NCBI GenBank assembly: GCA_007123775.1
Contig: SLGK01000001.1
Coordinates: forward strand, 2,120-66,119
Origin: Anaerolineae bacterium
GTDB taxonomy: Bacteria; Chloroflexota; Anaerolineae; Promineifilales; Promineifilaceae
DNA: 64,000 bases
Direction of reading: 5' to 3'
Shown: positions 1 through 64,000 of the stretch, piece after piece
How positions within the stretch are numbered: position 1 is the first letter of the stretch
How the letters are laid out: each line of letters opens with the position of its first letter
Translations under genes and position numbers: made by a program
Notes under the pieces: generated by a model
What the model was told of the DNA's origin: nothing
Databases searched by the model: none
Seen by the model: the letters and a program-made list of their open reading frames with translations, nothing else

Positions 1-63
1 TTTTCGTAAGCCATCTTCCGTTAATAAATGTGGTTTGTTTAGAGCCATGTTGCCCCCAATATA

Positions 64-92
64 ACGAAAAATACCACGAAAAGGCGTGGTAT
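64..92 (-). terminator. Rho-independent terminator candidate downstream of the 201..2675 gene
   Basis: Perfect 8-bp stem ATACCACG/CGTGGTAT (71-78 / 85-92) with a 6-nt loop. Read on the minus strand it is followed directly by a T-run (A-run 67-70 on plus). Confidence 0.55.
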
Positions 93-200
93 CTTCCAGA
101 GTTTTTTATGTAGAGCCAGGATTATACCAAATAAAGAATTATTGTAAAGAGCAAGATCAACGGCGAGAATGACGGCGTTTTGGCAGCGGCTACGCCGTTC

Positions 201-2675
201 TTACGGCTCTACGGACAGCTCAACGATGGGCAAACTCTCGGCAGCGGGCGTCCCTACCAATTCGAGACGTTCGCCAGTCTGCCAGTTGTAAAAGCCGGTC
301 AGGAGCTGGTAGTTACCAGGGGGCGCGTCGGCCGGAACGGGAATGGCGTAGCGAGCCATGACGTAGTCGCCAATCGACCAATGCGCCATCGGATAGACAC
401 CCCGACAGGGATCGCCATCGTCCTGCCCCCACAGCGGCCCGCCGGTAGCGGAATTGAAGGCCGGACCCAACAGGTGATTGAAAGCGCTGATACGGCCGTC
501 TTGCGCCTCATCCACCCGATAATAGAGCGAGAAAAAAAGTATTTCCCCGGCCTGAACGGAAATCGCTGGCGGGTCAAAGCCGAGCAGGGTCAGACCATTG
601 GGCCATACGGCCGTTGCCGGTTGCGCTGGCTGCCATGCCTGAGCGGCCAGCCGGGGTGCCGCATACCCCAGATGATAAGGCGGCGGTTCAGGCAGCCACC
701 TTTCTGTTACCAGGCCGGTCCAGGGGAACAGGCTGGTAAGTTCGGGCAGCGGCGGCCGGCCCTCTGGCGGCAAGAAGGCCAGCAGATATTCATCCTCTGG
801 CGGCAAAACGGCACAGCCTGTGCCCGGATAAGCGGCCAGTCCGGTAGCCACATCGCCAGCCGCTACCGGCGCGTGGTCCGGCGGCGCATAATGGAGATAG
901 AGTGGCTCTGCCGGCCAAACCTGCCACAACAGTTCTTCCACGACGGCCGCCCGCGCCAGGTCAATCTCCAGGTTGCTGCGCGGCTCATCGTCGCCCCGGC
1001 TGGCTGGCCAGGGCCGGGTTTCACAGTCAGCGATCATGGCAGCCGTTAAAGTGCGCGCACCAAGCACTACCTTGTTGTCAGCCACCAGCTTGACGTTAGG
1101 CTGGAAACATTCCACGTAGCCCACCGGCGGGTAACGCTCGTGGGCCATACGGCGAAACAAGTCCGGGTCCACCGGATTTTGGGCCACCACGCGATCATTT
1201 AAGCCGTAGGTGTCGATAAAATTCACGGTAGGCAGCACCCAGGCCGGCACGCCAACCGGCCCGACGACAAGCACGGGATGCGTTTCGGGCGCAACCAGCA
1301 GACCCATCTCGCGGGGCGGATAGATAGCAACCTGATGCTCGTAAAATGCCTTGTGCTCTTGATGGCGCATGCCCACGTGGTGGGGAATTAGCCAGGCTTG
1401 CAGGCTATCAAACAGTTGGGTGTAAGGCTGCATCACGGCCGGAAAGTAGGGTGTCACCGGCACCACCATGACGTAGGTGTCCTCGCGGCTGGTCAGCTCG
1501 CGCGTCGCGGCCCAATGGGTCCACGGTATGGGGATTGCACTTAGAATGATGAGCGCCAGCATAAGGAGTGTCTGGCTGGCCGTAGCCGCCAGCGCATTGA
1601 GCAGCCAGACGGCCGTTAACAAGAGCAACGGGATTAGATGGCTGTATACCCGGTATTCAAAGAAGTCGCCGCCAATCAGAAACGTGTAGTAACTCAGGTG
1701 GGCCAACAAGACACCTACCGCGGCTAAGGTTACGGGCCAATGGGTGTCAAAAAGCAGCCGGTCGGGCCTGTGGCGCAGGCTGTGCGTAAAGCTGCGGGCC
1801 TGGCGCAACAGAAAGATCAAGACCAACGCCAGCCAAAACCATAGTGCGTATTCCAGGATAAAGGAGAGCAGGTAGCGAGCGCCGCTTGCCGGCCAGTAGG
1901 CCACCGACTTGGCCGCGTGGGTATTGGGCAGCCAGGCGTCGTAGGTCTGCCAGCGCCACAGAAAGTGAACGGCCGTAATGAGAAAGGGCGACAGGGGCGC
2001 AATATATTGGCGCAGGAGGTGGCCACGGTCTAGCTGACGAAAACGGCCGTCGTACCAGAGCCGCAACAGGCGCAGACCACCTAAAAGGAGAGTCGCCGCT
2101 ACCATTAGCAGACCGTCGGGCCGGGTCAGAGCCGTCAGAACGGCCGTAATAGAAAGCCAGGTCTGCCAGCGGGCCGTATAGCGGGGCAAGAAGAACAGCG
2201 CGTACAGCCAGGCCATCACCCAAAAGTTGAACATGGCCGTTTCCAGGCCGGAACTGCTCCACATGAGAAAGGTGCGGTTGGTCAACAGGCCCAGCAGCAG
2301 GAGTCCAACCAAACCCAATCGAACCCGGTCCAGAAACGGCCGTAGCGCCATCTGCCACAACATGGCCACGCTAAGCAGCAGCGAGCCGTAGGTAAAACCG
2401 AGTGAAATCAGGTTAGCCGACGCCGGCGGGGCCACGCCAGTCAAACGCCATACCAGGTCGAGCAAAATCACCCACAGAAAGCTGGTATACCCTTCTACCG
2501 GTCGAAACGGCGGCAAGTTCCAGGTATAGCCATAGCCGAGGTAGCTATTGCTCACATAGCGAAAGGCGATAAACGCATCATCGGTTAGAAACCAATACGC
2601 CTGCCACCCAACCCACAATCCGGCGGCAGCGGCCACCAATAGAAGGAACAATGTCCACGTTTGACGTCTGCTCAT
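201..2675 (-). CDS. Polytopic membrane protein, GT-C-fold glycosyl/arabinofuranosyl-transferase-like, with large soluble C-terminal domain
   Basis: 836-aa ORF from a TTG at 2711; the ATG at 2675 (MSRRQTW...) is preferred. The N-terminal ~480 aa has many hydrophobic helices with an early loop motif TDDAFIAFRY typical of GT-C enzymes, followed by a ~330-aa non-membrane domain. Confidence 0.65.
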   Translation of the reverse strand: MSRRQTWTLFLLLVAAAAGLWVGWQAYWFLTDDAFIAFRYVSNSYLGYGYTWNLPPFRPVEGYTSFLWVILLDLVWRLTGVAPPASANLISLGFTYGSLLLSVAMLWQMALRPFLDRVRLGLVGLLLLGLLTNRTFLMWSSSGLETAMFNFWVMAWLYALFFLPRYTARWQTWLSITAVLTALTRPDGLLMVAATLLLGGLRLLRLWYDGRFRQLDRGHLLRQYIAPLSPFLITAVHFLWRWQTYDAWLPNTHAAKSVAYWPASGARYLLSFILEYALWFWLALVLIFLLRQARSFTHSLRHRPDRLLFDTHWPVTLAAVGVLLAHLSYYTFLIGGDFFEYRVYSHLIPLLLLTAVWLLNALAATASQTLLMLALIILSAIPIPWTHWAATRELTSREDTYVMVVPVTPYFPAVMQPYTQLFDSLQAWLIPHHVGMRHQEHKAFYEHQVAIYPPREMGLLVAPETHPVLVVGPVGVPAWVLPTVNFIDTYGLNDRVVAQNPVDPDLFRRMAHERYPPVGYVECFQPNVKLVADNKVVLGARTLTAAMIADCETRPWPASRGDDEPRSNLEIDLARAAVVEELLWQVWPAEPLYLHYAPPDHAPVAAGDVATGLAAYPGTGCAVLPPEDEYLLAFLPPEGRPPLPELTSLFPWTGLVTERWLPEPPPYHLGYAAPRLAAQAWQPAQPATAVWPNGLTLLGFDPPAISVQAGEILFFSLYYRVDEAQDGRISAFNHLLGPAFNSATGGPLWGQDDGDPCRGVYPMAHWSIGDYVMARYAIPVPADAPPGNYQLLTGFYNWQTGERLELVGTPAAESLPIVELSVEP

Positions 2676-2756
2676 GGTTGGTATTATGGCACTGGGAAAA
2701 AGGAGGAGCAAACTGGGTGCCCGAAGTAATCTGGGGAAGACACCCCCAAAGGTAAA

Positions 2757-2782
2757 GGGCCAATCTTTGTCGAGATTGGCCC
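2757..2782 (-). terminator. Hairpin GGGCCAATCT-N6-AGATTGGCCC, possible terminator after the RNA-ligase gene
   Basis: Perfect 10-bp inverted repeat (2757-2766 / 2773-2782). On the minus strand it is followed by a weak T-rich tract (TTTACCTTT). It shares the CCAATCT/AGATTGG core with the palindromes at 50391-50425. Confidence 0.35.
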
Positions 2783-2970
2783 CTTGCCTGGAGAAAACGC
2801 GATTTCAGCAAAAGCAGGGTTTTATGTTAGCTGCGATTTATGATGCTTTTGCTTTAAGTGATCCACACTTGAAGCATAAAACCAATGGCTTACAAATCGC
2901 GTTACAATTTCTGATGAAAACTGATTTGCCTGGCAATCCGTAAAATTCCTGGTGTCAGTACAAGCCTAAA

Positions 2971-4137
2971 TCAGTGACCACCAAACATTTCCTGGACGGC
3001 ATTGTAAACCCAGCTCATCTGGTTTTTGGGGTAATGCTGGGAGAGGTAACGCATGAGCGTGCCCGTATCCCCCGGTTCAATACCGGCATCAGCTACTAGC
3101 TGTCTTAGCCACGCTTTCTTTTGCAGTTCCAGCAAGAATTCCTGAAAAACCCGCTCAATCAGGTCGGCTGCCATCTCGATCCGCTCTGGCTCAAAATCGA
3201 CCTCTAATGCTTCGTGAACGTCGGAGATGGCGCCACTGTCGAAGTCGTAGCCGTTTTCCAGCATTTTGTAGAGGGCTTGCTCAATGTTGGCTTTACTGAC
3301 GTTGTTGTCGGCCGTCCAGTGAATTTCTTCGATGGAGGGGGGCTTGCATTTGTAATAAACGGCCGTATCCACCGTAGAGAGCATCAATATCGTCCCTTCT
3401 GCCAAATAGACATCCGCGCCCGCCGCCTGGTTGCGAGCTTCCATTTCGGCCTGCAGGCGGCGGTAGGCGCGGGCCAGGTCGTCGGGGTTGGGTTCGGCCG
3501 TTTCCACCGTTGGGATCAATTCCAAACCGTAGCGCGTGGCAATATCCAGCAGGCGGCGGTAGCTGACCGGTTTTTTGTGGCGAACGGCCGTGTGCAGCGT
3601 CAGCTTCAATGGCACGTCATACTGCACCAGATGGGGATTGCGGTAGCCCCACAGCTCAAAGATCAGCGTTGTCTTCTGTGCCCGCACCGCCTCCTCGACC
3701 GGCGTCCGGTCGGGCAGAACGTCGGCCAGCAGCGCGTTCCAATCCCCCCAACGGCTAGGGGTCAGCACCGGCTGCAGGCGGGTGCGCGGAATCACTTCCA
3801 GTACGTTGCCCGCTTTGTCGGTCAGGGGATAAAAGATAACGGCCGTGCCGTCCAGCTTGAGGGTAAAGCGGGCATCTACCACGTTTTGGGCCACCGGCAC
3901 GACCACCCGCACCGTGCCATCGCGGTCCTGGTGGTAGGGGTAGTGGATTTTGGGCATGGCGTAGACAAATTCCAGCCGTGACTCACCCGCCATTTCAGTG
4001 ATGGCCAGCATTCCCAGCTTCGCGCTTTCCTGGCGACAGACGTAGCCGGCAAAGGGGATGCCGCCAGGGGAAACGACGTTAAACGCCTGCCACTGTCGGG
4101 CGGACACTTCGGTGATAGATACAATTTGATCGAGCAT
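2971..4137 (-). CDS. ATP-dependent RNA ligase-like covalent nucleotidyltransferase
   Basis: Ligase motifs in the right order: I FTLKLDGTAV (KxDG adenylylation lysine), III LIFELWG, IV AEGTILM, V YYKCKP. The ORF-track N-terminus (4138-4251) reads through a heptamer array, so the ATG at 4137 (MLDQIVS) is used. Confidence 0.7.
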   Translation of the reverse strand: MLDQIVSITEVSARQWQAFNVVSPGGIPFAGYVCRQESAKLGMLAITEMAGESRLEFVYAMPKIHYPYHQDRDGTVRVVVPVAQNVVDARFTLKLDGTAVIFYPLTDKAGNVLEVIPRTRLQPVLTPSRWGDWNALLADVLPDRTPVEEAVRAQKTTLIFELWGYRNPHLVQYDVPLKLTLHTAVRHKKPVSYRRLLDIATRYGLELIPTVETAEPNPDDLARAYRRLQAEMEARNQAAGADVYLAEGTILMLSTVDTAVYYKCKPPSIEEIHWTADNNVSKANIEQALYKMLENGYDFDSGAISDVHEALEVDFEPERIEMAADLIERVFQEFLLELQKKAWLRQLVADAGIEPGDTGTLMRYLSQHYPKNQMSWVYNAVQEMFGGH

Positions 4138-4187
4138 GGTGATACCTTGGGGACTATTATCGTGGAAACGGCCGTTTGTGCCAAATG

Positions 4188-4242
4188 GTGCGAGTAGCGA
4201 GTGGTGGGTAGCGAGTGGCGGGTAGCGAGTAGCGAGTGGTGC
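4188..4242. repeat. Heptamer tandem array (GCGAGTA/GCGAGTG/GTGGGTA family), about 7.5 units
   Basis: gcgagta gcgagtg gtgggta gcgagtg gcgggta gcgagta gcgagtg, read directly between the methyltransferase stop and the RNA-ligase start. Confidence 0.9.
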
Positions 4243-4260
4243 CGGACACACGGACCGATA

Positions 4261-4929
4261 TTAAACCTCATCTCTCCGAGCCACAATAATGGCTACCGGC
4301 AGTCCCCACATGGACAGCCGGGACTGACTTTGAATCGTGAAGCCCGCTTTTTCTAGCTCTGTGTGAGCATAAATAGGGCGACAGTCCACTAAAACGGGCA
4401 GCCTGTCATGGAACCACTCATAAACACGAACGGCCGTTTTTGGCTCTTTGACCATGGAGACGACGACGATACGGCCGTTTGGTCGGAGAGCAGCATGAAT
4501 TTGCTCCAAAACAAGTGGGATTTCCGGGGTATCGAACAGTTCAAGGGTAAAGCTCATAAACAGCGCATCAAAACGGCCGTGGCTAAAAGGCAGTTGTGCC
4601 CCGTCTCCCACCTGCAACGATACTCGCTCTGCCAGACCCGCTTCTTGCACACGCTCCTGGGTAACGGCCGCCATTCCCGCCGATATATCCAGCCCATAGA
4701 CGTGTCCATCCGGCCCCACGGCCTGAGCCAGACTCACAATGGCGTGCCCGGTGCCGCAGCCAATCTCCAATATTTGCTCACCCTCGCGGGCCGCCAATGC
4801 TTGCAAACCAAGATTGCGGTATTTCTTCTCACTGGCCCCCACGAGCCAATCATACCAGCCGCTCAGGCGATCATAGTTGGCTTTAGCTTCTTTCTTGGTA
4901 CGGGTCACTGCTCTAATAGGGTTGTCCAT
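4261..4929 (-). CDS. Class I SAM-dependent methyltransferase (UbiE/Methyltransf_11-like)
   Basis: Motif I ILEIGCGTGH, post-I acidic residue (YGLDIS), and 222-aa size typical of small-molecule or RNA class I methyltransferases. Confidence 0.85.
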   Translation of the reverse strand: MDNPIRAVTRTKKEAKANYDRLSGWYDWLVGASEKKYRNLGLQALAAREGEQILEIGCGTGHAIVSLAQAVGPDGHVYGLDISAGMAAVTQERVQEAGLAERVSLQVGDGAQLPFSHGRFDALFMSFTLELFDTPEIPLVLEQIHAALRPNGRIVVVSMVKEPKTAVRVYEWFHDRLPVLVDCRPIYAHTELEKAGFTIQSQSRLSMWGLPVAIIVARRDEV

Positions 4930-5132
4930 TCTGGTGGGTGGTGCAAATCATGGTCCATTACGGTCGTGGTTATCCTAAACCGTTCAGCCCGTGCCGTGTA
5001 CTGCGCCACCCGGAACCTTTCACCCTATTGGATTCTCTCGTATAATAGACAAACATAGGACGAATTACGAGTTACGAATGGTAGGTTGTAATGGAAGCGG
5101 CCGTTTTACAACGGTCATGATGGAGAAAACTG

Positions 5133-5483
5133 ATGACAGTACAGTATGTCACAACAGTACAGTATGTCACAAACGAACAGGGTAGGCAAGTTGGTGTTTT
5201 GCTGGATATGGCATTATATCGTTGGTTGACCTCTGAGCAAACAACCGACCCAGACTTGCTCATAGGGATGACCACTGCCGAACTTGAGGCATTAGCCGAA
5301 AGTAAGTTGGCACCTGATGTCCAGGAAAAAATTAGCGATCTGCTGGCTGTGCAACAGGCAGACACCCTGTCCGCCGCCCAAGAAGTAGAATTAGACCGTT
5401 TGCTGAGTCACATCGACCAGCTTACCATACTGAAAACACGTGCCCGCTACACGTTGGCCCAGCAACAGGCCATGACGCGATGA
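5133..5483 (+). CDS. Hypothetical small protein translationally coupled to the HNH gene
   Basis: 116-aa ORF whose stop overlaps the next start (ATGA at 5480-5483). The N-terminus carries a perfect 18-bp tandem duplication (TVQYVT x2). Confidence 0.55.
   Translation: MTVQYVTTVQYVTNEQGRQVGVLLDMALYRWLTSEQTTDPDLLIGMTTAELEALAESKLAPDVQEKISDLLAVQQADTLSAAQEVELDRLLSHIDQLTILKTRARYTLAQQQAMTR
5136..5171 (+). repeat. Perfect 18-bp tandem duplication inside the CDS
   Basis: acagtacagtatgtcaca occurs twice back to back (5136-5153 and 5154-5171). Confidence 0.95.
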
Positions 5484-5897
5484 GTGCTTACGTACCCGTT
5501 GGATTACAAAGGCACATACGAGAGCAATTTGCTAATTGCTGCGCCTATTGTCACACGGCCGAAAATTTAACCGTTGCGATTTTTGAGTTTGAGCACATCG
5601 TGCCGCGTATGGCCGGAGGCAAAACGGTTGCGGCTAAACTTTGCCTGGCCTGCCCCACGTGCAATCGGTACAAAGCAACTCGCCAGGCATTCGCGGATAC
5701 TGTTACGAACCATGTTTCATCCGCAACGTCAAAAATGGACAGAACACTTTGCGTGGGATGAGACAGCTACCAGGTTGACCGGTTTAACGGCAACTGGTCG
5801 GGCCACAATTGCCGCTCTGCACATGAATCGGGAACAGCTTGTCCGAGTGCGTCGCATGTGGGTCACACTGGGCAAGCATCCGCCTAGAATAAAATGA
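5480..5897 (+). pseudogene. HNH endonuclease, split by a frameshift near 5700-5715
   Basis: Frame A (5480-5761) carries CCAYCH...FEFEHIVP...CPTCNRYK (HNH/zinc-finger core). Frame B (5574-5897) continues with FHPQRQKWTEHFAWDE...GLTATGRATIAALHMNR...LGKHPP, the usual C-terminal half of this family. The two halves join only with a 1-nt shift. Confidence 0.65.
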
Positions 5898-6025
5898 CAC
5901 CGTTGCAGGCAGCGCCAGACACGGGTTGGCCGGATCTTGTTTAGCCAAAACCGTTCGGTAAATGACCAATAATAGTCTACGGTCATTGCTCACATGACCG
6001 TTCTCTGGCATAATTTCCTCCGTTT

Positions 6026-6238
6026 ATGAACGAATCATTTGTCATCACCAAACGGCTGCTCGGCCTCGGCTTCATCCTGCTGGGAGGCGCAGCCATTGTG
6101 GGCATGTTGGCCCTCAACCTGCTCGGCCTCACCGCTCACAGCGGCATCGGTCCCGCCCAGCAGCGGGCTATGCTGGCGGCGGCTGTGGTGGTCGTGGTGG
6201 GAGTTACTTTATTGCCGTTGAGTAACCGTGAAACGTAA
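6026..6238 (+). CDS. Small hydrophobic membrane protein (hypothetical)
   Basis: 70-aa ORF with two hydrophobic helices. No recognisable motif. Confidence 0.4.
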   Translation: MNESFVITKRLLGLGFILLGGAAIVGMLALNLLGLTAHSGIGPAQQRAMLAAAVVVVVGVTLLPLSNRET

Positions 6239-6305
6239 AGCGTAAAACGTAAGGCGTAAAACGTAATTAACCCCTTACGCATTACGCATTACTTTTTACG
6301 CATTA
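6229..6305. repeat. Inverted pair of heptamer arrays (CGTAAAG/CGTAAAA/CGTAAGG versus TTACGCA)
   Basis: Left arm 6230-6266, loop ttaacccc, right arm 6275-6305. The arms are partly complementary through the TTACG/CGTAA core. Confidence 0.85.
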
Positions 6306-6310
6306 TCACC

Positions 6311-7984
6311 ATGCCATTCATCAAACAAGAAAACCAATCCCCCCTCATCTGGCTGCCGCGACTGTTGCTGGTGCTGGCACTGCTGGCCTTTGTAGGCTAT
6401 TTTATCGTTTATGCTATTTACGCCTTTGCCCTGTTCCAGTTCCCCTTCGACTATGACCAGGGCGAAGGCTTTGAGCTGATGGATACGTTGCTGTTCAGTC
6501 AGGGGGAATGGCCCTACCGCAACATCGACGAATATCCCTTCTACTCTTCCAACTACCCACCCCTCTTTCACGTGGTGATTGTGCCGCTGGTTTGGCTGTT
6601 TGGGCCGCAGTATTGGACGGGGCGGCTGGTTTCTTACCTGGGCACGCTGATTACGGCGGCGGCCATTGGCTATGCGGTACAGCGCTACGGCCGTCGCTGG
6701 TGGCTGTCGGTGCTGTGCGGGCTGGCCTTTCTGGCCTCCAACTACGTCTACCAGGTGGGGCCGCTGTTCCGGCAGCACATGTTCATGGTGATGTTTGAGA
6801 CGCTGGCGGTGGTGCTGCTGGCGCTGACGGTAGATCGGGAAGAAAAGGAAGGCAGGCGGTTCAACGGCCGTTTCCTCATTGTCATGCTCCTTCTACTTTC
6901 TGCTGGCTACACGAAGCAATTGGCTTATGCCACCGTCGCCGCTGTTTTCATCTTTCTCTTTTTGCGTCAGCCCAAACGGGCCGTGCTGTGGGCCGTGCCC
7001 TTTGCGGCCGTGACCGGCCTGATTTACCTCTGGATCGATTGGGCCACCAACGGCATGTGGACGCTCAATACCATCACGGCCAACGTTAATCCCATCGTGC
7101 CCGGCCAGATGGAAGGGCTGTACCGGCAGTGGTTCCGGCTGCACATGATCATTACCGTGGTGGCCGCGCTGTATGCCTTTTACCAACTGTACCAGGAGCG
7201 GCTGTCCCTTTTTACGGTCTGGTTTGGGCTGGCAGTGGTCAATGCGGCTACGTCTGGCACCTGGGGTGCGGGGGCGTCCTACTTTACTACGGCCATTGCC
7301 GCCAGTTGTATTCTGACCGGCCTGGCTTTCGGCCGCCTGCTCAACTGGCTGGAGCGGCATCAGGATGATCGCTTTTTGCCGGTGACATTTTACGGCCGTA
7401 TCTGGCAGCTCCCCAAGCCAGCCGGCCCGCTCTTGCCCATCGGTGCCTACAGCCTGGTGGCCATACTCTTTCTGATGCAGGCGGACCGGATGTTCCACAT
7501 GCCCACCCACACCCCTACCCTGGAACGAATTGCTGAATTGTTGGGGAAGGAAACGGCCGTTTACATCTCCCCTCAAACCTCCTGCTCTGCCCCACGTCCG
7601 CCAGAACGCATACCGTATGTTGATTCGGCCGGCGTGTCGCTGCTGGGCCGGCCGCCCAACGCTGCCGACACCGCCGCCGGTCGGCAGATTGTGGCCTTGA
7701 TTGCTGAGGGAGAAACGGCCGCTTTTGCCGAAGACGCCGGTTTTAATTTATACCTGGGCCGGGATGTGGTCACCAATCCCACCCAACTGCTCAACCTCTA
7801 CCATTACGGCGCGGTAGACCTGACCGAGATGCTGGGTATGCTAGATCGGCAGGAATTTGACACGGTGGTTTTGCGCGCCCAATTCTATCCGCCGCCGGTG
7901 CTGGATATGATCGGCCAGCGCTATGAGACGACCGACCTGGTGCAGATGAACGGCTTTGTTTATTGCGTGATGCGGCCGAGATAG
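6311..7984 (+). CDS. GT-C-fold membrane glycosyltransferase (ArnT/PMT_2-like)
   Basis: 557 aa with about 10 hydrophobic helices. Acidic first-loop motif FDYDQGEGFE after TM1 and a soluble C-terminal ~150 aa. Confidence 0.7.
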   Translation: MPFIKQENQSPLIWLPRLLLVLALLAFVGYFIVYAIYAFALFQFPFDYDQGEGFELMDTLLFSQGEWPYRNIDEYPFYSSNYPPLFHVVIVPLVWLFGPQYWTGRLVSYLGTLITAAAIGYAVQRYGRRWWLSVLCGLAFLASNYVYQVGPLFRQHMFMVMFETLAVVLLALTVDREEKEGRRFNGRFLIVMLLLLSAGYTKQLAYATVAAVFIFLFLRQPKRAVLWAVPFAAVTGLIYLWIDWATNGMWTLNTITANVNPIVPGQMEGLYRQWFRLHMIITVVAALYAFYQLYQERLSLFTVWFGLAVVNAATSGTWGAGASYFTTAIAASCILTGLAFGRLLNWLERHQDDRFLPVTFYGRIWQLPKPAGPLLPIGAYSLVAILFLMQADRMFHMPTHTPTLERIAELLGKETAVYISPQTSCSAPRPPERIPYVDSAGVSLLGRPPNAADTAAGRQIVALIAEGETAAFAEDAGFNLYLGRDVVTNPTQLLNLYHYGAVDLTEMLGMLDRQEFDTVVLRAQFYPPPVLDMIGQRYETTDLVQMNGFVYCVMRPR

Positions 7985-8011
7985 TTGATAGTTGACGGTT
8001 GATAGTTATGG
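7984..8011. repeat. Heptamer array GTTGATA/GTTGACG/GTTGATA/GTTATGG
   Basis: Four phased heptamers between the stop at 7982-7984 and the scpA ATG. The last unit contains the ATG at 8008. Confidence 0.8.
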
Positions 8012-8730
8012 GTAATTACACGATTGATTTGCCACTATTCTCCGGGCCGCTGGACTTGCTGCTCCATTTGATTGAGCGGCAGGAGCTGGACATTACGGCT
8101 ATATCGCTGACGCAGGTGACAGCCCAATATCTGGCACAGATTGAGCAGTTGAAACAAAATCGGCTGGAGAATCTGATTGACTTTTTGGTGGTAGGCGCCC
8201 GGCTGACGGTGATCAAAAGCCGGGCACTGCTGCCAGAAACACTCACTTTTGCCGGGGACGAAGAGGAAGAAGAAGACCCGGCCGAGGCGTTGATCAGGCA
8301 GTTGAAGCAGTATAAGCGGTTTAAGGAGGCGGCCACCTGGCTGCATGGACGGGAGGAGCAGGGCTGGCGCACCTATTTGCGCGTGGCACCGCCGCCCAAA
8401 GTGGAGAAGCAGCTTGATTTGTCGGGGGTGACGGTGCAGACATTGTACACGGCCGTTCTCGATCTCCTCATCCGCCTTTCTGACCAGGAAGAGAGTGTGA
8501 GTCTGGTCAAACCGCGCCGCATCACCATCGAGCAGCAGCTTGGTCGGCTGCGCTACCGGTTGAAACAACAACGGCCGTTTCTTTTCCACGACCTGCTTTC
8601 GTCCCAACGGGATCGCACCGAGCTATCCGTTACCCTACTGGCCTTACTCGAGCTAATCAAGCGGCAAGAAGCCATCGCCCACCAGCCCGTCATGTTCGGC
8701 CCCATCGAAATTCGCCCCCCAGAAGTGTAG
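8008..8730 (+). CDS. scpA: Segregation and condensation protein A (kleisin)
   Basis: N-terminal FSGPLDLLLHLIERQELDITAISLTQVTAQYL is the ScpA signature; acidic linker EEEEED; size about 240 aa. The ATG at 8008 is preferred over the TTG at 7999. Confidence 0.9.
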   Translation: MGNYTIDLPLFSGPLDLLLHLIERQELDITAISLTQVTAQYLAQIEQLKQNRLENLIDFLVVGARLTVIKSRALLPETLTFAGDEEEEEDPAEALIRQLKQYKRFKEAATWLHGREEQGWRTYLRVAPPPKVEKQLDLSGVTVQTLYTAVLDLLIRLSDQEESVSLVKPRRITIEQQLGRLRYRLKQQRPFLFHDLLSSQRDRTELSVTLLALLELIKRQEAIAHQPVMFGPIEIRPPEV

Positions 8731-8798
8731 AGTGTAGAGATAGAGATAGAGATAGAGGACACGCACTACCACTCTATCTCTACACTCTATACTCTATC
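8725..8798. repeat. Inverted pair of short tandem arrays (GTGTAGA x2 plus GATAGA x3 versus CTCTATC/TCTACAC)
   Basis: Left arm 8725-8757, right arm 8772-8798, between convergent scpA and the VanZ-like gene. Both gene ends lie inside the arms. Confidence 0.85.
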
Positions 8799-9121
8799 TT
8801 TGAGGTGACCCAAGCTGCCAGACCGCCCAGGCAGTCGATGACCACATCGACCACGTTACCGTCGCGGCCGGGGATGAAGGTTTGGTGGTACTCGTCGCTG
8901 ATGGCGTAAACGGCCGTTAGCAGCAGCGCCCGATCCCATCGCCCCAGCGCGAAGTGGGCCAGCCAGGCCAGGATAAAATAGGCGACAAAATGCGCCCCCT
9001 TTTTTACCAGCAAATCAATTGCGCCAAATTGGGGAATCTCACCGGCAGGTTGATGGGAAAAATAGAAGATGACCCCCATCCAGACCAGCAGAGGCAGCCA
9101 GCGCCAGATAGCTACCACCAC
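8780..9121 (-). CDS. VanZ-like family membrane protein
   Basis: KKGAHFVAYFILAWL and DEYHQTFIPGRDGNVVDVVIDCLGG are typical VanZ motifs. 113 aa with 4 helices. Confidence 0.85.
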   Translation of the reverse strand: MVVAIWRWLPLLVWMGVIFYFSHQPAGEIPQFGAIDLLVKKGAHFVAYFILAWLAHFALGRWDRALLLTAVYAISDEYHQTFIPGRDGNVVDVVIDCLGGLAAWVTSKIEYRV

Positions 9122-9519
9122 TGCTGTTCTTTGCCGAACTGCATGATCAGATAGCCGGCTCCGGCTATTAGCAGTAAGGGAATGAGGCCATAAATGAAGG
9201 CAAAGCCACCGAAACGGAGCAGGAAAAGGAGGCCCAAAATAAACGCCCCCCAGTAAAACCAGCGGCGACGGCTAGAACTTCCTTCGGCCGGCAAATCCTC
9301 GTTGCGGGTTTTGGCGGCACTAATGCACGCCTGCCGATTGCCCACCCGCAGCACATCGCCACTCAGGGTCCATTGGCAGCCACAAAGCTCGCACTGATAA
9401 CAGGTGCGGGCCGGTTGGCCGGTCTCATAATCGGTACGCTCTAACACGCGACCACCGCAATGGTCACAATCAAAACCGCTGTCGTTCCAGTTGGTCTCAA
9501 TGTCTATGCCCATACCCAA
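9112..9519 (-). CDS. Zinc-ribbon protein with C-terminal membrane anchor (hypothetical)
   Basis: CDHCGG...CYQCELCGC gives two CxxC pairs, followed by two hydrophobic helices. Overlaps the VanZ-like start by 10 nt. Confidence 0.55.
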   Translation of the reverse strand: MGMGIDIETNWNDSGFDCDHCGGRVLERTDYETGQPARTCYQCELCGCQWTLSGDVLRVGNRQACISAAKTRNEDLPAEGSSSRRRWFYWGAFILGLLFLLRFGGFAFIYGLIPLLLIAGAGYLIMQFGKEQQWW

Positions 9520-9635
9520 AATTATAAGCCGTAATTACGTTTGCGTAAATGAATCGCTAAGAAATCTTACATTTTGAGGCTGGCTTATGTCTGGCCGTAG
9601 TGTTAAAATGAGCGGCAACAGAGGAGAAAGATCAG

Positions 9636-9914
9636 ATGAAAGTCAATTTTTACGCCACATTACGCCAGATCACCGGCCAAAAGACAGTTGAGTTTGATTT
9701 AGAGGCAGGTATCACGGTGCAACAATTGTTGGACGCCGTGCTGGCCCGCTACCCGGACATGCGGGATGATTTATTGGATGAAAACGGCCGTCTTTATGGT
9801 CACGTGCATCTATTTATAAACGGCCGTGATGCCCCCTACCTCGACGACGGCCTGGAAACCACCATCAAGCCCAATGACAAGGTAGACCTGTTCCCGGCCG
9901 TAGGTGGCGGCTGA
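9636..9914 (+). CDS. MoaD/ThiS-family ubiquitin-like sulfur-carrier protein
   Basis: 92 aa. MKVNFYATLRQITG... has a beta-grasp-like pattern and ends in Gly-Gly (FPAVGGG). Confidence 0.8.
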   Translation: MKVNFYATLRQITGQKTVEFDLEAGITVQQLLDAVLARYPDMRDDLLDENGRLYGHVHLFINGRDAPYLDDGLETTIKPNDKVDLFPAVGGG

Positions 9915-10183
9915 TGGCCGCCGAACCAATTACCCAGGTGCGTGAAATACGCGGTATTCCCCTCTGGCTATTACAAAAATATCTGGTGGAGGCGGGGGGA
10001 ACGGCCGTTGCTGACGGGCAAGTACAGGCCCACGGCTGGCAGGCCACGTTAGAGCAAATCGACGATTTTCAGATCGGTTCCTTGCGCGTGGGACAGGTAA
10101 GAATGACGGTTGTAGGAACGGCCGAACCGCTGGCCCGACTCAACGAAATCCTCGAAGTCAAACTCCTGCGTGCCGGGGGGTAA
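9914..10183 (+). CDS. Hypothetical small protein also ending in Gly-Gly
   Basis: 89-aa ORF coupled to the MoaD-like gene by a TGATG overlap at 9912-9916. C-terminus is ...KLLRAGG. Confidence 0.5.
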   Translation: MAAEPITQVREIRGIPLWLLQKYLVEAGGTAVADGQVQAHGWQATLEQIDDFQIGSLRVGQVRMTVVGTAEPLARLNEILEVKLLRAGG

Positions 10184-10240
10184 GTAGGGGCAGACCCGTG
10201 TGTCTGCCCCCTCTAGGCGAACACATGGGTTCGCCCCTAC
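10184..10240. repeat. GTAGGGGC-family palindromic element (two hairpins)
   Basis: GTAGGGGCAGAC-ccgtgt-GTCTGCCCC followed by GGCGAAC-acatgg-GTTCGCCCCTAC, starting 1 nt after the TAA stop. Confidence 0.85.
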
Positions 10241-10260
10241 ATACGTTTATTAGTTCAACA

Positions 10261-10296
10261 AAAAAGCCTGGTTTCACAAAAGAAACCAGGCCTTTC
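10261..10296. terminator. Bidirectional Rho-independent terminator between convergent genes
   Basis: Perfect 10-bp stem GCCTGGTTTC/GAAACCAGGC (10266-10275 / 10282-10291) flanked by AAAAA on the left and CTTTC on the right. It looks strongest for the minus-strand aor transcript. Confidence 0.7.
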
Positions 10297-10299
10297 AAC

Positions 10300-10343
10300 T
10301 TACATACTTACTTTCTACCTTCTGCCTTCTTAATTCTTACTTC
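10300..10343. repeat. Heptamer array (TCTACCT/TCTGCCT/TCTTAAT/TCTTACT)
   Basis: Six phased TCTNNNT heptamers immediately 3' of the aor stop. Confidence 0.7.
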
Positions 10344-12161
10344 TTATACAACGCCCAACTCTTGCAGCTTCGATTCAGGCACCACGCCATTCTCCCAGCC
10401 GCGAGCCGTGTAATACTCATCCAACATCAGGTCTAACTCACACACATGCCCTTCCGAACCGGGCATCGTCGACGGCTCTTCGGTGAAACGCTTCGGCAGA
10501 TAGTCGCTGCCCTCGCGGAAACCGGCCAGATTGTTGTAATGGCGCTCCAGGTTATAGATGCGCTCACCAGCGACCAGCACGTCATCCATGGTGAATGGCA
10601 CGCCGACCATCGCCGAATATTGGGCCGCATACTCCTCAGCCCCTTCGGCAAACGCGCTAAACTTGCACAGGTCCAGGCTGTCAGAGAAAGCGTGGATGTC
10701 TTGCAGCAGCTTGGTCAACTCACCCTTGCCTTTCCACTCCAGCGGGTCTGTTTGCAGCGGAATGAGGCCTAGCTCACTAGCGGGGGTGTAAGCCCGCAGG
10801 TGGCAGGCACCCCGGTTGCTGGTGGCATAGGCAATGCCCATACCCTTCAAACCACGCGGATCGTAGGCCGGTACACCCTGGCCTTTCACCGTCATGGCAA
10901 TTTCCATATGGCCATAATGCTCGGCCACCGCATTCACGCCGTTGGCCAGCACGTTACCAACACCCTCACGCTGGGCTACCTTCTTCATGGCTTCAATCAT
11001 ACCCATGTAGTCGCCTGATTTCAGACCACCGTCGCCATTGACAAAACCTTGCTCGGTCGCTTCGATGTAAGTACCTAACACATTGCCAATTTCGATGGCA
11101 TCCATGCCAAAGTCATTGGCCATCTGGATCATCTTGGCAATCGAGGCAGCGTTGTCGTTGCCACAGTTAGCCCCTAAAGCCCAGGCCGGCTCATACTCAA
11201 AGCTCTCCATATGGGTACCGGCAAACTCGCCCTCAGTAATCATGACCTCTTTCTTACAGGCCACGGGGCAGGCATGACAGGTCGGGTCTTTAACCAGGAT
11301 ATTTTCTTTGACGTACTCGCCACTGATGTTTTCGGCTTTCTCACCAAAGGAGGTGACACGGCCGTTATAAGCCGGTAACGCTCCCATATTGCTGGTGATG
11401 TTCATCAACACGTTGGTGCCATATACGGACAGGCCACCCTTACGCGGGCTGGTGATGTTCTTCTCGTCCATAATGGTGGCTAACGCCTGGCTGTGAGCGG
11501 GCTTCCAGGCTTCGGCGTCTTTCGGTTTGGGAAAATTCTTTTTGGCTTTGACTACCACTGCCTTAAGATTCTTACTGCCGCCGACACAACCGGTGCCGCC
11601 ACGACCGCTGGCCCGATCATCCTCATTGACCCAGCAACCATAGCGCACCATGTTTTCACCCGCCGGCCCAATCGCCATCACGGTCAAATCCTTTTCACCA
11701 TACAGATCACGGAAATGCTGAATCGTTTCATGGATGCCCTTGCCCCACAGATGGGAGGCATCTAAAAGCTCCATGCCGTCGTCGTGGATGTAGAGATAAA
11801 CAGGCTTGTCGGCTTTGCCTTTGAAAATGAGGCCATCATAGCCAGCCCAGCGCAGACGGGCGGCCGACCAGCCCCCATGATGGCTGTCGGTAACAGTGCC
11901 GGTCAGGGGAGATTTGGTGACAATCGCCATACGGCCGCTCATGTTAGCGGCCGTTCCTGTCAGGGGGCCGTTCATGAAGCAAAGCAAATTGTCGGGGGAA
12001 AGGGGGTCTACTTCGGGACCGTTTTCTAACATATAGCGCACGCCGAGACCGCGTGCGCCAATATACTTCAGTGCCCATTCTTCGGGAATAGGCTTCACCT
12101 CTATTTTACCTGCTGTCAGGTCAATGTGGGCCATTTGATTGGCGTATCCTCCGAGGTTCAT
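10344..12161 (-). CDS. aor: Aldehyde:ferredoxin oxidoreductase (tungsto/molybdo-pterin AOR family)
   Basis: 605 aa. The N-terminus MNLGGYANQMAHIDLTAGKIEVKPIPEEWALKYIGARGLG is the canonical AOR start, and the length and internal Cys motifs (CHACPVACKK) fit the [4Fe-4S]/pterin-binding family. Confidence 0.92.
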   Translation of the reverse strand: MNLGGYANQMAHIDLTAGKIEVKPIPEEWALKYIGARGLGVRYMLENGPEVDPLSPDNLLCFMNGPLTGTAANMSGRMAIVTKSPLTGTVTDSHHGGWSAARLRWAGYDGLIFKGKADKPVYLYIHDDGMELLDASHLWGKGIHETIQHFRDLYGEKDLTVMAIGPAGENMVRYGCWVNEDDRASGRGGTGCVGGSKNLKAVVVKAKKNFPKPKDAEAWKPAHSQALATIMDEKNITSPRKGGLSVYGTNVLMNITSNMGALPAYNGRVTSFGEKAENISGEYVKENILVKDPTCHACPVACKKEVMITEGEFAGTHMESFEYEPAWALGANCGNDNAASIAKMIQMANDFGMDAIEIGNVLGTYIEATEQGFVNGDGGLKSGDYMGMIEAMKKVAQREGVGNVLANGVNAVAEHYGHMEIAMTVKGQGVPAYDPRGLKGMGIAYATSNRGACHLRAYTPASELGLIPLQTDPLEWKGKGELTKLLQDIHAFSDSLDLCKFSAFAEGAEEYAAQYSAMVGVPFTMDDVLVAGERIYNLERHYNNLAGFREGSDYLPKRFTEEPSTMPGSEGHVCELDLMLDEYYTARGWENGVVPESKLQELGVV

Positions 12162-12408
12162 CTTTTGCTCCTTTTCGGCCAGTTACCGTTTGTATAACTG
12201 GCAAACTAAATAAACGTGGGACATGGATTGATAGGGGCAAAATGGGCGGAGCCAGCGACGGCCGTTTGCAGCACTGTAATAGCATAAGCGGCGGTACGTC
12301 GCTTTGATATGCCTATTGCCGCTATTTACTTGATTGTATAGAAAATCTGGTTAAACGCAATAGAAACTTTAATGCTTTCAATGATCTCATTGACGATCAA
12401 CGATTTTT

Positions 12409-12482
12409 GACGAAAGACCGAAGACGAAGGACGGAATTATTCTGGCCATCGGTCTTTCGTCCTCCGTCCTCGGTCCTCGGTC
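12409..12482. repeat. Inverted pair of heptamer arrays (GACGAAA/GACCGAA/GACGAAG/GACGGAA versus GGTCTTT/CGTCCTC/GGTCCTC)
   Basis: The arms form a long imperfect hairpin just 3' of the NrfD-like gene stop at 12513. Confidence 0.85.
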
Positions 12483-12512
12483 AGTGAATTGTTAAGCTGA
12501 CTTGAACCATAC

Positions 12513-13736
12513 CTAAAAATGTTCCCGGTAAATGGGCAAATAGCGTACGCCTAAGGTAAAGAATAGCAACGAATAAGCCAGGATGCCCAGAGAGATAGCT
12601 ACTTCGATCATGGTGGGTGAATAAGAGACGGCCACGCCGGCCGCGCCAATCACACCCGGCGACCATTCCGGCGGCACCACCAGACCAGAAAGCGTCACGT
12701 TCCAACGATTGATGATGACGCCCATAACCACTAATCCCAATGCCGCCATCAACGCCTGCTCGTTACGCCGCCAGCGCGGGTAAAGCAGTATGACCGCGGG
12801 AATAACGCCCGCCAGCAGAATTTCCCACCACCAGAAGGTAAGCGTATAAGGTGTGGTGGCCTGCAAACGGGCCAGCGCATCGGCAATGCCGGGGCTAGAG
12901 CTGTAGTAAGTGGTGGCCGCCCAGTCCCACAGCTTGATGTAGAGATAGCCCACCGTGACGTACCCCACAAAGCGGGCAATCTCACGCTGCACATCGACTG
13001 ATACTAGCCGTCGATGGCGCAGTTTGCCCGTGACCATCGTTGCCAGCAGCGTCAGCGCCAACCCGCCGGCAATGGCCGACAAGATGAACATGATGGGCAT
13101 TGACGGTTTGAACCAGATAGCCCGCCCCGTCAATACGCCATACGTAGCCCCCAGAGATGATTGATGCAGCAGCGACAAAATCATGCCGACCAAAGCAAAG
13201 AAAGGTGTCGCTTTATGCAAATTATGGCTGAAACGACGCAGCCGGTTCCAGCCGTCAAACCAGCGCGTTTCGGCAATGATAGGAATAAATTCCAGCATCA
13301 ACACAGTCGAGTAAAGGATGACGCACCAGGTAATTTCCCACAGGACCGAGTGGACGTTCCAATAAACCAGGGGATGCCAGAAGCGGTCCGGCCGGCCGAT
13401 GTCCATAGCCAGCGCGAACATGGCCGAGGTATAGCCCAAAAAACCGACAAATACGGCCGGCCGGGCCAGTGGCTCCAATCTCTCAATACGAAAGAGGTAA
13501 ACGGCCGCTGAAAAAGTAAACGCCCCCGCCCCCAGCGCAATCGCCGACAGGTCATGGGTAATCCACAAACCCCAGGGCACCTGATCACTCAAATTGGTCT
13601 GGTACAGGCCGCGCAGCAAAATCTGTAATGCTGCAATCAGCCCGCCCAGCACCATCACGCTCAGCAGTGCCAGCCAGCCCATCAATGCTTTATTCATTCG
13701 TTTAGCGCCGTTCGTTAGCTCATTGAGCGTACCCAT
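12513..13736 (-). CDS. NrfD/PsrC-family integral membrane quinone-interacting subunit
   Basis: 407 aa with about 10 helices. Shows the NrfD-type pattern (WGLWITHDLSAIALGAGAF, PDRFWHP) and is coupled by a 1-nt overlap to the FeS subunit gene. Confidence 0.85.
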   Translation of the reverse strand: MGTLNELTNGAKRMNKALMGWLALLSVMVLGGLIAALQILLRGLYQTNLSDQVPWGLWITHDLSAIALGAGAFTFSAAVYLFRIERLEPLARPAVFVGFLGYTSAMFALAMDIGRPDRFWHPLVYWNVHSVLWEITWCVILYSTVLMLEFIPIIAETRWFDGWNRLRRFSHNLHKATPFFALVGMILSLLHQSSLGATYGVLTGRAIWFKPSMPIMFILSAIAGGLALTLLATMVTGKLRHRRLVSVDVQREIARFVGYVTVGYLYIKLWDWAATTYYSSSPGIADALARLQATTPYTLTFWWWEILLAGVIPAVILLYPRWRRNEQALMAALGLVVMGVIINRWNVTLSGLVVPPEWSPGVIGAAGVAVSYSPTMIEVAISLGILAYSLLFFTLGVRYLPIYREHF

Positions 13737-14623
13737 TACTCTCGTCTCCTATCAGCCCGCACGTAATGAACGTTTGGCTCAGTGCCAAAATCTTCACGCA
13801 GCCGGAAAGTGGGATTCTCGGCCATGTAGCGGGAAACCGGACTATCCGGGTCATTGGCATCCCCAAATACTCGCGCCCCCACGGGGCAGATATTAACGCA
13901 GGCAGGGGTGGCAGACCGATCAATACCGGGCATTAACCCTTGCTCTAACCCCCGGTCGATGCGATGCACACAGAAGGTACATTTTTCTACCACGCCACGA
14001 GCACGGCGCGGCACTTCAGCCGAGCCCCAGGTTGGTTGATAATCATTGGGTGTGTCTGGCTCGCGCCAGTTAAAGCGGCGGGCATCATAGGGGCAGGCCA
14101 CCTGACAGTAACGGCAGCCAATGCAGAGATCGTAATCCATATCCACCAGGCCATCAGGCCGCACCCAGGTCGCACCCACCGGACAGACGCGCACGCAGGG
14201 TGCGTCCTGGCAGTGCAGACAAGGCCGGGTCATATAAAACTCCTGGCCAGTAATGGTTCGCTCAGGGAAGCCAACGTTCCAGCGCATAGAGTCATCGGCC
14301 ACGTCGTTGACAGCCTGGCAGCCCCAGACGCAATAGTTACAACCGATACACTTCTCCAGGTCGATAACCATGTGCCAGTCATGCTCAGGCGAGCCTTCAC
14401 CGGGATGGAGCCGTTCGCCAATGCCCTCGATGGCGTCCGCCGAGAGCGGTCCAGAGACCACGACCTGGGTAAAAGCAACGGCCGCACCGGTGGCGCCAAC
14501 AATCTTCAAAAAGTCGCGCCGGTTAAGCAGGCCCTTGTCATCCTGTTTCTTTTTTGGTTTGGGTGTCTGTTCTTGTTCGCTCATAGGGCAATCAATCCGT
14601 GTTGTCTTCCTGATCTTCTTCAT
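13736..14623 (-). CDS. Tat-exported 4x[4Fe-4S] ferredoxin-type subunit (NrfC/PsrB/HmcB-like)
   Basis: Twin-arginine signal NRRDFLKIVGATGAAVAF. Cluster motifs CIGCNYCVWGC, CLHCQDAPCVRVCP, CIGCRYCQVACP, CTFCVHR...CVNICP. An alternative start at 14584 (MSEQEQ) is possible. Confidence 0.9.
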   Translation of the reverse strand: MKKIRKTTRIDCPMSEQEQTPKPKKKQDDKGLLNRRDFLKIVGATGAAVAFTQVVVSGPLSADAIEGIGERLHPGEGSPEHDWHMVIDLEKCIGCNYCVWGCQAVNDVADDSMRWNVGFPERTITGQEFYMTRPCLHCQDAPCVRVCPVGATWVRPDGLVDMDYDLCIGCRYCQVACPYDARRFNWREPDTPNDYQPTWGSAEVPRRARGVVEKCTFCVHRIDRGLEQGLMPGIDRSATPACVNICPVGARVFGDANDPDSPVSRYMAENPTFRLREDFGTEPNVHYVRADRRRE

Positions 14624-15623
14624 CCTCTTCGCTGCGGCGACGTACGTTGTGGGCCACCAGCCAGGCGGTTGTGCCGCCTAGCACCAGGCCAATGATGCCG
14701 CCTTGGAAGAGGATGGTAATGGTGCGGCTGGCCAGAGCCGCTTCAAGGGCCTGAACCTGTTGTTCCAGAAGTGCGCCGTTTTCGGCCACGAGGCGGGCCG
14801 GCGGCCGGCGGTCGGCCAGGCTGAGAGTAGGTGTTATGCCTTCATTGGCTACGGCACTGGCGCCACGCTCCCAACCGGGCAAGGAGAAACCGGCATGGAG
14901 CGCATCGGTGTGGCAGGCCACGCAGGTTGCCGGGGTAATGGTGAACTGGTGGCCGGTGGGCACCAGGCCATCAATCGGTATCTCTTCCGGCGGGATAACG
15001 AGCATGTGGCAGTCTACGCAGCCAATGCCTTCCTGAATGTGCAGATCTTCCAGGTAGTCACCCATGTCGTCTTGATGGCAGTTGATGCACATCTCGTCGG
15101 CTACGGGGAAAAGCGGCAGTTGGCTGTGGGGATCGTGGCAGGAGACGCAGCCAATGTCGCCGGCACCGTGCCCACTGAGTCGCCATTCACTGTGGGTGGG
15201 CGTATGGCAGGCACCGCAATATTCGGTGTCACTGCGGAGCGGGATAGGAGCTGGGGGATGGTCGGGATTAACCTCACCATGACAGGCTTCGCAGGTAATG
15301 CCTTCGGCCTTGAATGTGCCGGTGGTGGCATCATAGCCGGTGGTGTGGCAGGTCAAACATTCGCCGGGGTTGCCTTGTGCTTGCCACCATTCCTGAAAAA
15401 CGGGGTCGTCGTAGGCGTGGGCGTGGGCGCTGTCTTCCCAATTGCGGGCGACGTTAAGATGGCACGAAGCGCAGTCACTAGGGGCAACGTCCTCGGGCAC
15501 GTCACGCTCTTGGGCCTGAGTCACCTGCACGGCCGTAAAGGCCAGGACGAGCAGGAATATAGCTAATCCGGTCAGGAATGGCAGTAGGTGACTGGAAATA
15601 TTGGGGTGTTTTTTTCTGGCCAT
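14592..15623 (-). CDS. Octahaem c-type cytochrome with N-terminal signal/anchor and C-terminal TM helix
   Basis: Eight CxxCH motifs (CASCH, CLTCH, CEACH, CGACH, CVSCH, CINCH, CVDCH, CVACH). Hydrophobic N-terminus and a C-terminal helix IIGLVLGGTTAWLVA. Confidence 0.9.
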   Translation of the reverse strand: MARKKHPNISSHLLPFLTGLAIFLLVLAFTAVQVTQAQERDVPEDVAPSDCASCHLNVARNWEDSAHAHAYDDPVFQEWWQAQGNPGECLTCHTTGYDATTGTFKAEGITCEACHGEVNPDHPPAPIPLRSDTEYCGACHTPTHSEWRLSGHGAGDIGCVSCHDPHSQLPLFPVADEMCINCHQDDMGDYLEDLHIQEGIGCVDCHMLVIPPEEIPIDGLVPTGHQFTITPATCVACHTDALHAGFSLPGWERGASAVANEGITPTLSLADRRPPARLVAENGALLEQQVQALEAALASRTITILFQGGIIGLVLGGTTAWLVAHNVRRRSEEDEEDQEDNTD

Positions 15624-15656
15624 ATCGTTTTCCTAATTAACTTGTTATGCGTAACT

Positions 15657-16613
15657 TCAAGCAACGGCCGTTTCCACTGCCATGGCTCTTCTACAGGCGG
15701 TTTCAAACTCAAGCAACACGGGATTACGGCCGTTATTGACAAAATTCCAAAAAGCGGTTTGAACCACACTGGCCGGATGGCGGCGCGAACGGCCGATAAA
15801 AATATCCTGCCCCATCTCTAGCCCGCTGACGCGCACCGTGACCACCCGGTCGGCCACCAGATAGTCAACAACCGATTGGGTCACAAAAGCCACCCCAATC
15901 CCTTCTTGCACGGCCAGGGCAATTGCTTCTGAATTACCCAACGTTAAGGTACCCGACAGTTGGCCCAGGGACAGGCCATGCTGCTGCAAACCATGGCCGA
16001 CGATAGCCCGTGTGCCAGACCCTTCTTCACGCATAATGAAGTTAGTCTCCAGCAGCTCGTGTGGCTCAATTATGGCCCGCTTGGACCAGGGATGGGTCGG
16101 AGGCACAATCAGCACCACCGGATCCGAAACCAGATGGCGAAACTCGGCATCGTCGCAAAAGTCGCTGGCGCTGGCCAACGCCAAATGGACATCGCCATCA
16201 CACAACATTTGCATGGATTGGGGGCGAGATGTAACGCGGCAAGTCGCCTGTACCTGCGGGTGACGCTTCAGGAAGTCGGCCAGCAGAAAGGGTAGAATGT
16301 ATTTACCACTGGTGGTGCTACAGCCCACGATCAAGTGCCCATACACCTCATCTTTCAAGGAGCGCATCGTCTCTTCAATATTGATAGACGCCCCAATTAA
16401 CTCCTGAGCCATCGGTATCAGGGCTTCGCCGGCATCGGTCAGAGAAACGCGACGGCCGCTGCGAATAAAAAGGGGCGTATCGAAATAATTCTCCAGTTCG
16501 CGGATGTGCTGGCTAACGCTGGGCTGGCTCATGTGCAACTGGCGGGCGGCAGCGGTGAAGTTTAGCGTACTAGCGGCGGTCAAAAAAACATTGAGTTGGT
16601 GTGCGTCTAACAT
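15657..16613 (-). CDS. LysR-family transcriptional regulator
   Basis: N-terminal HTH LNVFLTAASTLNFTAAARQLHMSQPSVSQHIRELE plus a LysR substrate-binding domain. The ATG at 16613 (MLDAHQL) is preferred over the TTG at 16625. Confidence 0.9.
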   Translation of the reverse strand: MLDAHQLNVFLTAASTLNFTAAARQLHMSQPSVSQHIRELENYFDTPLFIRSGRRVSLTDAGEALIPMAQELIGASINIEETMRSLKDEVYGHLIVGCSTTSGKYILPFLLADFLKRHPQVQATCRVTSRPQSMQMLCDGDVHLALASASDFCDDAEFRHLVSDPVVLIVPPTHPWSKRAIIEPHELLETNFIMREEGSGTRAIVGHGLQQHGLSLGQLSGTLTLGNSEAIALAVQEGIGVAFVTQSVVDYLVADRVVTVRVSGLEMGQDIFIGRSRRHPASVVQTAFWNFVNNGRNPVLLEFETACRRAMAVETAVA

Positions 16614-16626
16614 GACGTTCTCCAAG

Positions 16627-16688
16627 TGAAACGTAATGCGTAGAACGTAATGCGTAATTTTTACGTTTTACTTTTTACGTTTTACGCT
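16627..16688. repeat. Inverted pair of heptamer arrays (ACGTAAT/GCGTAGA versus TTACGTT/TTACTTT)
   Basis: aaacgtaatgcgtagaacgtaatgcgtaa ... ttacgttttactttttacgttttacgc, directly upstream of the LysR gene. Confidence 0.85.
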
Positions 16689-16807
16689 TCGCTTACCCGC
16701 CAGAAGCGAGCAATGACGGGCCTTTCATTTGTGAAGTATTGCACAAGCACTATTACTCTAACAAGTGATTAATGTCACATTTGTATAGTTTTTGCTTATT
16801 GAACCAA

Positions 16808-16834
16808 TAGGCAAAAACGATAGGCAAAACCTAT
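16808..16834. promoter_or_regulatory. Candidate LysR box (T-N11-A dyad) with an upstream half-repeat
   Basis: ATAGGCAAAACCTAT (16820-16834) is a dyad ATAGG-N5-CCTAT containing T-N11-A. ATAGGCAAAA is repeated at 16808-16817. It lies in the divergent region between the LysR gene and the cytochrome gene. Confidence 0.45.
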
Positions 16835-16842
16835 ACAGGCTA

Positions 16843-16870
16843 TTGATGATGGGGGGTATTTACTTATAAT
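16843..16870 (+). promoter_or_regulatory. Sigma70-like promoter for the 12-haem cytochrome/rhodanese genes
   Basis: TTGATG (16843-16848), 16-nt spacer, TATAAT (16865-16870), about 90 nt upstream of the ATG at 16963 and just downstream of the LysR-box candidate. Confidence 0.45.
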
Positions 16871-16962
16871 AGGAGTAGATAGTTACAAATTTCACAAATA
16901 GAGTGCGGCAGTTATCCACTTGGGATGCTGTTCCAAAATAGCTGCTCTATGGAGGGATTGTT

Positions 16963-18483
16963 ATGCCCCATCCGCTTAAATTAGTTGTGGGCAGTCTGGC
17001 TGCTTTTGTTTTGCTCTTTGTGATCGCCTGCAGCCAGACAGCCGTCCCGGTTGATGTGGAGCCAATGGCTCCGGAACCGGTGGCGGTCGCCACAGAAATA
17101 CCTGCGCCAGAAGTAGAAGAGCCAGAACAAACAGAAACGGCCGTGGCTCCGCCCGTTGATGAATGTGTCGCCTGTCATATCGACAAAGACCGCATCATCG
17201 CCAACCTGGCCCCGGAAGAGGAGGTAATAAAAGAATCAGAAGGGGTGGGCTGAGGTGGTGATGTGGCTCCGTTGGAGCCATGGGAAAAAGTACTCATAAG
17301 CGCAGCCTTCCTGGACACGGTGCATGGTCACATGGCCTGTACCGACTGCCATCAAGGTGAGCAATCGCCAGAAAAAGAAATTGCCCACACCGACTTAATC
17401 CGTCGGCCCAGTATGGACCCCGAAGCAGCTTGTGGCGACTGCCATACCAACATTGCTTCGGTTCAGGCCAACAGCCTGCACGCTACGTTGGCCGGTTACA
17501 CAACCGTTTTACACGCTCGCAGCGCACCGGAACATCATGACACCCTGGATGAGATGTACAACAACCATTGTGCCTCTTGCCACGCCACCTGCGGTGACTG
17601 CCACGTCACCCAACCCTACTATGTCGGTGGTGGCTTCCTAAGCGGTCACGAGTTCCAGCGCACCCCGCCCATGACCCGCACCTGCACCGGTTGTCACGGC
17701 AGCCGCGTCGGGGACGAATACCTGGGCAAGCGGGAAGGGGTACGAGCCGATGTCCACTTCCGGCAGGGGCGCATGACCTGCGTTAGCTGCCATACCGGCG
17801 ACGAGATGCACGGCCAGCCCGACAACTGTCAGGATTGCCACGCCGGGCCAGTGCCCGACGAACCCATGCCGCGTGAGCATCGCTATCATGGGGTAGCCAA
17901 GCCAAGCTGCGGTAGCTGCCATGTGGAAGTGACCACCGGCCGTGACGGCAACGAGATGCACGAGCAGCACAGTGCCGACCTCTCTTGCCAGGTCTGCCAC
18001 TCGATTACTTATAGCAATTGTGAAAGTTGCCATGTGCAGATCAGCGACGTGACGGGCAATCCGTTCTACGTGTCGCAGAATACCTTTTACACCTTTTTGA
18101 TTGGGTTGAATCCGATCCGCAGCGCACAACGGCCGTATAAATACGTGCCTGTGCGCCGCATACCGGTAGACCCCGACAGCTACGTCTTCTACGGGGAAGA
18201 TCTGTTGCCTAACTTCGACGCTTTGCCGACCTGGGCGCACGCCACGCCCCACAACATTCAGCGCAACACGCCGCAGACCGAGTCTTGCAATAGCTGTCAC
18301 GGCAATGCGGCCATCTTCCTGACCGAAGATAAGCTGCTCAAAGAGACCCATCTGGAGGCCAACCGCCCCGTTTTGGTCACAACCATTCCGCCGCTGCTGG
18401 GCACGCCCATCACGGCCACAGAAACAATCACAATAACAGATGTTTTAACGCCGACTCAGCCTGTTGAGACGGATCAACCTTAA
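16963..18483 (+). CDS. 12-haem c-type cytochrome lipoprotein, read as one gene through an in-frame TGA at 17251-17253 (Sec, read-through, or disrupted)
   Basis: ORF 16963-17253 has a lipoprotein-type signal (LLFVIACSQ), an acidic Pro/Glu linker and 1 CxxCH. ORF 17263-18483 is in the SAME frame, has 11 CxxCH and no signal peptide. Only TGA plus 3 codons separate them. Counter-evidence: an SD-like GAGGTG sits 5 nt before the GTG at 17263. Confidence 0.55.
17254..17282 (+). promoter_or_regulatory. SECIS-like hairpin downstream of the in-frame UGA
   Basis: Exactly 11 nt after TGA comes GGCTCC-GTT-GGAGCC (17265-17279). The stem extends by T-A and two G.U pairs (17262-17282) and the apical loop contains GU. 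Confidence 0.4.
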
Positions 18484-18490
18484 ACGAGTT

Positions 18491-18554
18491 AGTGCGTAGT
18501 GCGTAATGCGTAATGATAAAGGTCTACGCACTACGTACCACGCACTACGTTACG
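18491..18554. repeat. Inverted pair of heptamer arrays (GTGCGTA/GTGCGTA/ATGCGTA versus CTACGCA/CTACGTA)
   Basis: Left arm 18491-18515 and right arm 18524-18554, between the cytochrome stop and the rhodanese start. The ORF-track start at 18513 reads through it. Confidence 0.85.
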
Positions 18555-18563
18555 GAGGACAAG

Positions 18564-20366
18564 ATGAAAACCCGTTTGTACCTACTGATTACACTATTAT
18601 TGAGCCTTAGCCTGCTCCTGATGGCTTGTAACGGTGCGGCCGATCCCGTCGTGGAAGAGCCGCCGGCCGTTGAAGTCGAAGAACCGGCCGTGCCGGAACC
18701 AGAAGTTGAAGAGCCGGTTGAGGAAGTGGTAGAACCAGAACCGGAACCAGAACCGGCCTTTACTGAAGAGGATTTGGATGCGGCCGTTAACGCCATGCTA
18801 GGCCGGATGACCGCCTACAACACCATTCGCCCCGACGCCCTCAATGAAGCCCTGGCCGAAGACCCGCCCTTCATTCTGGACGTGCGTCGGCCGGCCGAAC
18901 TGGAAGAGCTAGGCCACATCCCCGGTGCGGTTCACGTACCCCTGAACGATCTGCACGAAAATCTGGATAAACTACCCAGCTTTGATACCCCCATCGTCAC
19001 CTACTGTGCCGTAGGCTGGCGCTGCACCATTGCCATGACCGCCATGGAAACCTTGGGCTGGCAAAATGTGCGTGCGCTGGTTGGCGGCAGCTTTGGCGGC
19101 TGGGCCAATGCCGGATATGAAATCGTAGACGGCTTCCCGCCTGAAGCCGAAGTCCTCAATGCGGCCAGCCCTGACCCAGAACTGCTGGCTGAAGTACAAC
19201 AAATGATGGCCAATATCCCGCAAGGCTTTGGCGTTATCACCACCGACGACCTGTTTGCCAAACTGGTTGATACCCCGGACGTGCTGTTGATTGACGTGCG
19301 CCGCGCCGAAGAATTGGAAGATAACGGCATCATTGAATCGGACAACCAGATGCAAATTGCCATTGAAGATTTTGTTGCCATGCGGGACATGTGGCCGCAA
19401 GATAAGGATGCGGAGATCATCATCTACTGTGGCACCGGCCACCGTTCCACCATTGCCATGACCATCATGTGGATGTATGGCTATACCGACGTCCGCAGCA
19501 TGAAGGGTGGTATTGCCGAATGGCGTGCCGATGGCTACCCCGTTCTGGGTGGCGCCGAGCCGGAAGAGGCTGACCTGGATGCCGCTTTTGCCAATTTCAT
19601 CGACAATATGGTGGCTTATAACACCATCCGGCCGGCCGCTTTGAATGAGCTGCTGATCGAAGACCCGCCTCCCTTCATCCTCGACGTGCGCCGTCCGGCC
19701 GAATTGGAAGAACTGGGCCACATTGAAGGTGCCGTTCACATCCCCCTGCCCGAAATTGGGGATAACCTCGACCTGCTGCCCAGCTTTGACACGCCGATTG
19801 TGACCTACTGTGCCGTAGGCTGGCGCTGCACCATTGCCATGACCGCTCTAAGCGCCATGGGCTGGACTGACGTCAAGGCGTTGGTCGGTGGCAGCTTTGG
19901 TGGTTGGGTCAATGAAGGCTACCCGGTCGTTGACGGCCCGGCGGCTGAGGCGATGGTTCTTAACGCAGCCAGCCCCGACCCGGCTCTGGCCGAAGCATTG
20001 GGCGATATGCTGCGGAATGTGCCGCAGGGCTTTGGCGTCATCACCACCGATGACCTGGCCCTGGAGTTGATTGACAAGCCAGAGATGCAGTTGATCGACG
20101 TGCGGACAGTAGGTGAGGTTGAGGAAAACGGCCGTATCGAATCTGACGGCCAACTGCTCATCCCCATCGAAGCATTCATTGAGCGCATGGATGAATGGCC
20201 GGCCGACAAAGATATGGAAATTGTTATCTACTGTGGCACCGGCCACCGCTCGACCATTGCCATGACCATCATGTGGAGCTATGGCTATACCAACGTCCGC
20301 AGCATGAAGGGTGGCCTGGCGGAATGGAGTGCTGATGGCTATCCGGTGGTGGAGTTTGCTCAATAG
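18564..20366 (+). CDS. Lipoprotein with four rhodanese (sulfurtransferase) domains
   Basis: Signal plus lipobox LLLMACNG preceded by GGAGGA. Acidic PE-rich linker. Two CAVGWRC and two CGTGHRS active-site loops. It is built as a tandem duplication of a two-domain unit. Confidence 0.88.
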   Translation: MKTRLYLLITLLLSLSLLLMACNGAADPVVEEPPAVEVEEPAVPEPEVEEPVEEVVEPEPEPEPAFTEEDLDAAVNAMLGRMTAYNTIRPDALNEALAEDPPFILDVRRPAELEELGHIPGAVHVPLNDLHENLDKLPSFDTPIVTYCAVGWRCTIAMTAMETLGWQNVRALVGGSFGGWANAGYEIVDGFPPEAEVLNAASPDPELLAEVQQMMANIPQGFGVITTDDLFAKLVDTPDVLLIDVRRAEELEDNGIIESDNQMQIAIEDFVAMRDMWPQDKDAEIIIYCGTGHRSTIAMTIMWMYGYTDVRSMKGGIAEWRADGYPVLGGAEPEEADLDAAFANFIDNMVAYNTIRPAALNELLIEDPPPFILDVRRPAELEELGHIEGAVHIPLPEIGDNLDLLPSFDTPIVTYCAVGWRCTIAMTALSAMGWTDVKALVGGSFGGWVNEGYPVVDGPAAEAMVLNAASPDPALAEALGDMLRNVPQGFGVITTDDLALELIDKPEMQLIDVRTVGEVEENGRIESDGQLLIPIEAFIERMDEWPADKDMEIVIYCGTGHRSTIAMTIMWSYGYTNVRSMKGGLAEWSADGYPVVEFAQ

Positions 20367-20443
20367 AGTGTAGAGTGTAGAGTGTAGAGTGTAGAGTGTA
20401 GAGTGTAGAGGGCATTCCTCTATCTCTACACTCTACACTCTAG
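20364..20443. repeat. Inverted pair: (AGAGTGT)x6 versus CTCTATCTCTACACTCTACACTCTA
   Basis: Six perfect heptamers from 20364, loop gcatt, complementary arm 20417-20442, between convergent genes. Both stop codons lie in the arms. Confidence 0.9.
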
Positions 20444-21582
20444 CTGTCTGGTTTTTCCCCGTAGTATTGGTAGTAGTTAACCTCGATACGGCCGTTATAC
20501 ATTTTGCGCGTGCGGTTTGGCCTAGACCGTTTGAAGTAGTGGGGGAACTTCTTATCGGCCGTCAGGATATAGATAGACCAGCCCATCTTCTTGCGAAACA
20601 TCTTGTTGAGGGTGATATATACCTGGTTTAGCTCGCGGAAATCCCCCACGCGCTGGCCGTAGGGGGGATTGCCGATCAGAATGCCATATTGCTGGTCGAT
20701 CCACAGGTCGTGGACATCTTTTTGCTCAAAAACAATGTCGTCGGCCACGCCCGCTCGCGTGGCGTTGCGCCGGGCTATGTCGATGCTGGCCTGGTCAATA
20801 TCAGTGCCCAACAGTTGCAGCTCGCCCGGCGGGTATTGGGCTTCCTGGGCAGCGCGACGGGCCAAATACCAGGCATTGGCCGGGACCAGGGGCCATTCTT
20901 CGGCGGCAAAGCTGCGCTGCAGGCCGGGGGCGATGTTGCGCCCCATCAGAGCCGCCTCGATCAAAATCGTACCTGCGCCGCAAAAGGGGTCAAGCAGCAG
21001 CCGCTCTCTGTTCCAAAAGCTGAGGGCTACCAGCCCGGCGGCCATCGTCTCTTTGAGCGGGGCCTCGCCCGCTTCTTGCCGGTAGCCCCGTTTGTGCAGG
21101 CCGTCGCCAGAAGTGTCTACCGCCAGCAAAACCACATCCTGAAAAATGGTGACGTCGATGGTAAAAGCGGCCCCGGTTTCGGGCAGCCAATCCAGCTCAT
21201 AGGCCGTTTGCAGCCGGTCGGCGACCGCTTTTTTTACAATGGATTGGACGCTGCGGTCGCTCAACAGGGTCGATTTGGCGGCGCGGGCGTTGACGGTGAA
21301 CTGGCCCTCGGCCGTTATCAGCGTTTCCCAGGGGATGGCTTTGGTTTGCTCAAACAGCTCGTCGAAGGTAACGGCCGTAAACTCCCCCATCTTCAGCATT
21401 ACCCGGTCGGCACAGCGCAGCCACAAATTGGTGTGGGGGATGTCGGCCGGGGTGGCGCTGAATTCGATACGGCCGTTGCTGACGTGGGTGATGTCGTAGC
21501 CTAACTGAGTGAGTTCGTTTTTAACGGCCGTTTCCAGACCAAAGGTGGCGGTCGCTATCAAAGTAATTTGCTCCATACCCAC
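20440..21582 (-). CDS. THUMP-domain class I SAM-dependent RNA methyltransferase (RlmK/L-like, UPF0020)
   Basis: N-terminal THUMP-like region, then DPFCGAGTILIEA (motif I) and LIGNPPYG (motif IV). 380 aa. Confidence 0.85.
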   Translation of the reverse strand: MGMEQITLIATATFGLETAVKNELTQLGYDITHVSNGRIEFSATPADIPHTNLWLRCADRVMLKMGEFTAVTFDELFEQTKAIPWETLITAEGQFTVNARAAKSTLLSDRSVQSIVKKAVADRLQTAYELDWLPETGAAFTIDVTIFQDVVLLAVDTSGDGLHKRGYRQEAGEAPLKETMAAGLVALSFWNRERLLLDPFCGAGTILIEAALMGRNIAPGLQRSFAAEEWPLVPANAWYLARRAAQEAQYPPGELQLLGTDIDQASIDIARRNATRAGVADDIVFEQKDVHDLWIDQQYGILIGNPPYGQRVGDFRELNQVYITLNKMFRKKMGWSIYILTADKKFPHYFKRSRPNRTRKMYNGRIEVNYYQYYGEKPDS

Positions 21583-21769
21583 AAGTGTAACAGATAACGG
21601 TATTTAGCCACTAGTAGAGAATAAGCCCATTCTTACGCAAATCTGATAATCTCCTGCTAGAATACAACTATATACAACCTGCTAGATACGTGAGGATCTA
21701 ATGCAGGCTGGCTACTACACCCACTTTCCAGGCTGCCAACCTGGCGTTAATCCTCAGGGGAGTACCACC

Positions 21770-22729
21770 ATGAAAAGCAAATACAAGTTCCTCTTGCTGG
21801 CGATCATGGCGCTGGGCCTGTTGCTCGGTCTGGGACGACCAGCATCCCAACATGTGGTCGCCCAAGATGATGCGACACTGACTGGGACAAACACGGCCGT
21901 TAACGCCGCCATCGAAGCCGTCAACCGCTCTTTCCCCAACATCGGCCCACCTCACCTGTTTACCTACACCTACACTGAAGCCACCAGAGATAGTTCGCTG
22001 GGCTGCCCTCTGATTGAAGGCTTTACGCTGGATCGACCAGTCGTACCATACCGCATCACCCTTACCTACGGCGATAGATCGTATACCTACCACGCCTCGG
22101 CCGACGGCACCATTGTTTTCCCCTGTGATGAAGCGCTGCCCATTGGCGGCCCCCTGCCACCAGACAGCACCCCCTTCACCGCCGACGCCGCTACCCCGGC
22201 CGAAGCAGCCATCGCCGCCTTCCTGCGTACTAATCCGGCCCGCGGTTTTCCCCCCAGCTACACCTACACCTTTGCAACTGCCACCAGCGATAGCTCGCTC
22301 GGCTGTCCTCTGATTGAAGGCTTTATGCTAGAGCAACCGGTCGTACCTTATCGCGTTGTGCTGTCTTACCCGGATGGTGACTTTGTCTATCACGTGGCCG
22401 GCGACCTGTCCATTTTGCTGCCCTGTGACGAAAAACTGCCGATTGGCGGCCCGATTGACCCCAATGCTCAGCCCTTTGCCCCCACATCGCCTACCGAAGC
22501 CGCCATTAACGCCTTTATGCAGGCATTTCCCGACCGAGTCTTCCCTGACCGGTATGAATATGTTCTGCTCGACCCGGCTATCGACGGACCTCTGGCCTAC
22601 TGTCCGGCAACAGATGAGGCTGTTGACATAGCCGCCACGCCCTATCGGGTCACTCTTTACAGCGGGGACGTGAGCTACGTCTACTACGTCTCGGCAGATG
22701 GTACGGTGGTTATTGCCTGTGATGTATAA
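21770..22729 (+). CDS. Secreted protein with three tandem ~95-aa Cys-pair repeats (hypothetical)
   Basis: Signal peptide MKSKYKFLLLAIMALGLLLG. Three copies of ...SSLGCPLIEGF.L..PVVPYR..L.Y.D..Y.YH...DG.I..PCDE.LPIGGP. Confidence 0.7.
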   Translation: MKSKYKFLLLAIMALGLLLGLGRPASQHVVAQDDATLTGTNTAVNAAIEAVNRSFPNIGPPHLFTYTYTEATRDSSLGCPLIEGFTLDRPVVPYRITLTYGDRSYTYHASADGTIVFPCDEALPIGGPLPPDSTPFTADAATPAEAAIAAFLRTNPARGFPPSYTYTFATATSDSSLGCPLIEGFMLEQPVVPYRVVLSYPDGDFVYHVAGDLSILLPCDEKLPIGGPIDPNAQPFAPTSPTEAAINAFMQAFPDRVFPDRYEYVLLDPAIDGPLAYCPATDEAVDIAATPYRVTLYSGDVSYVYYVSADGTVVIACDV

Positions 22730-22798
22730 CAATACCGCAGACTACAAAAGTCTCAGAAACTTTTGTAGTCTGCCCGCCATTGCTGCTACAATAGCCTC

Positions 22799-24193
22799 AT
22801 GTCGATCAGCAGTACCACCACCAGCCAATTCCGCCAACGAGCCACCATTGCCCTGAACGATGTGGGGCTACAAGGGGCACTCGACGGGGCCACGGCCAAA
22901 TTTGCCACCGCCCGCGAACGCGCCCTGGCCGAACTACCTGCCGCCGACGCCCTGCGCGACCATTTCAAGCAAATCCGGCAGGCCACGTTAGCTCGTCTGG
23001 CCGACCATCTGACGCTGTTTGAGCAGCAGGCGCAGGCCAACGGCACCTACGTCCATTGGGCCGCCGATGGTGCAGAAGCATGCCAGATTGTGACCCAAAT
23101 CGCCCAATCCCATAAGGTAACGCTGGCTACCAAGAGCAAATCTATGGCCACTGAGGAGATCGGGCTGAATCAGGCATTATTGGCTAACGGCATCGAGCCG
23201 GTGGAAACCGACCTGGGGGAATGGATTATCCAACTGGCCCAGGAACCCCCTTCCCACATCATCGCCCCGGCCATTCACAAAACGCGGCAGCAGGTGGCCG
23301 AATTGTTCAGCCGCACCGTCGGCCACGCGCTGGACGCCGATGATATTCCCAGCTTAACGGCCGTAGCCCGTCAGTGGCTACGCGAGAAATTTCTGGCGGC
23401 GGGGATGGGCATTAGCGGCGGCAATATCCTGGTAGCGGAAACGGGCAGCGTGGTCTTGGTGACCAATGAGGGCAACGGCCGTTTAACCACCAGCGCACCA
23501 CCCGTCCATGTAGCCGTCGTGGGCCTTGAGAAAATCGCGCCGACCTGGGCAGAAACGGCCGTTTGGCTCTCTCTCCTAGCCCGCAGCGCGACCGGCCAGC
23601 CGATGTCGATCTACACCAGCGTGATCAGCGGCCCGCGCCGTGCCGACGACGAAGACGGTCCGGGCGAGGTTCATGTGGTGCTGCTGGATAACGGCCGTAG
23701 TGACCTGATCGGCACCAAGTACGAAGAAATTCTGCAATGTATTCGCTGCGGGGCCTGCGTCAACGCCTGCCCCGTTTACCGCGAGGCGGGCGGTCACGCC
23801 TACGGCAGCCCCTACAGCGGCCCGATTGGGGCGGTCATTTCCCCTCTGCTCTTTGGCCGCCAGCAGTTTGGCGGGCTGCCCCACGCCAGCTCCCTCTGTG
23901 GGGCCTGCCGCGATGTCTGCCCGGCGCGGATCGACCTGCCGCGCATGTTGGTCGAACTTCGCGCCGATCAGGTGACGTCAGGCCAGACCCCCTGGCTGGA
24001 GGGCTGGGCCGAGCGCACCGCCGCCCGCGTCATGGCCGACCCGCAAAAGATGGGGTTGGTGACAAAAGTGGGACGGCTGGGGCAACGGCCGTTTACCGAC
24101 AGCAACCATATCCGTTTACCCCTGAGCCAGCGCCACTGGCCCGCCCTGGCCCCGCGCTCGTTCCGCGAGCTTTGGGCGGAGGGAGCAGAGTAG
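22799..24193 (+). CDS. lutB: Lactate utilisation protein B-like iron-sulfur protein (LUD domain plus 2x[4Fe-4S])
   Basis: CIRCGACVNACPVY and CGACRDVCPARI ferredoxin motifs after a LUD-type domain. 464 aa, followed by a LutC-like gene. Confidence 0.8.
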   Translation: MSISSTTTSQFRQRATIALNDVGLQGALDGATAKFATARERALAELPAADALRDHFKQIRQATLARLADHLTLFEQQAQANGTYVHWAADGAEACQIVTQIAQSHKVTLATKSKSMATEEIGLNQALLANGIEPVETDLGEWIIQLAQEPPSHIIAPAIHKTRQQVAELFSRTVGHALDADDIPSLTAVARQWLREKFLAAGMGISGGNILVAETGSVVLVTNEGNGRLTTSAPPVHVAVVGLEKIAPTWAETAVWLSLLARSATGQPMSIYTSVISGPRRADDEDGPGEVHVVLLDNGRSDLIGTKYEEILQCIRCGACVNACPVYREAGGHAYGSPYSGPIGAVISPLLFGRQQFGGLPHASSLCGACRDVCPARIDLPRMLVELRADQVTSGQTPWLEGWAERTAARVMADPQKMGLVTKVGRLGQRPFTDSNHIRLPLSQRHWPALAPRSFRELWAEGAE

Positions 24194-24286
24194 CGAAGTG
24201 GCGAAGTGGCGGAGTGGCGAAGTGGCGAGGTGGCGAAGTGGCGAAGTGGCGGAGTGGCGGAGTGACCGCGCCACCTCGCCACGCCG
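24191..24286. repeat. Octamer tandem array (GTGGCGAA/GTGGCGGA) about 9 units, plus a short inverted segment
   Basis: gcgaagtg/gcggagtg repeated with period 8 from 24193 to about 24263, then cgcgccacctcgccacgcc. Sits between lutB and lutC. Confidence 0.9.
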
Positions 24287-24299
24287 CAACCATGCAACC

Positions 24300-24938
24300 A
24301 TGACAAATCGAGACCAAATTCTCACCAAACTACGCGCTAAGGTGCGGCCGGCCGAACTGCCCCCCGCCTGGCAAAGCCAGCGCAATTTCACCGACCTGGC
24401 CCAACGCTTTAGCGAAGCCCTGACCGCCGCCAAAGGGGAAGTAATACGCGCCGCCAGCCTGCCGGCTGCGCTGGATTTATTGGCTGAGTTATTGGTTCAG
24501 TTGGATGTAAAAACGGGTGTGGTGAATGGGAGCGACTTCACAAACCTGACAGGATTTGGAATCCTGTCAGGTTTAAGCGACGTAGACTGGTTCATCATCG
24601 GGCAAAGCACAGGCGATGCCCGCGCCGCCTGCGCCCAGGCCGATGTGGGCCTCAGCAGCGCAGAGGCAGCCCTGGCCGAAACAGGCACGCTCATTCTCAG
24701 CAGCGGCCCCGGCCACAGCCGGTTGGCAACCCTGCTGCCGCCCGTCCACATCGCCCTGCTGCCGACCGACCGCCTGACGGCCGATCTGTTCACCTGGCAG
24801 CAGCAAAAGCCAGACAGCTTCCCGGCCAATCTGAACTTTATCAGCGGTCCCAGTAAAACGGCCGATATTGAACAAACAATGGCCGTTGGTGTCCACGGCC
24901 CGAAACGGCTAATTGTGCTAATTTTTGATGTGTACTAG
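24300..24938 (+). CDS. lutC: LutC-like LUD-domain protein
   Basis: MTNRDQILTKLRA... plus a LUD-like pattern (AETGTLIL, LPPVHIAL, GPSKTADIE). The ORF-track N-terminus (24198-24299) is translation of the repeat array. Confidence 0.75.
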   Translation: MTNRDQILTKLRAKVRPAELPPAWQSQRNFTDLAQRFSEALTAAKGEVIRAASLPAALDLLAELLVQLDVKTGVVNGSDFTNLTGFGILSGLSDVDWFIIGQSTGDARAACAQADVGLSSAEAALAETGTLILSSGPGHSRLATLLPPVHIALLPTDRLTADLFTWQQQKPDSFPANLNFISGPSKTADIEQTMAVGVHGPKRLIVLIFDVY

Positions 24939-24962
24939 ATTTGGCTCCGGATCACCAACTCA

Positions 24963-25541
24963 TTAGTAAAACTGGCCCGAAAGAATGAAATTAGCCAGAG
25001 TAAGCTTCTTATCCTCCTCACTGGTGGCTTCATCTCGCAATAGCTCATTGAGCCATTCCTTATCAACCCGCTTTTGTAAATCACTCCTTGTCGCATCCAG
25101 TGTAATATTCAGCAGCGCCTCGGTACCCAGATCAGCAAGACTCAACTTAATCTTCTCTTCAATTTCCGCTTTACGCGCTTCCCTGACAATGCGGTTGATC
25201 CGTTTATAGACGAAGCCCCTGGCCGCTTCATAAATTGCTTCTAGCCCAAATGGCACATCCCTACCCTGAACTTCCAGGGTAGCAAATTTGCTACGGAAAA
25301 GCGCCAACCAACTGGCACCAATTAGCACAGCCCGCAGCGCAGGAGGCCATTGAGCCAGTACGTCCACATCCTTGAAGACGTTATAAACACCGGCTGCTAA
25401 CAATGCGTTAAAGATTATGAAGACGAACTGCCAGGTATAGAGGAGAAGCTTGCGTTCTGTATTCTCCGGCACGTAGAAAGTACGATCAAGATCAAAAAGC
25501 GTCAACAGGCCAGCCGTCAACCCGGCAATGAATTCTGCCAC
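24963..25541 (-). CDS. Hypothetical membrane protein (AT-rich islet)
   Basis: 192-aa ORF with three N-terminal hydrophobic helices and a charged helical C-terminus. Visibly lower GC than the flanks. Confidence 0.5.
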   Translation of the reverse strand: MAEFIAGLTAGLLTLFDLDRTFYVPENTERKLLLYTWQFVFIIFNALLAAGVYNVFKDVDVLAQWPPALRAVLIGASWLALFRSKFATLEVQGRDVPFGLEAIYEAARGFVYKRINRIVREARKAEIEEKIKLSLADLGTEALLNITLDATRSDLQKRVDKEWLNELLRDEATSEEDKKLTLANFILSGQFY

Positions 25542-25583
25542 AAACCCCTCCTTAACAACCTAATTTTGTCTGGCTTATCCTGC

Positions 25584-25979
25584 CTAGCCCCGCAGCTTCT
25601 GTATGGTTTCTTCAAGCGCAGCATCCAGGTCTTCCAACTCACCATTCTCCTGGCTGCTTTCGCTATTGGCTATGTCTGGTACAATCCATACCTCAGAAAA
25701 AGGCGTCCATTGTTGCTTATTCATTGTTTGTCGCGGTCTTTCAAGCAGGCGAAATAGATGCCAACCTTCATCGGTCAAATTTGCCAATCTATGGTCATTG
25801 GTCGTCACTTTAACAAGACCCCGTTCTTCCAGGCGTGACAGACTAGTCTCAACCTCTGGCCACATAGACCGGGTTACAGCAACAAGTTGGTGGGGCGTTG
25901 CGCCCGCTTCACCTTCACGACCTATCACACGAATGGCTGCGGCTTCTTTGTCGGTCAATCTGTACTTAGGTATACGCAT
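25584..25979 (-). CDS. Hypothetical small protein with winged-helix-like segment
   Basis: The ATG at 25979 (MRIPKYRL) is preceded by AGAGGAAAGAG. LSRLEERGLVKV resembles a wHTH recognition/wing region. No other motif seen. Confidence 0.45.
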   Translation of the reverse strand: MRIPKYRLTDKEAAAIRVIGREGEAGATPHQLVAVTRSMWPEVETSLSRLEERGLVKVTTNDHRLANLTDEGWHLFRLLERPRQTMNKQQWTPFSEVWIVPDIANSESSQENGELEDLDAALEETIQKLRG

Positions 25980-26171
25980 TTCTCTTTCCTCTTTGGACAG
26001 AAGGCAACAGCATTTCCTATACTTAATTGCATTATATAGGATAGAATTGGGCAACGCAATCATCAACCAGCGGGGTTACGGATCATTGTCGCTATGAAAT
26101 TGACGATCAACGCCAATTTGCCTGACATCCATAACCCAACCGGCAACAGCCCGATGGTACAATACACCGTG

Positions 26172-26201
26172 TTCGTAATTCGTAGTTCATAGTTCATACT
26201 T
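26172..26201. repeat. Heptamer array TTCGTAA/TTCGTAG/TTCATAG/TTCATAC
   Basis: Four phased heptamers immediately upstream of the RBS of the 26217 gene. Confidence 0.8.
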
Positions 26202-26216
26202 CAAAAGGAGTTTCCC

Positions 26217-27554
26217 ATGACCCAATCCCCTGACAAACGTCAACGCATTATCATCGCCGGTGCGGCCGGCCGTGACTTCCACGACTTCAACACTTACTTC
26301 CGCAACAACGAAGCCTATGAAGTCGTTGCCTTTACCGCCACCCAAATCCCCAACATTGAAGGCCGCCGCTACCCGGCCGCCCTCTCCGGTTCGCTCTATC
26401 CCGAAGGTATCCCTATCTACCACGAAGACGACCTGGCCGACCTGATCGCCAAAGAAGCCATCGACGACGTCGTCTTCTCCTATTCCGACATCAGTCATAG
26501 CTACGTAATGCACCTGGCCTCGCGGGTACTGGCCGCCGGTGCCGGCTTCCGCCTGCTCAACCCCCGCCAGACGCGAATCAAATCTACCAAGCCGCTCGTC
26601 TCCATCTGTGCCGTGCGGACCGGCTGCGGCAAAAGCCAGACCTCTCGTCGTGTTCTATCCATTTTGCAGAATGAGTTAGGCTATGAGCGGGTTGTGGCCG
26701 TGCGCCACCCCATGCCTTACGGTGATCTGGCGGCCCAGGCGGTGCAGCGTTTTGCCGACTACGCCGACCTGGACAAGCATCAATGCACCATCGAGGAGCG
26801 TGAGGAGTACGAGCCGTACATCGAGCGGGGCGCGGTCATCTATGCCGGTGTCGATTACGAAGCCATCTTACGCCAGGCCGAAGCAGAGGCGGACATCATC
26901 ATCTGGGACGGCGGCAACAACGACCTGCCTTTCTACCAGTCGGACTGCCACATTGTGCTGGTAGACCCCCACCGACCGGGGCATGAACTAGCCTACCATC
27001 CGGGCGAGGCCAATCTGCGTCTGGCCGACGTGGTGCTGATCAACAAAATTGATACGGCCGATTACGACAACATCCTCACCGTGCAAAACAACATCCAGCA
27101 GGTCAACCCCCAGGCCATCGTAGTGCAGGGCGCATCCCCCCTGACCGTTGCCGACCCCGCCGCCATTCAGGGCAAGCGCGTTTTGGTCGTGGAAGATGGC
27201 CCCACCCTGACCCACGGCGAAATGGCCTACGGTGCTGGCTACGTGGCCGCCCGTGCTCACGGCGCGGCCGAGATCATCGACCCCCGCCCCTATGCGGTAG
27301 GCAGTCTGGTTGATACCTACGCCAAATACCCCACCACCGGCCCCGTACTGCCCGCCATGGGCTACGGCGCGGCCCAAATCGCCGACCTGGAAGCCAGCAT
27401 CAATCAGGCCCCGGTGGACCTGGTGCTGATTGGGACGCCGATTGACCTGGGCAAGCTGATCAACATCAAGCACCCCCACCAGCGCATCCGCTACGAACTG
27501 CAAGAGATCGGCCGGCCGACCTTGGTTGACGTGCTGCGTGGCGCGTTTGGCTAA
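26217..27554 (+). CDS. COG2403-type predicted GTPase / cyclic 2,3-diphosphoglycerate synthetase-like protein
   Basis: 445 aa. The N-terminus RIIIAGAAGRDFHDFN and the P-loop-like ICAVRTGCGKSQTSR match my recollection of this family. Assignment is by recall only. Confidence 0.6.
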   Translation: MTQSPDKRQRIIIAGAAGRDFHDFNTYFRNNEAYEVVAFTATQIPNIEGRRYPAALSGSLYPEGIPIYHEDDLADLIAKEAIDDVVFSYSDISHSYVMHLASRVLAAGAGFRLLNPRQTRIKSTKPLVSICAVRTGCGKSQTSRRVLSILQNELGYERVVAVRHPMPYGDLAAQAVQRFADYADLDKHQCTIEEREEYEPYIERGAVIYAGVDYEAILRQAEAEADIIIWDGGNNDLPFYQSDCHIVLVDPHRPGHELAYHPGEANLRLADVVLINKIDTADYDNILTVQNNIQQVNPQAIVVQGASPLTVADPAAIQGKRVLVVEDGPTLTHGEMAYGAGYVAARAHGAAEIIDPRPYAVGSLVDTYAKYPTTGPVLPAMGYGAAQIADLEASINQAPVDLVLIGTPIDLGKLINIKHPHQRIRYELQEIGRPTLVDVLRGAFG

Positions 27555-27580
27555 AAACAATCCCGATCTTAATACCCCTC

Positions 27581-27735
27581 GGTAGGGGCGGGACGGCGCG
27601 GAAACCATCCTCGCCACAACCAACCCATCTCCACCCGCGCCGTCTCGCCCTTGTTGTCAGCATTTTGGGCGAGACAGGCGGGGCGGACCTCATGTGTAAC
27701 AGCGAGGATTATGGCCCGCCTGTCCCGCCCCTACC
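27581..27735. repeat. GTAGGGGC-family element: two tandem long-loop palindromic units
   Basis: GGTAGGGGCGGGACGGCGCGG (27581-27601) pairs with CCACCCGCGCCGTCTCGCCC (27631-27650). GGGCGAGACAGGCGGGGCGG (27667-27686) pairs with CCGCCTGTCCCGCCCCTACC (27716-27735). Confidence 0.8.
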
Positions 27736-27870
27736 ATTGTTGGAATTACAAAGCGAATATGTAGCAATTGCCTTAAACACGAAACTATTCCATAATCAGT
27801 TGGAGAAATCAAGAGACTACAGAAGTCGGCTAGACTTTTGTAGTCTCTGTTACTGAAAAAGGAAAATCCT

Positions 27871-29637
27871 ATGGCCGATAAAACATTAGACAAACGCAGC
27901 GGACAGCTAGACGACACGCCCTGGGGACACAAATGGGGCTTCAAAGACACCCGCTTCGTTTTGCAGCCAGACCGTACCGTTACCGTTACCGGCGAGCGGT
28001 ACGCCCTCTCTGGCACCGAAATGCCCGAGTTCATCCCCTTTGTTGAGGAGATGCTGGGCATCACCATTGACCCCAACGAAATCAAACCGGAAGTGGCCGA
28101 CAAACCGGTTCCGCCGCCAATCATGAACGATGCCTTTTACCAGGCACTCCGGGCGAGCTTCCCCGCCAGCCAATATTCACAGGCAAAGGGAGACCGGCTG
28201 CTGCACAGTCACGGTCAAACCACCGTCGATGAGGTCTATCAGGTCCTCTACAACAAGATAGACCGGGTGGCCGACCTGGTTTTCTACCCCGAATCAGACG
28301 AAGATGTGGTCAAGCTGATCAAGCTGGCGGCCGAGCATGACGTTTGCCTGGTCCCCTTTGGCGGCGGCACCAGCGTCAGTTGCGCCCTCAAGCTGCCGAG
28401 CGACGAGACGCGCATGATTGTGGTGGCCGATATGCGTCGCATGAACAGAATTCTCTGGGTGGACCATGAAAACCATATCGCCTGCATTCAGGCCGGCATT
28501 ACCGGCAAAACGCTGGAAGAAGAGCTAGAAAAGATCGGCTACACCAGCGGCCACGAGCCAGACAGCATGGAGCTGTCAACGCTGGGCGGCTGGATTGCCA
28601 CCAACGCCAGCGGCATGAAGAAAAACAAATATGGCAATATTGAAGATATGATCGACAATTACACGTTGATCACCCCCAAAGGCGTCATTGAACAAAAGAC
28701 AACCATGCCGCGCCTTTCTATTGGCATGCAGCCGACCAAATTCCTGTTTGGTAATGAGGGCAATTTGGGCATCATTACCAAAGCCGAGATGCGTATCCAC
28801 AAGCTGCCCGAAGCCAAAAAGTATGGCTCGATTGTCTTCCCTAGCCTTGAACACGGGATTAAATTTCTGTATGAGCTGACGCGCACCGGTGTTTTACCCG
28901 CCAGCGTACGCCTGGTTGACAACTTCCAATTCCGCTTTGGCTCGGCCCTGCGCCCCAAACCAGATGCGATGGGGGCTATTATCCACAAGCTGCAAAAATT
29001 CTTCTTGCTCAAGGTGAAAGGGTTTGATCCAAACAAAATGGTAGCCACAACGCTGGTAATGGAAGGGGACCGCAGTGAGGTAGCCTATCAGGAAAAGCTG
29101 GTTTACCGGCTGGCCAGTAAGCATGGCGGCATTGCCGGTGGCGAGGGGAACGGCAAGCGGGGCTATATGCTGACCTACGCCATTGCCTATATCCGTGACT
29201 TTATGGCTGACTATCACGTAACGGGCGAAACGTATGAAACGACCGTCCCCTGGGACAGAATTGATGATGTACTAAAGAGTGTCGAGCAAAAAGCGGCCGA
29301 ATTGCATAAAGCGTATGGGCTGCCGGGCAAACCGTATGTATCGCCGCGTATTACGCAGCTTTACCATACCGGCGTCTGCGTCTACTTTACGCACGGTTTT
29401 TCGGGCAAAGGGGTAGACAACCCCGACCGAATTTTCTCCAAAATTGAGCATGAGTTGCGTGAGACGATTCTGGCTAACGGCGGGTCACTGTCGCACCATC
29501 ACGGCATTGGCAAATTGCGTAAGGATTTTATGCCCGGTACGCTCTCCGAGACGAGCATTGAACTGCTGCGTGAGGTGAAGCAGGCGCATGATCCGCAGAA
29601 TATTTTCGGTATTCGGAATAATGTGTTTGCGGAGTAG
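27871..29637 (+). CDS. FAD-linked oxidase, alkyldihydroxyacetonephosphate synthase (AGPS)-like
   Basis: The N-terminus TPWGHKWGFKDTRFVLQPDRTVTVTGERYALSGTEMPEFIPFVEEMLGI parallels the WNGWGY.D..F......G.R.YPLSG segment of AGPS. It is followed by an FAD_binding_4 pattern (VPFGGGTSV) and C-terminal HHHGIGK. Confidence 0.8.
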   Translation: MADKTLDKRSGQLDDTPWGHKWGFKDTRFVLQPDRTVTVTGERYALSGTEMPEFIPFVEEMLGITIDPNEIKPEVADKPVPPPIMNDAFYQALRASFPASQYSQAKGDRLLHSHGQTTVDEVYQVLYNKIDRVADLVFYPESDEDVVKLIKLAAEHDVCLVPFGGGTSVSCALKLPSDETRMIVVADMRRMNRILWVDHENHIACIQAGITGKTLEEELEKIGYTSGHEPDSMELSTLGGWIATNASGMKKNKYGNIEDMIDNYTLITPKGVIEQKTTMPRLSIGMQPTKFLFGNEGNLGIITKAEMRIHKLPEAKKYGSIVFPSLEHGIKFLYELTRTGVLPASVRLVDNFQFRFGSALRPKPDAMGAIIHKLQKFFLLKVKGFDPNKMVATTLVMEGDRSEVAYQEKLVYRLASKHGGIAGGEGNGKRGYMLTYAIAYIRDFMADYHVTGETYETTVPWDRIDDVLKSVEQKAAELHKAYGLPGKPYVSPRITQLYHTGVCVYFTHGFSGKGVDNPDRIFSKIEHELRETILANGGSLSHHHGIGKLRKDFMPGTLSETSIELLREVKQAHDPQNIFGIRNNVFAE

Positions 29638-29646
29638 GGGGCGTTG

Positions 29647-29711
29647 TAGCGTAAAGCGTAATGCGTAAAACGTAACAAGGAGGCTTTACGCATTACGTTT
29701 TACGTTTTACG
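29647..29711. repeat. Inverted pair of heptamer arrays (GCGTAAA/GCGTAAT/GCGTAAA versus TTACGCA/TTACGTT)
   Basis: Left arm 29647-29675, loop caaggaggc, right arm 29685-29711. It is preceded by GTAGGGGG straight after the TAG stop. Confidence 0.85.
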
Positions 29712-29785
29712 GCAAACTACTTGAACAGACAAAGGCTCTGTTGCGCTTGCGCCAAAACACAAATCGTTTATAATTCCACACTGTT

Positions 29786-29859
29786 CGGGGCGTGGCGCAG
29801 CCTGGTAGCGCGCACCGTTCGGGTCGGTGAGGTCGTGGGTTCGAATCCCGCCGCCCCGA
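29786..29859 (+). tRNA. tRNA-Pro (anticodon CGG)
   Basis: Hand-folded cloverleaf: acceptor CGGGGCG/CGCCCCG, D stem GCGC/GCGC, anticodon stem CACCG/CGGTG with loop TTCGGGT (CGG, G37), T stem GTGGG/CCCGC with loop TTCGAAT, discriminator A. 74 nt, CCA not encoded. Confidence 0.95.
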
Positions 29860-30041
29860 CAAGTTTTGAAAAACGGCCGTTTCTGACGAAACGGCCGTTT
29901 TCCAAGTTGATGTATTCACACAGCGACTGTCTGTCTATTTCCTACACACAGCCCACAAATGTCCTACATAACATGATGTAGCGACTCAATAATCTTGGCC
30001 TGACTGCAGGCCAATACAACCAACCAGAAGGAGGTTACACC

Positions 30042-31394
30042 ATGAGGAAGTCCCATTTCTTGCGTCTGAGTCTGTTCGTTGGGCTGATTGCCGTTCTGTT
30101 CTTGATAATCGGCTCTGGTGCGCTGGCCGCACCGCCAGCGGATGGGCCGCCCGGGCTGGAACGCGCCAAGCAGATACAGGAAGCCAATACGCCCGGTTTA
30201 CTGGCTATGCCTGGTGTAGTGGGCACTGCTGTGTCCGTGGATGAAGACGGCCGTCCCGTCATCCGCATCTTTACCGAGGCTGAAGGCATTCTGGGTATTC
30301 CTGCCAGCCTACAAGGCATCCCGGTTCAGACCGTCGTAACCGGTATCATCTGGGCACAGGATACCACTTCCAAATACCGGCCATCGCCCATTGGTGTCTC
30401 CGTGGGCCATCCCAGCATTACCGCGGGCACCATTGGCGCACGCGTGGTAGACGCTAACGGCAACGCCTACATCCTGAGCAACAACCATGTGCTGGCCAAT
30501 AGCAACAACGCCAACATCGGTGACAACATTCTTCAGCCCGGCCCCTTTGACGGCGGCAGCAACCCCGGCGACGCCATCGGCACGCTGTACGACTTTGAGC
30601 CGATTGTGTTTGGCGGCAGCCCCAACCTGATGGATGCAGCCATTGCGGCCGTGCCCGATGCCGACTTGCTGAGCAGCACCCTTCCCGCTGGCTATGGCTC
30701 ACCCAGCGGCCAGATAGTCAATCCCTCCGTTGGCCAATCGGTGCAAAAATGCGGCCGTACCACCGGCTGCACCGTCGGCACCGTGGAAGAGGTCAATGTG
30801 ACCGTCAACGTCTGTTTTGCCGGCACCATCTTCTGCACCCGCTCGGCCACCTTTGTCAACCAGTTCACCATCACGCCCGGCAGTTTCAGCGCCGGTGGTG
30901 ATTCCGGTTCGCTCATTGTGACCAATAATAACAACCGCCACGCCGTAGGTTTGCTCTTTGCCGGCAGCTCTACCCGCACCATCGCCAACCCCATTGGCGT
31001 CGTGCTGGATCGCTTTGGCGTGACGATTGACAGCGGCGATGGTGGCGGTCCGGCCCCCACGCCCACAACCGCTCCCACCGCAACACCTGCACCGGACCCG
31101 ACAGCCACACCGCCCCCTGATCCAACAGCCACACCTGATCCGGGCGAACCCGGCGACATTCAGCTTGCGGCCTCCGCTTATAAGATACGTGGGGTGAATC
31201 ACGTTGATCTTAGCTGGAGCGGAGCCAGCGGGTCGCAGGTTGACATCTACTTCAACGGCTCGCTGTTAACCACAACCGCCAACAACGGTGCTTATACCCA
31301 CAATACCGGTACGCGTGGTGGCCAATCCTTCACTTACCAGGTATGTGAAGCTGGTACCAGCACCTGTTCGGCTATTGTTAATGTAAACATTTAA
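30042..31394 (+). CDS. Secreted S1-family (chymotrypsin/alpha-lytic-like) serine protease with PT-rich linker and C-terminal beta domain
   Basis: Signal peptide. Catalytic His in SNNHVLAN, Asp in MDAAIAAV and Ser in AGGDSGSLIV. PAPTPTTAPTATPAPDPTATPPPDPTATPDP linker. Confidence 0.8.
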   Translation: MRKSHFLRLSLFVGLIAVLFLIIGSGALAAPPADGPPGLERAKQIQEANTPGLLAMPGVVGTAVSVDEDGRPVIRIFTEAEGILGIPASLQGIPVQTVVTGIIWAQDTTSKYRPSPIGVSVGHPSITAGTIGARVVDANGNAYILSNNHVLANSNNANIGDNILQPGPFDGGSNPGDAIGTLYDFEPIVFGGSPNLMDAAIAAVPDADLLSSTLPAGYGSPSGQIVNPSVGQSVQKCGRTTGCTVGTVEEVNVTVNVCFAGTIFCTRSATFVNQFTITPGSFSAGGDSGSLIVTNNNNRHAVGLLFAGSSTRTIANPIGVVLDRFGVTIDSGDGGGPAPTPTTAPTATPAPDPTATPPPDPTATPDPGEPGDIQLAASAYKIRGVNHVDLSWSGASGSQVDIYFNGSLLTTTANNGAYTHNTGTRGGQSFTYQVCEAGTSTCSAIVNVNI

Positions 31395-31406
31395 CCAGTT
31401 TCATGG

Positions 31407-31446
31407 CAGGTAGGGATAGGCCAGCGGTTTATCCCTACCTGTTTTA
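31407..31446 (+). terminator. Rho-independent terminator after the protease gene
   Basis: Perfect 11-bp stem CAGGTAGGGAT/ATCCCTACCTG (31407-31417 / 31431-31441) followed by TTTT. Confidence 0.75.
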
Positions 31447-32892
31447 GGTTAATATAGCTGCCAATCGCCTTACTCCTTCCTCAATATCAGCTTCATTCAG
31501 CCCGCTAAAGCCCAGCAAAACCGCCGGGGGCGACGGCCGTTCCACATAGTAGACCGAACCCGGATACACCACCACCCCCGCCTCAGCCGCCCGCCGCATG
31601 ATGGCCGCCTCATCCTCATGGGGCTGTAGCCGGAGCATAATGTGTAAACCGGCCGCAACGGCCGTCCAGCTAACCCGATCCCCCATCTGATCGCGCAGTG
31701 CATTTTCCAATACTTCTCGGCGCGCACCGTAGGTCTGACGCAACTGGCGCAAATGGCGTTCAAAGTGGCCCTCGGCCATAAAGTCAGCCACGGCGGCCTG
31801 CATCAGCGTGGGTGCGCCCCGGTCTAGCAACGATTTGGCCTGCAGAAACGGCCGTACCAGCACCTCCGGCAGCACCACGTAACCCAGGCGCAGCGCCGGA
31901 AACAACACCTTAGAAAAGGTGCCCAGATAAACGACACGGCCGTCGCGGTCCAGCCCTTGCAACGCGCCGAGCGGCTGGCTGTCATAGCGCAGCTCCCCGT
32001 CGTAATCATCCTCTACAATCAGCGCGTCATGCCGCCGCGCCCATTGCAGCAGCGCCAGTCGCCGCGCCAAAGGCAGCGTACCCCCACGCGGAAACTGATT
32101 AGAGGGCGTCACGAAGAGCAGTTTGGCCTCGCTTGCCGCTGGCAGACGGTCTACCAGAATACCCTCGTCATCCACAGGCAGGGCAGTCAGGTGCGCCCCA
32201 TGTACCTGAAATAGCGCGTAGGCGTCCGTGTAGCCCGGCGTTTCTACCACCACCTCGCTGCCGGACGGGAGCAGCAGCCGGGCCAGCAGATCTAGTGCCT
32301 GCTGCGCCCCACTGACAATGACCACCTGCTCTGGCTCACACACAACGCCGCGCCACTGGCTCAGGTAAGTGGCTAATGCCTGCCGCAGCGGATAAAACCC
32401 GGCCACCGAGCCGTAGCGGGACAGCATGGCATCGTCCGTACTCAGGTAGCGGGCCAACAGTCGTCGCCAGATGTCATAAGGAAAAGTGTGGGGAAAAGAA
32501 CGGCCGAAACCAAAATCGATCAAGCCCCGGTTATCCCCGACGCGATTACGGGCCACTGGCAGGGAGGCGACTCGCTGCCCCCAATCTGATAGAGTCGGTT
32601 TGAAAACGGCCGTTTCCTCCCCGGCTATCACCTGCCGCAACATCTCGGCCACAAACGTACCCGCCCCCACCCGGCTCACGACCAGCCCTTCTGCTTCAAG
32701 CTGAGCGTATGCCTGAGCCACCGTCACCCGCGCCACGCCCAACTGAGCCGCCAGCCGCCGCGTGGCCGGCAACCGCATCCCGGCCGTCACTCGCCCCGAC
32801 ACAATAGCCTGCCGTATTTCGGCATAAATTTGCCGATAAAGCGGCAGATCGGTATCTTTAAGGTGTAGGTTGATACTTAAATTCATGGTCAA
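31444..32892 (-). CDS. MocR/PdxR-type regulator (GntR wHTH fused to a fold-type I PLP aminotransferase domain)
   Basis: N-terminal LYRQIYAEIRQAIVSGRVTAGMRLPATRRLAAQLGVARVTVAQAY (GntR HTH) plus a ~360-aa aminotransferase-like domain (TFSKVLFPALRLGY contains the PLP lysine context). Confidence 0.9.
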   Translation of the reverse strand: MTMNLSINLHLKDTDLPLYRQIYAEIRQAIVSGRVTAGMRLPATRRLAAQLGVARVTVAQAYAQLEAEGLVVSRVGAGTFVAEMLRQVIAGEETAVFKPTLSDWGQRVASLPVARNRVGDNRGLIDFGFGRSFPHTFPYDIWRRLLARYLSTDDAMLSRYGSVAGFYPLRQALATYLSQWRGVVCEPEQVVIVSGAQQALDLLARLLLPSGSEVVVETPGYTDAYALFQVHGAHLTALPVDDEGILVDRLPAASEAKLLFVTPSNQFPRGGTLPLARRLALLQWARRHDALIVEDDYDGELRYDSQPLGALQGLDRDGRVVYLGTFSKVLFPALRLGYVVLPEVLVRPFLQAKSLLDRGAPTLMQAAVADFMAEGHFERHLRQLRQTYGARREVLENALRDQMGDRVSWTAVAAGLHIMLRLQPHEDEAAIMRRAAEAGVVVYPGSVYYVERPSPPAVLLGFSGLNEADIEEGVRRLAAILT

Positions 32893-32999
32893 TTAGTACC
32901 CAAAGCGTATTGCCTAGCCTGCGGTAACGTTATACCGTTAATGGTGACGGTTCGTGGCGTAAAGGCATACCAGGCACGGGTCATAAAAAAGGTCAAATT

Positions 33000-33620
33000 A
33001 TGCCCTATCGAAGCAGTGACAAAACACGCCAGAAAAAAGACAGCAAACGGACGAGCATGATGCAGGCGGCCGTTCAAGTTTTTGCCGAAAAAGGTTATCA
33101 TGCAGCCACCGTGCGCGACATCGTTGAGATCGCCGATGTGGCCGTCGGTACATTTTACTTCTATTTTCCCGACAAGGAGACCTTATTCACCCATCTCTAT
33201 GATGAAACGGCCGATTTCCTGGTACAGACGCTGCAACAAGCCAGCGTAAGCCGTAGCCTGTGGCCCCAGCAGGTCCAGGCCATTATCCAGGCCTACGTCA
33301 ATCTGGCCATCTTTGAACCGGCTATCATCCAGCTCCTACTCATTGGCGGCAGCGGCACGCCCGCGCTGGCCACCAGGCGTCAACGATTTCGCCACCAGTT
33401 GACGCAGCTCTGGCAACGGCCGTTAACAGAGGCGCTGACCAATGAGCAACTGCCCGACCAGGACAGCCGTCTCACGGCCGAAGCCATCGTGGGCGCGGTT
33501 GATGAAGTGATTCTTAAACTGCTCAACCTGCCCGAACCGGAATTGGCGGCGGACGGTACCGTCCTAAACCTGACCCGCTTTGTCCTGCGGGCGACCGGCC
33601 CTTTCCGAGAGAAGACGTAA
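33000..33620 (+). CDS. TetR/AcrR-family transcriptional regulator
   Basis: AAVQVFAEKGYHAATVRDIVEIADVAVGTFYFYFPDKE is the TetR HTH signature. Confidence 0.9.
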   Translation: MPYRSSDKTRQKKDSKRTSMMQAAVQVFAEKGYHAATVRDIVEIADVAVGTFYFYFPDKETLFTHLYDETADFLVQTLQQASVSRSLWPQQVQAIIQAYVNLAIFEPAIIQLLLIGGSGTPALATRRQRFRHQLTQLWQRPLTEALTNEQLPDQDSRLTAEAIVGAVDEVILKLLNLPEPELAADGTVLNLTRFVLRATGPFREKT

Positions 33621-33653
33621 AGGCGCGTTCAGGCGTAAAACGCCAAAGGCAAC

Positions 33654-35393
33654 ATGGTTCAACCGATGCCCACACACCTGCCCGAATCTGGCCAGGCATT
33701 ACCCCAACTGGCAGAAGCTGCCCACACAATCCTGAGCGCGACCAGATTGCCTGACCTCTGGACGGCCGTTATCAACGCCATTCGCACCACGCTGAAACCC
33801 GACGCCGTGGCCATCTGTTACTACGCGCCAGACAGCCTGGGACAGATAGACGTTTACGGCTACAACATATCAGACAGATTTCTAAAGCGAGCCGCCAGTC
33901 AGCCTGCCCTATGGCGCAAAAATCAAATCATTACAGCCCCTAAAGAAGAGGAACCGGCCAACCCCACCCACTACATGCTGCAACAAGAGTCGCTGGCCAG
34001 GGCCACCGTCTTTCCGTTTGTAGCGCAGGACACACTGCAAGGCGGCATTTTGGCCGGCTGGCAAACGGCCGTTAGCCTCACCCCAGACCAGCTAGAAGCA
34101 GGGCGGTTAGTGGCCCAAATGGCCGCCGCCACTATTCAAAATATCAACTTGTTTGCCGCCCAGGCCCGCGCTCTTCAGCGCGAACAACAGCTAAACGAAT
34201 TTAGCCGCACCCTCAACGAACTACAAGACCTGCCCTCTATCCTCTCTTACGTGGCCGAAATCGCCACCCAGTTAACCGATGCCAATCGTGGCAAAATGGG
34301 GCTGATTGTCGGCGAACAGGTCATGATGTTCTATCCTGTTAACTTTCCTGCTGACGCCATTTTGCGCCCTTTGTCACGCGGCCAGGGTTTACCCTGGACC
34401 TTAGCCGAAAGCGGCCAATCGCTTATTCTTAATGACTACGCGAATCATCACCAGGCTGACCCGGAGATTGTGGCGGCTGGGGCTTCGGCATTCCTGGGTG
34501 TGCCGATCTTGGTCTGGGACGACCAATGTTTGGGTACAATCAACCTCTTCAAGACCACCCCCGGCCACAGATTTAATCAGCGCGATCTGGAACTGGTCGA
34601 ATCGCTGGCGCGCCAGACGGCCGTAGCTATCAAGAACTCCCGTCTCTATGCAGAGTACGAACAGCGCACCAGTTCTCTGGCCAGCGCCCTCATGCGCCAG
34701 GAAGAGATGGACCGGCTAAAGAATCTGTTTGTGCAAAATATCTCCCACGAGCTGCGAACGCCGTTGGGCATTATTTACGGTCATGCTGAACTGCTGTCAA
34801 GCGGGGCTTTAGGCGAACTGGCGCATGGACAAAAAGACTCGATTGAAATTATTGCTCGCCGCGCCAAAATGTTAACCAATCTGGTAAACGACCTGAACGC
34901 CCTACTGGCGGCCGAAACGCAAGAGTTCCGTCGTGAACTCATTGACCCTGTGACCCTCCTCAGCAAATTGGTTGATGATTACCGGCTGCAAGCCGCAGAA
35001 TATGAGCTAAATATTACGGCTGATTTGCCGGAAGAAGCCCCATTTGTACACGGTGATCTGACAAACCTACGACGGATGTTCGACAATCTGATGTCTAATG
35101 CCTTTAAGTTCACTCCGTCAGGGGGCACGATCACGCTCCGTCTGAAGACAGTTGACAAGAATCTGCACATTGAGGTCAGTGATACGGGCATAGGCATTCC
35201 GGCCGAGCATCTGCACCGCATTTTTGAGCGTTTTTATCAGGTCGCCGGGGATCTGGCGCGACCGCAGGGGGGTACGGGGCTGGGTCTGGCCCTGGTCAGG
35301 GAAATCGTCAATGCCCACCATGGCCAGATTACGGTCGAAAGCCAGCAAGGGGCAGGTACGACGTTTCATATCAGGCTGCCCGCGGCCGGTTAG
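33654..35393 (+). CDS. GAF-domain sensor histidine kinase
   Basis: Two GAF-like regions, HisKA H-box FVQNISHELRTPL, and HATPase N/G boxes (NLMSNAFKF, DTGIGI, GTGLGLALV). No response regulator is adjacent. Confidence 0.9.
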   Translation: MVQPMPTHLPESGQALPQLAEAAHTILSATRLPDLWTAVINAIRTTLKPDAVAICYYAPDSLGQIDVYGYNISDRFLKRAASQPALWRKNQIITAPKEEEPANPTHYMLQQESLARATVFPFVAQDTLQGGILAGWQTAVSLTPDQLEAGRLVAQMAAATIQNINLFAAQARALQREQQLNEFSRTLNELQDLPSILSYVAEIATQLTDANRGKMGLIVGEQVMMFYPVNFPADAILRPLSRGQGLPWTLAESGQSLILNDYANHHQADPEIVAAGASAFLGVPILVWDDQCLGTINLFKTTPGHRFNQRDLELVESLARQTAVAIKNSRLYAEYEQRTSSLASALMRQEEMDRLKNLFVQNISHELRTPLGIIYGHAELLSSGALGELAHGQKDSIEIIARRAKMLTNLVNDLNALLAAETQEFRRELIDPVTLLSKLVDDYRLQAAEYELNITADLPEEAPFVHGDLTNLRRMFDNLMSNAFKFTPSGGTITLRLKTVDKNLHIEVSDTGIGIPAEHLHRIFERFYQVAGDLARPQGGTGLGLALVREIVNAHHGQITVESQQGAGTTFHIRLPAAG

Positions 35394-35410
35394 CGGCAAG
35401 CCGCTGCCAA

Positions 35411-38158
35411 TTACATGGCGCCAGCAAACCAGTGGCGCACCAGCTCAACGCGGAACATGTATCCATCCGCAACGGCCGTAATCAGTTCCCGACGCTGCAA
35501 CCGACTCAGGCTTTCTTCCAGCGCCATCAGGCTGGGAATGTACTCTACCAATCTTTGCCGGGGAACGATCTCACCTGCAGGCGACTGCGCCAACAGACGT
35601 AAGACTTCGCGCCCCACGTTGTCAACCTGATTTTGTTCAATATCGGCAAAAAAGAAGCTGCCATGCGTGAGCGCGGCGGGTACGGCCGTTTCCACATCCG
35701 CCACGGTAGCCAGACGACGCACCGCTGGCTCCTGCTCATTTTTTAGCGCAACCACCTCCGCACAGAGAAGCTGCACCAGGAAAGGGTGACCGGCTGTTAA
35801 GGCCCACACGCGCTCGCTGGCGGCCGTTTCATAGCGCAGGGCAAAGTCATGCACCGGCTGCTCTACCAGTTGGCGCGTTTCCGCCTGGCTCAGGTAGCCA
35901 ATGTGGATTAACTGCACGTTGATCAGGTAGCTGGACCAGCGTTGAAACTCATCGAGCGTGTGCGAGCCGGCAAACAGCACCTTGAAGCGTGGCCGATGCT
36001 GAATCAGGTGGCGCAGCATACCAAGAATGGCGCTTTCGTTGAAACGGCCGTTGGCCAGAGCCGTAGCCAATACCTCAAATTCATCCAGCATCAGCAGGGC
36101 CAGTTGGTCATCCAGCGCCACCTCTACCTCATCCAGCCACTCATCAAAGCGCGTAAAGGGATCGACCGCCAATTCATCCCGTCCCAGCGGCGGGATGGTC
36201 AGAAGCCGCTGCCGCCGGGCCGAACGGGCGATACTACGGCCGATATTGTACAAAAAGCCTACCTCATCCTGCGCTCGTGAAGCCGGTCCCTGCAGGTCCA
36301 CAAACAGGGGCACCACCGTGGTGGGTAACAGGCGGCCCAGATTATTCAGCAGCGACGTTTTGCCCACGCGCCGCTGGCCATAGAGCAATAACGGCGGTTG
36401 ACGACGGTCAACCAACAACTGCTCAATACGGCTGCTGATGTCGGTACGCCCCACAAAAATCTCTTGCTGGTCGGTCAGCGGCACGCCGATGATGTAAGGA
36501 CTATCAATCTCCTGGCGCAGCTCTGCCTCCTCGGCCAACTGCTGCTTTTGCCCGGCCACCAGCCGCCGCCAGCGGGCGGCAATCGGCCGAAACCGAATGG
36601 CATATTCATCATTACTGCGGGTCAGCTCACGCAGCAGACCGTCCAGCCGCTCTTCGGCCGCGCCCAGCGCCAGCCGCCGGTTGTAGATGCTTTCCTGCCG
36701 CAGGGCAGCCTCAATATCGCGGCTGACCCGGCTAAAGCTGCGCAGCAGGGCGCTGGCCGGGCCGGACAATTCTCCGACCGCCACGTCATGATGCACTCGC
36801 CCCACGTCGGCGACCGTCTGGCAATTGGCCATCGTGCGGGCGTCTAGCTCAATCTGAGCGGCCTGCGCTGCCCAACGCTGCCGGCTGGTTGAGAGATAAT
36901 CGAGAGCGGCCGTGCCAAACGACGGCTGCTGTTCCAAAACGAGTAATAGATGACCATCCAGACCCAGCAGCGGCAGCCGTTGAAACTCATCCCAGAAGGC
37001 AGAGTGCCAGCGCAAAAGCGGCCGGCGACCGGCCGCCAGTCGCGGCTCATCCAACTGCCAGAGCAGCTTGTTCCACAGCGCGGTCAGCGGATACAGCACC
37101 ACAGGTCGCCACCAGGCCAGGACCAATCCCAAAAGCAAGCCCAAAAAGCTAAAAACCATCAGCGGCAAAATCGACTGGGGCGAAGCCACCAGCATAAACA
37201 GGCCACCGGCGCCGCCCAGCGAGCCAGCCAACGCACCGGCGGCGGTGCCGGCCATGCGCTCGGCCAGCACATAGGGCAGCGCGAAAAGTGCTGCCAGCAG
37301 GGCGACCAGGGCCAACATTGTCCAGGGACCAGGCAGAGTGACGACATTCAACAGCGTGCCGGCCAGGCTGCCCGCCAGGCCAACAACGGCCCCGCCGGTA
37401 AGCGAATAAATCCAGCGGCCGGTGCGCCCAAAGAGAGCCAGGCCAAAGGGTACGCCAATGGTCAGGGCGGTGGCTAACTGTCCTTCAACCATTGTTACCA
37501 ACAGGCCAAATCCAAGACCGATCAGGCTGCCCACCAACACACCCCCGGTCTGTCGGGTCAAGGAGTATATGCGGCTGACATTGGTAGCCGAACCGGAAAT
37601 ACCGGCAGCCACGGCAAAGGCCAGGCCGCCGGCCAGGCCGCCGGCCAAACCGATCAGCGTGCTGGCTAACAGGTCAAAGGGCAGTTCTGACACCTGTGTC
37701 GAGAAGAGGGCACTGTGGCCTAATGTCATGATGACCGCCGGACCGATAAGAAGGCCAACGGCCATGCCCACGGCAATGCCTACGGGCAAACTGGCCACAA
37801 TACTGACCGCCAGACTGATCACCAGACTGATGCTCACGCCCAGGATGATGCCGGTCAGGGCTGCTGGCGGCGGTGCGCCCGCAAGCCAGGCAAAAAGGGC
37901 CACGACGCCCCCTAACAGCAGCGGCCAGATGAGATAGCTCATCAACAAGAAGCGCCAGACAGACCAGGTTGTCAGATGGCGCAGCGTCAGGTCAGACAGG
38001 GAAAATGAGGGGGACAAGCCAACCTCAAGCCGCTCCAAATGATGCCGCCAGGCCGAGGGATGAACAAACAGCCAAAAAAGGAGTTGCAGGCTACCTATAA
38101 TAAAGCTGCTATGCAGCCGAGGAGCGTCGGTGAACAACTGATGGCCGTTAGGCTTCAT
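35411..38158 (-). CDS. Membrane-embedded P-loop ATPase: N-terminal Gly/Ala-rich polytopic domain plus STAND/Orc-like ATPase plus C-terminal wHTH-like end (subfamily B)
   Basis: About 330 aa of hydrophobic, glycine-zipper-like helices, then a helical region, Walker A GQRRVGKTSLL, Walker B LLMLDEFE, TAGHPFLVQLLC, and C-terminal LSRLQRRELI. The start overlaps the upstream gene by 11 nt. Confidence 0.8.
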   Translation of the reverse strand: MKPNGHQLFTDAPRLHSSFIIGSLQLLFWLFVHPSAWRHHLERLEVGLSPSFSLSDLTLRHLTTWSVWRFLLMSYLIWPLLLGGVVALFAWLAGAPPPAALTGIILGVSISLVISLAVSIVASLPVGIAVGMAVGLLIGPAVIMTLGHSALFSTQVSELPFDLLASTLIGLAGGLAGGLAFAVAAGISGSATNVSRIYSLTRQTGGVLVGSLIGLGFGLLVTMVEGQLATALTIGVPFGLALFGRTGRWIYSLTGGAVVGLAGSLAGTLLNVVTLPGPWTMLALVALLAALFALPYVLAERMAGTAAGALAGSLGGAGGLFMLVASPQSILPLMVFSFLGLLLGLVLAWWRPVVLYPLTALWNKLLWQLDEPRLAAGRRPLLRWHSAFWDEFQRLPLLGLDGHLLLVLEQQPSFGTAALDYLSTSRQRWAAQAAQIELDARTMANCQTVADVGRVHHDVAVGELSGPASALLRSFSRVSRDIEAALRQESIYNRRLALGAAEERLDGLLRELTRSNDEYAIRFRPIAARWRRLVAGQKQQLAEEAELRQEIDSPYIIGVPLTDQQEIFVGRTDISSRIEQLLVDRRQPPLLLYGQRRVGKTSLLNNLGRLLPTTVVPLFVDLQGPASRAQDEVGFLYNIGRSIARSARRQRLLTIPPLGRDELAVDPFTRFDEWLDEVEVALDDQLALLMLDEFEVLATALANGRFNESAILGMLRHLIQHRPRFKVLFAGSHTLDEFQRWSSYLINVQLIHIGYLSQAETRQLVEQPVHDFALRYETAASERVWALTAGHPFLVQLLCAEVVALKNEQEPAVRRLATVADVETAVPAALTHGSFFFADIEQNQVDNVGREVLRLLAQSPAGEIVPRQRLVEYIPSLMALEESLSRLQRRELITAVADGYMFRVELVRHWFAGAM

Positions 38159-39812
38159 CCTTTATCCTTATGAACGGCGCAAGCTGCTGTAGGGCCTCGT
38201 CCCGCCAGGCATCGCTATCATCCCCTTCTTCCAGGGCAAACAGCCGCTCGCGACAAAGAATTTGTAGCAGCACAGGCCAGCCGTCGCTCTGCGCCAAAAT
38301 CCAGGCCACGTCATCGGCGGCAAAGGGTATCGGGGAGCTGCCGATCAGGGCCACCGCCTCCTCCTCGCTAAACGGGCCTAGCGTGGCCATATAGCCGAAT
38401 ATATTAAAGAAGGGAGAACCGTAACCACTGTGCTGAGCCAGTTGGTCGGGTGGTTGGGGACCAGCCATAATAAAACCCAGGTTGCCGCTGACCTGATTGG
38501 TGGCTAACGAGCGCAGGCTTTCCCAGAAGGCATCGTCAAGGTCAGGATAGCGTTGTAAAGCCACGCCGATTTCATCAAGCAAAATAACGGTAGGCTGGCG
38601 CAGATGATCACTGACGGCATCCAGGAAATCTTCCACATAACAAGGATCAGGGACGGGTATCTCCATCTGATTCAGCAAGTAACGCATCAATGGTTCTCTG
38701 CCACCTAAGCGTGGGTCCTGAAAATCGACAAAGATCCAGCGCTGCTGTCCGGGCTGGGGCAGCCAGTCGGCCTTTTGGTCGGGCCGACGCTGAGCGGCCG
38801 ATACCTGGCTGATTGTGTGCAGAAAGCGCAGCAAAGAGGTTTTACCGCTGCGTCGCGGCCCAATAATGGCACCGTTCTGTAAAGGTGGACGCCTGACTAA
38901 ATGGCAGAGCCGCTTCAGCTCTCGCTGCCGGCCGAAGAATTGGGCGGGATGGGTGATAGGCGGACCGGCAATAAAGGGTTGAGAAGGTTGAAAACTGAAA
39001 GTTGTGGGCTGATCTATTACCCCTGGACGTGGTGACGGAGCGTGTCTGGGGTTTTCGTAATTCGTAATGCGTAATTCGTAATTTTCCAATTCGCCGCTGC
39101 GAATTTGCTCACGGAGTTCGCTGGTAGCGGCGGCCGGCTCAACGCCCAGTTCGTCCATCATAATCTGGCGGCAGGTTTCGTAATGTGAGAGCGCCGCCCC
39201 GCGCTGACCGTTGAGCGCCAGAGCCGTCATCAAGTAGCGATGGGCTTCTTCGCGCACGGGGTCCAGGCGGATCATCTGGCGGGCGTAGGTAACGGCCGTT
39301 TCATAAGCAGCCCTGGCCGTCGCGTCAACCACCAGCCGCTGGCAGACAGACAACAGTTCATCTTGCAGAGACAACCGCTGCTGCGCCAACCATTCCTCAA
39401 AAACGGGGGCATCACGCACATAGAACTCTTCCAGAAACTCGCCACGGTAGAGGGCCACCGCCGCCACCAGGTCGTCGGCGGTAGGCTGGGGTGAATCTAC
39501 CAGTTGGCGAAATTGGGTCACGTCTAGCCAATGGTCCGCTTCGCGCTTAAAGCGGAGGCTGTGGCTAGAAATATCCAGGTAAGGGGCCACAAACTGGCGC
39601 AGCTTGAGCAAGTCGCCGCGCAGATTGCGCCGGGCATCACTGTCTGGCAGATCACTCCACAGCAGGTGGGCTAGATATTGACGGGTGTGAGAACGGCCGT
39701 CTACCGCCAGAAAACATAGCAGCGCCTGCGCCTTCACCGAGGCCAGGTCAGACAGCGGCCGATCGGCCAAACTCAGCTTCAATTGTCCCATTAAGGCCAG
39801 CTTTAGTACCAT
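38148..39812 (-). CDS. SARP-type (OmpR-like wHTH plus BTAD) regulator fused to a P-loop ATPase (subfamily A)
   Basis: The N-terminus LMGQLKLSL...KAQALLCFLAV...LWSDLPDSDARRNLRGDLLKLRQ and YRGEFLEE...AHRYLMTALALNGQRGAALSHYETCRQIMMDELGVEP form a SARP/BTAD pattern. Then Walker A IIGPRRSGKTSLL, Walker B VILLDEIG, and SPFFNIF. Confidence 0.8.
   Translation of the reverse strand: MVLKLALMGQLKLSLADRPLSDLASVKAQALLCFLAVDGRSHTRQYLAHLLWSDLPDSDARRNLRGDLLKLRQFVAPYLDISSHSLRFKREADHWLDVTQFRQLVDSPQPTADDLVAAVALYRGEFLEEFYVRDAPVFEEWLAQQRLSLQDELLSVCQRLVVDATARAAYETAVTYARQMIRLDPVREEAHRYLMTALALNGQRGAALSHYETCRQIMMDELGVEPAAATSELREQIRSGELENYELRITNYENPRHAPSPRPGVIDQPTTFSFQPSQPFIAGPPITHPAQFFGRQRELKRLCHLVRRPPLQNGAIIGPRRSGKTSLLRFLHTISQVSAAQRRPDQKADWLPQPGQQRWIFVDFQDPRLGGREPLMRYLLNQMEIPVPDPCYVEDFLDAVSDHLRQPTVILLDEIGVALQRYPDLDDAFWESLRSLATNQVSGNLGFIMAGPQPPDQLAQHSGYGSPFFNIFGYMATLGPFSEEEAVALIGSSPIPFAADDVAWILAQSDGWPVLLQILCRERLFALEEGDDSDAWRDEALQQLAPFIRIKDEA
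39054..39081. repeat. Heptamer array (TTCGTAA x2, TGCGTAA, TTCGTAA) embedded in the SARP-ATPase coding sequence
   Basis: Read on the minus strand it encodes ENYELRITNYE in the linker between the BTAD and ATPase domains. Confidence 0.85.
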
Positions 39813-39833
39813 TTTCTTACGCTCAATTCTGAA

Positions 39834-39888
39834 ATCAACGCCAGATCAACGCTACAGCAACTTTCAATTGGCAAAGGTGTGGTATCAT
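39834..39888 (+). promoter_or_regulatory. 11-bp-phased direct repeats (ATCAACGC x2 plus degenerate copies) with a -10-like TATCAT: candidate SARP-dependent promoter of the Tad-like operon
   Basis: ATCAACGC at 39834 and 39845, AGCAACTT at 39856, ATTGGCAA at 39867 (period 11), then 8 nt, then TATCAT at 39883-39888. Lies in the divergent region between the SARP-ATPase gene and the 40035 operon. Confidence 0.35.
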
Positions 39889-40034
39889 GTAGTCACAGTT
39901 ATCGTTACTCGGTGTTTGGTAACTGGTATCGGAAAACCGATCAAAGCTAACGAACAACATACAACCGGTATCAGTAACAGATAGTAAAGCGTGAGCAATA
40001 AATCGTCAATTATAACCTATAAGCGGATAGTCCT

Positions 40035-42125
40035 ATGATGAACAACAAGCCAAAGGCAACAAATGGTCAGGCCCTGGTTGAATTCGCCCTCATGATTACG
40101 GTCGTGCTAATGCTGATATTTCTAATCATCGAAGCCAGCCGCATTTTGTGGGCCTGGACGACGGTGCAGAATGCCGCCCGTGAAGGGGCACGCTATGCCA
40201 TTACCGGCCAATTCATGGGGCCAGAGTGCGCCGTGCAAGACCTGCCCAAGTTCCAACATATTTGCCAGGACGTCAATCAGACCAAACTGCGGACGGCGGG
40301 CATCATCAGCGTCACCCACCGCGGCCTGTCGGGGCTGCCGCTGGATGAAACCTCAGGCATTATGGAAGATGACAACTACTACATCATTCAAGTATGGGGC
40401 GGCATGGTGACTGCTGATGGTTTGCAGCTCGTGAGTGATTATGGCGGACTGCCGGGCCATCCGGTCGTCGTGCGGGCCATGTATCGGGTGCCCATTATCA
40501 CGCCGTTTTTTAACACCATTGTCCCTTCGGTGCCGGTGGTGGGGCAGGTAACGGAGTACAACGAAAATTTTGGCCAGTTGGGCAACCCTAGCGGTACCGG
40601 TCTTCCGCCTAGTGTGCCACCCGTGCCTACGGCCGGACCTTCACCCACGCCAACCGACACGCCGCCGCCTGACGCCGATCCCACCGAGACACCTACAGCC
40701 ACACCGACGAATACGTGGACTCCCTCTCCCACGCCCGTGATTTGTGGTACGCGCTTTATGCAAAGTCCCCTACAAAACCAGGCTTTTGTGTTGATCACGG
40801 GCGAAGTGGATGAAGAGGTAACGCTTTATAATCTTTCAGATGGCATGGCCGTTTTGGGAACAGCTACTCTGACCAACCCCGGTCCTAATCCAGTACGCGC
40901 CTGTGAAGGCTACACCAACTTTGACAACAGTCTGGCACCGCTGGTAGCGGGCAACATCCTGCTGATTGAAAGCGCAAACGGAACAACCGACCTCAGAATG
41001 GTGCTGGCGGCCGAACCCACGCCGACGCAAACTCACACCCCAACCGTAACGCCGACCTCAACGCCAACGGTTGAGCCGACGGAAACGATGACGCCAACGC
41101 CATCTAACCCCTTCATCAGCGTACGACCCAATTGTGGTCCCGGCCCTAACGTGCAGTTTAATGTTTCCGGCGCCAACTGGCCGCCGAATTCAGACATTGC
41201 CCTCTACTGGAATGTCAGCACGCTGCTCTTAACAATTCCGGCCAGTGAACACAGCGGCTCTTTCTCGCGCTCAATCGTCCGCAATAATGTGGGGCCGGGC
41301 ACCTATACGTTGATGGCCGCGGCCATTGGCGCCGGTCAGGCGACGGATCTTTTTACGGTGCCCTGCTCCGACACGACGCCCGTGCCCACGACGACGGCCA
41401 CGCCGACCAGTACGCCCAATCCGGCTGACCTGATCGTCGTTGGTCCGCCGGAGTTAATCAGCACGCCGCCAATTGTCGCTTACCAACCGGTGCAATATCG
41501 CGTTGTGATTAGCAATACGGGCGATATTGACGTCAACCAGCAGTTTTTTGTTGACCTGTACCTGAATCCGGCCGAGATTTTTCCCATTTACATTCCAGTT
41601 GAGCATAGTTCCGGCTATCGGGCCGTGGGCGGTTTGCCCGGCGGGGCCAGTCGGGTCATCAGCATTACGGCACCGTTTGGCTTCCAAAACGAGCCAACTG
41701 AAAACTGGATTTATGCCATGGTCGACTCGTTAGAGCAGGTGCCTGAGCTGATTGAGGACAACAACATTTCTACACCGGCGTTTTACGACCAGGTGACACC
41801 GGCAGCGACTCCTACGCCGACGTTTACGCCCAGTCCGGGCGGCAACTTCATCAGTGGTGTGGTGCGCCTGGCGGAAACGGGCACACGTCAGAACCGGGCA
41901 CAAATGGCGCTGGCCGATGCGGGCGGCATCATTATCCGGACCACTGAGTCTGACGCCAACGGCTTCTATACGTTTGCCGATGTGCCGGATGGTGTTTATA
42001 CGGTGTACGGTTGTATTCCGCTCGACGGAGGCAGCGCCGGTGGTTCACGAGCCGGCATTTCCGTGCCGCCTTCCAATGAGTTTGCCACCGTTTACTTGAG
42101 CCTGGAGCTACCTTGTTTGCCATGA
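40035..42125 (+). CDS. TadE-like pseudopilin N-terminus fused to a ~620-aa multidomain extension (PT linkers, CARDB-like, CarboxypepD_reg-like)
   Basis: NGQALVEFALMITVVLMLIFLIIEASRILWAWTTVQNAAREGARYA is a TadE-type N-terminus. Pro/Thr linkers. ADLIVVGPP...VVISNTGDIDVNQQFFVDLYLNP is CARDB-like. The C-terminal ESDANGFYTFADVPDGVYTVYG is a CarboxypepD_reg pattern. Confidence 0.72.
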   Translation: MMNNKPKATNGQALVEFALMITVVLMLIFLIIEASRILWAWTTVQNAAREGARYAITGQFMGPECAVQDLPKFQHICQDVNQTKLRTAGIISVTHRGLSGLPLDETSGIMEDDNYYIIQVWGGMVTADGLQLVSDYGGLPGHPVVVRAMYRVPIITPFFNTIVPSVPVVGQVTEYNENFGQLGNPSGTGLPPSVPPVPTAGPSPTPTDTPPPDADPTETPTATPTNTWTPSPTPVICGTRFMQSPLQNQAFVLITGEVDEEVTLYNLSDGMAVLGTATLTNPGPNPVRACEGYTNFDNSLAPLVAGNILLIESANGTTDLRMVLAAEPTPTQTHTPTVTPTSTPTVEPTETMTPTPSNPFISVRPNCGPGPNVQFNVSGANWPPNSDIALYWNVSTLLLTIPASEHSGSFSRSIVRNNVGPGTYTLMAAAIGAGQATDLFTVPCSDTTPVPTTTATPTSTPNPADLIVVGPPELISTPPIVAYQPVQYRVVISNTGDIDVNQQFFVDLYLNPAEIFPIYIPVEHSSGYRAVGGLPGGASRVISITAPFGFQNEPTENWIYAMVDSLEQVPELIEDNNISTPAFYDQVTPAATPTPTFTPSPGGNFISGVVRLAETGTRQNRAQMALADAGGIIIRTTESDANGFYTFADVPDGVYTVYGCIPLDGGSAGGSRAGISVPPSNEFATVYLSLELPCLP

Positions 42126-43435
42126 GATACTTCACTGCGTTGACGCTGCTTGTCTTTCTAGGTTTGTGGTGGCTGTCGCCCGATACGGCAACAACGGCCG
42201 TAACAACCGGCAGTAACGTCCATCCCACCTGGTCAGAAGCGGCCATACTCTCTGACGCGCCTCAGGGCGCCGAGCGGCCCTACATTGCCGCCGGCGCGGG
42301 CGAACGTCTGCTGCTGGTGTACACCCAGATAGACGGTGGCGCAGCCGCGTATCCCACGTACCGCCTGTCTAACAATTTCGGTACGACGTGGACAGCACCG
42401 GCACCCATCTATAACGCCAGTGGCGACTCAAGACAGGTTCACGCCGTTTTGGACCAGAACAACAACGGTCATGCCGTGTGGCGCGAGGGACCATTTGAAA
42501 TCCGCTATGCCGCTCAGTCTGATTGGGGCGGTGCGGTGTCTACGCTGCTCTTTAGCTCAGACGTTGGCGTTCCCAGTTTCCCCAAGCTTGTGGCCAGCGG
42601 TTCCGGCCAACTGGACGCGGTGTGGGCTGGTTTGCGCCTCCCGGAAGATAACAACAGCAACATCTTTCACACTTTTTCGACCAACAATGGGGCCACCTGG
42701 CAGACGGCTTCAGTTGTGGCCAGCACATTACCATCTTCCTTGTTTCCCTCTTTGGCGGTTGGCCCCGACGGTACACGGCACGTTGTCTGGGCCGAAGAAA
42801 CCGCTCTAGGCAATGAAAGAATCATGTATGCGCAGGGCACGGTAGCCGGCTCAACCATCACCTGGAGTGAGGCCATCATCGTCTCTAACCCCAATTTGCC
42901 GTATACCACCAGCCCCACGGTTGTTATGCACAACAACGCCGTACAGGTTTTCTATACCTGGCGCGATGATCAGGGCAACAACGAGGTCTACCAATATATC
43001 TATCTGGCTATTTGCGCCACGAACTGCGCCAACCCGGACAACTGGGTCAGCGCCAGCGGCAACCCGGTATCGGGCACGCTGGTTGGGGCCAACACCAATG
43101 ACCCGTTTTACGTGGAGTCAACGGCCGTTGTCAATCAGGGCTGTCTATACAGTTATTTCCACGGCACCAACCCCACCGACCCCAACGTTAACCAGAACAG
43201 TGAGATCGTGTGGGGCATCAACAGTTGTGGCCTGGGCTGGGACGATGGGCGGGACCAGACGACTGAGTATAACAGCCGTTCACTCTACCCGGCACTGGCG
43301 ACACACGACGACTGGTTGTTTCTGGTCTACGAGTCCGCACCACTGGGCGCGGGCTATCGTCAGGTCCATTTTCGGCGGGCGCAGGTAGACATTGTGCCCC
43401 TTAGCAGGCTGTATTTGCCAATTATCAGGCGGTAG
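42122..43435 (+). CDS. BNR/Asp-box repeat (sialidase-like beta-propeller) protein with N-terminal anchor
   Basis: ATGA overlap with the preceding stop. Hydrophobic N-terminus. Asp-box-like SNNFGTTWT and STNNGATWQ. Confidence 0.7.
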   Translation: MRYFTALTLLVFLGLWWLSPDTATTAVTTGSNVHPTWSEAAILSDAPQGAERPYIAAGAGERLLLVYTQIDGGAAAYPTYRLSNNFGTTWTAPAPIYNASGDSRQVHAVLDQNNNGHAVWREGPFEIRYAAQSDWGGAVSTLLFSSDVGVPSFPKLVASGSGQLDAVWAGLRLPEDNNSNIFHTFSTNNGATWQTASVVASTLPSSLFPSLAVGPDGTRHVVWAEETALGNERIMYAQGTVAGSTITWSEAIIVSNPNLPYTTSPTVVMHNNAVQVFYTWRDDQGNNEVYQYIYLAICATNCANPDNWVSASGNPVSGTLVGANTNDPFYVESTAVVNQGCLYSYFHGTNPTDPNVNQNSEIVWGINSCGLGWDDGRDQTTEYNSRSLYPALATHDDWLFLVYESAPLGAGYRQVHFRRAQVDIVPLSRLYLPIIRR

Positions 43436-43443
43436 GCATTCTT

Positions 43444-44100
43444 ATGAATCGACTTGAGTGGGTTTTAGGCATTTTCTTAGTTGTGCTGCTGCTGGTTATG
43501 GTGGGCCTGGGCATTATGCTCTGGACACAGCCCACCAGCCCCGACGACCTGGCCGCAAGCGGGCTATCAGACAGAGCCGCCCTGGTTGCCCCTACGCCGG
43601 TTTTTCAGGGCGACACGGCCAGGACAGCCTACGCCCGGGCCGAGGCGCAGATTCAAAGCTGGCAGGCTGATGCCATCTTGTTTAGTGCAACAGCCACCTG
43701 GCCCCAGGGTGCTACCATTCAGGAACTAATTGACGGTGCTTCAACCTGGTCCTTGACGTTTTACTCGCCCGCAAACCAGACAGCACGCCCGGCGGCCGTG
43801 GTTGAAGAGCAAGTCACTTTGATGGCCGAAAGCCGCTTTACGGCCGTTCCGGATCTAACTTCTGTGACCGCTTGGGAGATTGACAGCGACCGGGCCGTGC
43901 AAATTTTTCTGGCAGAAGGTGGCCAGGAGTTCATGCGCCAGCATCCGGTCACCACCTTACATATGACGTTGGGGATTGATGCGGAAGACGGCCGTTACGT
44001 CTGGTCGATCTCCTTGCTGGCTGAACTAACTGAAGAAATGTTCAAGATGAAAATCGACGCAGCGAATGGTGAAGTGAGAGCAATTGACTACATCCAATAA
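43444..44100 (+). CDS. Membrane-anchored hypothetical protein (PepSY-like C-terminus)
   Basis: N-terminal TM helix. The C-terminal MKIDAANGEVRAIDY resembles PepSY endings. Confidence 0.55.
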   Translation: MNRLEWVLGIFLVVLLLVMVGLGIMLWTQPTSPDDLAASGLSDRAALVAPTPVFQGDTARTAYARAEAQIQSWQADAILFSATATWPQGATIQELIDGASTWSLTFYSPANQTARPAAVVEEQVTLMAESRFTAVPDLTSVTAWEIDSDRAVQIFLAEGGQEFMRQHPVTTLHMTLGIDAEDGRYVWSISLLAELTEEMFKMKIDAANGEVRAIDYIQ

Positions 44101-44219
44101 ATTGTAACATCGCGCACTCTAATTCGTTAAACCTTTTTAGAGTCAATCTACTTATTTCACTTTTTGTACTATAAATGGTTTTTACACGATTTATAGTACC
44201 ACATCGGAGGCAAAATACG

Positions 44220-45473
44220 ATGAACCAACAACACGAGTACCTTGTTCCCGAACAGAAACAGCGCGGCCAGAGCCTGGTCGAGGTTGCTCTGTTCCTCCCG
44301 ATTCTTATCATCATTATTGCTGGCGTCGTGGAAGTCAGCCAGCTCCTGGTTACCCAGAATCGAGTGACGACCGCTTCGCGGGCAGCGGCTCGTTTTGGGG
44401 CCAATGGCGGTGAGAATGAAGGGATACGCCGCGTCATCATGAACAACGTAACCCAGACGCTAGACCTCAACGAAGCATTGTGGGACATCTGGATCTTACG
44501 GGGGCAGATCAATGAAGCTGGCGACGACATTCTGAACTGGGAGTTTGACCATATTTATGGCATCTCCAATACCGTTCGCTTTGGCGCCGTTGATGAGGCG
44601 ACGCTGCACCAGCGGGTCATTGATGAGCTTAGCGTAGACGGCCGTTCGCCAGCCGACCTGCGTTTTGTGGGCACTTTTGTCCAGCATGACGTGGATACCA
44701 TTCTGGGCCTGAGCGCCCTGCCCGGCCTGGACGGCTTCAACTCTGTGTCGAGCCTCAACGTGATGCGGATTGTCGGCGAAGTGTTAGAAGCGACCCGCGG
44801 CTGTGACGCCTTCCCCATCGCCGTAAAGAGTGACAACCGCTCTATCAGTGGCCCTCCGGGTAGCCAAGGTGGCAACCCTTACCCCAACAGCAACGAATTT
44901 TGGAACCCAAACCCACCCACCTACGATAGCTTTACCCTTCATCGTGACAACGTTGAGTTAGCTAACGCCCGCACAGGCGATCTCTTCCGTATCTGGGATG
45001 GTGGTGGCCCCGGCAACTTCGGCTGGCTGCGCTGGAATCGCGGCATCAACACCGGCTCAGGTGGTAGCAGCGGTACACTCGTAAACAGTCTGAGCTGGCC
45101 CGGCAACAGCAAAGATTACCACAACCATGGTGATGGCGGGCAAGCCGTTGCCGCCGGTATACCCCACGTCGTGCGCGGCTTTGTCGATTACCACGACAAC
45201 ACTGACCTGTCGCTCAACATCGGCAACTGGGTAGCAGCCGGTCCTGGCGTGGTGAATTCTAACGCTGTACGTAATACACTCGCGGACCACGTTGCCAGAG
45301 AACGGCAACTGCGCGTCATTGTTTTCGACAATAAAGAAGGAACAGGTTCCAACGTACGCTATCAGGTTGAACGCTTCGCCGTGTTCCAGCTACATGGTTT
45401 TGATTTACCCGGCAACAACGGCTGGATTCTGGCTGAGTTTATCCGCTGGGATGATTCCTGCGGCCAACAGTAG
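44220..45473 (+). CDS. TadE-like pseudopilin N-terminus fused to a ~350-aa C-terminal domain
   Basis: The ATG at 44220 follows GGAGG. RGQSLVEVALFLPILIIIIAGVVEVSQLLVTQNRVTTASRAAARFGA is a TadE-type N-terminus. Confidence 0.72.
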   Translation: MNQQHEYLVPEQKQRGQSLVEVALFLPILIIIIAGVVEVSQLLVTQNRVTTASRAAARFGANGGENEGIRRVIMNNVTQTLDLNEALWDIWILRGQINEAGDDILNWEFDHIYGISNTVRFGAVDEATLHQRVIDELSVDGRSPADLRFVGTFVQHDVDTILGLSALPGLDGFNSVSSLNVMRIVGEVLEATRGCDAFPIAVKSDNRSISGPPGSQGGNPYPNSNEFWNPNPPTYDSFTLHRDNVELANARTGDLFRIWDGGGPGNFGWLRWNRGINTGSGGSSGTLVNSLSWPGNSKDYHNHGDGGQAVAAGIPHVVRGFVDYHDNTDLSLNIGNWVAAGPGVVNSNAVRNTLADHVARERQLRVIVFDNKEGTGSNVRYQVERFAVFQLHGFDLPGNNGWILAEFIRWDDSCGQQ

Positions 45474-45502
45474 ATTTAACCTCACAAAGTGATTGCAGAC
45501 CG

Positions 45503-45529
45503 GGCAGCCCGCGCCGTACGCGGGCTGCC
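45503..45529 (+). promoter_or_regulatory. Intra-operon GC-rich hairpin
   Basis: GGCAGCCCGCG-ccgta-CGCGGGCTGCC, a perfect 11-bp stem between the 44220 and 45559 genes. The following T tract is weak (TTCGG). Confidence 0.4.
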
Positions 45530-45558
45530 TTCGGCCATTCCCGGCAAGGATTATTGCT

Positions 45559-47535
45559 ATGATTAAGAAGTGGTTTTTACATCAAAACAAGCAGCAGGCA
45601 AACGCAGAAAGAGAGGAAGAAGGGCAAAGCATTGTCATTCTGGCTTTTGTCTTCATCGGGCTGTTGGCCTTCGTGGGTATAGCGGTTGACGTTGGCCTTG
45701 TGTTTGCCCGTGCCACCCAGTTGCAGTCGGGTATTGATGCGGCTGCCCTGGCCGGTGTAACCGAGCTAGCCGATGGCGACCTGAACGATGCCGACAACCG
45801 GGCGGCCCAATTTTTGCGGGCCAACGGCATTCCTATCAGCGTCACCCAAACAATCGTCAGTGACCGGGACGTAAACTCCTTAGACGGTGTCGAGTATTCA
45901 GTGACGGGTACCTGGCCTGTCGAACTCTTCTTCCTGCGTCTGATTGGGCTGGAGGAAGTGAACGTAACCCGCTCGGCCACGGCCGCCTATTTCCCCCTGG
46001 CCGACATTTTTACCGGCCGGCGCAGCGAGTATGGCTTTATCGAAACGGCCAATCAGAGTGTTTTTGGGCCGAATATCTGTACCAGCTATGGCGACTCGTT
46101 CTCACCGCTTAACAGCGTTTGGGCGCCCGGAGAATACACCTGGAAGTATCGCATTTACATACCGCCTGACTACAACCATGATATCGTTCGCGTCGAGCTG
46201 TTTGACCCGGATTCGATCAACACGGCTGAAAACAGCCACACCGTCTTCTTCAGCGCGACCGCTATTCAATATTCGCTTGATAACGATCCGCCCGACAATC
46301 GGCGCTTTCCGGCCGAGGGCAAGGTCTTGAATTGTCAAGAGCACTCGGTTGGCGGTAATCCCCACCAGCGCTGGCAGCCCTGCGTTCTCAGAACTGGCGA
46401 GCTAGACATCCTCGAGGAAGATGATTCCATCAGTTTAGACCAGATCAACCCTTACTGGTTTGTCCGCATTGACGAAAATCGGGGAGCGGGCGCTGGTCAT
46501 GGCAACGGCACATGTGGCACGCCAAGCGTCTACACACCTCGTTACAACACACAGACCGTGTTTGAGCTGTTCTACTATCGCCAGGAGTCAGACGGTACCA
46601 TTACACGCATACCGCTGGCCAGTTACACGGGCCAGGTGGATGACGGCATTCGCGGCGGCGGCGACCATATGACAGATATGCGCTGGGTTAGCCCTCGTCC
46701 CGGTCCTCAGCCATATGATGACTACGTTGATGAAAACGGCAATCCAATTGTGGTGCCGGCTGATTTCGGCTCGTTTGACATTAGCCTCAGCAGCATTCCT
46801 GATATTTTGGAAGATCCGGCCACAGGCGCCAGATATATCTACCTGGACATCACCTCCCTCAGCGGCGCTTCCGAAAATGGGTACAGCATCTGGGCCGGCC
46901 CACCCAACGACAATCGGGCATCTGACGTCAATACACGCAACCTTAACCTGGTTGAAAGTCCGGCGGCGGCCAGCGCCCATTTTTCGCAAGGTGTTACCGT
47001 GTTCGCCATGGGCAACCTGCCCATGAACTCGATTTATAGCCAGCCGGTCGATATTCCGCTGGTATACATCGGGCCGGAGATGGCCGGGCAGCGGGTGTTT
47101 GTCAGCCTGTTTGACCCCGACGCCGGCACCCAGCCACCTATCGCTTTTTTCTTTGACTCCATTGCCTTCCAGCCGACGACAGGAAACACCGTTGGCGTCA
47201 ACTGGAACCAAACGGATTGGGGCTTTTTGTACGGAGACGCCACAGATCCGAATCCGGACGGCCGTTGCTTCCACGTCAGTGTATCGGGCAACAATCGCTG
47301 CACCAACCAATGGATCGATCCGTCCTACGGACTGACCATTCCGGGTGATGTTAGCCGTTGTGACTATGGGCATCTGGCCACGCTAACACCAGGCACGGCC
47401 GAGTATCGCCAATATTTGATGGACAACTGCACCCCTTTCTACGGCGGCCGCCTCCATGCCCGCTATGCCAGCAACTTTGCTGATACGTACGGTTGGGAAA
47501 TCCGCCTGGAGGGTATACCTTATCTCGTCCGTTAA
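45559..47535 (+). CDS. TadG-like (Tad_N / putative Flp pilus-assembly) N-terminus fused to a ~590-aa extension
   Basis: EEGQSIVILAFVFIGLLAFVGIAVDVGLVFARATQLQSGIDAAALAG matches the TadG/Tad_N N-terminal pattern. The ATG at 45559 follows AAGGA. Confidence 0.68.
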   Translation: MIKKWFLHQNKQQANAEREEEGQSIVILAFVFIGLLAFVGIAVDVGLVFARATQLQSGIDAAALAGVTELADGDLNDADNRAAQFLRANGIPISVTQTIVSDRDVNSLDGVEYSVTGTWPVELFFLRLIGLEEVNVTRSATAAYFPLADIFTGRRSEYGFIETANQSVFGPNICTSYGDSFSPLNSVWAPGEYTWKYRIYIPPDYNHDIVRVELFDPDSINTAENSHTVFFSATAIQYSLDNDPPDNRRFPAEGKVLNCQEHSVGGNPHQRWQPCVLRTGELDILEEDDSISLDQINPYWFVRIDENRGAGAGHGNGTCGTPSVYTPRYNTQTVFELFYYRQESDGTITRIPLASYTGQVDDGIRGGGDHMTDMRWVSPRPGPQPYDDYVDENGNPIVVPADFGSFDISLSSIPDILEDPATGARYIYLDITSLSGASENGYSIWAGPPNDNRASDVNTRNLNLVESPAAASAHFSQGVTVFAMGNLPMNSIYSQPVDIPLVYIGPEMAGQRVFVSLFDPDAGTQPPIAFFFDSIAFQPTTGNTVGVNWNQTDWGFLYGDATDPNPDGRCFHVSVSGNNRCTNQWIDPSYGLTIPGDVSRCDYGHLATLTPGTAEYRQYLMDNCTPFYGGRLHARYASNFADTYGWEIRLEGIPYLVR

Positions 47536-47566
47536 TGTAACTGTGTAAGCATTCAGCCTCTCCGCA

Positions 47567-47627
47567 GACCGGCGCGGTTGCCGCCCATCATTGGCAGTAA
47601 CCCGCTTTCGTCCCAACCGCGCCGGTC
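47567..47627 (+). promoter_or_regulatory. Perfect 14-bp inverted repeat in the leader of the giant Flp-like gene
   Basis: GACCGGCGCGGTTG (47567-47580) and CAACCGCGCCGGTC (47614-47627) separated by 33 nt, located 31 nt upstream of the ATG at 47659. Confidence 0.5.
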
Positions 47628-47658
47628 CCAACGGGGATGTAACCAAAAGGAAAATCTC

Positions 47659-50319
47659 ATGTCAAAACGGGGCCGACTTTTTCATTCATTGATCACCAAC
47701 AAAGCAGAAAGTGGCCAGGGAATTGTCGAATACCTGATTATTCTGGCTTTGGTAGCCATTATCCTGGTAGCTGTGGTAAACACGATGCGGCCGGCGATTG
47801 CCGATGTCTTCTCACGCTTTGTAGAGCGGGCGGCCGTAGCACCCCCTGCCTTGATGGAATACACCCCCCCGGCCCCACCCGCGCCGCCCGAACCACCGGA
47901 ACCGGTTTGTTACAGCCTTAACAGGACCGAAATAGGACAGGGAACCATTTACGTAACCGATCCACCCAACCCCAATTGTGATGATGAGAATGAACCAGAC
48001 AAATATAACACGGGTACTATTATCACCCTGGAAGCAGTGGCGCAGCCCGGTTTTCTCTTTGGCGGGTGGAGTCAGGCGCTCACCGGCACGATCAATCCGG
48101 CTCAGCTACTCATGGACGGCAATAAGGACGTCACGGCTACGTTTCTGGATGAAACGGATTGCTCAACCGTCACTTATTCGGTGACGCCAGAAGGGGCCGG
48201 TAGCGTTCAGCCAGATCAGCCATTTAACTGTGGTGAGAATCAATTTACCAATGGTCTGGGAGTCCACTTTACAGCCGTGCCCGAAAGCGGCTATATCTTT
48301 GAACAGTGGACCGGCGACTTTAGCGGCAGCAACAACCCGCACGCCAAGATCATTGACGGCGACCTGAACTTCACGGCCGTTTTTGTGGAGCATTGTTACC
48401 AGGTTAGCCTGAACGTCGTCGGCGATGGGTCTATTAATGAATCATATAACCCTAACGATCCCTGTCACGGTGGTGGCTACCCGGCCGGAACAATCGCTAC
48501 ATTTACGGCCGTTCCCGGTGACGAGTCGTACGTTTTTGGTGGCTGGAGTGGTTCGGCCACCGGCAACGACGAGACGATTGAAATCGTCTTGAATCAGAAC
48601 GTGGACCTGACGGCGACCTTTAACCAATGCCATACGCTGACCAGAACGGCTATAGGTAACGGCAACATCACACCCGCAACTGACTATAATTGCAGCGGCG
48701 AACGGTTCCAAACAGGAACACCGGTACAACTGGCCGCCACGTCTGCCCCTGGTCACGGCTTTGTCAGTTGGGGTGGTGCCGCCTCGGGCAATGATCCCAT
48801 CACCACCATCATTATCAATCAAGATGAAACGGTGACGGCTAACTTTACCCAATGCTTTGCCCTGACGACCAACGTTTCGCCAGCCAACATGGGTGAGGTA
48901 AACCGGCTGACGGGCTACTCCACGAACTGTAATGGCGACTACTACCTGCCGGGCACGGAAGTGGGCCTTCGGGCCGACCCTGATCCCAACAATGGCTACC
49001 AGTTTGGTTCGTGGAGCGGCGACATCAGCGGCACGCAGAATCCCACCACCTTTGTCATCAACGACAACAGCAGCGTCACCGCCAACTTTATCTGCGAGCT
49101 GTATGCTCCCTGGCAAAACAGCAGTATTGGTAGCGGTGCCGGCGGCCAGGCTTGTGAATCACTGGGTACCTATGTCGTCACCGGCTCAGGCGGTGACATC
49201 TGGGGATCAGCGGACAGGTTCCATTACGCCTACCAGCAGCGAACGGGCGACTTTACCATTGTAGCCCGCGTCAACAGCCAGACCAACACGGCCGCCTGGG
49301 CCAAAGCGGGCGTCATGATCCGCGAAAACCTGAGTGCGGGGTCACGCTATGCCTTCGCCGCCGTGACGCCAGGCAACGGTACACGCTTCCAATACCGGGC
49401 AACCGCCAACAACAACTCTAACAGTTCCGGTGTGGGTGGCACAGCGCCGCGCTTTCTAAAGCTAGAGCGGCTGGGCAACACCTTTACCGCCTATTACTCC
49501 AGCAATGGTGTTACTTGGACGCAATATGAGTCGCAGGAAGTTGACATGGGCAGTACGGTCTATTATGGACTGGCGGTATCATCGCACAACAACAATGCGT
49601 CAACGGCCGTTTTCACCAACGTCTCTATTGAAGCCACACCAGCCTGTCATGCGGTCACAACGGCCGTTACGCCAGCGGGCAGCGGTTCCATAAATATGAC
49701 GCCACCGTTTAACTGTGACGGCGGCTATACCAGCGGCACATCAGTCACGCTTACCGCCCTCCCCAACGCTGGCTATCAGTTCGACGGTTGGGGTGGCGAC
49801 CTAAGTGGCACAAACAATCCTCGCAACCTAACCGTTGATAATCCTTTGAATATAACGGCCGCTTTTTCACCCTGCTCGCCCAGCAATATCATCTTAAACC
49901 CTGGCTTTGAGTCTGGTCTAACCCACTGGAATACGCAGGGCAACGTGAACACAACTACTGACGCCAGGAGCGGCAACCTGGCAGCCCAATTGTCGGGCAC
50001 AAACGCGGACCATACCATCTCCCAAGTGCATGCCGCCATTCCTGGCTATACGTATACAGCCAGTGTTTGGGCCAAAAGACGGCAGGCTGGTTGGGCTGGT
50101 ATCGGACTTACTTTCTTTGATAGCAACTGGAATGAACTGGCGGTAAGCAGTAGCAACTTGATAGTTGACCAAAATAATTACCGCTTCAACAGCCACACGG
50201 CAACAGCGCCTGCCAATACGGCGCATGTCGTCCTCTGGATAGGTGCCAACAATTTCCAGAATAATAATTCTTTCGTAAGATTGGATGATGTGCAAATGAT
50301 GGCCCCCGTATGTAACTAG
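47659..50319 (+). CDS. Flp-type prepilin N-terminus fused to ~850 aa of adhesin/lectin modules (six InlB-B-repeat-like units, a ConA/LamG-like domain, a CBM4_9-like domain)
   Basis: MSKRGRLFHSLITNKAESG-QGIVEYLIILALVAIILVAV fits the Flp G/xxxxEY processing motif. Six repeats end in (F/Y).F..W(S/G/T)G..(S/T)G. The DIWG..DRFHYAYQ...WAKAGVMIRE domain is lectin-like. C-terminal NPGFESGLTHWN is CBM4_9-like. Confidence 0.7.
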   Translation: MSKRGRLFHSLITNKAESGQGIVEYLIILALVAIILVAVVNTMRPAIADVFSRFVERAAVAPPALMEYTPPAPPAPPEPPEPVCYSLNRTEIGQGTIYVTDPPNPNCDDENEPDKYNTGTIITLEAVAQPGFLFGGWSQALTGTINPAQLLMDGNKDVTATFLDETDCSTVTYSVTPEGAGSVQPDQPFNCGENQFTNGLGVHFTAVPESGYIFEQWTGDFSGSNNPHAKIIDGDLNFTAVFVEHCYQVSLNVVGDGSINESYNPNDPCHGGGYPAGTIATFTAVPGDESYVFGGWSGSATGNDETIEIVLNQNVDLTATFNQCHTLTRTAIGNGNITPATDYNCSGERFQTGTPVQLAATSAPGHGFVSWGGAASGNDPITTIIINQDETVTANFTQCFALTTNVSPANMGEVNRLTGYSTNCNGDYYLPGTEVGLRADPDPNNGYQFGSWSGDISGTQNPTTFVINDNSSVTANFICELYAPWQNSSIGSGAGGQACESLGTYVVTGSGGDIWGSADRFHYAYQQRTGDFTIVARVNSQTNTAAWAKAGVMIRENLSAGSRYAFAAVTPGNGTRFQYRATANNNSNSSGVGGTAPRFLKLERLGNTFTAYYSSNGVTWTQYESQEVDMGSTVYYGLAVSSHNNNASTAVFTNVSIEATPACHAVTTAVTPAGSGSINMTPPFNCDGGYTSGTSVTLTALPNAGYQFDGWGGDLSGTNNPRNLTVDNPLNITAAFSPCSPSNIILNPGFESGLTHWNTQGNVNTTTDARSGNLAAQLSGTNADHTISQVHAAIPGYTYTASVWAKRRQAGWAGIGLTFFDSNWNELAVSSSNLIVDQNNYRFNSHTATAPANTAHVVLWIGANNFQNNNSFVRLDDVQMMAPVCN

Positions 50320-50347
50320 CATGATTAAGTAGATGATAAAGCGACAT

Positions 50348-50383
50348 AAAAGGCCGTGGTAATCATATTTACCACGGCCTTTT
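50348..50383. terminator. Bidirectional Rho-independent terminator between convergent genes
   Basis: Perfect 15-bp stem AAAAGGCCGTGGTAA/TTACCACGGCCTTTT (50348-50362 / 50369-50383) with an A-run and T-run built in. Confidence 0.8.
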
Positions 50384-50390
50384 CCTCATT

Positions 50391-50425
50391 TAGATTGGAC
50401 CAATCTGGCAGATTGGTCCAATCTA
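50391..50425. repeat. Two tandem copies of the palindrome AGATTGG-N-CCAATCT
   Basis: tAGATTGGaCCAATCTggcAGATTGGtCCAATCTa. The two copies can also pair with each other as a 16-bp hairpin. Overlaps the stop of the 50423 gene. Confidence 0.8.
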
Positions 50426-52069
50426 CGCCCGCCGTCGCCAGATAAACAACAAGCCTGAACCCAACAACAACCCGACCAGCAGCACATACAATCCTGTCAG
50501 CGGCCCAGGCCACGTATCTACGGCCGTATCTACGAACGTATCTACGTCCATCTCCTCGGCCACCACCGGCCAGGGTGTGGCGGATGGCAGGGGCGAAGCA
50601 ACGGCCGTAGCCATCATAGTCGGTTCGGGTGAGGCCGCTATACCGGGGGCTGGGGTAACAGTTGCCGTGGTAGAGGGAACGGCCGTGGCCGTGGGCGGCG
50701 GTGCGGATGAAATCTCAGGCTCCACCACAAAAACGGGCGGGCCACCCATATAGCACTCCCCATAACAGCGCGCCCCGGCCAGCTCCAGACGATACACCCC
50801 CTCCTCGGCCAGGATCGTCTGCACTTCACCGAGCGCTGACACCAATGAGGCGGAGGCGGCCGTGGCTGGCAGCGTCACAGAAACCGGGGCCTGACCCCGT
50901 GCCCACAACACCCGCGTCAGACCCTGCGGCCGTTCAAACGTCACCAGTTGGTACAGGTCGCCCTGCTGCTGCCGTACCGGGGGTATAAAACCGGCCGTTT
51001 GCCGGATGAGCGTGTGGTAGGCGTAATAAGCCGGCCGCTTGCTGAAATCATGCGGCCGTATCAGCCCCCACGACTCTCCGCCCGGCGGCAAATTGACGTC
51101 CACCAGCTTATAGACCGAAATCCGCTCCGCCCCCGCCGCAAAACCCAGCGAGAATGCCTGAATGATGTACCACGCCTGCTGATCCAGGTCAATCTGGAAC
51201 AGCTCTACCTCCACCGGCCATTCCGGGTCCATACTGGGCCGGGCGTTGGTCTCATTGATCCAGACCGGTTTGGCGGGCGAAATGCCGGCCGCCTCTTGGG
51301 CAGTAAAGGCGCTCTCTAAAATCAGCGGCACCGTTTCCGGCCGGAAATAAATGTGCAGCGAAATGACGTCAAAATAATAATCGTGGTCCGGCGCGGTGGG
51401 ATCGGCCGCCACCATGGCCAGGTAACGGTCCAAAAAGGTGGGGTCATGCCAGTAGGTTATGCCGCCCAGGTGGACCACGCCCTGCGGATCATGCGCTTTG
51501 ATGACGCGGTAGGCCACCTTTTTCAACTGGTAATAATCTGCCATCGTGCCGCTAAACTCGTGACCATACACGCCGGGGGCAATTTCCGGCTCGTTCCAGA
51601 TAATCCAGTTGTGGACGCCCAGCGGCGCGTAATATTCGACAACCCGGCGCACGTAGTTGGCCCACAAATTGTCGGGATCATCGTCGGGCAGGTAGAGGCC
51701 ATAGGGCACGCCGGAAGCATAGGGGGAATCGGTGGCCCACGAGGGCGTGTTTTTCAGCACCCCCAGGACGGTCCTGTTGTGGGCGTTAGCCTCGTGCAGC
51801 CACTCTTCCATGACGTGCAGCGTGTTCCAGGAATCGGGGCCAAAGGGCTGAATCTCGTTCCAGTAGAAGAGAATGCGCTCCCAGCCAACGCCCAGATCGG
51901 CCGCTTCCTCGGCGGCCCAAAAGGATTCCACCGCGCCAAAACGATGGTCCAGCATTTGGGGTGCGGGGGTGGGTGTGGCCGTCTGCGCCCCGGCCGGCCG
52001 CCCGGCGAGGAATGGGCTCATAAAAATCAATATGGTGATGAGAGGAACTGTTCGTTTTAACCAGATCAT
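50423..52069 (-). CDS. Clan GH-A-like (beta/alpha)8 glycoside hydrolase, secreted, with PT-rich linker and C-terminal TM anchor
   Basis: Signal peptide. NWIIWNEPE (acid/base Glu context) and VWINETN (nucleophile Glu context). C-terminal PPPTATAVPSTTATVTPAP linker and the helix LYVLLVGLLLGSGLLFIW. Confidence 0.65.
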   Translation of the reverse strand: MIWLKRTVPLITILIFMSPFLAGRPAGAQTATPTPAPQMLDHRFGAVESFWAAEEAADLGVGWERILFYWNEIQPFGPDSWNTLHVMEEWLHEANAHNRTVLGVLKNTPSWATDSPYASGVPYGLYLPDDDPDNLWANYVRRVVEYYAPLGVHNWIIWNEPEIAPGVYGHEFSGTMADYYQLKKVAYRVIKAHDPQGVVHLGGITYWHDPTFLDRYLAMVAADPTAPDHDYYFDVISLHIYFRPETVPLILESAFTAQEAAGISPAKPVWINETNARPSMDPEWPVEVELFQIDLDQQAWYIIQAFSLGFAAGAERISVYKLVDVNLPPGGESWGLIRPHDFSKRPAYYAYHTLIRQTAGFIPPVRQQQGDLYQLVTFERPQGLTRVLWARGQAPVSVTLPATAASASLVSALGEVQTILAEEGVYRLELAGARCYGECYMGGPPVFVVEPEISSAPPPTATAVPSTTATVTPAPGIAASPEPTMMATAVASPLPSATPWPVVAEEMDVDTFVDTAVDTWPGPLTGLYVLLVGLLLGSGLLFIWRRRA

Positions 52070-52208
52070 CTATTTTTTCCTGTGAGGACAACGGATTAGG
52101 AGAAGGAACGGATTTTTTATCTGTTCCTTCCCCTAATCCGCTGTTCTCTTTCCTTTATAAACGACCAGAATTATAATACAGCCATTCAGGGAAAGGTAGG
52201 TCACTCAT

Positions 52209-52283
52209 AGTACGTAGTGCGTAGTGCGTAGTGCGCAAGCAGACGGACTACGCACTACGCAATACGCAATACGCAATACGCAA
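52209..52283. repeat. Inverted pair of heptamer arrays (TACGTAG/TGCGTAG x2 versus ACTACGC x2/AATACGC x3)
   Basis: Read directly upstream of the helicase ATG at 52285. The ORF-track start at 52231 translates the array. Confidence 0.85.
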
Positions 52284-52284
52284 C

Positions 52285-54570
<2,286 letters not shown>

Positions 54571-54579
<9 letters not shown>

Positions 54580-54618
54580 AACGTAAAACGTGATGCGTAA
54601 TGCGTAGTGCGTAGTGTG
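54571..54618. repeat. Heptamer array (AACGTAA x2, then GATGCGT/AATGCGT/AGTGCGT/AGTGTGG)
   Basis: Single-arm array that contains the helicase stop codon (TAA at 54577-54579). Confidence 0.8.
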
Positions 54619-54744
54619 GACCAACCACAACCAAAAGAGTTAACGCAAATAGATAAAGGGGACAAAGGTGCAAAGAAAGATGGTTTGGTTCAAAATGGAA
54701 AAGTGATCAACACAAACAGTGCTATAATAAGGCGCGGAGATGTA

Positions 54745-55107
54745 ATGAAGACAAAAATCAATTTGCTAGATGTCGTAGCCCTTACTGTCGATTTGCCAGA
54801 GTATAATCTGTGGCGAGGACAGGTAGGTACTGTTGTGGAAATTCTGGCCGACGGCAAAGCTTTTGAAGTGGAGTTTAGTGACCGCAACGGCCGTACCTAT
54901 GAGTCTATTGGCTTGCGTCCTGACCAGATAATGGCCCTGCATTTTGAACCGGTTGGCAGCTACTTAGGTTCACTGCCTAAAATCGGCATGTTTCAAATAA
55001 CCATTAACGCAGCCCTGACTATGTATGGGAAAAGTGATCGAGAATCTATTCCAGCACACATTTTGAAAAAGATTGCGGAGGAGATACGCAATGTCAGACT
55101 ACAATAA
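54745..55107 (+). CDS. DUF4926-like small protein with a C-terminal extension
   Basis: MKTKINLLDVVALTVDLPEYNLWRGQVGTVVEILADGKAFEVEFSDRNGRTYESIGL matches my recollection of DUF4926. The stop overlaps the next gene. Confidence 0.55.
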   Translation: MKTKINLLDVVALTVDLPEYNLWRGQVGTVVEILADGKAFEVEFSDRNGRTYESIGLRPDQIMALHFEPVGSYLGSLPKIGMFQITINAALTMYGKSDRESIPAHILKKIAEEIRNVRLQ

Positions 55108-56425
55108 AGCCATGAGCATCCACAATCCTTTCTACCATCGGGGCGCGATCCGGCAGGCGGACGACTTTTACGGCCGTTCCGCCGAAATCAATCAGATACT
55201 GGGCCTGCTGCAAAACGGGCAGAGCGTATCCCTGATCGGACCACGCCGCATCGGCAAGAGTTCGCTGCTGCTGCACCTGTGCCGGCCCGAAGTACGCGCC
55301 AACCTCAACCTGGCCCCGCCGCAGGCCCTCTTTGTCCTGCTCGACTGCCAGGAACTGGGCGGTTCACCCCCCGAAGAGGTGTACGAGGTATTGCTCGACA
55401 ACCTGCTCGACGCGGCCCAGGCAGCCAACATTGCCGTCAGGGGTGACTCGCAGCAGGCCACCTACCGCGCTCTGGACCGCGTGTTGCAACAGATTACCGA
55501 CCGTGGCACGACCGTTGTCGTTCTCCTCGACGAATTTGAGCTACTGGCCGCCAACAGCCATTTAACCCCCTACTTTTTTGCCCGGCTGCGCGGCCTGACC
55601 ACCAAATATGGCTTAGCGTATCTGACGGCGACGCAACGGCCGTTATTCGCCGTCACCGCTGAAGAAGAAATCCTCAGCTCCCCTTTCTTCAACATTTTCG
55701 TCACTCTGCCTTTGGGACTGTTCACCGCCACCGAAGCACGCGGCCTGGTAAACCAGCGACTACACGAAACATCGGTGCAGTTCAGTGAAGCACTTATTGA
55801 TCATCTCCTCCACCTGGCTGGCAGCCACCCCTTCTTTCTCCATGTAGCTGGCTACCACGCCTATCAAGCCCTGCTGCAAGAGCAACCATCGTTGGCCAAC
55901 GGCCAGTTCGCCTGGCTCGATGATCCCATCGAAATGGAAGCCGCCTCTCACTTGAGCTATCTGTGGCAAAACCTGAGCGCGGAAGAACAATACGCGCTGA
56001 CCATTGGCACCGGCCCCATTGACTGCCTGCGGCTGCTGGAACAACAATGCCTGCTGGAAAACGATAACGGTAGCTACCACTACACCAGCGACATTTTGCG
56101 CCGCTTTGTGCGTCGGCAGAAGGTAGAGGGCGTCATTCAGTTTGGCCCCTTCGTCATCGACCAGCAACGTCACCAGGTATGGGGTGATGGCCAGGAATTA
56201 AGCCTGACTACTTCGCAATTCAGCCTTTTTGTACGGCTGGCTGAGCAAGCGCAGCAAGTGGTGCATGGAGCTGATTTGGAAACGGCCGTTTGGGGGGATG
56301 TGCTGGTGGATGATCCCGACCGACTCAAAACCTTGATCAAGCGGTTGCGCCGCTCTCTTGACCCCTTCGGCCACTGGATTGTCAGCGAACGGGGGGTAGG
56401 CTATGCGTTACGAACACCCGACTGA
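55091..56425 (+). CDS. P-loop ATPase (subfamily A) fused to a C-terminal OmpR/PhoB-type winged-helix DNA-binding domain
   Basis: The ATG at 55091 follows GGAGGAG. Walker A LIGPRRIGKSSLL, Walker B VVVLLDEFE, SPFFNIF. C-terminal FGPFVIDQQRHQVWGDGQELSLTTSQFSLFVRL...RLKTLIKRLRRSL...GVGYAL is a Trans_reg_C pattern. Confidence 0.8.
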   Translation: MSDYNKAMSIHNPFYHRGAIRQADDFYGRSAEINQILGLLQNGQSVSLIGPRRIGKSSLLLHLCRPEVRANLNLAPPQALFVLLDCQELGGSPPEEVYEVLLDNLLDAAQAANIAVRGDSQQATYRALDRVLQQITDRGTTVVVLLDEFELLAANSHLTPYFFARLRGLTTKYGLAYLTATQRPLFAVTAEEEILSSPFFNIFVTLPLGLFTATEARGLVNQRLHETSVQFSEALIDHLLHLAGSHPFFLHVAGYHAYQALLQEQPSLANGQFAWLDDPIEMEAASHLSYLWQNLSAEEQYALTIGTGPIDCLRLLEQQCLLENDNGSYHYTSDILRRFVRRQKVEGVIQFGPFVIDQQRHQVWGDGQELSLTTSQFSLFVRLAEQAQQVVHGADLETAVWGDVLVDDPDRLKTLIKRLRRSLDPFGHWIVSERGVGYALRTPD

Positions 56426-59400
56426 CAACCAACAGTTGACAAAGAGCGATAGGCGGTTGCCTATTAGTCGGCCTTTGCTGGCAGGACTACTGCTATTGCT
56501 CGGCTGGGGGCTGCTGGCCTACGGTTGGCCCGTTACGGCCCAGGCCCAGGCAACGGCCTACTGGCAATATTCAGCAGCCAGCACCATGCGCCAGGTCATC
56601 ACGGTCGATCTGCGCGGCGACGGGGTAGATGACATCCTCATCATTACCCAAAATGGCCAGATAGACTTGCTGACTGCCGACGGCCTGCGCCAGTGGAGCT
56701 TCAACGTCGGGGAACCAGTCTACACCACGGCCGTCCTGCACGAGGGCACAGCCCAATCAGAAATTGTGTTAGGCGTCACCAATCGATTGCTGGTGCTTGA
56801 CAATGAGGGCCAGCTTGCCGCCGAAATCCCGCTGTCGCTGGCCCCCGTGCCACTCAGTTTGCTTACCAGCGGCCATATCGGCAGCGCACAATCCTGGCTA
56901 GATCAGCGACAGGCACAACCGCTGGCTGTCAGCCGCTATCAGGTCAATGATGGGCGGCAAGATATACTGGTTTTACTGCAAAACGGGCAACTGCATCGCT
57001 ATGAACGCAACGGCCGTTTTCTGTGGAGCCATCAAGAGCCGGGTATTGCCAGCGGCGACGCCAGCCTCAAGCTGCTGGTCGATGATATGGACAACAATGG
57101 CCAGGATGAGATACTGCTTGGCTTTTTTGACAACCGTCTCCGCTTTAGCCGGGTGGTTCTTCTGGATAGCGCCGGTCAGACTGCCTGGTCACAGTCGATT
57201 TCCGGCCGGTTGACCGCCCTGACCTTTGTCCAGTTTGAACCCGACCCCATACTGCCAGGCCCAACACCGCAACGCCATTTGGCTATAGGCAACAGCCAGG
57301 GCCAGGTATTGCTGTATAGCAAAAACCAGAGCCGCTTGTGGCCGCGCACCATCAACCGGCCGGTCACGGCCTTGAGTGCAGTGCCCTTGAACGATGGCCA
57401 GGCCCTCGCGGTCGCTAACGACGTGGGCAGCGTCATTCTATTTGATGAAAACGGCCGTCGTCTGTGGACCACCAACCTGGCTGCGGACGCCAACCGGCGC
57501 ATATTGGCTCTCTCGGCTCCGCCCCTGCCGCCGCTACCGGGCCGGCCGGCCCTGGCAGCACTACTTGCGTCAGCTACCGATACGCAGAGTGCCGACATGG
57601 TTTTGTTAGATGCAGACGGCCGTATCCTGGGCGAATCGGCCAGTGTGGACGCCCTCAGCCCTTTTTCGCGCCTGCTCGACGTCAATCGGGATCGCCACAG
57701 CGAAATGCTGCTGCTGCGCTTCCCCACCATTGAGCTGACCGGCCTGGGCATCGGCGCCAGCGACAACGCCAGAGAATGGGAGTATTCGCTGGGTACGCGG
57801 CCTACCGCTCAGCTAATCGCCGATTTGGACCGGGATGGTGAGGATGATCTACTGGTGGGGGGGGAAGACGGCCGTTTACATCGCCTTCGTAATGCCCCAA
57901 CCAGCAGTGGCCTACACCGCTGGGTGACTGATTTTGACCTGCCTATTACCCACCTGGCCCTGCTAACCCACGGCAGCGGCAGCCCAGATATTATCGTGGT
58001 TCGCTATCAGGATGGTGAGGGACGGTTGGAACGACGCCGCAGCGACAGCCATATGTTATGGCAGCAGCCGCTCCTCGAACCGATCACCAGCCTGCTCATT
58101 AGCAGTACGGGTGCCGACAGCCAGCCGGAAATTCTACTGGGCACAGCCTCCGGCACCGTGATCGCCTACGGCAGTAACGGGGAGCGCATCTGGTCAGTCG
58201 GAATGGGCCAGCAGCAGAGCGAAGCCATCAACCAGCTTTTGCTGCTGCCACAACCCGATCCTCAAGGAGCCAGACTGGTCCTAGCCAGCGGCGACCAGTT
58301 GCTCAAACTGCGCCATCTGAGTCAAAATCCCCAGGTCAACGAGATTATGCGCTTTGACGCACCCATTGTTCAGGTTCACCACGTGGCCCAGCGCTATGGC
58401 GAGCTAGAGGTAGCTTATCTGGTACTACTGGAAAACGGCCGTATTCATGGTCTTAACTGGCGGGGCATTGAGCTGACTCATCTGGGCTGGCCCTTCACCC
58501 TCAGTGCCAGCCCGACTATCAGCCAGCCAGCCCTAGACCTGCCGTTCGAGAGCGTTGACCTGGCCACCATCGCCGCTACCAGCAGCCGCCAATCTTTTCT
58601 CATTGCTACCGCAAATGACCGGCTGCAACGGTTCAATTTGAATGACAGCCAGCCCGATGTTAGCTGGCATCTTACCGGCCTGGGCCAGATAACGAGTCTT
58701 TTCTGGAAAGACCTCGACGGTGACAGCCGTCCTGATCTGGCCATTGGCAATAGTCAGGGTAAAGTGCGTCTCTACAAAGACGTACAAAGTCCTCTGCCTC
58801 TGCTGTACAATGAAATCGATTTGTTCAGCAGCATACAGGCCATCGGCACATTGCAACGCCGGCCCACACAAAGAGATGACCTGCTTATCATTAACGAAAA
58901 CGGATTGATCCAGCTATTCCGTACCCAGGAAAACAGACCGCCGCTGCTAACCAAACCCACAGCCGAAGCGGGTGCAGCCCAATACTCGATTAGCGTATCA
59001 GTGTTAGACGTAGAGCAAGATGGCGTTGACGTGCGTCTGGAACTGTATGATCCGGACGGCCAGGGCTGGCTGGCTCAGGAAACACGCCGCACTCGCGATG
59101 GTCGAGGCGAATTATTCTGGTCTATCGTTAATCCACCCGAAACAGCCGGCGGCGTCCGCTACCGCTTCTTTTTTGACGATGGCGTTCACCAGGGTTATAT
59201 GCAACCTCCGGCGGGACCGGCTCCGGTGCGACCGGTCGGCTTGTGGCAAAACATGCCGGCGCTGCTCCTGTTTATTGGGGTAGCAGGTGCTGTCATGATA
59301 GTCGTCTTCATGCGCCAGACACAAACCCCGACAACCCAGGCCAATCGCTTTTTCCGACGCTTACAGCAAACGCCCCAAAGAACATTAACGCTGCTGGCCC

Positions 59401-61436
59401 ACAAGTATGAACAGACTGGTGGCTCGCCAGACTTTCTACTGTCATTGGCTAATCGGGCCCGCCAGGAGAGCGCCTGGTTGGTAGCCAGTCTGGCCGATGG
59501 TCTCTTTTTGCTGGCGGACCGGCCTCAGGCGGGACTATCCATTATCACCAGTGTGCTGGACGAGGCACGCACACAGCAGCCACCGTGGGACGAATTGGAG
59601 CGTTGGCAGTCAATATATCACACTGCCCACAAGCTGCTCGATGCGCCTACGGTAACTGAGCTTAGCTTGCTGCAACCTGAGTTGGCCCACATGCTAACAG
59701 CGGTTGATGAGCAGGATGCACCCGAATCGGCGCTGTCCCGGCTGCTGCCGGTATTGACCAGCCTGCGCGATAGTGAACGGGTGGAGTTGTTTGAAGACCG
59801 GCTAGTTTATCTGAATGAGGCCGCTGCCCGATTGCAACGGCTGCAAGAACGGGCGGAACTGTGGCCGCTCAATATGGAACGTCGCCTGGCGGCCACGATT
59901 GCCCGGCGCTGGTCAGGACTGATTAGTGCTGAGGTGGAGGAGATTCGCGGTCGGGCGGACGTGATGGTACGGTTGAAAACAAAGCGACTGGTTCCCAACG
60001 GCCGTACTGACGTCAGTCTGGAAATCTACAATAACGGCCGTGCCCCTGCCGAAAACCTGCTCATTGCCCTGGACGAAAATCCAGCCTATACCGTTCACAG
60101 TGTGCCGCAGGCAATTCCCATTTTGCCATCCGGACGAAGCCGGCAGGTAAACTTTGTCATTGAACCACAGGTATCAGACCGCTTTCGGCTGGCGCTCTCG
60201 TTAACCTACGATGACCGCAATCAACGCGACATTCAGACCGCCTTTGGTGACATGGTGCATTTGCTGCCCCCTGTGCGCGACTTCCGCCCTATTGTTAACC
60301 CGTACGTGCCGGGCACGCCCTTGCGCCAAAACAGCAGCCTTTTTTATGGCCGCGAGCAGTTGTTCAAGTTCATTGCGGAAAATGCCGGACGTGTGGCCCA
60401 GCGCAACATTCTAATTTTGGTCGGACAGCGACGCACCGGCAAAACGTCGGCCCTGCTGCGGCTTTCCCATTACCTGCCGGAACACCTGGTTCCCGTTTAC
60501 ATTGATTGCCAATCGCTGGGCGTCACACCCGGTATGCCCGCCCTGTTTCATGAACTGGCCTGGCAAATTAGCGATTCCCTGGCCCAACAGGATATTGAGG
60601 TAGAGATTCCACCGCTGGTAGACTGGGAACACAACCCAACGGCCGTTTTGGAGCGACACTTTTTACCCCTGGTACGGGACAAGATGCCGGAGCCAATGAT
60701 GCTGTTGCTGGTTTTTGACGAGTTCGAGGCCTTTGAGAATCTGGTTGAGGACGGGATTTTACCGCCGACCCTTTTCCCTTATCTGCGCCACCTGATGCAA
60801 CACAGCGAGCGGCTCAGCTTCATGTTTGTGGGCACGCGCCGCCTGGAAGAGATGAGCGCGGATTATTGGTCTGTACTGTTCAACATCGCGCTTTATCAGA
60901 GGATTGGCTACCTGGGTGAAGAAGCTGCCACGCGACTGGTGCTAGAGCCGGTAGCGCCAGATTTGATTTATGATGACCTGGCGCTGGATAAGGTGCTGCG
61001 AGTAACGGCCGGCCATCCCTACTTCTTGCAGTTGGTCTGTTACACGCTGGTGAAGCGGGCTAACGCTCAACGCAGCGGCTACGTAACTATTTCTGACGTC
61101 AATGCCACGCTCGACGAAATGCTCAGTCTGGGCGAGGTCCACTTTGCCTATTTGTGGCAGCGATCTTCTCATACGGAGCGGGCATTATTAACGGCCGTTT
61201 CGCAACTGATGGACCGTCACACCACTTTCCACCCTGAAGACCTGATTCAATACCTGGCCCCATATGACTTCAAGCTGGAACCGGCTGAGGTAACGGCTGC
61301 CCTTAACCGGCTGGTTGAGCGAGACATCATGCGCGAAGTACCGGAGGGGGTCACCACGCTATACGAACTTCGCATCGGACTGGTCGGTCTCTGGACGGCC
61401 AAGAACAAAAGCCTCAGCCGGCTCTACGCACAGTAG
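56403..61436 (+). CDS. 1677-aa sensor protein: extracytoplasmic FG-GAP/PQQ-like beta-propeller repeats, one TM helix, a cytoplasmic helical and CARDB-like region, and a C-terminal P-loop ATPase (subfamily B)
   Basis: Signal/anchor LLAGLLLLLGWGLLAYGW. Repeats such as DLRGDGVDDILI, DDMDNNGQDEILLG, DLDRDGEDDLLVGGEDGRL, DLDGDSRPDLAIGNSQGKV. TM helix MPALLLFIGVAGAVMIVVF (~59254-59313). Walker A LVGQRRTGKTSALL, Walker B LLLVFDEFE, TAGHPYFLQLVC, and C-terminal LNRLVERDIM. The start overlaps the upstream gene by 23 nt. Confidence 0.8.
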   Translation: MRYEHPTDNQQLTKSDRRLPISRPLLAGLLLLLGWGLLAYGWPVTAQAQATAYWQYSAASTMRQVITVDLRGDGVDDILIITQNGQIDLLTADGLRQWSFNVGEPVYTTAVLHEGTAQSEIVLGVTNRLLVLDNEGQLAAEIPLSLAPVPLSLLTSGHIGSAQSWLDQRQAQPLAVSRYQVNDGRQDILVLLQNGQLHRYERNGRFLWSHQEPGIASGDASLKLLVDDMDNNGQDEILLGFFDNRLRFSRVVLLDSAGQTAWSQSISGRLTALTFVQFEPDPILPGPTPQRHLAIGNSQGQVLLYSKNQSRLWPRTINRPVTALSAVPLNDGQALAVANDVGSVILFDENGRRLWTTNLAADANRRILALSAPPLPPLPGRPALAALLASATDTQSADMVLLDADGRILGESASVDALSPFSRLLDVNRDRHSEMLLLRFPTIELTGLGIGASDNAREWEYSLGTRPTAQLIADLDRDGEDDLLVGGEDGRLHRLRNAPTSSGLHRWVTDFDLPITHLALLTHGSGSPDIIVVRYQDGEGRLERRRSDSHMLWQQPLLEPITSLLISSTGADSQPEILLGTASGTVIAYGSNGERIWSVGMGQQQSEAINQLLLLPQPDPQGARLVLASGDQLLKLRHLSQNPQVNEIMRFDAPIVQVHHVAQRYGELEVAYLVLLENGRIHGLNWRGIELTHLGWPFTLSASPTISQPALDLPFESVDLATIAATSSRQSFLIATANDRLQRFNLNDSQPDVSWHLTGLGQITSLFWKDLDGDSRPDLAIGNSQGKVRLYKDVQSPLPLLYNEIDLFSSIQAIGTLQRRPTQRDDLLIINENGLIQLFRTQENRPPLLTKPTAEAGAAQYSISVSVLDVEQDGVDVRLELYDPDGQGWLAQETRRTRDGRGELFWSIVNPPETAGGVRYRFFFDDGVHQGYMQPPAGPAPVRPVGLWQNMPALLLFIGVAGAVMIVVFMRQTQTPTTQANRFFRRLQQTPQRTLTLLAHKYEQTGGSPDFLLSLANRARQESAWLVASLADGLFLLADRPQAGLSIITSVLDEARTQQPPWDELERWQSIYHTAHKLLDAPTVTELSLLQPELAHMLTAVDEQDAPESALSRLLPVLTSLRDSERVELFEDRLVYLNEAAARLQRLQERAELWPLNMERRLAATIARRWSGLISAEVEEIRGRADVMVRLKTKRLVPNGRTDVSLEIYNNGRAPAENLLIALDENPAYTVHSVPQAIPILPSGRSRQVNFVIEPQVSDRFRLALSLTYDDRNQRDIQTAFGDMVHLLPPVRDFRPIVNPYVPGTPLRQNSSLFYGREQLFKFIAENAGRVAQRNILILVGQRRTGKTSALLRLSHYLPEHLVPVYIDCQSLGVTPGMPALFHELAWQISDSLAQQDIEVEIPPLVDWEHNPTAVLERHFLPLVRDKMPEPMMLLLVFDEFEAFENLVEDGILPPTLFPYLRHLMQHSERLSFMFVGTRRLEEMSADYWSVLFNIALYQRIGYLGEEAATRLVLEPVAPDLIYDDLALDKVLRVTAGHPYFLQLVCYTLVKRANAQRSGYVTISDVNATLDEMLSLGEVHFAYLWQRSSHTERALLTAVSQLMDRHTTFHPEDLIQYLAPYDFKLEPAEVTAALNRLVERDIMREVPEGVTTLYELRIGLVGLWTAKNKSLSRLYAQ

Positions 61437-61553
61437 GGGCGCACCCGCGTGTGCGCCCTGGTTCTCGGCAAACACAACTGTATGCGGGCAGACACGGGTG
61501 TGTAGGGGCAGGCACAGGGGTGTATGCGGGCAGACACGTGGGTCTGCCCCTAC
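61433..61553. repeat. GTAGGGGC-family palindromic element cluster
   Basis: GTAGGGGCGCAC-ccgcgt-GTGCGCCC, then GCGGGCAGACACGGGTGTGTAGGGGCAGGCAC..., then GCGGGCAGAC-acgtgg-GTCTGCCCCTAC. It fills the gap between convergent genes and includes the TAG stop at 61434. Confidence 0.85.
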
Positions 61554-61554
61554 G

Positions 61555-62043
61555 TTATAACTCTTTAGGACGCCAGATATTTAACAACGTGCCGGTGATA
61601 GCCTCATGGCAGTCGGCCCACCGCGTAACCGGCAGCCTGATATGAGCCAGAGCGGCCGTAGGCATTCGCTCGTAATGGCCAGTCAGTTCCTCAACCAATT
61701 CTTCCATACCCGGATTGTGACCAACCACCATTACGCGCTGATAGGCGTCATCTACCTGCCGCAGTTGAGCCAGATAGCTCTCAGGCCCGGCATGGTAAAA
61801 AGAGCGCGTCAGTTGCAGACTGTCCTCGTAATTGCTGTTGAGAGCCACCAATTCGGCCGTACTCAAGGCGCGTTCGGCCGTACTGGTGATGATTAAATCT
61901 GGCGTAAGCCCCTCGTCCCGCAGCAGGCGGCCCATACGGGGTGCATCTTGCCGTCCGCGCTTGTTGAGCGGTCGGTCATGGTCAGCCAGGCGGCTGTTTG
62001 ACCAGCTTGATTTGGCGTGGCGAAGAATGAGTAGTTCTTTCAT
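61555..62043 (-). CDS. sixA: Histidine phosphatase superfamily protein (SixA-like)
   Basis: MKELLILRHAKSSW contains the RHA/G catalytic motif. 162 aa with a later VVGHNP His motif. Confidence 0.8.
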   Translation of the reverse strand: MKELLILRHAKSSWSNSRLADHDRPLNKRGRQDAPRMGRLLRDEGLTPDLIITSTAERALSTAELVALNSNYEDSLQLTRSFYHAGPESYLAQLRQVDDAYQRVMVVGHNPGMEELVEELTGHYERMPTAALAHIRLPVTRWADCHEAITGTLLNIWRPKEL

Positions 62044-62059
62044 TGAAACTCTAGTATTT

Positions 62060-62097
62060 GTGCGTAGTGCGTAGTAAAAGGACTACGCACTACGCAC
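62060..62097. repeat. Perfect hairpin built from heptamers (GTGCGTA GTGCGTA GT / AC TACGCAC TACGCAC)
   Basis: 16-bp perfect stem (62060-62075 / 62082-62097) with loop aaaagg, between the clpP stop and the sixA-like start. No adjacent T-run. Confidence 0.9.
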
Positions 62098-62105
62098 CAC
62101 GTGGC

Positions 62106-62741
62106 TTACAGTTCGTCAGCCGACTTTACAATCTGACCAACCAGGCCATAATCCTGGGCCTCTTTAGCCGTCATCCAATAGTTACGGTCCGTGTCTTTTT
62201 CCACTTTCTCCAGCGGCTGGCCGGTCTGCTCGGCGAAGATTTGGTTGAGCCTGTGGCGCATCTTGAGAATTTCTTCAGCTTCGATAGCGATGTCGGCCGC
62301 CTGACCGCGCACGCCGCCCATCGGTTGGTGGAGCAGAAAGCGTGTGTTAGGCAGGCTGTAGCGGTTCTCGCGCTCGGCTGCCGCATAGATCAAGGCACCG
62401 GCACTGGCAACCCAGCCGGTGCCGACAATTTTAACGGGTGATTGCACAAAGCGAATCATGTCAAAAATAGTGTCGCCTGACTCGACGTGGCCGCCGGGAG
62501 AGTTAATGAAGATACGGATAGGCTCATGGGAGTCACCGTCCAGCACCAGCAATTTTTGGCAGACCTCCTGAGCCAGTTTCATATCAATTTCACCAAAAAT
62601 GGTAATGGTCCGTGTTTCGAGCATACGCTCTAGCAACGGCCGTTGCGGTTCCGGTTGTGGGGCTGCTGTCTCCTCCCCATTCTCTTCATCTGGCTCGGTC
62701 ATGGTGTCAGGTTCAAGGTCATCATCGTCAAATCTAATCAT
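62106..62741 (-). CDS. clpP: ATP-dependent Clp protease proteolytic subunit, with an acidic ~45-aa N-terminal extension
   Basis: TITIFGEIDM, GWVASAGALIYAA (catalytic Ser context), FLLHQPMGG (His context), AKEAQDYGLVGQI. Confidence 0.93.
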   Translation of the reverse strand: MIRFDDDDLEPDTMTEPDEENGEETAAPQPEPQRPLLERMLETRTITIFGEIDMKLAQEVCQKLLVLDGDSHEPIRIFINSPGGHVESGDTIFDMIRFVQSPVKIVGTGWVASAGALIYAAAERENRYSLPNTRFLLHQPMGGVRGQAADIAIEAEEILKMRHRLNQIFAEQTGQPLEKVEKDTDRNYWMTAKEAQDYGLVGQIVKSADEL

Positions 62742-62760
62742 GGTTTGGTTCCTTATTCAA

Positions 62761-62826
62761 GTGGCGGGTAGCGAGTGGCGGGTGGCGAGTGGCATACACC
62801 CGCAACCCGCTACTCGCCACTCGCTG
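62761..62826. repeat. Inverted pair of heptamer arrays (GTGGCGG/GTAGCGA/GTGGCGG/GTGGCGA versus CCCGCTA/CTCGCCA/CTCGC)
   Basis: Left arm 62761-62793 and right arm about 62799-62826, between the eno stop and the clpP start. Same heptamer family as 4188-4242; the 24191-24286 array has a related GTGGCGRA unit but period 8. Confidence 0.85.
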
Positions 62827-62830
62827 CTCA

Positions 62831-64000
<1,170 letters not shown>

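Follow-up and report, generated by a model that had tools for sequence, protein, structure and literature searches.

About half of the intergenic gaps in a 64 kb stretch of DNA (the window) from an uncultured Anaerolineae-class Chloroflexota host are occupied by runs of heptamers, in one case of an 8-nt unit. We interpret these arrays as REP-like extragenic palindromes made of tandem heptamers in an uncultured genus of this class, a reading to which we assign a probability of roughly 0.5. At the level of sequence, comparison with relatives showed that the conserved feature is the hairpin at a given gene boundary, not the particular heptamer. Since hairpins are kept in the same spacers near saturation of 4-fold sites, or are swapped for other hairpins, the hairpin looks to be under selection, with heptamer slippage as this lineage's apparent way of building and remodelling it.

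Arrays and hairpins in the window

TRF found 22 arrays of period 7 (2.8 copies or more) in the 64 kb, compared with a mean of 0.15 in 20 locally shuffled windows, as well as four arrays of period 6 and one of period 8. Intergenic DNA makes up 7.7% of the window, yet it is home to 17 of the 18 loci, and arrays take up 19% of its bases. A preliminary description had reported STRR-like heptamer arrays in at least 18 spacers at gene boundaries; TRF recovered all arrays listed there to within a few bases, including the stretch of period 6 (part of 8725-8757; 8735-8757 by TRF) and that of period 8 (24193-24263; 24189-24264 by TRF, 9.5 copies), but one of those listed (39054-39083) lies in-frame within a gene. 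The assignment of units to the CGTA, GTGTAGA, GTGGCGA/GTAGCGA, GACGAAG, GTTGATA and TCTNNNT families also held, so that at least six families are present. GTA or TAC occurs in 13 of 17 units (21% expected), and the unit core differs by lineage, being GTA in that of the window and AAT in others. Four assemblies of the window strain, made independently, agree in the arrays except for one SNP, so that these are no assembly artefact; further arrays are found in relatives and in other parts of the genome.

The loci are as follows (TRF coordinates; strand where assigned; folding energies in kcal/mol, with z-scores against shuffles).

4190..4237: single array GCGAGTR/GCGGGTA x6.9 with a 14-nt super-period, between two minus-strand genes, 23 nt 3' of a methyltransferase stop; no fold, z +0.9
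5060..5079: divergent spacer with one short array, ACGAATT x2.9 (the TTCGTAA family in complement)
6227..6305: hairpin (CGTAAAR)x5.7 + (TTACGCA)x4.4, ending 5 nt upstream of the ATG at 6311; -28.1, z -5.5
7980..8007, plus strand: single array GATAGTT x4, filling a 22-nt spacer, whose TAG ends the preceding gene and which abuts the scpA ATG
8724..8797: hairpin AGTGTAG/TAGAGA (period 7, then 6) + complement, overlapping the stops of both convergent genes, scpA and vanZ-like; -36.3, z -5.4
10309..10346: single array TACCTTC/TTCTTAA in a convergent spacer, overlapping the aldehyde:ferredoxin oxidoreductase stop
12409..12482: hairpin GACGAAA/GACCGAA x4 + CGTCCTC x3.6, 30 nt 3' of an nrfD-like stop; z -5.6
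16630..16686: hairpin CGTAATG/CGTAGAA + TTTTACG in a divergent spacer, 17 nt upstream of a LysR-type gene start; z -4.9
18490..18549: hairpin (GTGCGTA/ATGCGTA) + complement in the multihaem cytochrome/rhodanese spacer, 6 nt from the stop and 14 nt from the ATG, with a GGAGGA Shine-Dalgarno (SD) motif between hairpin and ATG; z -5.0
20364..20442: hairpin, perfect (TAGAGTG)x6.7 + (CTCTACA)x2.7, overlapping both stops of convergent rhodanese and rlmL-like genes; -46.1, z -7.7
24189..24290: octamer array (AGTGGCGA)x9.5 + about 2.5 units of the complement, which together take up the lutB-lutC spacer, with the stop codon at one end and the ATG 3 nt beyond the other; -52.4, z -4.5
26171..26203, plus strand: single array GTTCGTA/GTTCATA x4.7 in a divergent spacer, 13 nt ahead of the 26217 ATG; no fold
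29648..29711: hairpin (AGCGTAA)x4 + (TTTACGT)x3.9, 10 nt 3' of an FAD-oxidase stop and 74 nt before a tRNA; z -5.4
39054..39083, minus strand: array (TTCGTAA)x4.3, 30 nt, in-frame in the inter-domain linker of a BTAD-AAA regulator gene, encoding ENYELRITNYEN; the same in three other assemblies
52208..52283: hairpin (TAGTGCG)x4 + (TACGCAA)x5 in a divergent spacer, ending 2 nt upstream of a UvrD-like helicase ATG without SD; z -5.3
54563..54616, plus strand: direct composite array, CGTAAAA then CGTAATG/CGTAGTG, overlapping the helicase stop; no hairpin, z -0.3
62060..62101: hairpin (GTGCGTA)x2.3 + (ACTACGC)x2.9 between clpP and a histidine-phosphatase gene (hisP), found as a perfect 16-bp inverted repeat at 62060-62097, as previously described; z -7.4
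62760..62825: hairpin (AGTGGCG/GGTAGCG)x4.9 + complement in the eno-clpP spacer; z -6.6

At 11 of the 18 loci an array is followed by its complement, in agreement with the earlier statement that most are so organised; the predicted stems measure 16-38 base pairs. Because the run is joined to its reverse complement, either strand, as DNA or RNA, is able to fold. All 11 fold far better than their dinucleotide shuffles, none of the 200 made per hairpin doing as well (z -4.5 to -7.7). The arms are very unequal at 20364 (6.7 vs 2.7 units) and 24189 (9.5 vs 2.5). Each of the remaining seven loci has an array without a complement; three of them were folded (4190, 26171, 54563) and showed no structure. 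None of the 11 hairpins in the window is followed by a T-run, so that they are not canonical intrinsic terminators, as had been proposed. The G-rich arm is the 5' arm in 26 of 26 hairpins of the genus, and stop triplets number 63 in 5' arms against 12 in 3' arms. In stability the sense strand has no edge over the antisense (3 vs 5 loci; 16 vs 13 G-U pairs).

Arrays had been thought typical of convergent and tandem genes and biased towards gene ends. This was not borne out, since they occupy divergent spacers (4/8) as frequently as convergent ones (3/6), with co-directional spacers at 8/18, and the window spacers show no preference for gene ends over gene starts. Between the preceding stop codon and the array lie 0-11 nt (23 nt at 4190, 30 nt at 12409), and six arrays overlap the stop. 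Start codons lacking an SD are abutted by arrays at 6305 (before 6311), 52283 (before 52286) and 8007. The genes beside arrays are housekeeping genes (eno, clpP, scpA, lutBC).

Conservation and turnover in relatives

Our comparison across relatives covered a handful of spacers, below whole-genome scale. The arrays are a trait of the lineage: those of period 7 reach a density of 0.2-0.36 per kb in loci of Ardenticatenaceae-like and other Chloroflexota MAGs, and about 45 control loci from Firmicutes have next to none (6 arrays). Identity at 4-fold sites between the window and its congeners is 0.41-0.59, and hairpins are conserved far above this level. Seven congeneric lineages have the clpP-hisP hairpin, which shows compensatory changes among them and in one case a flipped loop; its stem is identical at 32/32 in the three closest congeners (L168, L170, L175), a single C-to-T change in L176 retains a G-U pair, and GTAG flanks the loop in every orthologue. 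For the eno-clpP hairpin identity is about 92%, and every congener has an orthologous hairpin there, built from GCGAGTR, GCAGGTR or GTTGCAA units.

The two arms have changed together. Across eight lineages 93.8% of cells were paired, compared with 7-54% in slid controls; three pairs (six cells) were altered on both sides, and the covariation score was matched by 0 of 500 shuffles. Mixed units are mirrored between the arms in L183, copy number shifts from 2+2 to 3+3 with both arms in step, and the loop ACCTTTTG of L178 is turned round in L181 and L182, which have exactly its reverse complement. The two-arm unit changes, the mirrored variant order and the inverted loop point to arm-to-arm recombination or template switching at the DNA level, and gene conversion between arms could produce compensatory patterns without structural selection.

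In other spacers the heptamer family has been exchanged. Non-periodic palindromes take the place of the 16630 hairpin in L184 and L185. The cytochrome-rhodanese spacer holds a decayed copy in L186, a GTCAGTA-family hairpin in L185 and a GC-rich non-periodic hairpin in L184, while the spacer of the 20364 hairpin has a GACCGAG-family hairpin in L186. Across relatives, the cytochrome-rhodanese and rhodanese-3' spacers contain GTGCGTA, GTCAGTA, GTGTAGA, GACCGAG, CGTAAAA or non-periodic GC hairpins. In L185 a canonical U-tract terminator directly follows the heptamer hairpin, which is thus not the terminator there.

Proposed role and alternatives

The REP-like reading starts from the tandem 7-nt units (8-nt in one case) that occupy about half of the spacers and form hairpins at 11 of 18 loci. 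Units are gained, lost and homogenised in 7-nt steps, presumably by slipped-strand replication, with the arms remaining complementary, and purifying selection appears to hold a hairpin at such a boundary while the heptamer family changes. Its job would most likely be a structural one at transcript boundaries, where a stem-loop without U-tract just past the stop codon may end, insulate or protect the upstream transcript, as enterobacterial REP/BIME do. The purine-rich 5' arm would present stop codons in all three frames to ribosomes from either direction, and single arrays would be incipient or decayed hairpins. Counting against the REP-like reading, arrays are as common by divergent start codons as after stop codons, the sense strand has no stability advantage, seven loci are single arrays (three folded without structure), and the L185 hairpin precedes a canonical terminator. 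In addition, the two hairpins 2-5 nt before an SD-less ATG are at odds with a 3'-end role.

Rather unlikely, in our estimate, is that the arrays are a functionless by-product of heptamer-biased slippage filling non-coding DNA, with inverted pairs arising by template switching at existing palindromes. An excess of heptamer SSRs in many bacteria has been ascribed to slippage of the polymerase (Mrazek 2007, cited in PMC4692102), and the absence of a preferred spacer type, the single arrays and unequal arms, the lack of sense-strand bias in stability, the turnover of unit families in orthologous spacers and the terminator in L185 would all be expected. But neutral slippage does not account for conservation beyond that of 4-fold sites, for copy numbers that stay constant between lineages despite some 45% synonymous divergence and in seven population samples, for other hairpins in heptamer-free orthologous spacers, or for the fixed orientation of the arms.

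We regard as doubtful, too, that whole hairpins are copied as non-autonomous mobile elements (REPIN/MITE-like) by a RAYT or IS200/IS605-type transposase recognising a GTAG-bearing hairpin. The same families do recur at many loci in several species, one replaces another in the same spacer, and GTA/TAC and the loop-flanking GTAG are widespread. Heterogeneous unit orders are also repeated at non-orthologous loci: the 27-nt stretch CGTAAAACGTAAGGCGTAAAACGTAAT is common to window position 6227 and L168 2113, a 20-nt GACCGAG arm is identical between window position 12405 (the 12409 hairpin) and L186 1898, and GTGCGTA hairpins of different loci share an AAAGG loop. However, with a small repertoire of units some identical orders are likely by chance, loops and flanks are mostly unlike between copies, and the elements lack conserved termini and target-site duplications. 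Unit-by-unit variation is better explained by slippage than by copy-and-paste, and no transposase or RAYT domain was found in the scanned window ORFs or among the listed genes of the fetched congener loci.

It is improbable that the arrays serve a protein as regularly spaced binding sites, be it a single-strand binder covering about 7 nt per monomer (a cold-shock or S1-type OB fold) or a DNA-binding regulator, and so adjust how the neighbouring gene is translated or transcribed. The strict 7-nt register, the lineage-specific unit core, a single GAAGGAT array that is 98% conserved among three congeners, and the abutted SD-less start codons, which match the Beggiatoaceae TAACTGA repeats (PMC4679880), would suit such sites, but one genome contains at least six unrelated families, single-stranded sites would be masked once a hairpin forms, orthologous spacers can have non-periodic hairpins instead, and there is no candidate protein. 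Hypervariable contingency loci, in which copy-number change would switch neighbouring genes on or off, have a negligible probability and are refuted at the available resolution: despite tandem SSRs beside promoters and start codons and a difference between species at some loci (GAGTGTA, 4.1 copies in L175 vs 8.1 in L176), the strain variation that had been suggested as a check was not seen among four to five window-strain assemblies, no array varied among seven population samples of a congener, copy number is held across deep synonymous divergence, and the neighbours are housekeeping genes.

Relation to known repeats

Like the window hairpins, REP/BIME/REPIN elements of Proteobacteria are imperfect palindromes confined to spacers, often just past stops or within operons, with several dispersed families per genome and conserved hairpins lacking a U-tract; their known roles include mRNA 3'-end protection, and the GTAG of many window units is a further likeness. 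They differ in having no internal 7-nt periodicity, in sharing a full-length consensus where the window copies share only the unit, and in needing a RAYT transposase to spread. Rho-independent terminators likewise place a stable stem-loop directly past the stop, which between convergent genes would act in both directions, whereas the window hairpins have much longer stems, lack the U-tract (11/11) and in some divergent spacers lie upstream of genes; the L185 hairpin even has a terminator of its own immediately 3'.

Heptamer arrays, inverted pairs included, are already known as a general phenomenon from cyanobacteria and Xanthomonas, and inverted heptamer pairs are present in many unrelated metagenomic contigs as well. 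In Xanthomonas, GGGAATC arrays form 70-75 convergent array/anti-array pairs per genome, with position and type (single or pair) conserved between species, variable length, and most of them transcribed (Rehm et al. 2015, PMC4692102). These too are intergenic inverted pairs, but of one G-rich, G-quadruplex-capable family, compared with at least six families without G-runs in the window. Three features of the genus of the window, namely compensatory evolution of the arms, an inverted loop and a constant orientation of the arms, do not appear in the passages of that paper that were consulted.

The TAACTGA direct repeats of marine Beggiatoaceae, some cyanobacteria and Bacteroidetes (MacGregor 2015, PMC4679880), for which CspB-type heptamer binding was proposed, are mostly intergenic arrays of 2-6 copies, often stopping one or a few nt short of a start codon in spacers without a canonical SD, as in the window; unlike there, they form one family of fixed orientation to the downstream gene, inverted in 1 of 170 sets.

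The STRR arrays of heterocystous cyanobacteria (in Nostoc, GGGGA(C/T)T) resemble those of the window in having several tandem 7-nt families per genome, nearly all intergenic and often inside operons. The window belongs to a different phylum and its units are unrelated to STRR1-3, so that the arrays are the same kind of thing and not the STRR family itself. The preliminary description was therefore right to call the sequences distinct, but inverted pairs do not set them apart, given those of Xanthomonas; in Nostoc, according to PMC4692102, only a few arrays are paired, against 11 of 18 loci here. In both cases a hyper-abundant short palindrome accompanies the arrays, HIP1 in cyanobacteria and in the window the octamer ACGGCCGT, which resembles HIP1 and occurs 92 times.

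Heptamer arrays in the window and in related genomes

In the window, Tandem Repeats Finder detected 22 period-7 arrays of at least 2.8 copies, compared with a mean of 0.15 per shuffled window (20 shuffles, local composition kept). There were also four arrays of period 6 and one of period 8, but none of period 5, 10 or 11. As in heptamer SSRs generally, 7-nt units thus stand head to tail in about three or more copies, in excess over both chance and other periods. All arrays named in a preliminary description of this DNA were recovered. The units are CGTAAAA/CGTAGTG, GTGTAGA, GCGAGTR, GACGAAR, GATAGTT and TTCTTAC. Families recur at 2-9 loci within 64 kb, and 13 of 17 units contain GTA or TAC, against 21% expected (P ~1e-6); in more distant lineages AAT is favoured instead.

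Together with the arrays of other periods, these form 18 loci, 11 of which consist of an array followed by its reverse complement 5-45 nt away. Every one of these inverted pairs folds as a long hairpin (−20 to −52 kcal/mol, z −4.5 to −7.7), which none of 200 dinucleotide shuffles per hairpin equalled. The other seven loci are single arrays, and the three that were folded (4190, 26171, 54563) were not structured.

Gene boundaries were taken from a simple gene model backed by Pfam hits. By this model 17 of the 18 loci are intergenic, even though spacers make up only 7.7% of the window, and arrays take up 19% of the intergenic bases. The spacer location given in the preliminary description holds for these 17, the exception being a single coding array that reads in-frame and is unchanged in three other assemblies. 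Arrays span spacers nearly edge to edge. Six overlap the upstream stop codon (7980, 8724, 10309, 20364, 24189, 54563), the remaining stop-proximal ones begin 4-11 nt past it, and several finish 0-5 nt upstream of a start codon without Shine-Dalgarno (SD) motif. The proposed bias towards gene ends and convergent or tandem spacers is absent: counting spacers of 30 nt or more, arrays are present in 8 of the 18 co-directional, 4 of the 8 divergent and 3 of the 6 convergent, in addition to two co-directional spacers below 30 nt. With arrays in all spacer types, they are not specific to 3' ends. Other hairpins are frequent in array-less spacers (22737-22773, 50391-50425 and 29866-29905 are examples), and another, at 52084-52148, shares its spacer with an array, so that nearly every sizeable spacer has some hairpin.

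Individual features of the window
24189-24264: the sole period-8 array (Tandem Repeats Finder), unit AGTGGCGA, 9.5 copies
39054-39083 (30 nt), within minus-strand gene 38148-39812: in-frame array TTCGTAA, 4.3 copies, in the inter-domain linker of a BTAD-AAA regulator; encodes ENYELRITNYEN, three heptamers making 7 codons
Array ends near SD-less starts: 6305 before 6311; 8007; 52283 before 52286; 24290 before 24294
22737-22773, 50391-50425 and 52084-52148: non-periodic inverted repeats, arms 17-30 nt, 87-100% complementary; the first two in spacers without arrays
61467-61543: tandem repeat of a 20-22-nt unit GGCAGACACAGGTGTATGCG, about 3 copies, in the convergent spacer after the histidine-phosphatase gene hisP, where congeners have heptamer arrays of ACTACGC or GAATTGT
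5136-5172: perfect 18-nt direct repeat ACAGTACAGTATGTCACA, 2.1 copies, at the start of ORF 5133-5483 (no Pfam match), giving MTVQYVTTVQYVT

The host is an uncultured member of the Chloroflexota, class Anaerolineae, with MAGs of Ardenticatenaceae, Promineifilaceae and Caldilineales as nearest named relatives. Its strain is present in four independent assemblies (SRR7083929, ERZ27301261, GCA_003562215.1, SRR490155; two from Logan, one from ENA and GCA_003562215.1 from NCBI), in which the arrays are the same save for one SNP. This, and their conservation in other species, rules out the assembly artefact that the preliminary description had named as a possible refutation. The closest GTDB species representative (83% identity in an RlmL-like protein) was unusable for comparison, its contig being too short and not syntenic. 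Beyond this stretch, heptamer arrays occur in every congener locus examined (L168-L186) and in several Ardenticatenaceae-like MAG loci. Other Chloroflexota MAG loci have 0.2-0.36 period-7 arrays per kb, with different unit sequences, and the same scan found 6 arrays in total in about 45 Firmicutes control loci. On the congener and MAG loci, the arrays are a trait of the lineage and not a local oddity. We conclude that they are real, lineage-wide and mostly hairpin-forming.

A scan of JGI metagenomes with LutB gave a best identity of 69%, too low for orthologous comparison. Many unrelated JGI contigs contain inverted heptamer or octamer pairs (among them L089, L090, L093, L104, L107, L116, L134). 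Octamers replace heptamers in some lineages (L017 3-99 and 3409-3497; L022 2915-3017; L116 13932-19057; L090 3577-3951). These too are often inverted pairs, such as CCTTTGCG in eight copies with CGCAAAGG in L116. The preferred repeat period appears to be lineage-specific.

Conservation and concerted evolution of hairpin arms

Using ClpP homologues (95-82% identity), we found seven further lineages with the same eno-clpP-hisP order (L168-L183). At 4-fold degenerate sites, their clpP and hisP share only 41-59% identity with the window, so neutral sites are near saturation. Yet both spacers, eno-clpP and clpP-hisP, have a heptamer hairpin in every lineage. At clpP-hisP, the 32 stem bases of the window are the same in the closest congeners (L168, L170, L175), and L176 differs by a single C-to-T change that keeps a G-U pair, whereas the few spacer bases flanking the hairpin are scrambled between the window and close congeners. 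At eno-clpP, identity of the hairpin is about 92%. These comparisons show hairpin conservation well in excess of the neutral rate.

In the distant lineages both arms change jointly: GTGCGTA/TACGCAC becomes ATTGCGT/ACGCAAT or GGTGCGT/ACGCACC at clpP-hisP, and GCGAGTR becomes GCAGGTR or GTTGCAA at eno-clpP. Unit number shifts in step (2+2 to 3+3), and in L183 the variant units AGTGCGT, ATTGCGT of the left arm are mirrored exactly by ACGCAAT, ACGCACT in the right. In the mnmA-iscS spacer, some species have CGTAAAA and others CGTGAAA in every unit of both arms. Across the eight lineages, 93.8% of the cells in the clpP-hisP stem are paired, and in three pairs (6 cells) both partners have changed; none of 500 shuffles reached its covariation score, and slid controls were 7-54% paired. 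The stem thus has the compensatory changes expected of a structured RNA, a signal that DNA-level arm conversion would give identically. At eno-clpP, the changes among the four closest lineages are one-sided only, with wobble pairing kept. To judge by these joint changes, the arms evolve concertedly, with compensatory change.

The 8-nt clpP-hisP loop is reverse-complemented between L178 (2161-2170, ACCTTTTG) and both L181 (10661-10670, CAAAAGGT) and L182, loop orientation being the only difference between these hairpins. The flipped loop bears the mark of recombination or template switching between arms in DNA; it is a hairpin-mediated micro-inversion like those in chloroplast spacers. The arms are thereby shown to interact at the DNA level.

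For the 12-21 kb part of the window, rhodanese homologues led us to three relatives, L184, L185 and L186.

Hairpins at orthologous spacers around the rhodanese gene
Cytochrome-rhodanese spacer: window, GTGCGTA hairpin; L186, a decayed copy of it; L185, GTCAGTA hairpin of 7+7 units (−70 kcal/mol); L184, GC-rich hairpin without periodicity
Spacer downstream of rhodanese: window, GTGTAGA; L186 (same convergent neighbour), GACCGAG; L185, CGTAAAA, then a textbook U-tract terminator; L184, 18-bp non-periodic hairpin
Spacer upstream of LysR: heptamers in the window only; other palindromes in L184 and L185

Heptamer families substitute for one another at these spacers, and the promoter-like sequence adjoining the LysR-upstream palindromes is conserved. 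The boundary hairpin is thus the constant, heptamers being its usual but replaceable means, and the comparison shows that heptamer and ordinary hairpins can take each other's place at a given gene boundary.

The arrays might be a neutral by-product of slippage. Slippage in 7-nt steps probably generates them in any case, and the absent positional preference is consistent with neutrality; the conservation of the hairpins is not, which makes this, the strongest of the alternatives, rather unlikely. Conservation, arm co-evolution and interchangeability move the question from slippage junk to the role of the boundary hairpin. We suppose that it acts structurally where transcripts begin or end, in a REP-like manner: it could protect 3' ends, terminate or insulate transcripts with no U-tract, or put stops into all three frames.

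Separately, a single array of GAAGGAT on the sense strand (L168 583-609, L175 3496-3522, L176 3491-3517) lies between two small genes and is 98% conserved; each unit holds an SD-like AAGGA plus ATG.

Comparison with known systems and alternative origins

Intrinsic terminators combine a GC-rich stem-loop with a U-tract, whereas all 11 hairpins lack a following T-run, whichever strand is read. A terminator scan of 4001-24000 called no array hairpin (18 calls, against 20.2 in shuffles). Canonical intrinsic terminators are thus ruled out, as the preliminary description had already held from the missing T-runs. Known RNA families are likewise rejected, since Rfam at gathering thresholds gave one tRNA only (29786-29859), and G-quadruplex repeats of the Xanthomonas/Nostoc type do not apply because the units, on inspection, have no G-runs.

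Over nine loci, a small sample, the sense strand folds better at three and the antisense at five, with 16 versus 13 G-U pairs; the sense strand thus has no advantage in stability, so RNA-level selection is not demonstrated. The G-rich arm is the 5' arm in 26 of 26 hairpins of the genus (11 in the window and 15 in L168-L183; ~16 independent loci) and, the elements being palindromic, this holds whichever strand is read. In other lineages the 5' arm has G>C in 14 cases versus 4. Owing to its G-richness, the 5' arm contains 63 stop triplets compared with 12 in the 3' arm, and it has stops in all three frames at 11 of 20 loci.

STRR heptamers have been known from heterocystous cyanobacteria since 1990. 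Mazel et al. are said to have described STRR1 (CCCCAGT), STRR2 (TTGGTCA) and STRR3 (CAACAGT) in that year. The window units match none of these, and in contrast to the heterocystous hosts, ours belongs to the Chloroflexota, with relatives among Anaerolineae/Ardenticatenaceae MAGs. The resemblance to STRR drawn in the preliminary description therefore stands for the class of array and its intergenic location, but not for units or host. Many bacteria have an excess of heptamer SSRs (Mrazek 2007, as cited in PMC4692102), and TAACTGA repeats of Beggiatoaceae lie directly upstream of start codons (PMC4679880). PMC4692102 reports 70-75 convergent pairs of GGGAATC arrays per Xanthomonas genome, with position and type conserved between species; the inverted-pair layout, thought distinctive at first, is therefore not new. 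We found no literature report of heptamer repeats in Chloroflexota, Anaerolineae or Ardenticatena. New here are the phylum, a repertoire of several families, and comparisons that speak for selection and for co-evolving arms. The clade is favourable for study, since its several unit families, mostly as hairpins, can be followed through syntenic relatives at graded distances.

REP and REPIN elements resemble the 11 spacer hairpins in being extragenic imperfect palindromes of several dispersed families. Signs of dispersal are matching orders of variant units between arrays at non-orthologous loci of different species, namely in a 27-nt stretch, CGTAAAACGTAAGGCGTAAAACGTAAT, common to window 6227 and L168 2113, and a 20-nt stretch, GACCGAGGACCGAGGACGGA, common to window 12405 and L186 1898, and also an AAAGG loop common to GTGCGTA hairpins at three loci. 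This suggests that dispersal may be REPIN-like. Such unit orders and loops would fit mobile elements of the REPIN type, but some identical orders are likely coincidental given the small unit repertoire, the termini are not conserved, and loops and flanks mostly differ between copies. GTAG, which marks the 5' foot of the REP consensus, flanks the loop in every clpP-hisP orthologue, without the full-length consensus. A RAYT (Y1 transposase) is flanked by REPs in those systems; here, the window ORFs that were scanned yielded neither Y1_Tnp nor another transposase domain, and the genes listed for the relatives' loci include no transposase. We thus consider REPIN-like mobility unlikely. It seems more doubtful still that the arrays act as periodic protein-binding sites.

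Contingency (phase-variable) loci are effectively refuted by the lack of polymorphism in consensus assemblies: there is no array indel among 4-5 such assemblies of the window strain, and in seven population samples of one congener, set apart by 6-16 SNPs and a single 4-nt indel across 11-15 kb, no variant falls inside an array. The copy-number variation between strains for which the preliminary description proposed a search was thus not seen in either set, and the arrays are not hypervariable in these comparisons.

A hyper-abundant palindrome and a joint reading

The palindrome AACGGCCGTT has 29 copies in the window (0.07 expected); 26 of the 29 decamers lie within genes, 17 in one codon phase. 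Its core ACGGCCGT has 92 copies in 64 kb, about one per 700 bp; example sites of the palindrome or its core are 4167, 29872 and 29890, and 32605. The density of the palindrome is similar in all congeners (L168-L183) and in several Ardenticatenaceae-like MAG loci (L019, L021, L036, L037, L005). In cyanobacteria, the palindrome HIP1 (GCGATCGC) co-occurs with STRR. By analogy, AACGGCCGTT looks like the Chloroflexota counterpart of HIP1 in a second phylum, for which we found no literature report. The combination known from cyanobacteria, heptamer arrays plus a hyper-abundant palindrome, thus extends to a second filamentous phylum.

A broader reading, to which we assign as a whole a probability of roughly 0.15, sees the arrays as selectively maintained, self-renewing boundary elements of filamentous Chloroflexota, with parallels in cyanobacteria, Xanthomonas and Beggiatoaceae. 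A putative dedicated activity would recognise the 7-nt-periodic, GTA-cored, G-arm-first hairpin and copy or regenerate whole elements between spacers; such copying, if it takes place, would account for non-orthologous loci that share unit order and loop. To the cell the elements would be terminators that need no U-tract, insulators, or modules with stops in three frames, and the presence of ACGGCCGT and heptamers in one clade would reflect a shared DNA-maintenance mechanism, not coincidence.

At the tRNA gene (29786-29859), two copies of the palindrome GAAACGGCCGTTTC follow directly and jointly form an 18-bp hairpin (29866-29905); on its upstream side, at a distance of 74 nt, the gene has a heptamer hairpin.

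Follow-up and report, generated by a model that had tools for sequence, protein, structure and literature searches.

In Wolinella succinogenes, the exported rhodanese-type protein Sud feeds sulfane sulfur to the quinol-linked PsrABC. Another way of handling sulfur is used by SoxY, which carries sulfur intermediates covalently on a carrier arm with the C-terminal sequence GGCGG. The closest described system is MccSep of Geobacter sulfurreducens (ExtKL, GSU2937-2936), a multihaem selenocysteine (Sec)-containing reductase of polysulfide and selenite that prefers polysulfide (PMC13510729). MccSep is encoded as two mis-annotated open reading frames (ORFs) split by a UGA, in the ext cluster that also carries the rhodanese lipoprotein ExtH (PMC13510729). 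Here we describe a locus of an Anaerolineae bacterium (GCA_007123775.1, SLGK01000001.1:2120-66119; this whole stretch of 64,000 nucleotides is called the window) in which a predicted selenocysteine-containing cytochrome c adjoins a rhodanese and a quinone-linked module. A preceding sequence-only reading had not recognized the gene combination as a described system, and we found no description of it in the literature.

Layout and conservation of the locus

Profile searches and haem-motif counts bore out the genes that the sequence-only reading had placed here (NrfD, Tat-exported NrfC-like subunit, octahaem cytochrome, LysR and rhodanese), including their coordinates. Three of them lie on the minus strand. 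The octahaem cytochrome c (14592-15623, 343 aa) has an N-terminal signal, exactly eight CXXCH motifs when counted in the translation, matches to Cytochrome_C7/C554 and a C-terminal membrane anchor formed by a transmembrane helix. It is followed by a Tat-exported NrfC/DsrO/QrcC-like subunit with four [4Fe-4S] clusters (13736-14623, 295 aa), which carries the Tat motif RRDFLK (TAT_signal, PF10518) and Fer4_11/Fer4_7 domains; in the Pfam search it is an FeS-only protein that lacks a molybdopterin-like domain. The third gene (12513-13736, 407 aa) encodes an integral membrane, quinone-interacting subunit that belongs to the NrfD family with 98.7 bits against PF03916 (Pfam gathering score 25.8). The overlaps of 32 nt (octahaem/NrfC) and 1 nt (NrfC/NrfD) that had been reported for this trio follow from the gene coordinates.

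A LysR-family regulator (HTH_1 and LysR_substrate; 15657-16625, minus strand) is encoded divergently from the 12-haem cytochrome gene starting at 16963 on the plus strand, as had been observed before. Its top NCBIfam match is the 'selenium metabolism-associated LysR' model NF040786, with 195 bits under a cut-off of 250. Inspection of the divergent control region (16626-16962) for repeats and promoters revealed tandem direct repeats of 13-15 nt (AACGTAATGCGTA twice, TTTTACGTTTTAC twice and a AATAGGCAA-like element twice), which are putative LysR operators, and a promoter-like site on the plus strand (16843-16870, TTGATG-16-TATAAT). The cytochrome gene itself (16963-18483, plus strand) encodes 506 aa if its in-frame UGA is read as Sec. 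Downstream lies the gene of a four-domain rhodanese lipoprotein (18513-20366, plus strand; PF00581 four times) with a likely start at Met18 (18564, MKTRLYLLITLLLSLSLLLMAC) and a Pro/Glu-rich tether. A CxxGxR loop is present in each of the four PF00581 domains (active-site loops CAVGWR/CGTGHR x2) and, judged by fold and active-site Cys loop, all four are probably catalytically competent. Four such loops are found in 62 of the 75 rhodanese orthologues, and with the 'rhodanese-related (seleno)protein' model NF041203 the protein passes the cut-off.

The sequence-only reading had treated the two operons as belonging together and had named a failure of co-conservation as the case against this. Among 80 species-level orthologous loci, 75 have the rhodanese immediately downstream of the Sec cytochrome, and LysR adjoins it in 75; the trio is a neighbour in about 54, where the NrfD orthologues are 61-75% identical. 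The octahaem, NrfC and NrfD genes are kept as a three-gene unit, and where the trio is not adjacent, an orthologous trio was found elsewhere in 8 of 12 genomes. All other genes recur in at most 12 of the 80 neighbourhoods. The locus occurs in 22% of the sampled class genomes. Because it recurs across dozens of Anaerolineae species, the arrangement is far beyond chance. Cytochrome, rhodanese, LysR and trio are co-conserved, which removes the earlier objection. The statement that no catalytic molybdoenzyme is present also holds for the conserved cluster; a gene for a cytoplasmic tungsten-type AOR next door (10344-12161) is co-conserved in 0 of the 80 related loci.

The in-frame TGA codon of the 12-haem cytochrome

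The description of the cytochrome as a '12-haem lipoprotein' fits only if the TGA at 17251-17253 (plus strand) is read through. As plain ORFs it fails: the lipobox and one CXXCH precede the TGA, and the other 11 CXXCH follow it without a signal peptide. In most database entries, gene callers have cut the homologues short at this codon. The same alignment column is TGA in 77 of the 80 species-level orthologous loci and never TAA or TAG; class-wide (301 genomes), about 60 of 66 matches carry one TGA.

Downstream of the codon, a SECIS hairpin is predicted (17262-17282, plus strand). Its core stem of 6 bp (17265-17270/17274-17279) encloses the loop GUU (17271-17273) and begins 11 nt 3' of the UGA (GUGGCUCC-GUU-GGAGCC). 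The fold is more stable than shuffled sequences (z -2.8). Within the hairpin core (GTGGCTCCGTTGGAGCC), every synonymous site is invariant in 66 sequences except for one covarying pair, whereas the flanking synonymous sites vary. The covarying pair shows a compensatory change from G-C to C-G in three sequences, altering two amino acids (VAPLEP to VPPLEA), and G-U in two. In the hairpin alignment, 95% of the cells are paired, compared to 38-50% with the 3' partners slid. The hairpin is decayed in non-TGA homologues; a locus with TGT at the Sec column (L097) still has it intact, and another locus (L104) has TGC. Cysteine takes the place of Sec (GxGCGG) in P0033, P0096 and P0110, and, unusually, W, L, F, H and M are found there as well. 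The genome encodes tRNA-SeC (anticodon UCA), SelA (568 bits), SelB (348 bits) and SelD (377 bits), the last of which itself contains a TGA. Thus a conserved UGA column, a SECIS element with selection at the RNA level, the Sec machinery and Cys homologues, by which selenoproteins are recognized, are all found. Because the column is conserved, the hairpin is covarying and frozen, and tRNA-Sec, SelA, SelB and SelD are complete, this comparative evidence shows the TGA to be a predicted selenocysteine codon.

The resulting protein carries the lipobox ..VIAC23 and a Pro/Glu-rich tether. Sec97, residue 97 of 506 (peptide context GVG-U-GGDVAPLEPWEK), would lie in the glycine-flanked loop G-V-G-U-G-G just past the first, terminal haem. 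In the family alignment, 13 His outside the haem motifs are conserved, so that all 12 haems could be bis-His ligated. Outside these motifs, Cys is conserved only at the lipobox (Cys23), with no conserved haem-ligating Cys, and the conserved ligand residues do not point to any obvious open or His/Cys active-site haem. An AF2 model reached a pLDDT of 79 and a pTM of 0.72, with low confidence for the Sec loop (pLDDT 62). The protein matched none of the NCBIfam selenoprotein models and nothing in the PDB, neither by sequence (MccSep included) nor by fold (Foldseek); Pfam/NCBIfam profile searches gave weak MtrC/OmcA-like domain matches. It is, as judged from its sequence, an uncatalogued selenocysteine-containing protein.

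Proposed function of the predicted selenocysteine and the quinone-linked module

The presence of a chalcogen residue at this position is linked to the rhodanese: both are present in 58 cases and both absent in 7, with 0 discordant, a pattern that reflects 3-4 phylogenetically independent contrasts. None of the seven non-chalcogen homologues (W, L, F, H) has an adjacent rhodanese. They keep the trio, which is adjacent in six, the contig of the seventh ending just upstream. Only one Cys form has downstream sequence, and there the rhodanese is retained. In a single locus with two paralogues, the His form lies beside the trio and the Sec form with the rhodanese. The non-Sec forms branch from inside Sec clades, and Sec is ancestral in the family. 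The cytochrome retains a function without Sec, given that W, L, F, H or M has taken its place on several occasions. Since the chalcogen residue tracks the rhodanese perfectly, Sec97 is most likely the catalytic or carrier site. The sequence-only reading had overlooked this conserved residue and had sought the terminal site in a haem or a rhodanese cysteine, which has to be revised. Its proposal that the locus is tied to the chemistry of sulfane sulfur or selenium is the best reading.

Because the Sec cytochrome adjoins the rhodanese and the quinone-linked trio, we read the locus as a molybdenum-free, quinone-linked respiratory chain for sulfur (or selenium), leading to a selenoenzyme at the outer face of the cytoplasmic membrane, with a probability of roughly 45%. 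NrfD would exchange electrons and protons with menaquinol, and the Tat-exported NrfC and the membrane-anchored octahaem cytochrome would relay the electrons outward to the 12-haem lipoprotein on its long Pro/Glu-rich tether. Sec97 would be inserted at UGA 17251-17253 by means of the E. coli-type SECIS hairpin. The co-transcribed tetra-rhodanese lipoprotein would take up sulfane sulfur (polysulfide, S0-derived or thiosulfate sulfur) as cysteine persulfides. Attack of the selenolate on these persulfides would then yield an Se-S adduct, which might be split by electrons of the haem chain to free sulfide. We infer the substrate from the rhodanese partner and the analogy to MccSep and Sud, as we infer the reductive electron direction, the order of the carriers and the Se-S chemistry. 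A more specific form of this mechanism, which we put forward tentatively, is that Sec97 on its flexible GxG-U-GG arm beside the terminal haem serves as a selenium-based carrier that binds sulfur covalently. The four rhodanese persulfides would load it with sulfane sulfur, and a bis-His haem would discharge it reductively. If true, such a haem-wired seleno-carrier without Cys-ligated haem or molybdenum would differ in mechanism from MccSep, Psr and Sox. Anaerolineae, which are common in sludge, sediments and groundwater, would then be unrecognised sulfur respirers.

Electrons might instead flow inward, with sulfide or sulfane sulfur being oxidised at the Sec/rhodanese site and NrfCD reducing menaquinone in a Qrc-like manner. 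Electron transfer from menaquinol to polysulfide is uphill at standard potentials, which counts against the reductive direction, and by the established potentials that from sulfide to menaquinone is exergonic. Also against the reductive direction, NrfD is most like QrcD of the cytochrome:menaquinone oxidoreductase (288 bits), a subunit of a quinone-reducing complex; however, this score is far under the family cut-off, and similarity within this family does not settle the direction. The related haem enzymes TsdA and SoxAX are oxidative (discussed in PMC13510729), whereas the one Sec multihaem enzyme that has been characterised works as a reductase. As no Sox, Dsr or SQR genes occur across the 80 neighbourhoods either, inward flow appears unlikely to us.

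Reduction or detoxification of selenite or tellurite, in which the rhodanese would hold selenium as perselenide and the Sec cytochrome would produce Se(0), is suggested by the LysR and rhodanese model matches. MccSep also reduces selenite, and Geobacter ExtH/ExtI have been implicated in the handling of selenite and tellurite. On the other hand, the LysR score stays below its cut-off, polysulfide is the substrate that MccSep prefers, and selenite is scarce in most habitats rich in this family, with the locus in 22% of genomes. This makes a primary role in selenite or tellurite reduction improbable. We are more doubtful still about a general extracellular electron conduit (to Fe(III), humics, electrodes or partner cells) with Sec and rhodanese as accessories, for example protective or regulatory ones. 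The trio and LysR persist beside homologues that lack Sec or rhodanese, so that a core of 12-haem cytochrome and trio would work alone; the long tethers of both lipoproteins suit a reach past the wall, and the weak MtrC/OmcA-like matches fit as well. Yet Sec is costly, ancestral and kept in 77 of 80 species, and the rhodanese is kept exactly where Sec/Cys is kept, which argues for a specific chalcogen-dependent reaction. Finally, a genuine stop at the TGA, leaving either a pseudogene or two separate proteins, a monohaem lipoprotein of 96 aa and one with 11 haems, is how gene callers annotate nearly all database entries, but is hardly credible given a downstream part without export signal and a TGA conserved in 77 species, never TAA/TAG, with a covarying hairpin and complete Sec machinery.

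Comparison with known systems

The trio resembles the core of Qrc, Hmc, Nhc and ActABC in that a multihaem cytochrome anchored in the membrane is combined with a four-cluster protein of the periplasm and an NrfD-like subunit. Its top NCBIfam profiles are QrcD, HmcC, QrcC and DsrO. For NrfD, QrcD is best (cut-off 570), followed by HmcC; the NrfC-like subunit scores 169 bits with QrcC (cut-off 400) and 205 bits with DsrO (NF045797, cut-off 200). The DsrO score, the only equivalog score of the trio not under its cut-off, is read as a marginal cross-match; DsrP reached only 55 bits (cut-off 350) and the surroundings contain no dsrMKJ genes. PDB relatives of the NrfC-like protein are the C-terminal domain of ActB, ArrB and PsrB. 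In contrast to Qrc, alternative complex III (ACIII) and Hmc, the locus lacks a QrcB or ActB molybdopterin-like domain, a second NrfD-like subunit, ActD/E/F and HmcD/E/F, and its cytochrome carries eight haems and is anchored by its C-terminus. Assignment to QrcABCD was rejected, as there is no QrcB-like gene and QrcC and QrcD stay under the equivalog cut-offs. The same applies to ACIII: the NrfC protein (295 aa) is FeS-only, there is one NrfD gene, and the genes on either side are unrelated and differ among the 80 loci. With no act genes nearby, the trio is not an ACIII fragment, in line with the sequence-only reading.

Sud and PsrABC of Wolinella share with this locus an exported rhodanese carrier and NrfC/NrfD-type subunits (PsrB/PsrC). 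PsrA, however, is a Mo-bisPGD protein, and here the place of a PsrA-like subunit is filled by a pair of multihaem cytochromes, of which one is a predicted selenoprotein. PsrABC, PhsABC and TtrABC were rejected because no gene for a molybdopterin A-subunit is present in the window cluster or the conserved neighbourhood. The Sec97 loop resembles SoxY in having a glycine-flanked reactive chalcogen residue on a flexible segment, but the two share no sequence homology, and the residue here is a Sec located within the chain of a multihaem cytochrome; we regard this resemblance as a possible lead.

MccSep and the 12-haem protein have in common an extracytoplasmic multihaem cytochrome c with one Sec, ORFs split by UGA and a clustered rhodanese lipoprotein. 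Membership in the MccSep/ExtKL family was rejected by the lack of similarity (no match to NF040886 at E<=0.001, nor to PDB 9wt8/9wt9 by phmmer at E<=1), the 12 CxxCH, Cys23 as the only conserved non-motif Cys and the N-terminal Sec97. The number of haems is 12 compared to 5 in MccSep, and the G-x-G-U-G-G loop with Sec is close to the N-terminus, whereas MccSep has its Sec in a C-terminal Ig-like domain (DGUP). MccSep also has a conserved distal Cys ligand on its active haem, which the 12-haem cytochrome lacks. Unlike MccSep, the latter is a lipoprotein of Chloroflexota, which are taken as monoderm, and is genetically tied to an octahaem-NrfC-NrfD module. Our comparison suggests that this system would be analogous, not homologous, to MccSep/ExtH of Geobacter.

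An in-frame UGA and its recoding signal

The ORFs 16963-17253 and 17263-18483 share one frame and are separated by a TGA at 17251-17253. The 96 residues before this codon carry the sole export signal (lipobox VIAC) and one CXXCH motif. The part after it has 11 CXXCH motifs and no signal, and is therefore incapable of maturing alone. Read through, the peptide across the predicted selenocysteine (Sec97) is GVG-U-GGDVAPLEPWEK. Most of the ~2,000 database homologues are only 380-415 aa long and span only ~75% of the read-through protein, which indicates that gene callers cut them at the same point; in nearly every database the annotation is a truncated 380-415-aa ‘hypothetical protein’. Some of these truncated fragments (P0017, P0049, P0055 and others) bear the JGI name ‘thiosulfate/3-mercaptopyruvate sulfurtransferase’, probably an annotation spill-over from the adjoining rhodanese gene. 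Matches were found at at least 588 loci, and 80 species-representative loci were fetched. The aligned codon is TGA in 77 of these 80 and TAA or TAG in none, within the motif E-[SN]-x-G-[VE]-G-U-G-G-[ED]-V-A-P-L-E-P-W-E-K-V. Across the class, the gene occurs in 66 of 301 evenly sampled genomes (42 of 176 genera), with a single internal TGA in about 60 of the matches from these 66 genomes. Beyond the class, the cytochrome was found in only 2 genomes of a phylum-wide sample of 301, mostly from other classes.

A hairpin, GGCUCC-GUU-GGAGCC, lies at 17265-17279, 11 nt 3′ of the UGA, and folds more stably than shuffled sequence (z -2.8). The minimal SECIS of E. coli fdhF reportedly requires an upper stem-loop 11 nt from the UGA, a description that the cytochrome hairpin fits. 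All synonymous positions within the hairpin are invariant among 66 sequences (Val GUG, Ala GCU, Pro CCG, Leu UUG, Glu GAG), and the synonymous sites immediately flanking it vary freely. One stem pair is swapped from G-C to C-G in three species, changing two residues of the protein (VAPLEP to VPPLEA), and the same pair is G-U in two other sequences. In the hairpin alignment 95% of cells are paired overall, compared to 38-50% when the 3′ partners are slid. The hairpin has decayed in non-TGA homologues; in the TGT (Cys) form it is intact, which points to a recent conversion. An Rfam search of the window at gathering thresholds returned one tRNA only and no SECIS family.

The host genome encodes tRNA-Sec with anticodon UCA, SelB (348 bits), SelA (568 bits) and SelD (377 bits). 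The selD gene (G000:C234:2950-3885, locus L111) itself has one in-frame TGA, and host SelD is probably a Sec-containing protein. The tRNA-Sec gene, at G000:C288 (L001 1071-1599), adjoins a tRNA-Cys/Gly/Phe cluster on the opposite strand. SelB was detected in 258 of 301 genomes of the class; another sampled genome, G129, has no detectable SelB, and its cytochrome is a non-TGA form. As far as sequence analysis reaches, we regard Sec insertion into the 12-haem cytochrome as established, with very little room for doubt.

A conserved six-gene unit

Gene identities were checked by ORF map, translations and Pfam, which agree with every gene described in the sequence-only reading. The minus strand carries the genes for NrfD (12513-13736; PF03916, 98.7 bits), a 295-aa four-cluster ferredoxin with a Tat signal (13736-14623; translation and Pfam) and a 343-aa cytochrome (14592-15623) with exactly eight CXXCH motifs, an N-terminal signal and a C-terminal TM helix. 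The gene overlaps of 32 nt and 1 nt reported earlier can be derived from the confirmed coordinates. A LysR gene (15657-16625; ORF map and Pfam) lies on the same strand. On the opposite, plus strand, the multihaem lipoprotein gene starts at 16963 (ORF map, translation) and is followed by that of a 617-aa protein with four rhodanese domains (18513-20366; Pfam). The divergent intergenic region (16626-16962) contains three sets of tandem direct repeats, namely AACGTAATGCGTA twice at 16630/16644, TTTTACGTTTTAC twice at 16659/16673 and AAYSRATAGGCAA twice at 16802/16815, and, in addition, a promoter-like element, TTGATG-16-TATAAT (16843-16870). The sequences are candidate operators for LysR.

The neighbourhood was surveyed by tblastn of the window proteins against the 80 loci. 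The rhodanese gene is directly 3′ of the cytochrome gene in 75 of them; of the other five, three have no TGA (one of these loci is truncated) and two are TGA contigs that are cut short. An adjacent LysR gene is likewise found in 75/80, and the octahaem-NrfC-NrfD trio is adjacent and divergent in 53-54/80, at 55-75% identity. Where the adjacent trio is absent, an orthologous three-gene unit occurs elsewhere in 8 of 12 genomes. The two operons are thus co-conserved, as the sequence-only reading had needed them to be, and the six genes form a conserved unit. No further neighbour is conserved in more than 12 of the 80 loci. The trio had also been set apart from ACIII, and this distinction holds: a molybdopterin-like domain is missing from NrfC, only one NrfD is encoded, and act genes are absent. 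Identification of the trio as a fragment of ACIII or Qrc was rejected on membership tests.

A tungsten-type aldehyde:ferredoxin oxidoreductase (10344-12161; AFOR_N/AFOR_C), which is a cytoplasmic enzyme, adjoins the cluster together with two small ORFs (9636-12161 in all). Neither this enzyme nor a neighbouring RlmL-like methyltransferase is a cluster member, co-conservation being 0/80 for both. In about 10 of the 80 loci, a ~700-aa protein with 4Fe-4S and CCG (HdrD/DsrK-like) domains is encoded just 3′ of the rhodanese (e.g. L037:13123-15243), which hints further at disulfide/persulfide chemistry. Sporadic neighbours include a Cytochrome_cB-containing 557-aa protein, a 750-aa multihaem cytochrome and a cbb3-type monohaem fusion (L047:6936-8606, L040:13363-15612, L066:3386-5401); CcmB also recurs beside the cluster (locus L093).

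Linkage of selenocysteine and rhodanese, and proposed function

The rhodanese lipoprotein has four catalytic CxxGxR loops, a number shared by 62 of 75 orthologues; two others (L057, L072) have six. The two halves of the protein are 70% identical in the window and 48-85% in other species. Between species (L017-L096), orthologous halves share only about 42-46% identity and show no preference for position. This pattern argues for concerted evolution or gene conversion and not for one recent duplication; a recent tandem duplication as the source of the four domains was rejected, four being the family norm and positional orthology between species being absent.

In full-length non-TGA homologues, the Sec position is occupied by C, W, L, F, H, M or I. 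We examined the contigs of seven forms with neither Sec nor Cys at this position: Trp (loci L059, L098), Leu (L101, L102), His (L103 and one L100 copy) and Phe (L049). An adjacent rhodanese was found in none of the seven. The adjacent trio is kept in six, most of which also keep LysR; the L101 contig stops just upstream. The Cys form (L097) retains the rhodanese. L100 (Logan SRR8357215 contig, 8001-16790) carries both states: a His paralogue beside the trio, and a Sec paralogue whose SECIS is perfect and which precedes a rhodanese. This Sec paralogue and rhodanese stand under a second LysR, and a SulP-STAS-rhodanese fusion transporter comes after them. Overall, 58 loci have Sec or Cys and the rhodanese, 7 have neither and 0 are discordant (Fisher p = 1.4e-9, uncorrected), with only 3-4 phylogenetically independent contrasts, all concordant. 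These data show that Sec/Cys and the rhodanese are linked. In the cytochrome tree, non-Sec forms are nested inside Sec clades (at least 5-7 changes), and Sec is therefore ancestral. We infer an electron-transfer core of the 12-haem cytochrome and the trio, with Sec and rhodanese as a coupled catalytic add-on.

In the proposed path, menaquinol would donate electrons to NrfD, and NrfC and then the octahaem cytochrome would relay them to the 12-haem cytochrome on its tether. There Sec97, whose Gly-flanked loop follows the terminal haem, would attack the sulfane sulfur of a rhodanese persulfide, and the Se-S adduct would then be reductively cleaved to sulfide. We assign a probability of about 0.45 to the locus acting as such a sulfane-sulfur reductase. 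The sequence-only reading had proposed this kind of system and chemistry, and both stand; its catalytic residue, a haem or a rhodanese cysteine, is not supported, the Sec in the cytochrome having been missed. Electrons may instead flow in the opposite direction, in an oxidative, Qrc-like manner. The nearest profiles are QrcD and HmcC for NrfD and DsrO and QrcC for NrfC, with scores at or below the cut-offs; in the PDB, NrfC is nearest to the ActB C-terminal domain, ArrB and PsrB, and a sequence search with NrfD gave no match. Another possible function is selenite or tellurite reduction; the nearest model for LysR is ‘selenium metabolism-associated LysR’, its score being under the cut-off. The locus might also serve as an extracellular conduit of a general kind, in which Sec and rhodanese are accessory. 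Both the cytochrome and the rhodanese have long Pro/Glu/Val-rich tethers after the lipid-modified Cys, compatible with a location off the membrane surface. The recurrent joint loss of Sec and rhodanese represents a natural experiment through which the mechanism becomes directly testable. The locus would be a candidate molecular basis for Mo-independent sulfur/polysulfide (or selenium) respiration in a lineage usually regarded as fermentative.

Comparison with known cytochrome selenoproteins

PDB sequence searches with the cytochrome gave insignificant matches only (best E = 0.033). AF2 modelled the cytochrome with reasonable confidence (pLDDT 79, pTM 0.72) and its Sec loop as flexible (pLDDT 62); Foldseek found no match to this model in the PDB. 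The May 2026 review of the prokaryotic selenoproteome contains only ExtKL, the GSU2204 family, UshA-like and OTR-type (octahaem) proteins as cytochrome selenoproteins, and models of these four did not match the 12-haem cytochrome. No relevant paper, and no description of the family, came up when the literature was searched for Sec cytochromes of Chloroflexota or Anaerolineae. The 12-haem Sec cytochrome makes up a selenoprotein family that is new, widespread (about one in five of the Anaerolineae genomes sampled) and mis-annotated, and for which annotation pipelines and selenoproteome catalogues would require a new model.

The closest known system is MccSep (ExtKL) of Geobacter sulfurreducens, a pentahaem polysulfide reductase that contains Sec and has His/Cys ligation at its active haem; the MccSep cluster also encodes a rhodanese lipoprotein, ExtH (PMC13510729). 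Membership of the MccSep family was ruled out by profile, sequence, haem count, Sec site and Cys pattern. The NF040886 profile does not match the 12-haem cytochrome, nor do 9wt8 and 9wt9, both present in the searched library. Unlike pentahaem MccSep, the Anaerolineae cytochrome has 12 haems, with Sec close to the N-terminus. Its one conserved Cys outside the motifs is that of the lipobox, which leaves no extra conserved Cys. Thirteen conserved non-motif His residues are sufficient for bis-His ligation of every haem. The cytochrome thus represents a second multihaem selenoenzyme family, unrelated to the Geobacter one characterised in 2026, and the Anaerolineae system is a variation on the recently discovered theme of haem-selenium sulfur respiration.

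Follow-up and report, generated by a model that had tools for sequence, protein, structure and literature searches.

Is the TGA codon that interrupts a multihaem cytochrome gene in this Anaerolineae bacterium a true stop, or is it read as selenocysteine (Sec)? The window, by which we mean the whole stretch of 64,000 nucleotides that was analysed, had been described in a sequence-only reading as holding two ORFs in the same frame with only a TGA and three codons between them. The only export signal was said to be upstream of the TGA and 11 CxxCH motifs downstream of it, without a signal peptide, and the two parts were proposed to be one polypeptide. The window sequence agrees with this description. 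Positions 16963-18483 of the forward strand are a single 507-codon frame with one internal stop, and the features of this frame are listed here.

16963..18483, + strand: Sec cytochrome gene, for a 506-residue, 12-CxxCH c-type cytochrome lipoprotein with predicted Sec at residue 97
16963..17031, + strand: lipoprotein signal peptide with lipobox LLFVIAC (Cys23), the sole export signal of the protein
17164..17178, + strand: first haem-binding motif, CVACH, residues 68-72, 5' of the Sec codon
17251..17253, + strand: in-frame TGA, predicted to be read as Sec (residue 97), in the motif E-S-E-G-V-G-U-G-G-D-V-A-P-L-E-P-W-E-K
17262..17282, + strand: SECIS-like hairpin with a 9-bp stem and a GUU loop, identified by folding and near-invariant in 78 sequences

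The N-part of 96 codons thus has the lipoprotein signal and one CxxCH, and the C-part has the other 11 with no signal peptide. The 12 motifs begin at residues 68, 126, 157, 203, 210, 241, 273, 289, 316, 342, 353 and 442, and every Cys of the protein is either Cys23 or a CxxCH Cys. The window is not alone in this, as all 86 of the 86 homologous N-parts have a signal peptide, a lipobox of the L-x-[GAS]-C type and the first CxxCH.

Gene callers divide the gene into an ORF of 96 aa and one of about 400 aa, a split that is also seen in L095, an independent metagenome assembly of the lineage of the window. There are about 2000 homologues, most of them annotated only from just 3' of the TGA, and about 590 GTDB species have one. 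Genomes with the gene include GCA_003562215.1 and GCA_007118385.1, both of the lineage of the window, and the complete chromosomes NZ_OZ244997.1 and NZ_OZ245005.1. In the database entries examined the gene is always split or truncated and labelled "hypothetical protein", as it is in RefSeq for a complete chromosome of Ca. Leptofilum (NZ_OZ244997.1). We consider it very probable that 16963-18483 encodes one exported 12-haem cytochrome, in which the UGA at codon 97 is decoded as Sec by means of the hairpin. This conclusion is drawn from the conservation of the TGA, the selection on the hairpin RNA, the homologues with a Cys codon, the unsplit homologues, and the lack of an export signal on the 11-haem part.

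The in-frame TGA and the hairpin 3' of it

Aligning the homologues, as the sequence-only reading had proposed, shows that 77 of 79 species-representative Chloroflexota genomes share the TGA at the corresponding column. Across these species-level loci the median identity of the C-part is about 63%. The flanks of the TGA are conserved as the motif E-x-x-G-x-G-U-G-G-[EDS]-V-A-P-L-E-P-W-E-K, with no indels. A Cys codon is found at the column in three cases, TGC in L081 and L083 and TGT in L082 (proteins P0087, P0024 and P0101). The homologues with C, W, L, F, H or M at this position are unsplit proteins of 480-530 aa. Most of those without TGA have W, L, F, H or M, and Cys is present in 3 of the 14 long forms that align cleanly. 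Such a low share of Cys where the TGA has been lost is not what one usually sees for a catalytic Sec, and it shows that the scaffold can function without Sec. One homologue, L016, has an unrelated in-frame TAG.

The hairpin had also been noticed beforehand, with its distance from the UGA, its extension to 9 bp and the GU in its loop, and both sequence and folding bear this out. Its core (GGCUCC, 17265-17270; loop GUU, 17271-17273; GGAGCC, 17274-17279) begins exactly 11 nt past the UGA. The stem can be extended to 9 bp (17262-17282), with G.U as the two outer pairs. A segment of 66 nt folds at -24.8 kcal/mol (z = -2.8 against shuffles), and the GUU loop is invariant in 78 sequences.

The codons that make up the hairpin are frozen. 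Ala is GCT in 74/74 sequences, compared with 14.7% elsewhere in these genes, Pro is CCG in 78/78 (39.5% elsewhere), Leu is TTG in 78/78 (21%) and Glu is GAG in 78/78 (37%), and Val is GTG in 76/78. For the neighbouring invariant Gly, Pro, Glu and Lys residues the codons vary freely. Paired cells amount to 93.6% in the hairpin and to 38-50% in controls slid along the sequence. Stem pair 16:28 is G-C in 44 sequences, G-U in 4 and C-G in 3, a compensatory change from G-C to C-G. The C-G form of this pair exchanges two amino acids, AP..EP becoming PP..EA, in L012, L018, L042 and L058. Formal covariation is limited to this single pair because the remaining pairs never vary. In 6 of 9 homologues without TGA the hairpin has been lost or the frozen sites drift. 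From the pattern of substitutions, the hairpin is under RNA-level selection, and this selection goes with the UGA.

In E. coli fdhF, the upper stem that binds SelB begins 11 nt 3' of the UGA and has G-U in its apical loop. The hairpin here shares this arrangement, as a stem-loop within the coding sequence directly 3' of the UGA with the same 11-nt start and a G-U apical loop. It is much smaller than the fdhF SECIS, with 6-9 bp, a loop of 3 nt and no bulged U, and its SelB-binding role is a prediction. Searches of Rfam at gathering and at permissive thresholds matched no SECIS or other family. We propose that this short in-frame hairpin would bring SelB-Sec-tRNA to the ribosome and let translation continue past the UGA. 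With the UGA read as Sec, the gene therefore encodes one 12-haem membrane-anchored cytochrome. Such a very small and sharply defined candidate SECIS would be useful for predictors in the Anaerolineae clade.

Decoding of the TGA

A reassigned genetic code was considered and ruled out, since TGA is a normal stop in these genomes. It terminates 5 of the 39 ORFs of the window, and in 9 of 78 loci it is the terminator of the Sec cytochrome gene itself.

Where, then, is the machinery for Sec? As the sequence-only reading had reported for the sel genes, none of selA, selB, selD or tRNA-Sec is present in the 64-kb window, a result that says nothing of the whole genome. NCBIfam annotation of essentially all ORFs of the window gave no sel genes, and ARAGORN found no tRNA-Sec in the window and 60 loci. 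A tblastn search with E. coli SelA, SelB and SelD against 1.56 Mb of homologous loci gave a lone match, in L009, which is IF-2. Two FdhF-like genes on homologous loci (L076 and L080) have Val or Cys at the Sec position and are therefore uninformative. Chloroflexi have tRNA-Sec (PMC5389517), for which an 8/4 structure has been reported, and single-cell genomes of Anaerolineales encode SelB and Sec-type formate dehydrogenases (PMC4959059), which is support at the level of the order only.

The UGA might be recoded to a residue other than Sec, either through read-through by a near-cognate tRNA (Trp), for which the hairpin would be the stimulus, or through insertion of Cys by a tRNA-Sec-like tRNA, and one cytochrome would be made in this case too. 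The lack of Sec machinery within the window and the homologous loci speaks for this. So do the homologues whose codon at the column is TGG (Trp), TGC or TGT (both Cys), which are presumably functional, and bacterial tRNA-Sec-like tRNAs of other identities do exist (PMC5389517). Such recoding is nonetheless unlikely. A change of one base would give a sense codon for Trp or Cys, yet 77 of 79 species keep the TGA along with a costly constraint on the RNA. The SelB-type arrangement is just this one, a stem-loop that begins 11 nt 3' of the UGA and has G-U in its apical loop, and Anaerolineales encode SelB (PMC4959059). In addition, the gene is coupled to that of a sulfur-transfer partner, described below, which points to chalcogen chemistry at the residue.

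Could the TGA be a true stop after all, with the 11-haem protein re-initiated at GTG 17263, or at a nearby TTG, and the hairpin tuning the re-initiation? Gene callers and RefSeq do annotate the downstream part alone, as a hypothetical protein of about 400 aa. The sequence-only reading had drawn attention to an SD-like purine run, GAGGTG, ahead of GTG 17263, and had allowed for two coupled genes on that account. The run is present, but its letters come from the TGA and from conserved Gly-Gly codons in a Gly-Gly-Glu stretch, and the arrangement that it was thought to allow does not stand. Haem c is attached outside the cytoplasmic membrane, and the downstream part, for all its 11 CxxCH, lacks a signal peptide. 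In 77 species neither the frame nor the spacing changes across the TGA, and the protein is conserved without a break there. In two loci the proposed restart codon is GTA, which is no start codon. Homologues encoded as two genes, the second with a signal peptide of its own, were checked for and this layout was rejected, the homologues with a sense codon being single polypeptides. We give two separate genes a very slim chance.

A pseudogene, or an error of base calling or assembly, is scarcely conceivable although the sequence-only reading had kept it as a caveat: a lone in-frame stop in an intact gene does resemble a point error, and L016 has its TAG, but the same TGA column is found in 77 species-level genomes and, with the same hairpin, in L095 (99.97% identical over 8.8 kb), and sequence conservation is strong on either side of the TGA.

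The rhodanese and the divergent genes

Reading the UGA as Sec restores an exported 12-haem enzyme. What might it work with? The genes and elements on either side are these.

12513..13736, - strand: NrfD/PsrC-type integral membrane subunit that interacts with quinone or quinol (Pfam NrfD 98.7 bits, cutoff 25.8)
13736..14623, - strand: Tat-exported 4Fe-4S subunit of the DsrO/QrcC/PsrB type (NF045797 DsrO 205 bits, cutoff 200)
14592..15623, - strand: octahaem c-type cytochrome with 8 CxxCH and an N-terminal membrane anchor or signal
15657..16625, - strand: divergently transcribed LysR-family regulator; its best NCBIfam match, 'selenium metabolism-associated LysR', scores 195 bits against a cutoff of 250
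16820..16834, no strand: candidate LysR box ATAGGCAAAACCTAT, a T-N11-A dyad in the divergent intergenic region
18483..18551, + strand: intercistronic stem-loop from the cytochrome stop to the rhodanese start, with no U-tract
18564..20366, + strand: four-domain rhodanese lipoprotein with lipobox LLLMAC (Pfam Rhodanese in 4 stretches, 222 bits)

The rhodanese retains the active-site Cys loop in all four domains (CAVGWR, CGTGHR, CAVGWR and CGTGHR). Its true start is likely to be the ATG at 18564, with GGAGG upstream, the mechanical ORF start being 18513. The stem-loop between the two genes folds at -33.4 kcal/mol (z = -4.9), with none of 200 shuffles as stable, and possibly has a role in mRNA processing or stability.

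That a rhodanese gene lies next to the cytochrome had been remarked upon from the window sequence, and the link proves to be much stronger than was claimed. A rhodanese lipoprotein adjoins the cytochrome in 77 of 79 loci. It is directly 3' of the cytochrome in all 73 of the 73 TGA loci with enough flank and in the 1 Cys locus of 1, and it is beside the cytochrome in 1 of the 5-6 loci with W, L or F (Fisher p between 3e-6 and 2.5e-7 against TGA/Cys). The partner rhodaneses were checked for Sec of the LYCAU type; none has it, and their active sites are all Cys. In L010 the cytochrome and the rhodanese appear to be fused, a case that was set aside and not counted as evidence because the tail of the ORF looks frameshifted. 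Sec and the four-domain extracytoplasmic rhodanese are retained as a pair and disappear as a pair, which points to a Sec-rhodanese relay of sulfur (or selenium) that is wired to quinone. Anaerolineae are among the most abundant bacteria of activated sludge, sediments and aquifers. Such a relay would give Chloroflexota an unrecognised role in the cycling of sulfur or selenium.

On the other side of the intergenic region, the NrfD membrane subunit and the Tat-exported 4Fe-4S subunit are encoded together and so make up an NrfD/PsrC-type module. The 4Fe-4S subunit matches the Pfam TAT_signal and Fer4 families and has an RRDFLK motif. The best NCBIfam match of the NrfD subunit is QrcD, at 288 bits and under the cutoff of 570. 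Each of the two subunits is conserved in 62 loci, and the octahaem cytochrome is kept divergently upstream in 59-60 of about 64 loci with enough flank. Electrons are presumed to travel between the Sec cytochrome and the quinol module by way of the octahaem cytochrome. The NrfD-FeS-cytochrome module is retained in the loci without Sec. Like the known NrfD-type modules (Qrc, the DsrOP of DsrMKJOP, PsrBC and NrfCD), it combines a periplasmic multihaem cytochrome, a Tat 4Fe-4S protein and an NrfD subunit. Unlike those modules, the locus here has no molybdopterin catalytic subunit, and the Sec cytochrome and rhodanese are in the place of the terminal partner. A LysR homologue is found within 8 kb in 72 of 79 loci. 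Upstream of the cytochrome, ATAGG-N5-CCTAT is present in 10 of 84 loci and ATAAG-N5-CTTAT in 7, which is weak evidence for a LysR box.

Known relatives and a proposed function

A Sec-containing multihaem cytochrome had been put forward as something remarkable, and it is no longer without precedent. MccSep/ExtKL of Geobacter sulfurreducens, characterised in 2026, is a Sec multihaem cytochrome and a proven reductase of polysulfide (and selenite), and its operon includes a rhodanese lipoprotein, ExtH (PMC13510729). A 2026 review of selenoproteomes lists haem selenoproteins of the OTR and GSU2204 types and observes that CxxCH selenoproteins have been discovered piecemeal by means of curated models (PMC13188914). 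MccSep and the cytochrome described here are both extracytoplasmic multihaem c-type cytochromes, each with a SECIS-like hairpin in frame and a single Sec encoded by UGA, which in the present case is predicted. Both were once annotated as two ORFs, both have an adjacent gene for a lipoprotein of the rhodanese family, and in both a minority of homologues have Cys in place of Sec. By these likenesses MccSep may be taken as the best functional analogy for the Sec cytochrome.

There are differences as well. MccSep has 5 haems, compared with 12 here, and its Sec is in a C-terminal Ig-like domain (D-G-U-P), whereas here it is N-proximal, at position 97 of the 506 residues, within a G-U-G-G loop. MccSep is soluble, periplasmic and found in Desulfobacterota and Nitrospirota; the present protein is a lipoprotein of Chloroflexota, and its homologues without Sec mostly have W, L, F, H or M, not Cys. 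The MccSep/ExtKL profile NF040886 did not match the Sec cytochrome at E <= 0.01, and there were only weak generic matches of haem domains. Searches of PDB sequences and of folds did not link it to MccSep either. Among 121 sequences no conserved Cys outside CxxCH was found besides the lipobox Cys, and therefore there is no counterpart of the haem-ligating Cys239 of MccSep. The partner rhodanese scores 23.5 bits against ExtH (NF040901, cutoff 200) and has four domains, which makes it an analogue and not an orthologue.

OTR (TIGR04315), GSU2204 (NF041027) and UshA-like proteins (NF041198) likewise bind haem c and contain a Sec encoded by UGA, and the profiles of these three did not match the Sec cytochrome at E <= 0.01. 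The neighbouring octahaem cytochrome shows some likeness to the NF041198 haem domain, with a score well under the cutoff. TsdA, SoxAX and DsrJ, with which the sequence-only reading had drawn a parallel, are also c-type cytochromes, and in them a chalcogen side chain near or on the haem iron acts on sulfur compounds. Using phmmer against the PDB, we found no sequence similarity to their solved members and only generic matches of haem motifs, the best at E = 0.03. Foldseek with an AlphaFold model gave no match at E <= 0.001, a weak argument given how little secondary structure there is in multihaem cytochromes. Literature searches found no description of a family of Sec 12-haem cytochromes. The Sec cytochrome looks like a new selenoprotein family, widespread in Anaerolineae and so far unannotated, and as such would be a second family of multihaem selenoproteins, unrelated to MccSep.

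The Sec cytochrome is probably a respiratory oxidoreductase of sulfur or selenium compounds. We suggest that the mature protein would be anchored to the cytoplasmic membrane on its outer side, with Sec97, its sole free chalcogen side chain, in the glycine-rich G-U-G-G loop, and would act with the four-domain rhodanese lipoprotein, which is presumably co-transcribed. Bound to the rhodanese as a persulfide, sulfane sulfur (or selenium) would be presented to Sec97. An Se-S (or Se-Se) adduct at Sec97 would then undergo reduction, or in the oxidative direction would be the product, and electrons would move along the haem chain. The divergent octahaem cytochrome and the Tat-FeS and NrfD subunits would link this chain to the menaquinone pool. 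The LysR regulator would control both operons. In outline this would resemble the MccSep-ExtH polysulfide/selenite reductase system of Geobacter, the cytochrome itself being unrelated. Taken as a whole, from the relay to the LysR control, the chances that this scheme is right or wrong are about even.

Does Sec97 bind haem iron? A more tentative suggestion, which we regard as doubtful, is that Sec97 is an axial haem ligand (His/Sec), or that it takes sulfane sulfur or selenium directly from the rhodanese persulfide and is reduced by the haem wire without a resolving Cys. To our knowledge, no His/Sec-ligated haem is known in nature. If true, either version would be a new catalytic design for respiratory reduction or oxidation of sulfur or selenium, and it would be located in monoderm-type Chloroflexota. 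The residues found at the column where the TGA is lost (C, H, M and the bulky W, L and F) might fit the distal face of a haem. In an AlphaFold model of P0101, a natural Cys homologue, built with no haems, the Sec loop has a pLDDT of about 59-68, a moderate confidence. Outside the CxxCH motifs 13 His and 3 Met are conserved, enough to ligate 12 haems without Sec97.

The interrupted cytochrome gene

The predicted 12-haem c-type cytochrome gene at 16963-18483 (+) translates as 506 codons in one frame, with the TGA at 17251-17253 (codon 97) as its sole interruption. The 96 codons 5' of the TGA contain a single CxxCH together with a lipoprotein signal peptide (LLFVIAC, Cys23). The other eleven CxxCH are in the 409 codons 3' of it, which have no export signal, and apart from Cys23 the protein has no cysteine outside these motifs. 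The sequence-only reading had proposed that the UGA is read as selenocysteine within one polypeptide, by means of a SECIS-like hairpin. All of the features it described are present at the coordinates it gave, and this core proposal is supported by the conserved TGA, the RNA-selected hairpin and the unsplit homologues. Very probably the gene encodes selenocysteine; that the UGA is recoded to an amino acid other than Sec is improbable.

Could the downstream part instead be a second gene, restarted separately? There is an SD-like GAGGTG 5' of a GTG. However, this sequence is accounted for by the TGA and the conserved Gly-Gly codons, and the proposed restart GTG reads GTA in two species. Covalent attachment of haem takes place outside the cytoplasmic membrane, yet the 11-haem part has no signal of its own in the window or in any of the homologues compared, so the arrangement of two genes with a second signal peptide was never encountered. 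The lipoprotein signal and first CxxCH are present in 86/86 N-terminal parts examined, and where the column holds C, W, L, F, H or M instead, the homologue is one unbroken ORF. We regard two genes as very unlikely; judged by sequence, 16963-18483 and its homologues are one exported 12-haem lipoprotein.

A protein search found about 2000 relatives, nearly all from metagenome-assembled genomes of Anaerolineae/Chloroflexota. Most are called as proteins of 380–415 aa beginning just past the TGA column, and a minority are full-length (480–530 aa). A locus scan, in which each GTDB species was represented by one genome, gave 80 loci from at least 592 stretches with a match. The TGA is at exactly the homologous column in 77 of the 79 loci covering the site; the other two have TTT and TGG. 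The surrounding residues are highly conserved without indels (...E-[SN]-x-G-[VE]-G-U-G-G-[EDS]-V-A-P-L-E-P-W-E-K-V...), and elsewhere the C-terminal parts have a median identity of about 63%. The TGA and hairpin are identical in L095, which comes from an independent ENA metagenome assembly for the window's lineage and has 3 mismatches in 8.8 kb. TGA also terminates 5 of the 39 window ORFs and, in 9/78 loci, the same cytochrome gene. Together these observations exclude a reassigned genetic code, TGA being an ordinary terminator in these organisms, and leave the sequencing error or pseudogene raised as a caveat in the earlier reading with a negligible probability.

TGA is the rarest stop among the window ORFs (TAA 20, TAG 14, TGA 5). 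For P0061, a homologue on a complete Ca. Leptofilum chromosome, RefSeq annotates only the part 3' of the TGA, as a hypothetical protein, and several JGI entries label the ~400-aa cytochrome 'thiosulfate/3-mercaptopyruvate sulfurtransferase'. In locus L010 (10175 onward), the ORF after the TGA is 1021 aa with 11 CxxCH and rhodanese active-site loops, and reads as a cytochrome-rhodanese fusion; this may be an artefact, given the apparent frameshift in the tail and the long reads from which the MAG was assembled. Locus L016 (TGA at 10214) has an in-frame TAG about 278 codons past the TGA with clear homology beyond it, a pseudogene or assembly error limited to that one genome.

The hairpin following the TGA

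The hairpin GGCUCC-GUU-GGAGCC (17265-17279) begins eleven nt past the TGA and is extendable to 9 bp (17262-17282), with G.U at the two outermost pairs. For a 66-nt segment the folding energy is -24.8 kcal/mol, with z = -2.8 relative to shuffled sequences. Among 78 TGA-type sequences there is almost no variation in GUGGCUCCGUUGGAGCC. At the hairpin Ala is GCT in 74/74, whereas GCT makes up 14.7% of the Ala codons in the rest of these genes; likewise Pro is CCG (78/78 against 39.5%), Leu TTG (78/78 against 21%) and Glu GAG (78/78 against 37%), and Val is GTG in 76/78. The flanking invariant residues Gly+1, Gly+2, Pro+9, Glu+11 and Lys+12 use every synonymous codon, an internal control for shared ancestry.

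In the 8-bp structure 93.6% of cells are paired, against 38–50% with the 3' arm slid by 1–3 columns. Among distinct sequences, the sole varying pair is G-C in 44, G-U in 4 and C-G in 3. For C-G, two amino-acid changes are needed (AP..EP to PP..EA); loci L018, L042 and L058 have it, as does L012 among close Leptofilum relatives that still have G-C, and from this distribution it probably arose more than once. Nine homologues have a sense codon at the column (TGC, TGT, TGC, TGG, TTA, TGG, CTG, TTT and TGG), and in six of these the frozen sites drift (CCA, CCT, CTG, TTA, GAA) or the hairpin is entirely lost. The RNA constraint thus tracks the UGA, as predicted for a SECIS, and comparison of the homologues indicates that the hairpin is selected as RNA only with the TGA present. 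With so little variation in the stem, formal covariation is thin, and the main argument is the constraint on synonymous sites and its relaxation.

Gene neighbourhood and the rhodanese partner

The locus is conserved as a unit among the 79 loci compared.

Genes accompanying the cytochrome gene
Directly downstream, same strand: rhodanese gene (77/79 loci)
Divergently upstream: LysR regulator (72 loci)
Divergently upstream, 14592-15623 (-) in the window: octahaem cytochrome (60–62 of ~64 loci with enough flank)
Divergently upstream: Tat-exported 4Fe-4S protein, DsrO/QrcC-like, 205 bits against a cutoff of 200 (60–62 of ~64 such loci)
Divergently upstream: NrfD-type membrane subunit (60–62 of ~64 such loci)

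The window rhodanese is a lipoprotein (LLLMAC) of four domains, each retaining the active-site Cys loop. Among loci with at least 3 kb downstream, a rhodanese follows the cytochrome in 73/73 TGA loci and the one Cys locus, against 1/5 of those with W, L or F (1/6 counting L090, where the called genes show none; Fisher p between 3e-6 and 2.5e-7). The exception, L088, has TGG but still an almost intact hairpin, and probably converted only recently. This conserved and co-varying gene content shows the predicted exported cytochrome to be partnered with an extracytoplasmic multi-domain rhodanese and an NrfD-type quinone module. Most W/L/F loci lack the rhodanese, and the NrfD-FeS-octahaem module is retained in the non-Sec loci, from which we infer that the haem scaffold and quinone link may form an electron-transfer core, with Sec97 and the rhodanese as a catalytic pair added onto it. 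Lineages without Sec mostly carry W/L/F/H/M rather than Cys, which is atypical for catalytic Sec. Residue 97 could lie at the distal face of a haem, or the chemistry could have been dropped altogether in those lineages, which fits their rhodanese loss.

Several other features of the locus were observed. For the window LysR the nearest curated model is "selenium metabolism-associated LysR", but the score of 195 falls short of its cutoff of 250. The intergenic region between it and the cytochrome contains, at 16808-16834, a ATAGGCAAAA half-site and then the dyad ATAGGCAAAACCTAT (T-N11-A, a candidate LysR-type box); 10/84 loci have ATAGG-N5-CCTAT 5' of the cytochrome, and 7 have ATAAG-N5-CTTAT there. 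A very stable stem-loop (18483-18551, -33.4 kcal/mol, z = -4.9) lies in the 80-nt spacer that separates the rhodanese start from the cytochrome stop. Lacking a U-tract, it is no classical terminator; it may act in mRNA processing or stability, or set relative cytochrome and rhodanese expression. Profile matches of the octahaem cytochrome are to DmsE-type decahaem models and to the haem region at the C-terminal end of the curated UshA-like (seleno)protein family NF041198, the latter with E = 1e-13 but far below cutoff. In the window's lineage (also L095-L097) a tungsten-type aldehyde:ferredoxin oxidoreductase (10344-12161 (-)), followed by MoaD/ThiS-like small proteins, adjoins the NrfD gene; it is absent from the other 79 loci and thus outside the conserved module. 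Locus L086 (8634-9921), a Leu form without the downstream multi-domain rhodanese, has TusA, a YeeE/YedE-type protein (Sulf_transp) and a small single-domain rhodanese nearby, another sulfur-trafficking setting for the same scaffold. A SAM-methyltransferase (4261-4929 (-)), in which no in-frame TGA was seen, weakly resembles several curated methyltransferase-domain selenoprotein families, among them MTase_UXPK_star, ArsM fusions and MduS, all far below cutoffs. The large ORFs 201-2711 (-), 35411-38158 (-) and 56403-61436 (+, 1677 aa) have no NCBIfam match.

Relation to known multihaem selenoproteins

The absence of sel genes from the window, already reported, was confirmed, and 1.56 Mb of related loci also contain no Sec machinery; the only SelB-like match there is IF-2. 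Sec-specific elongation factors and Sec-type formate dehydrogenases are encoded by Anaerolineales single-cell genomes, and SelB by Anaerolinea thermophila (PMC4959059). Chloroflexi also have tRNA-Sec (PMC5389517) and selenoproteins (PMC1794560).

A Sec-containing multihaem cytochrome, which the sequence-only reading considered would be remarkable, now has a precedent. In Geobacter sulfurreducens, the polysulfide/selenite reductase MccSep (ExtKL, gsu2937-2936) is periplasmic and has five haems, and its Sec325 adjoins one that is His/Cys-ligated. For a long time it was annotated as two ORFs, and its gene is beside that of the rhodanese lipoprotein ExtH (PMC13510729). Its homologues are reported mainly from Desulfobacterota and Nitrospirota, with Chloroflexota not mentioned (PMC13510729). 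A 2026 selenoproteome review names ExtKL, the GSU2204 family, UshA-like proteins and an OTR-type octahaem cytochrome (PMC13188914); the window cytochrome matched none of these in profile searches. Unlike MccSep, it has twelve haems rather than five, Sec near the N-terminus in a G-U-G-G loop, and no conserved Cys outside the haem motifs. By analogy it plausibly works like MccSep-ExtH, yet lies outside the MccSep family. Literature searches found no description of the family, which is apparently a new selenoprotein family; the kind it belongs to, multihaem cytochrome selenoproteins working with a rhodanese, was established recently.

In the proposed mechanism, SelB would direct Sec insertion at codon 97 and the rhodanese would hand sulfane sulfur (or selenium), as persulfide, to Sec97. 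The Se-S or Se-Se adduct would be reduced, or formed, with electrons via the twelve haems, and the octahaem/FeS/NrfD module would connect these to menaquinone. Candidate substrates are polysulfide, thiosulfate, tetrathionate and selenite. The window cytochrome has no sequence or fold match among solved structures; an AlphaFold model of P0101, a natural Cys homologue, has a mean pLDDT of 81 and a pTM of 0.74, with 59–68 in the Sec-loop region.
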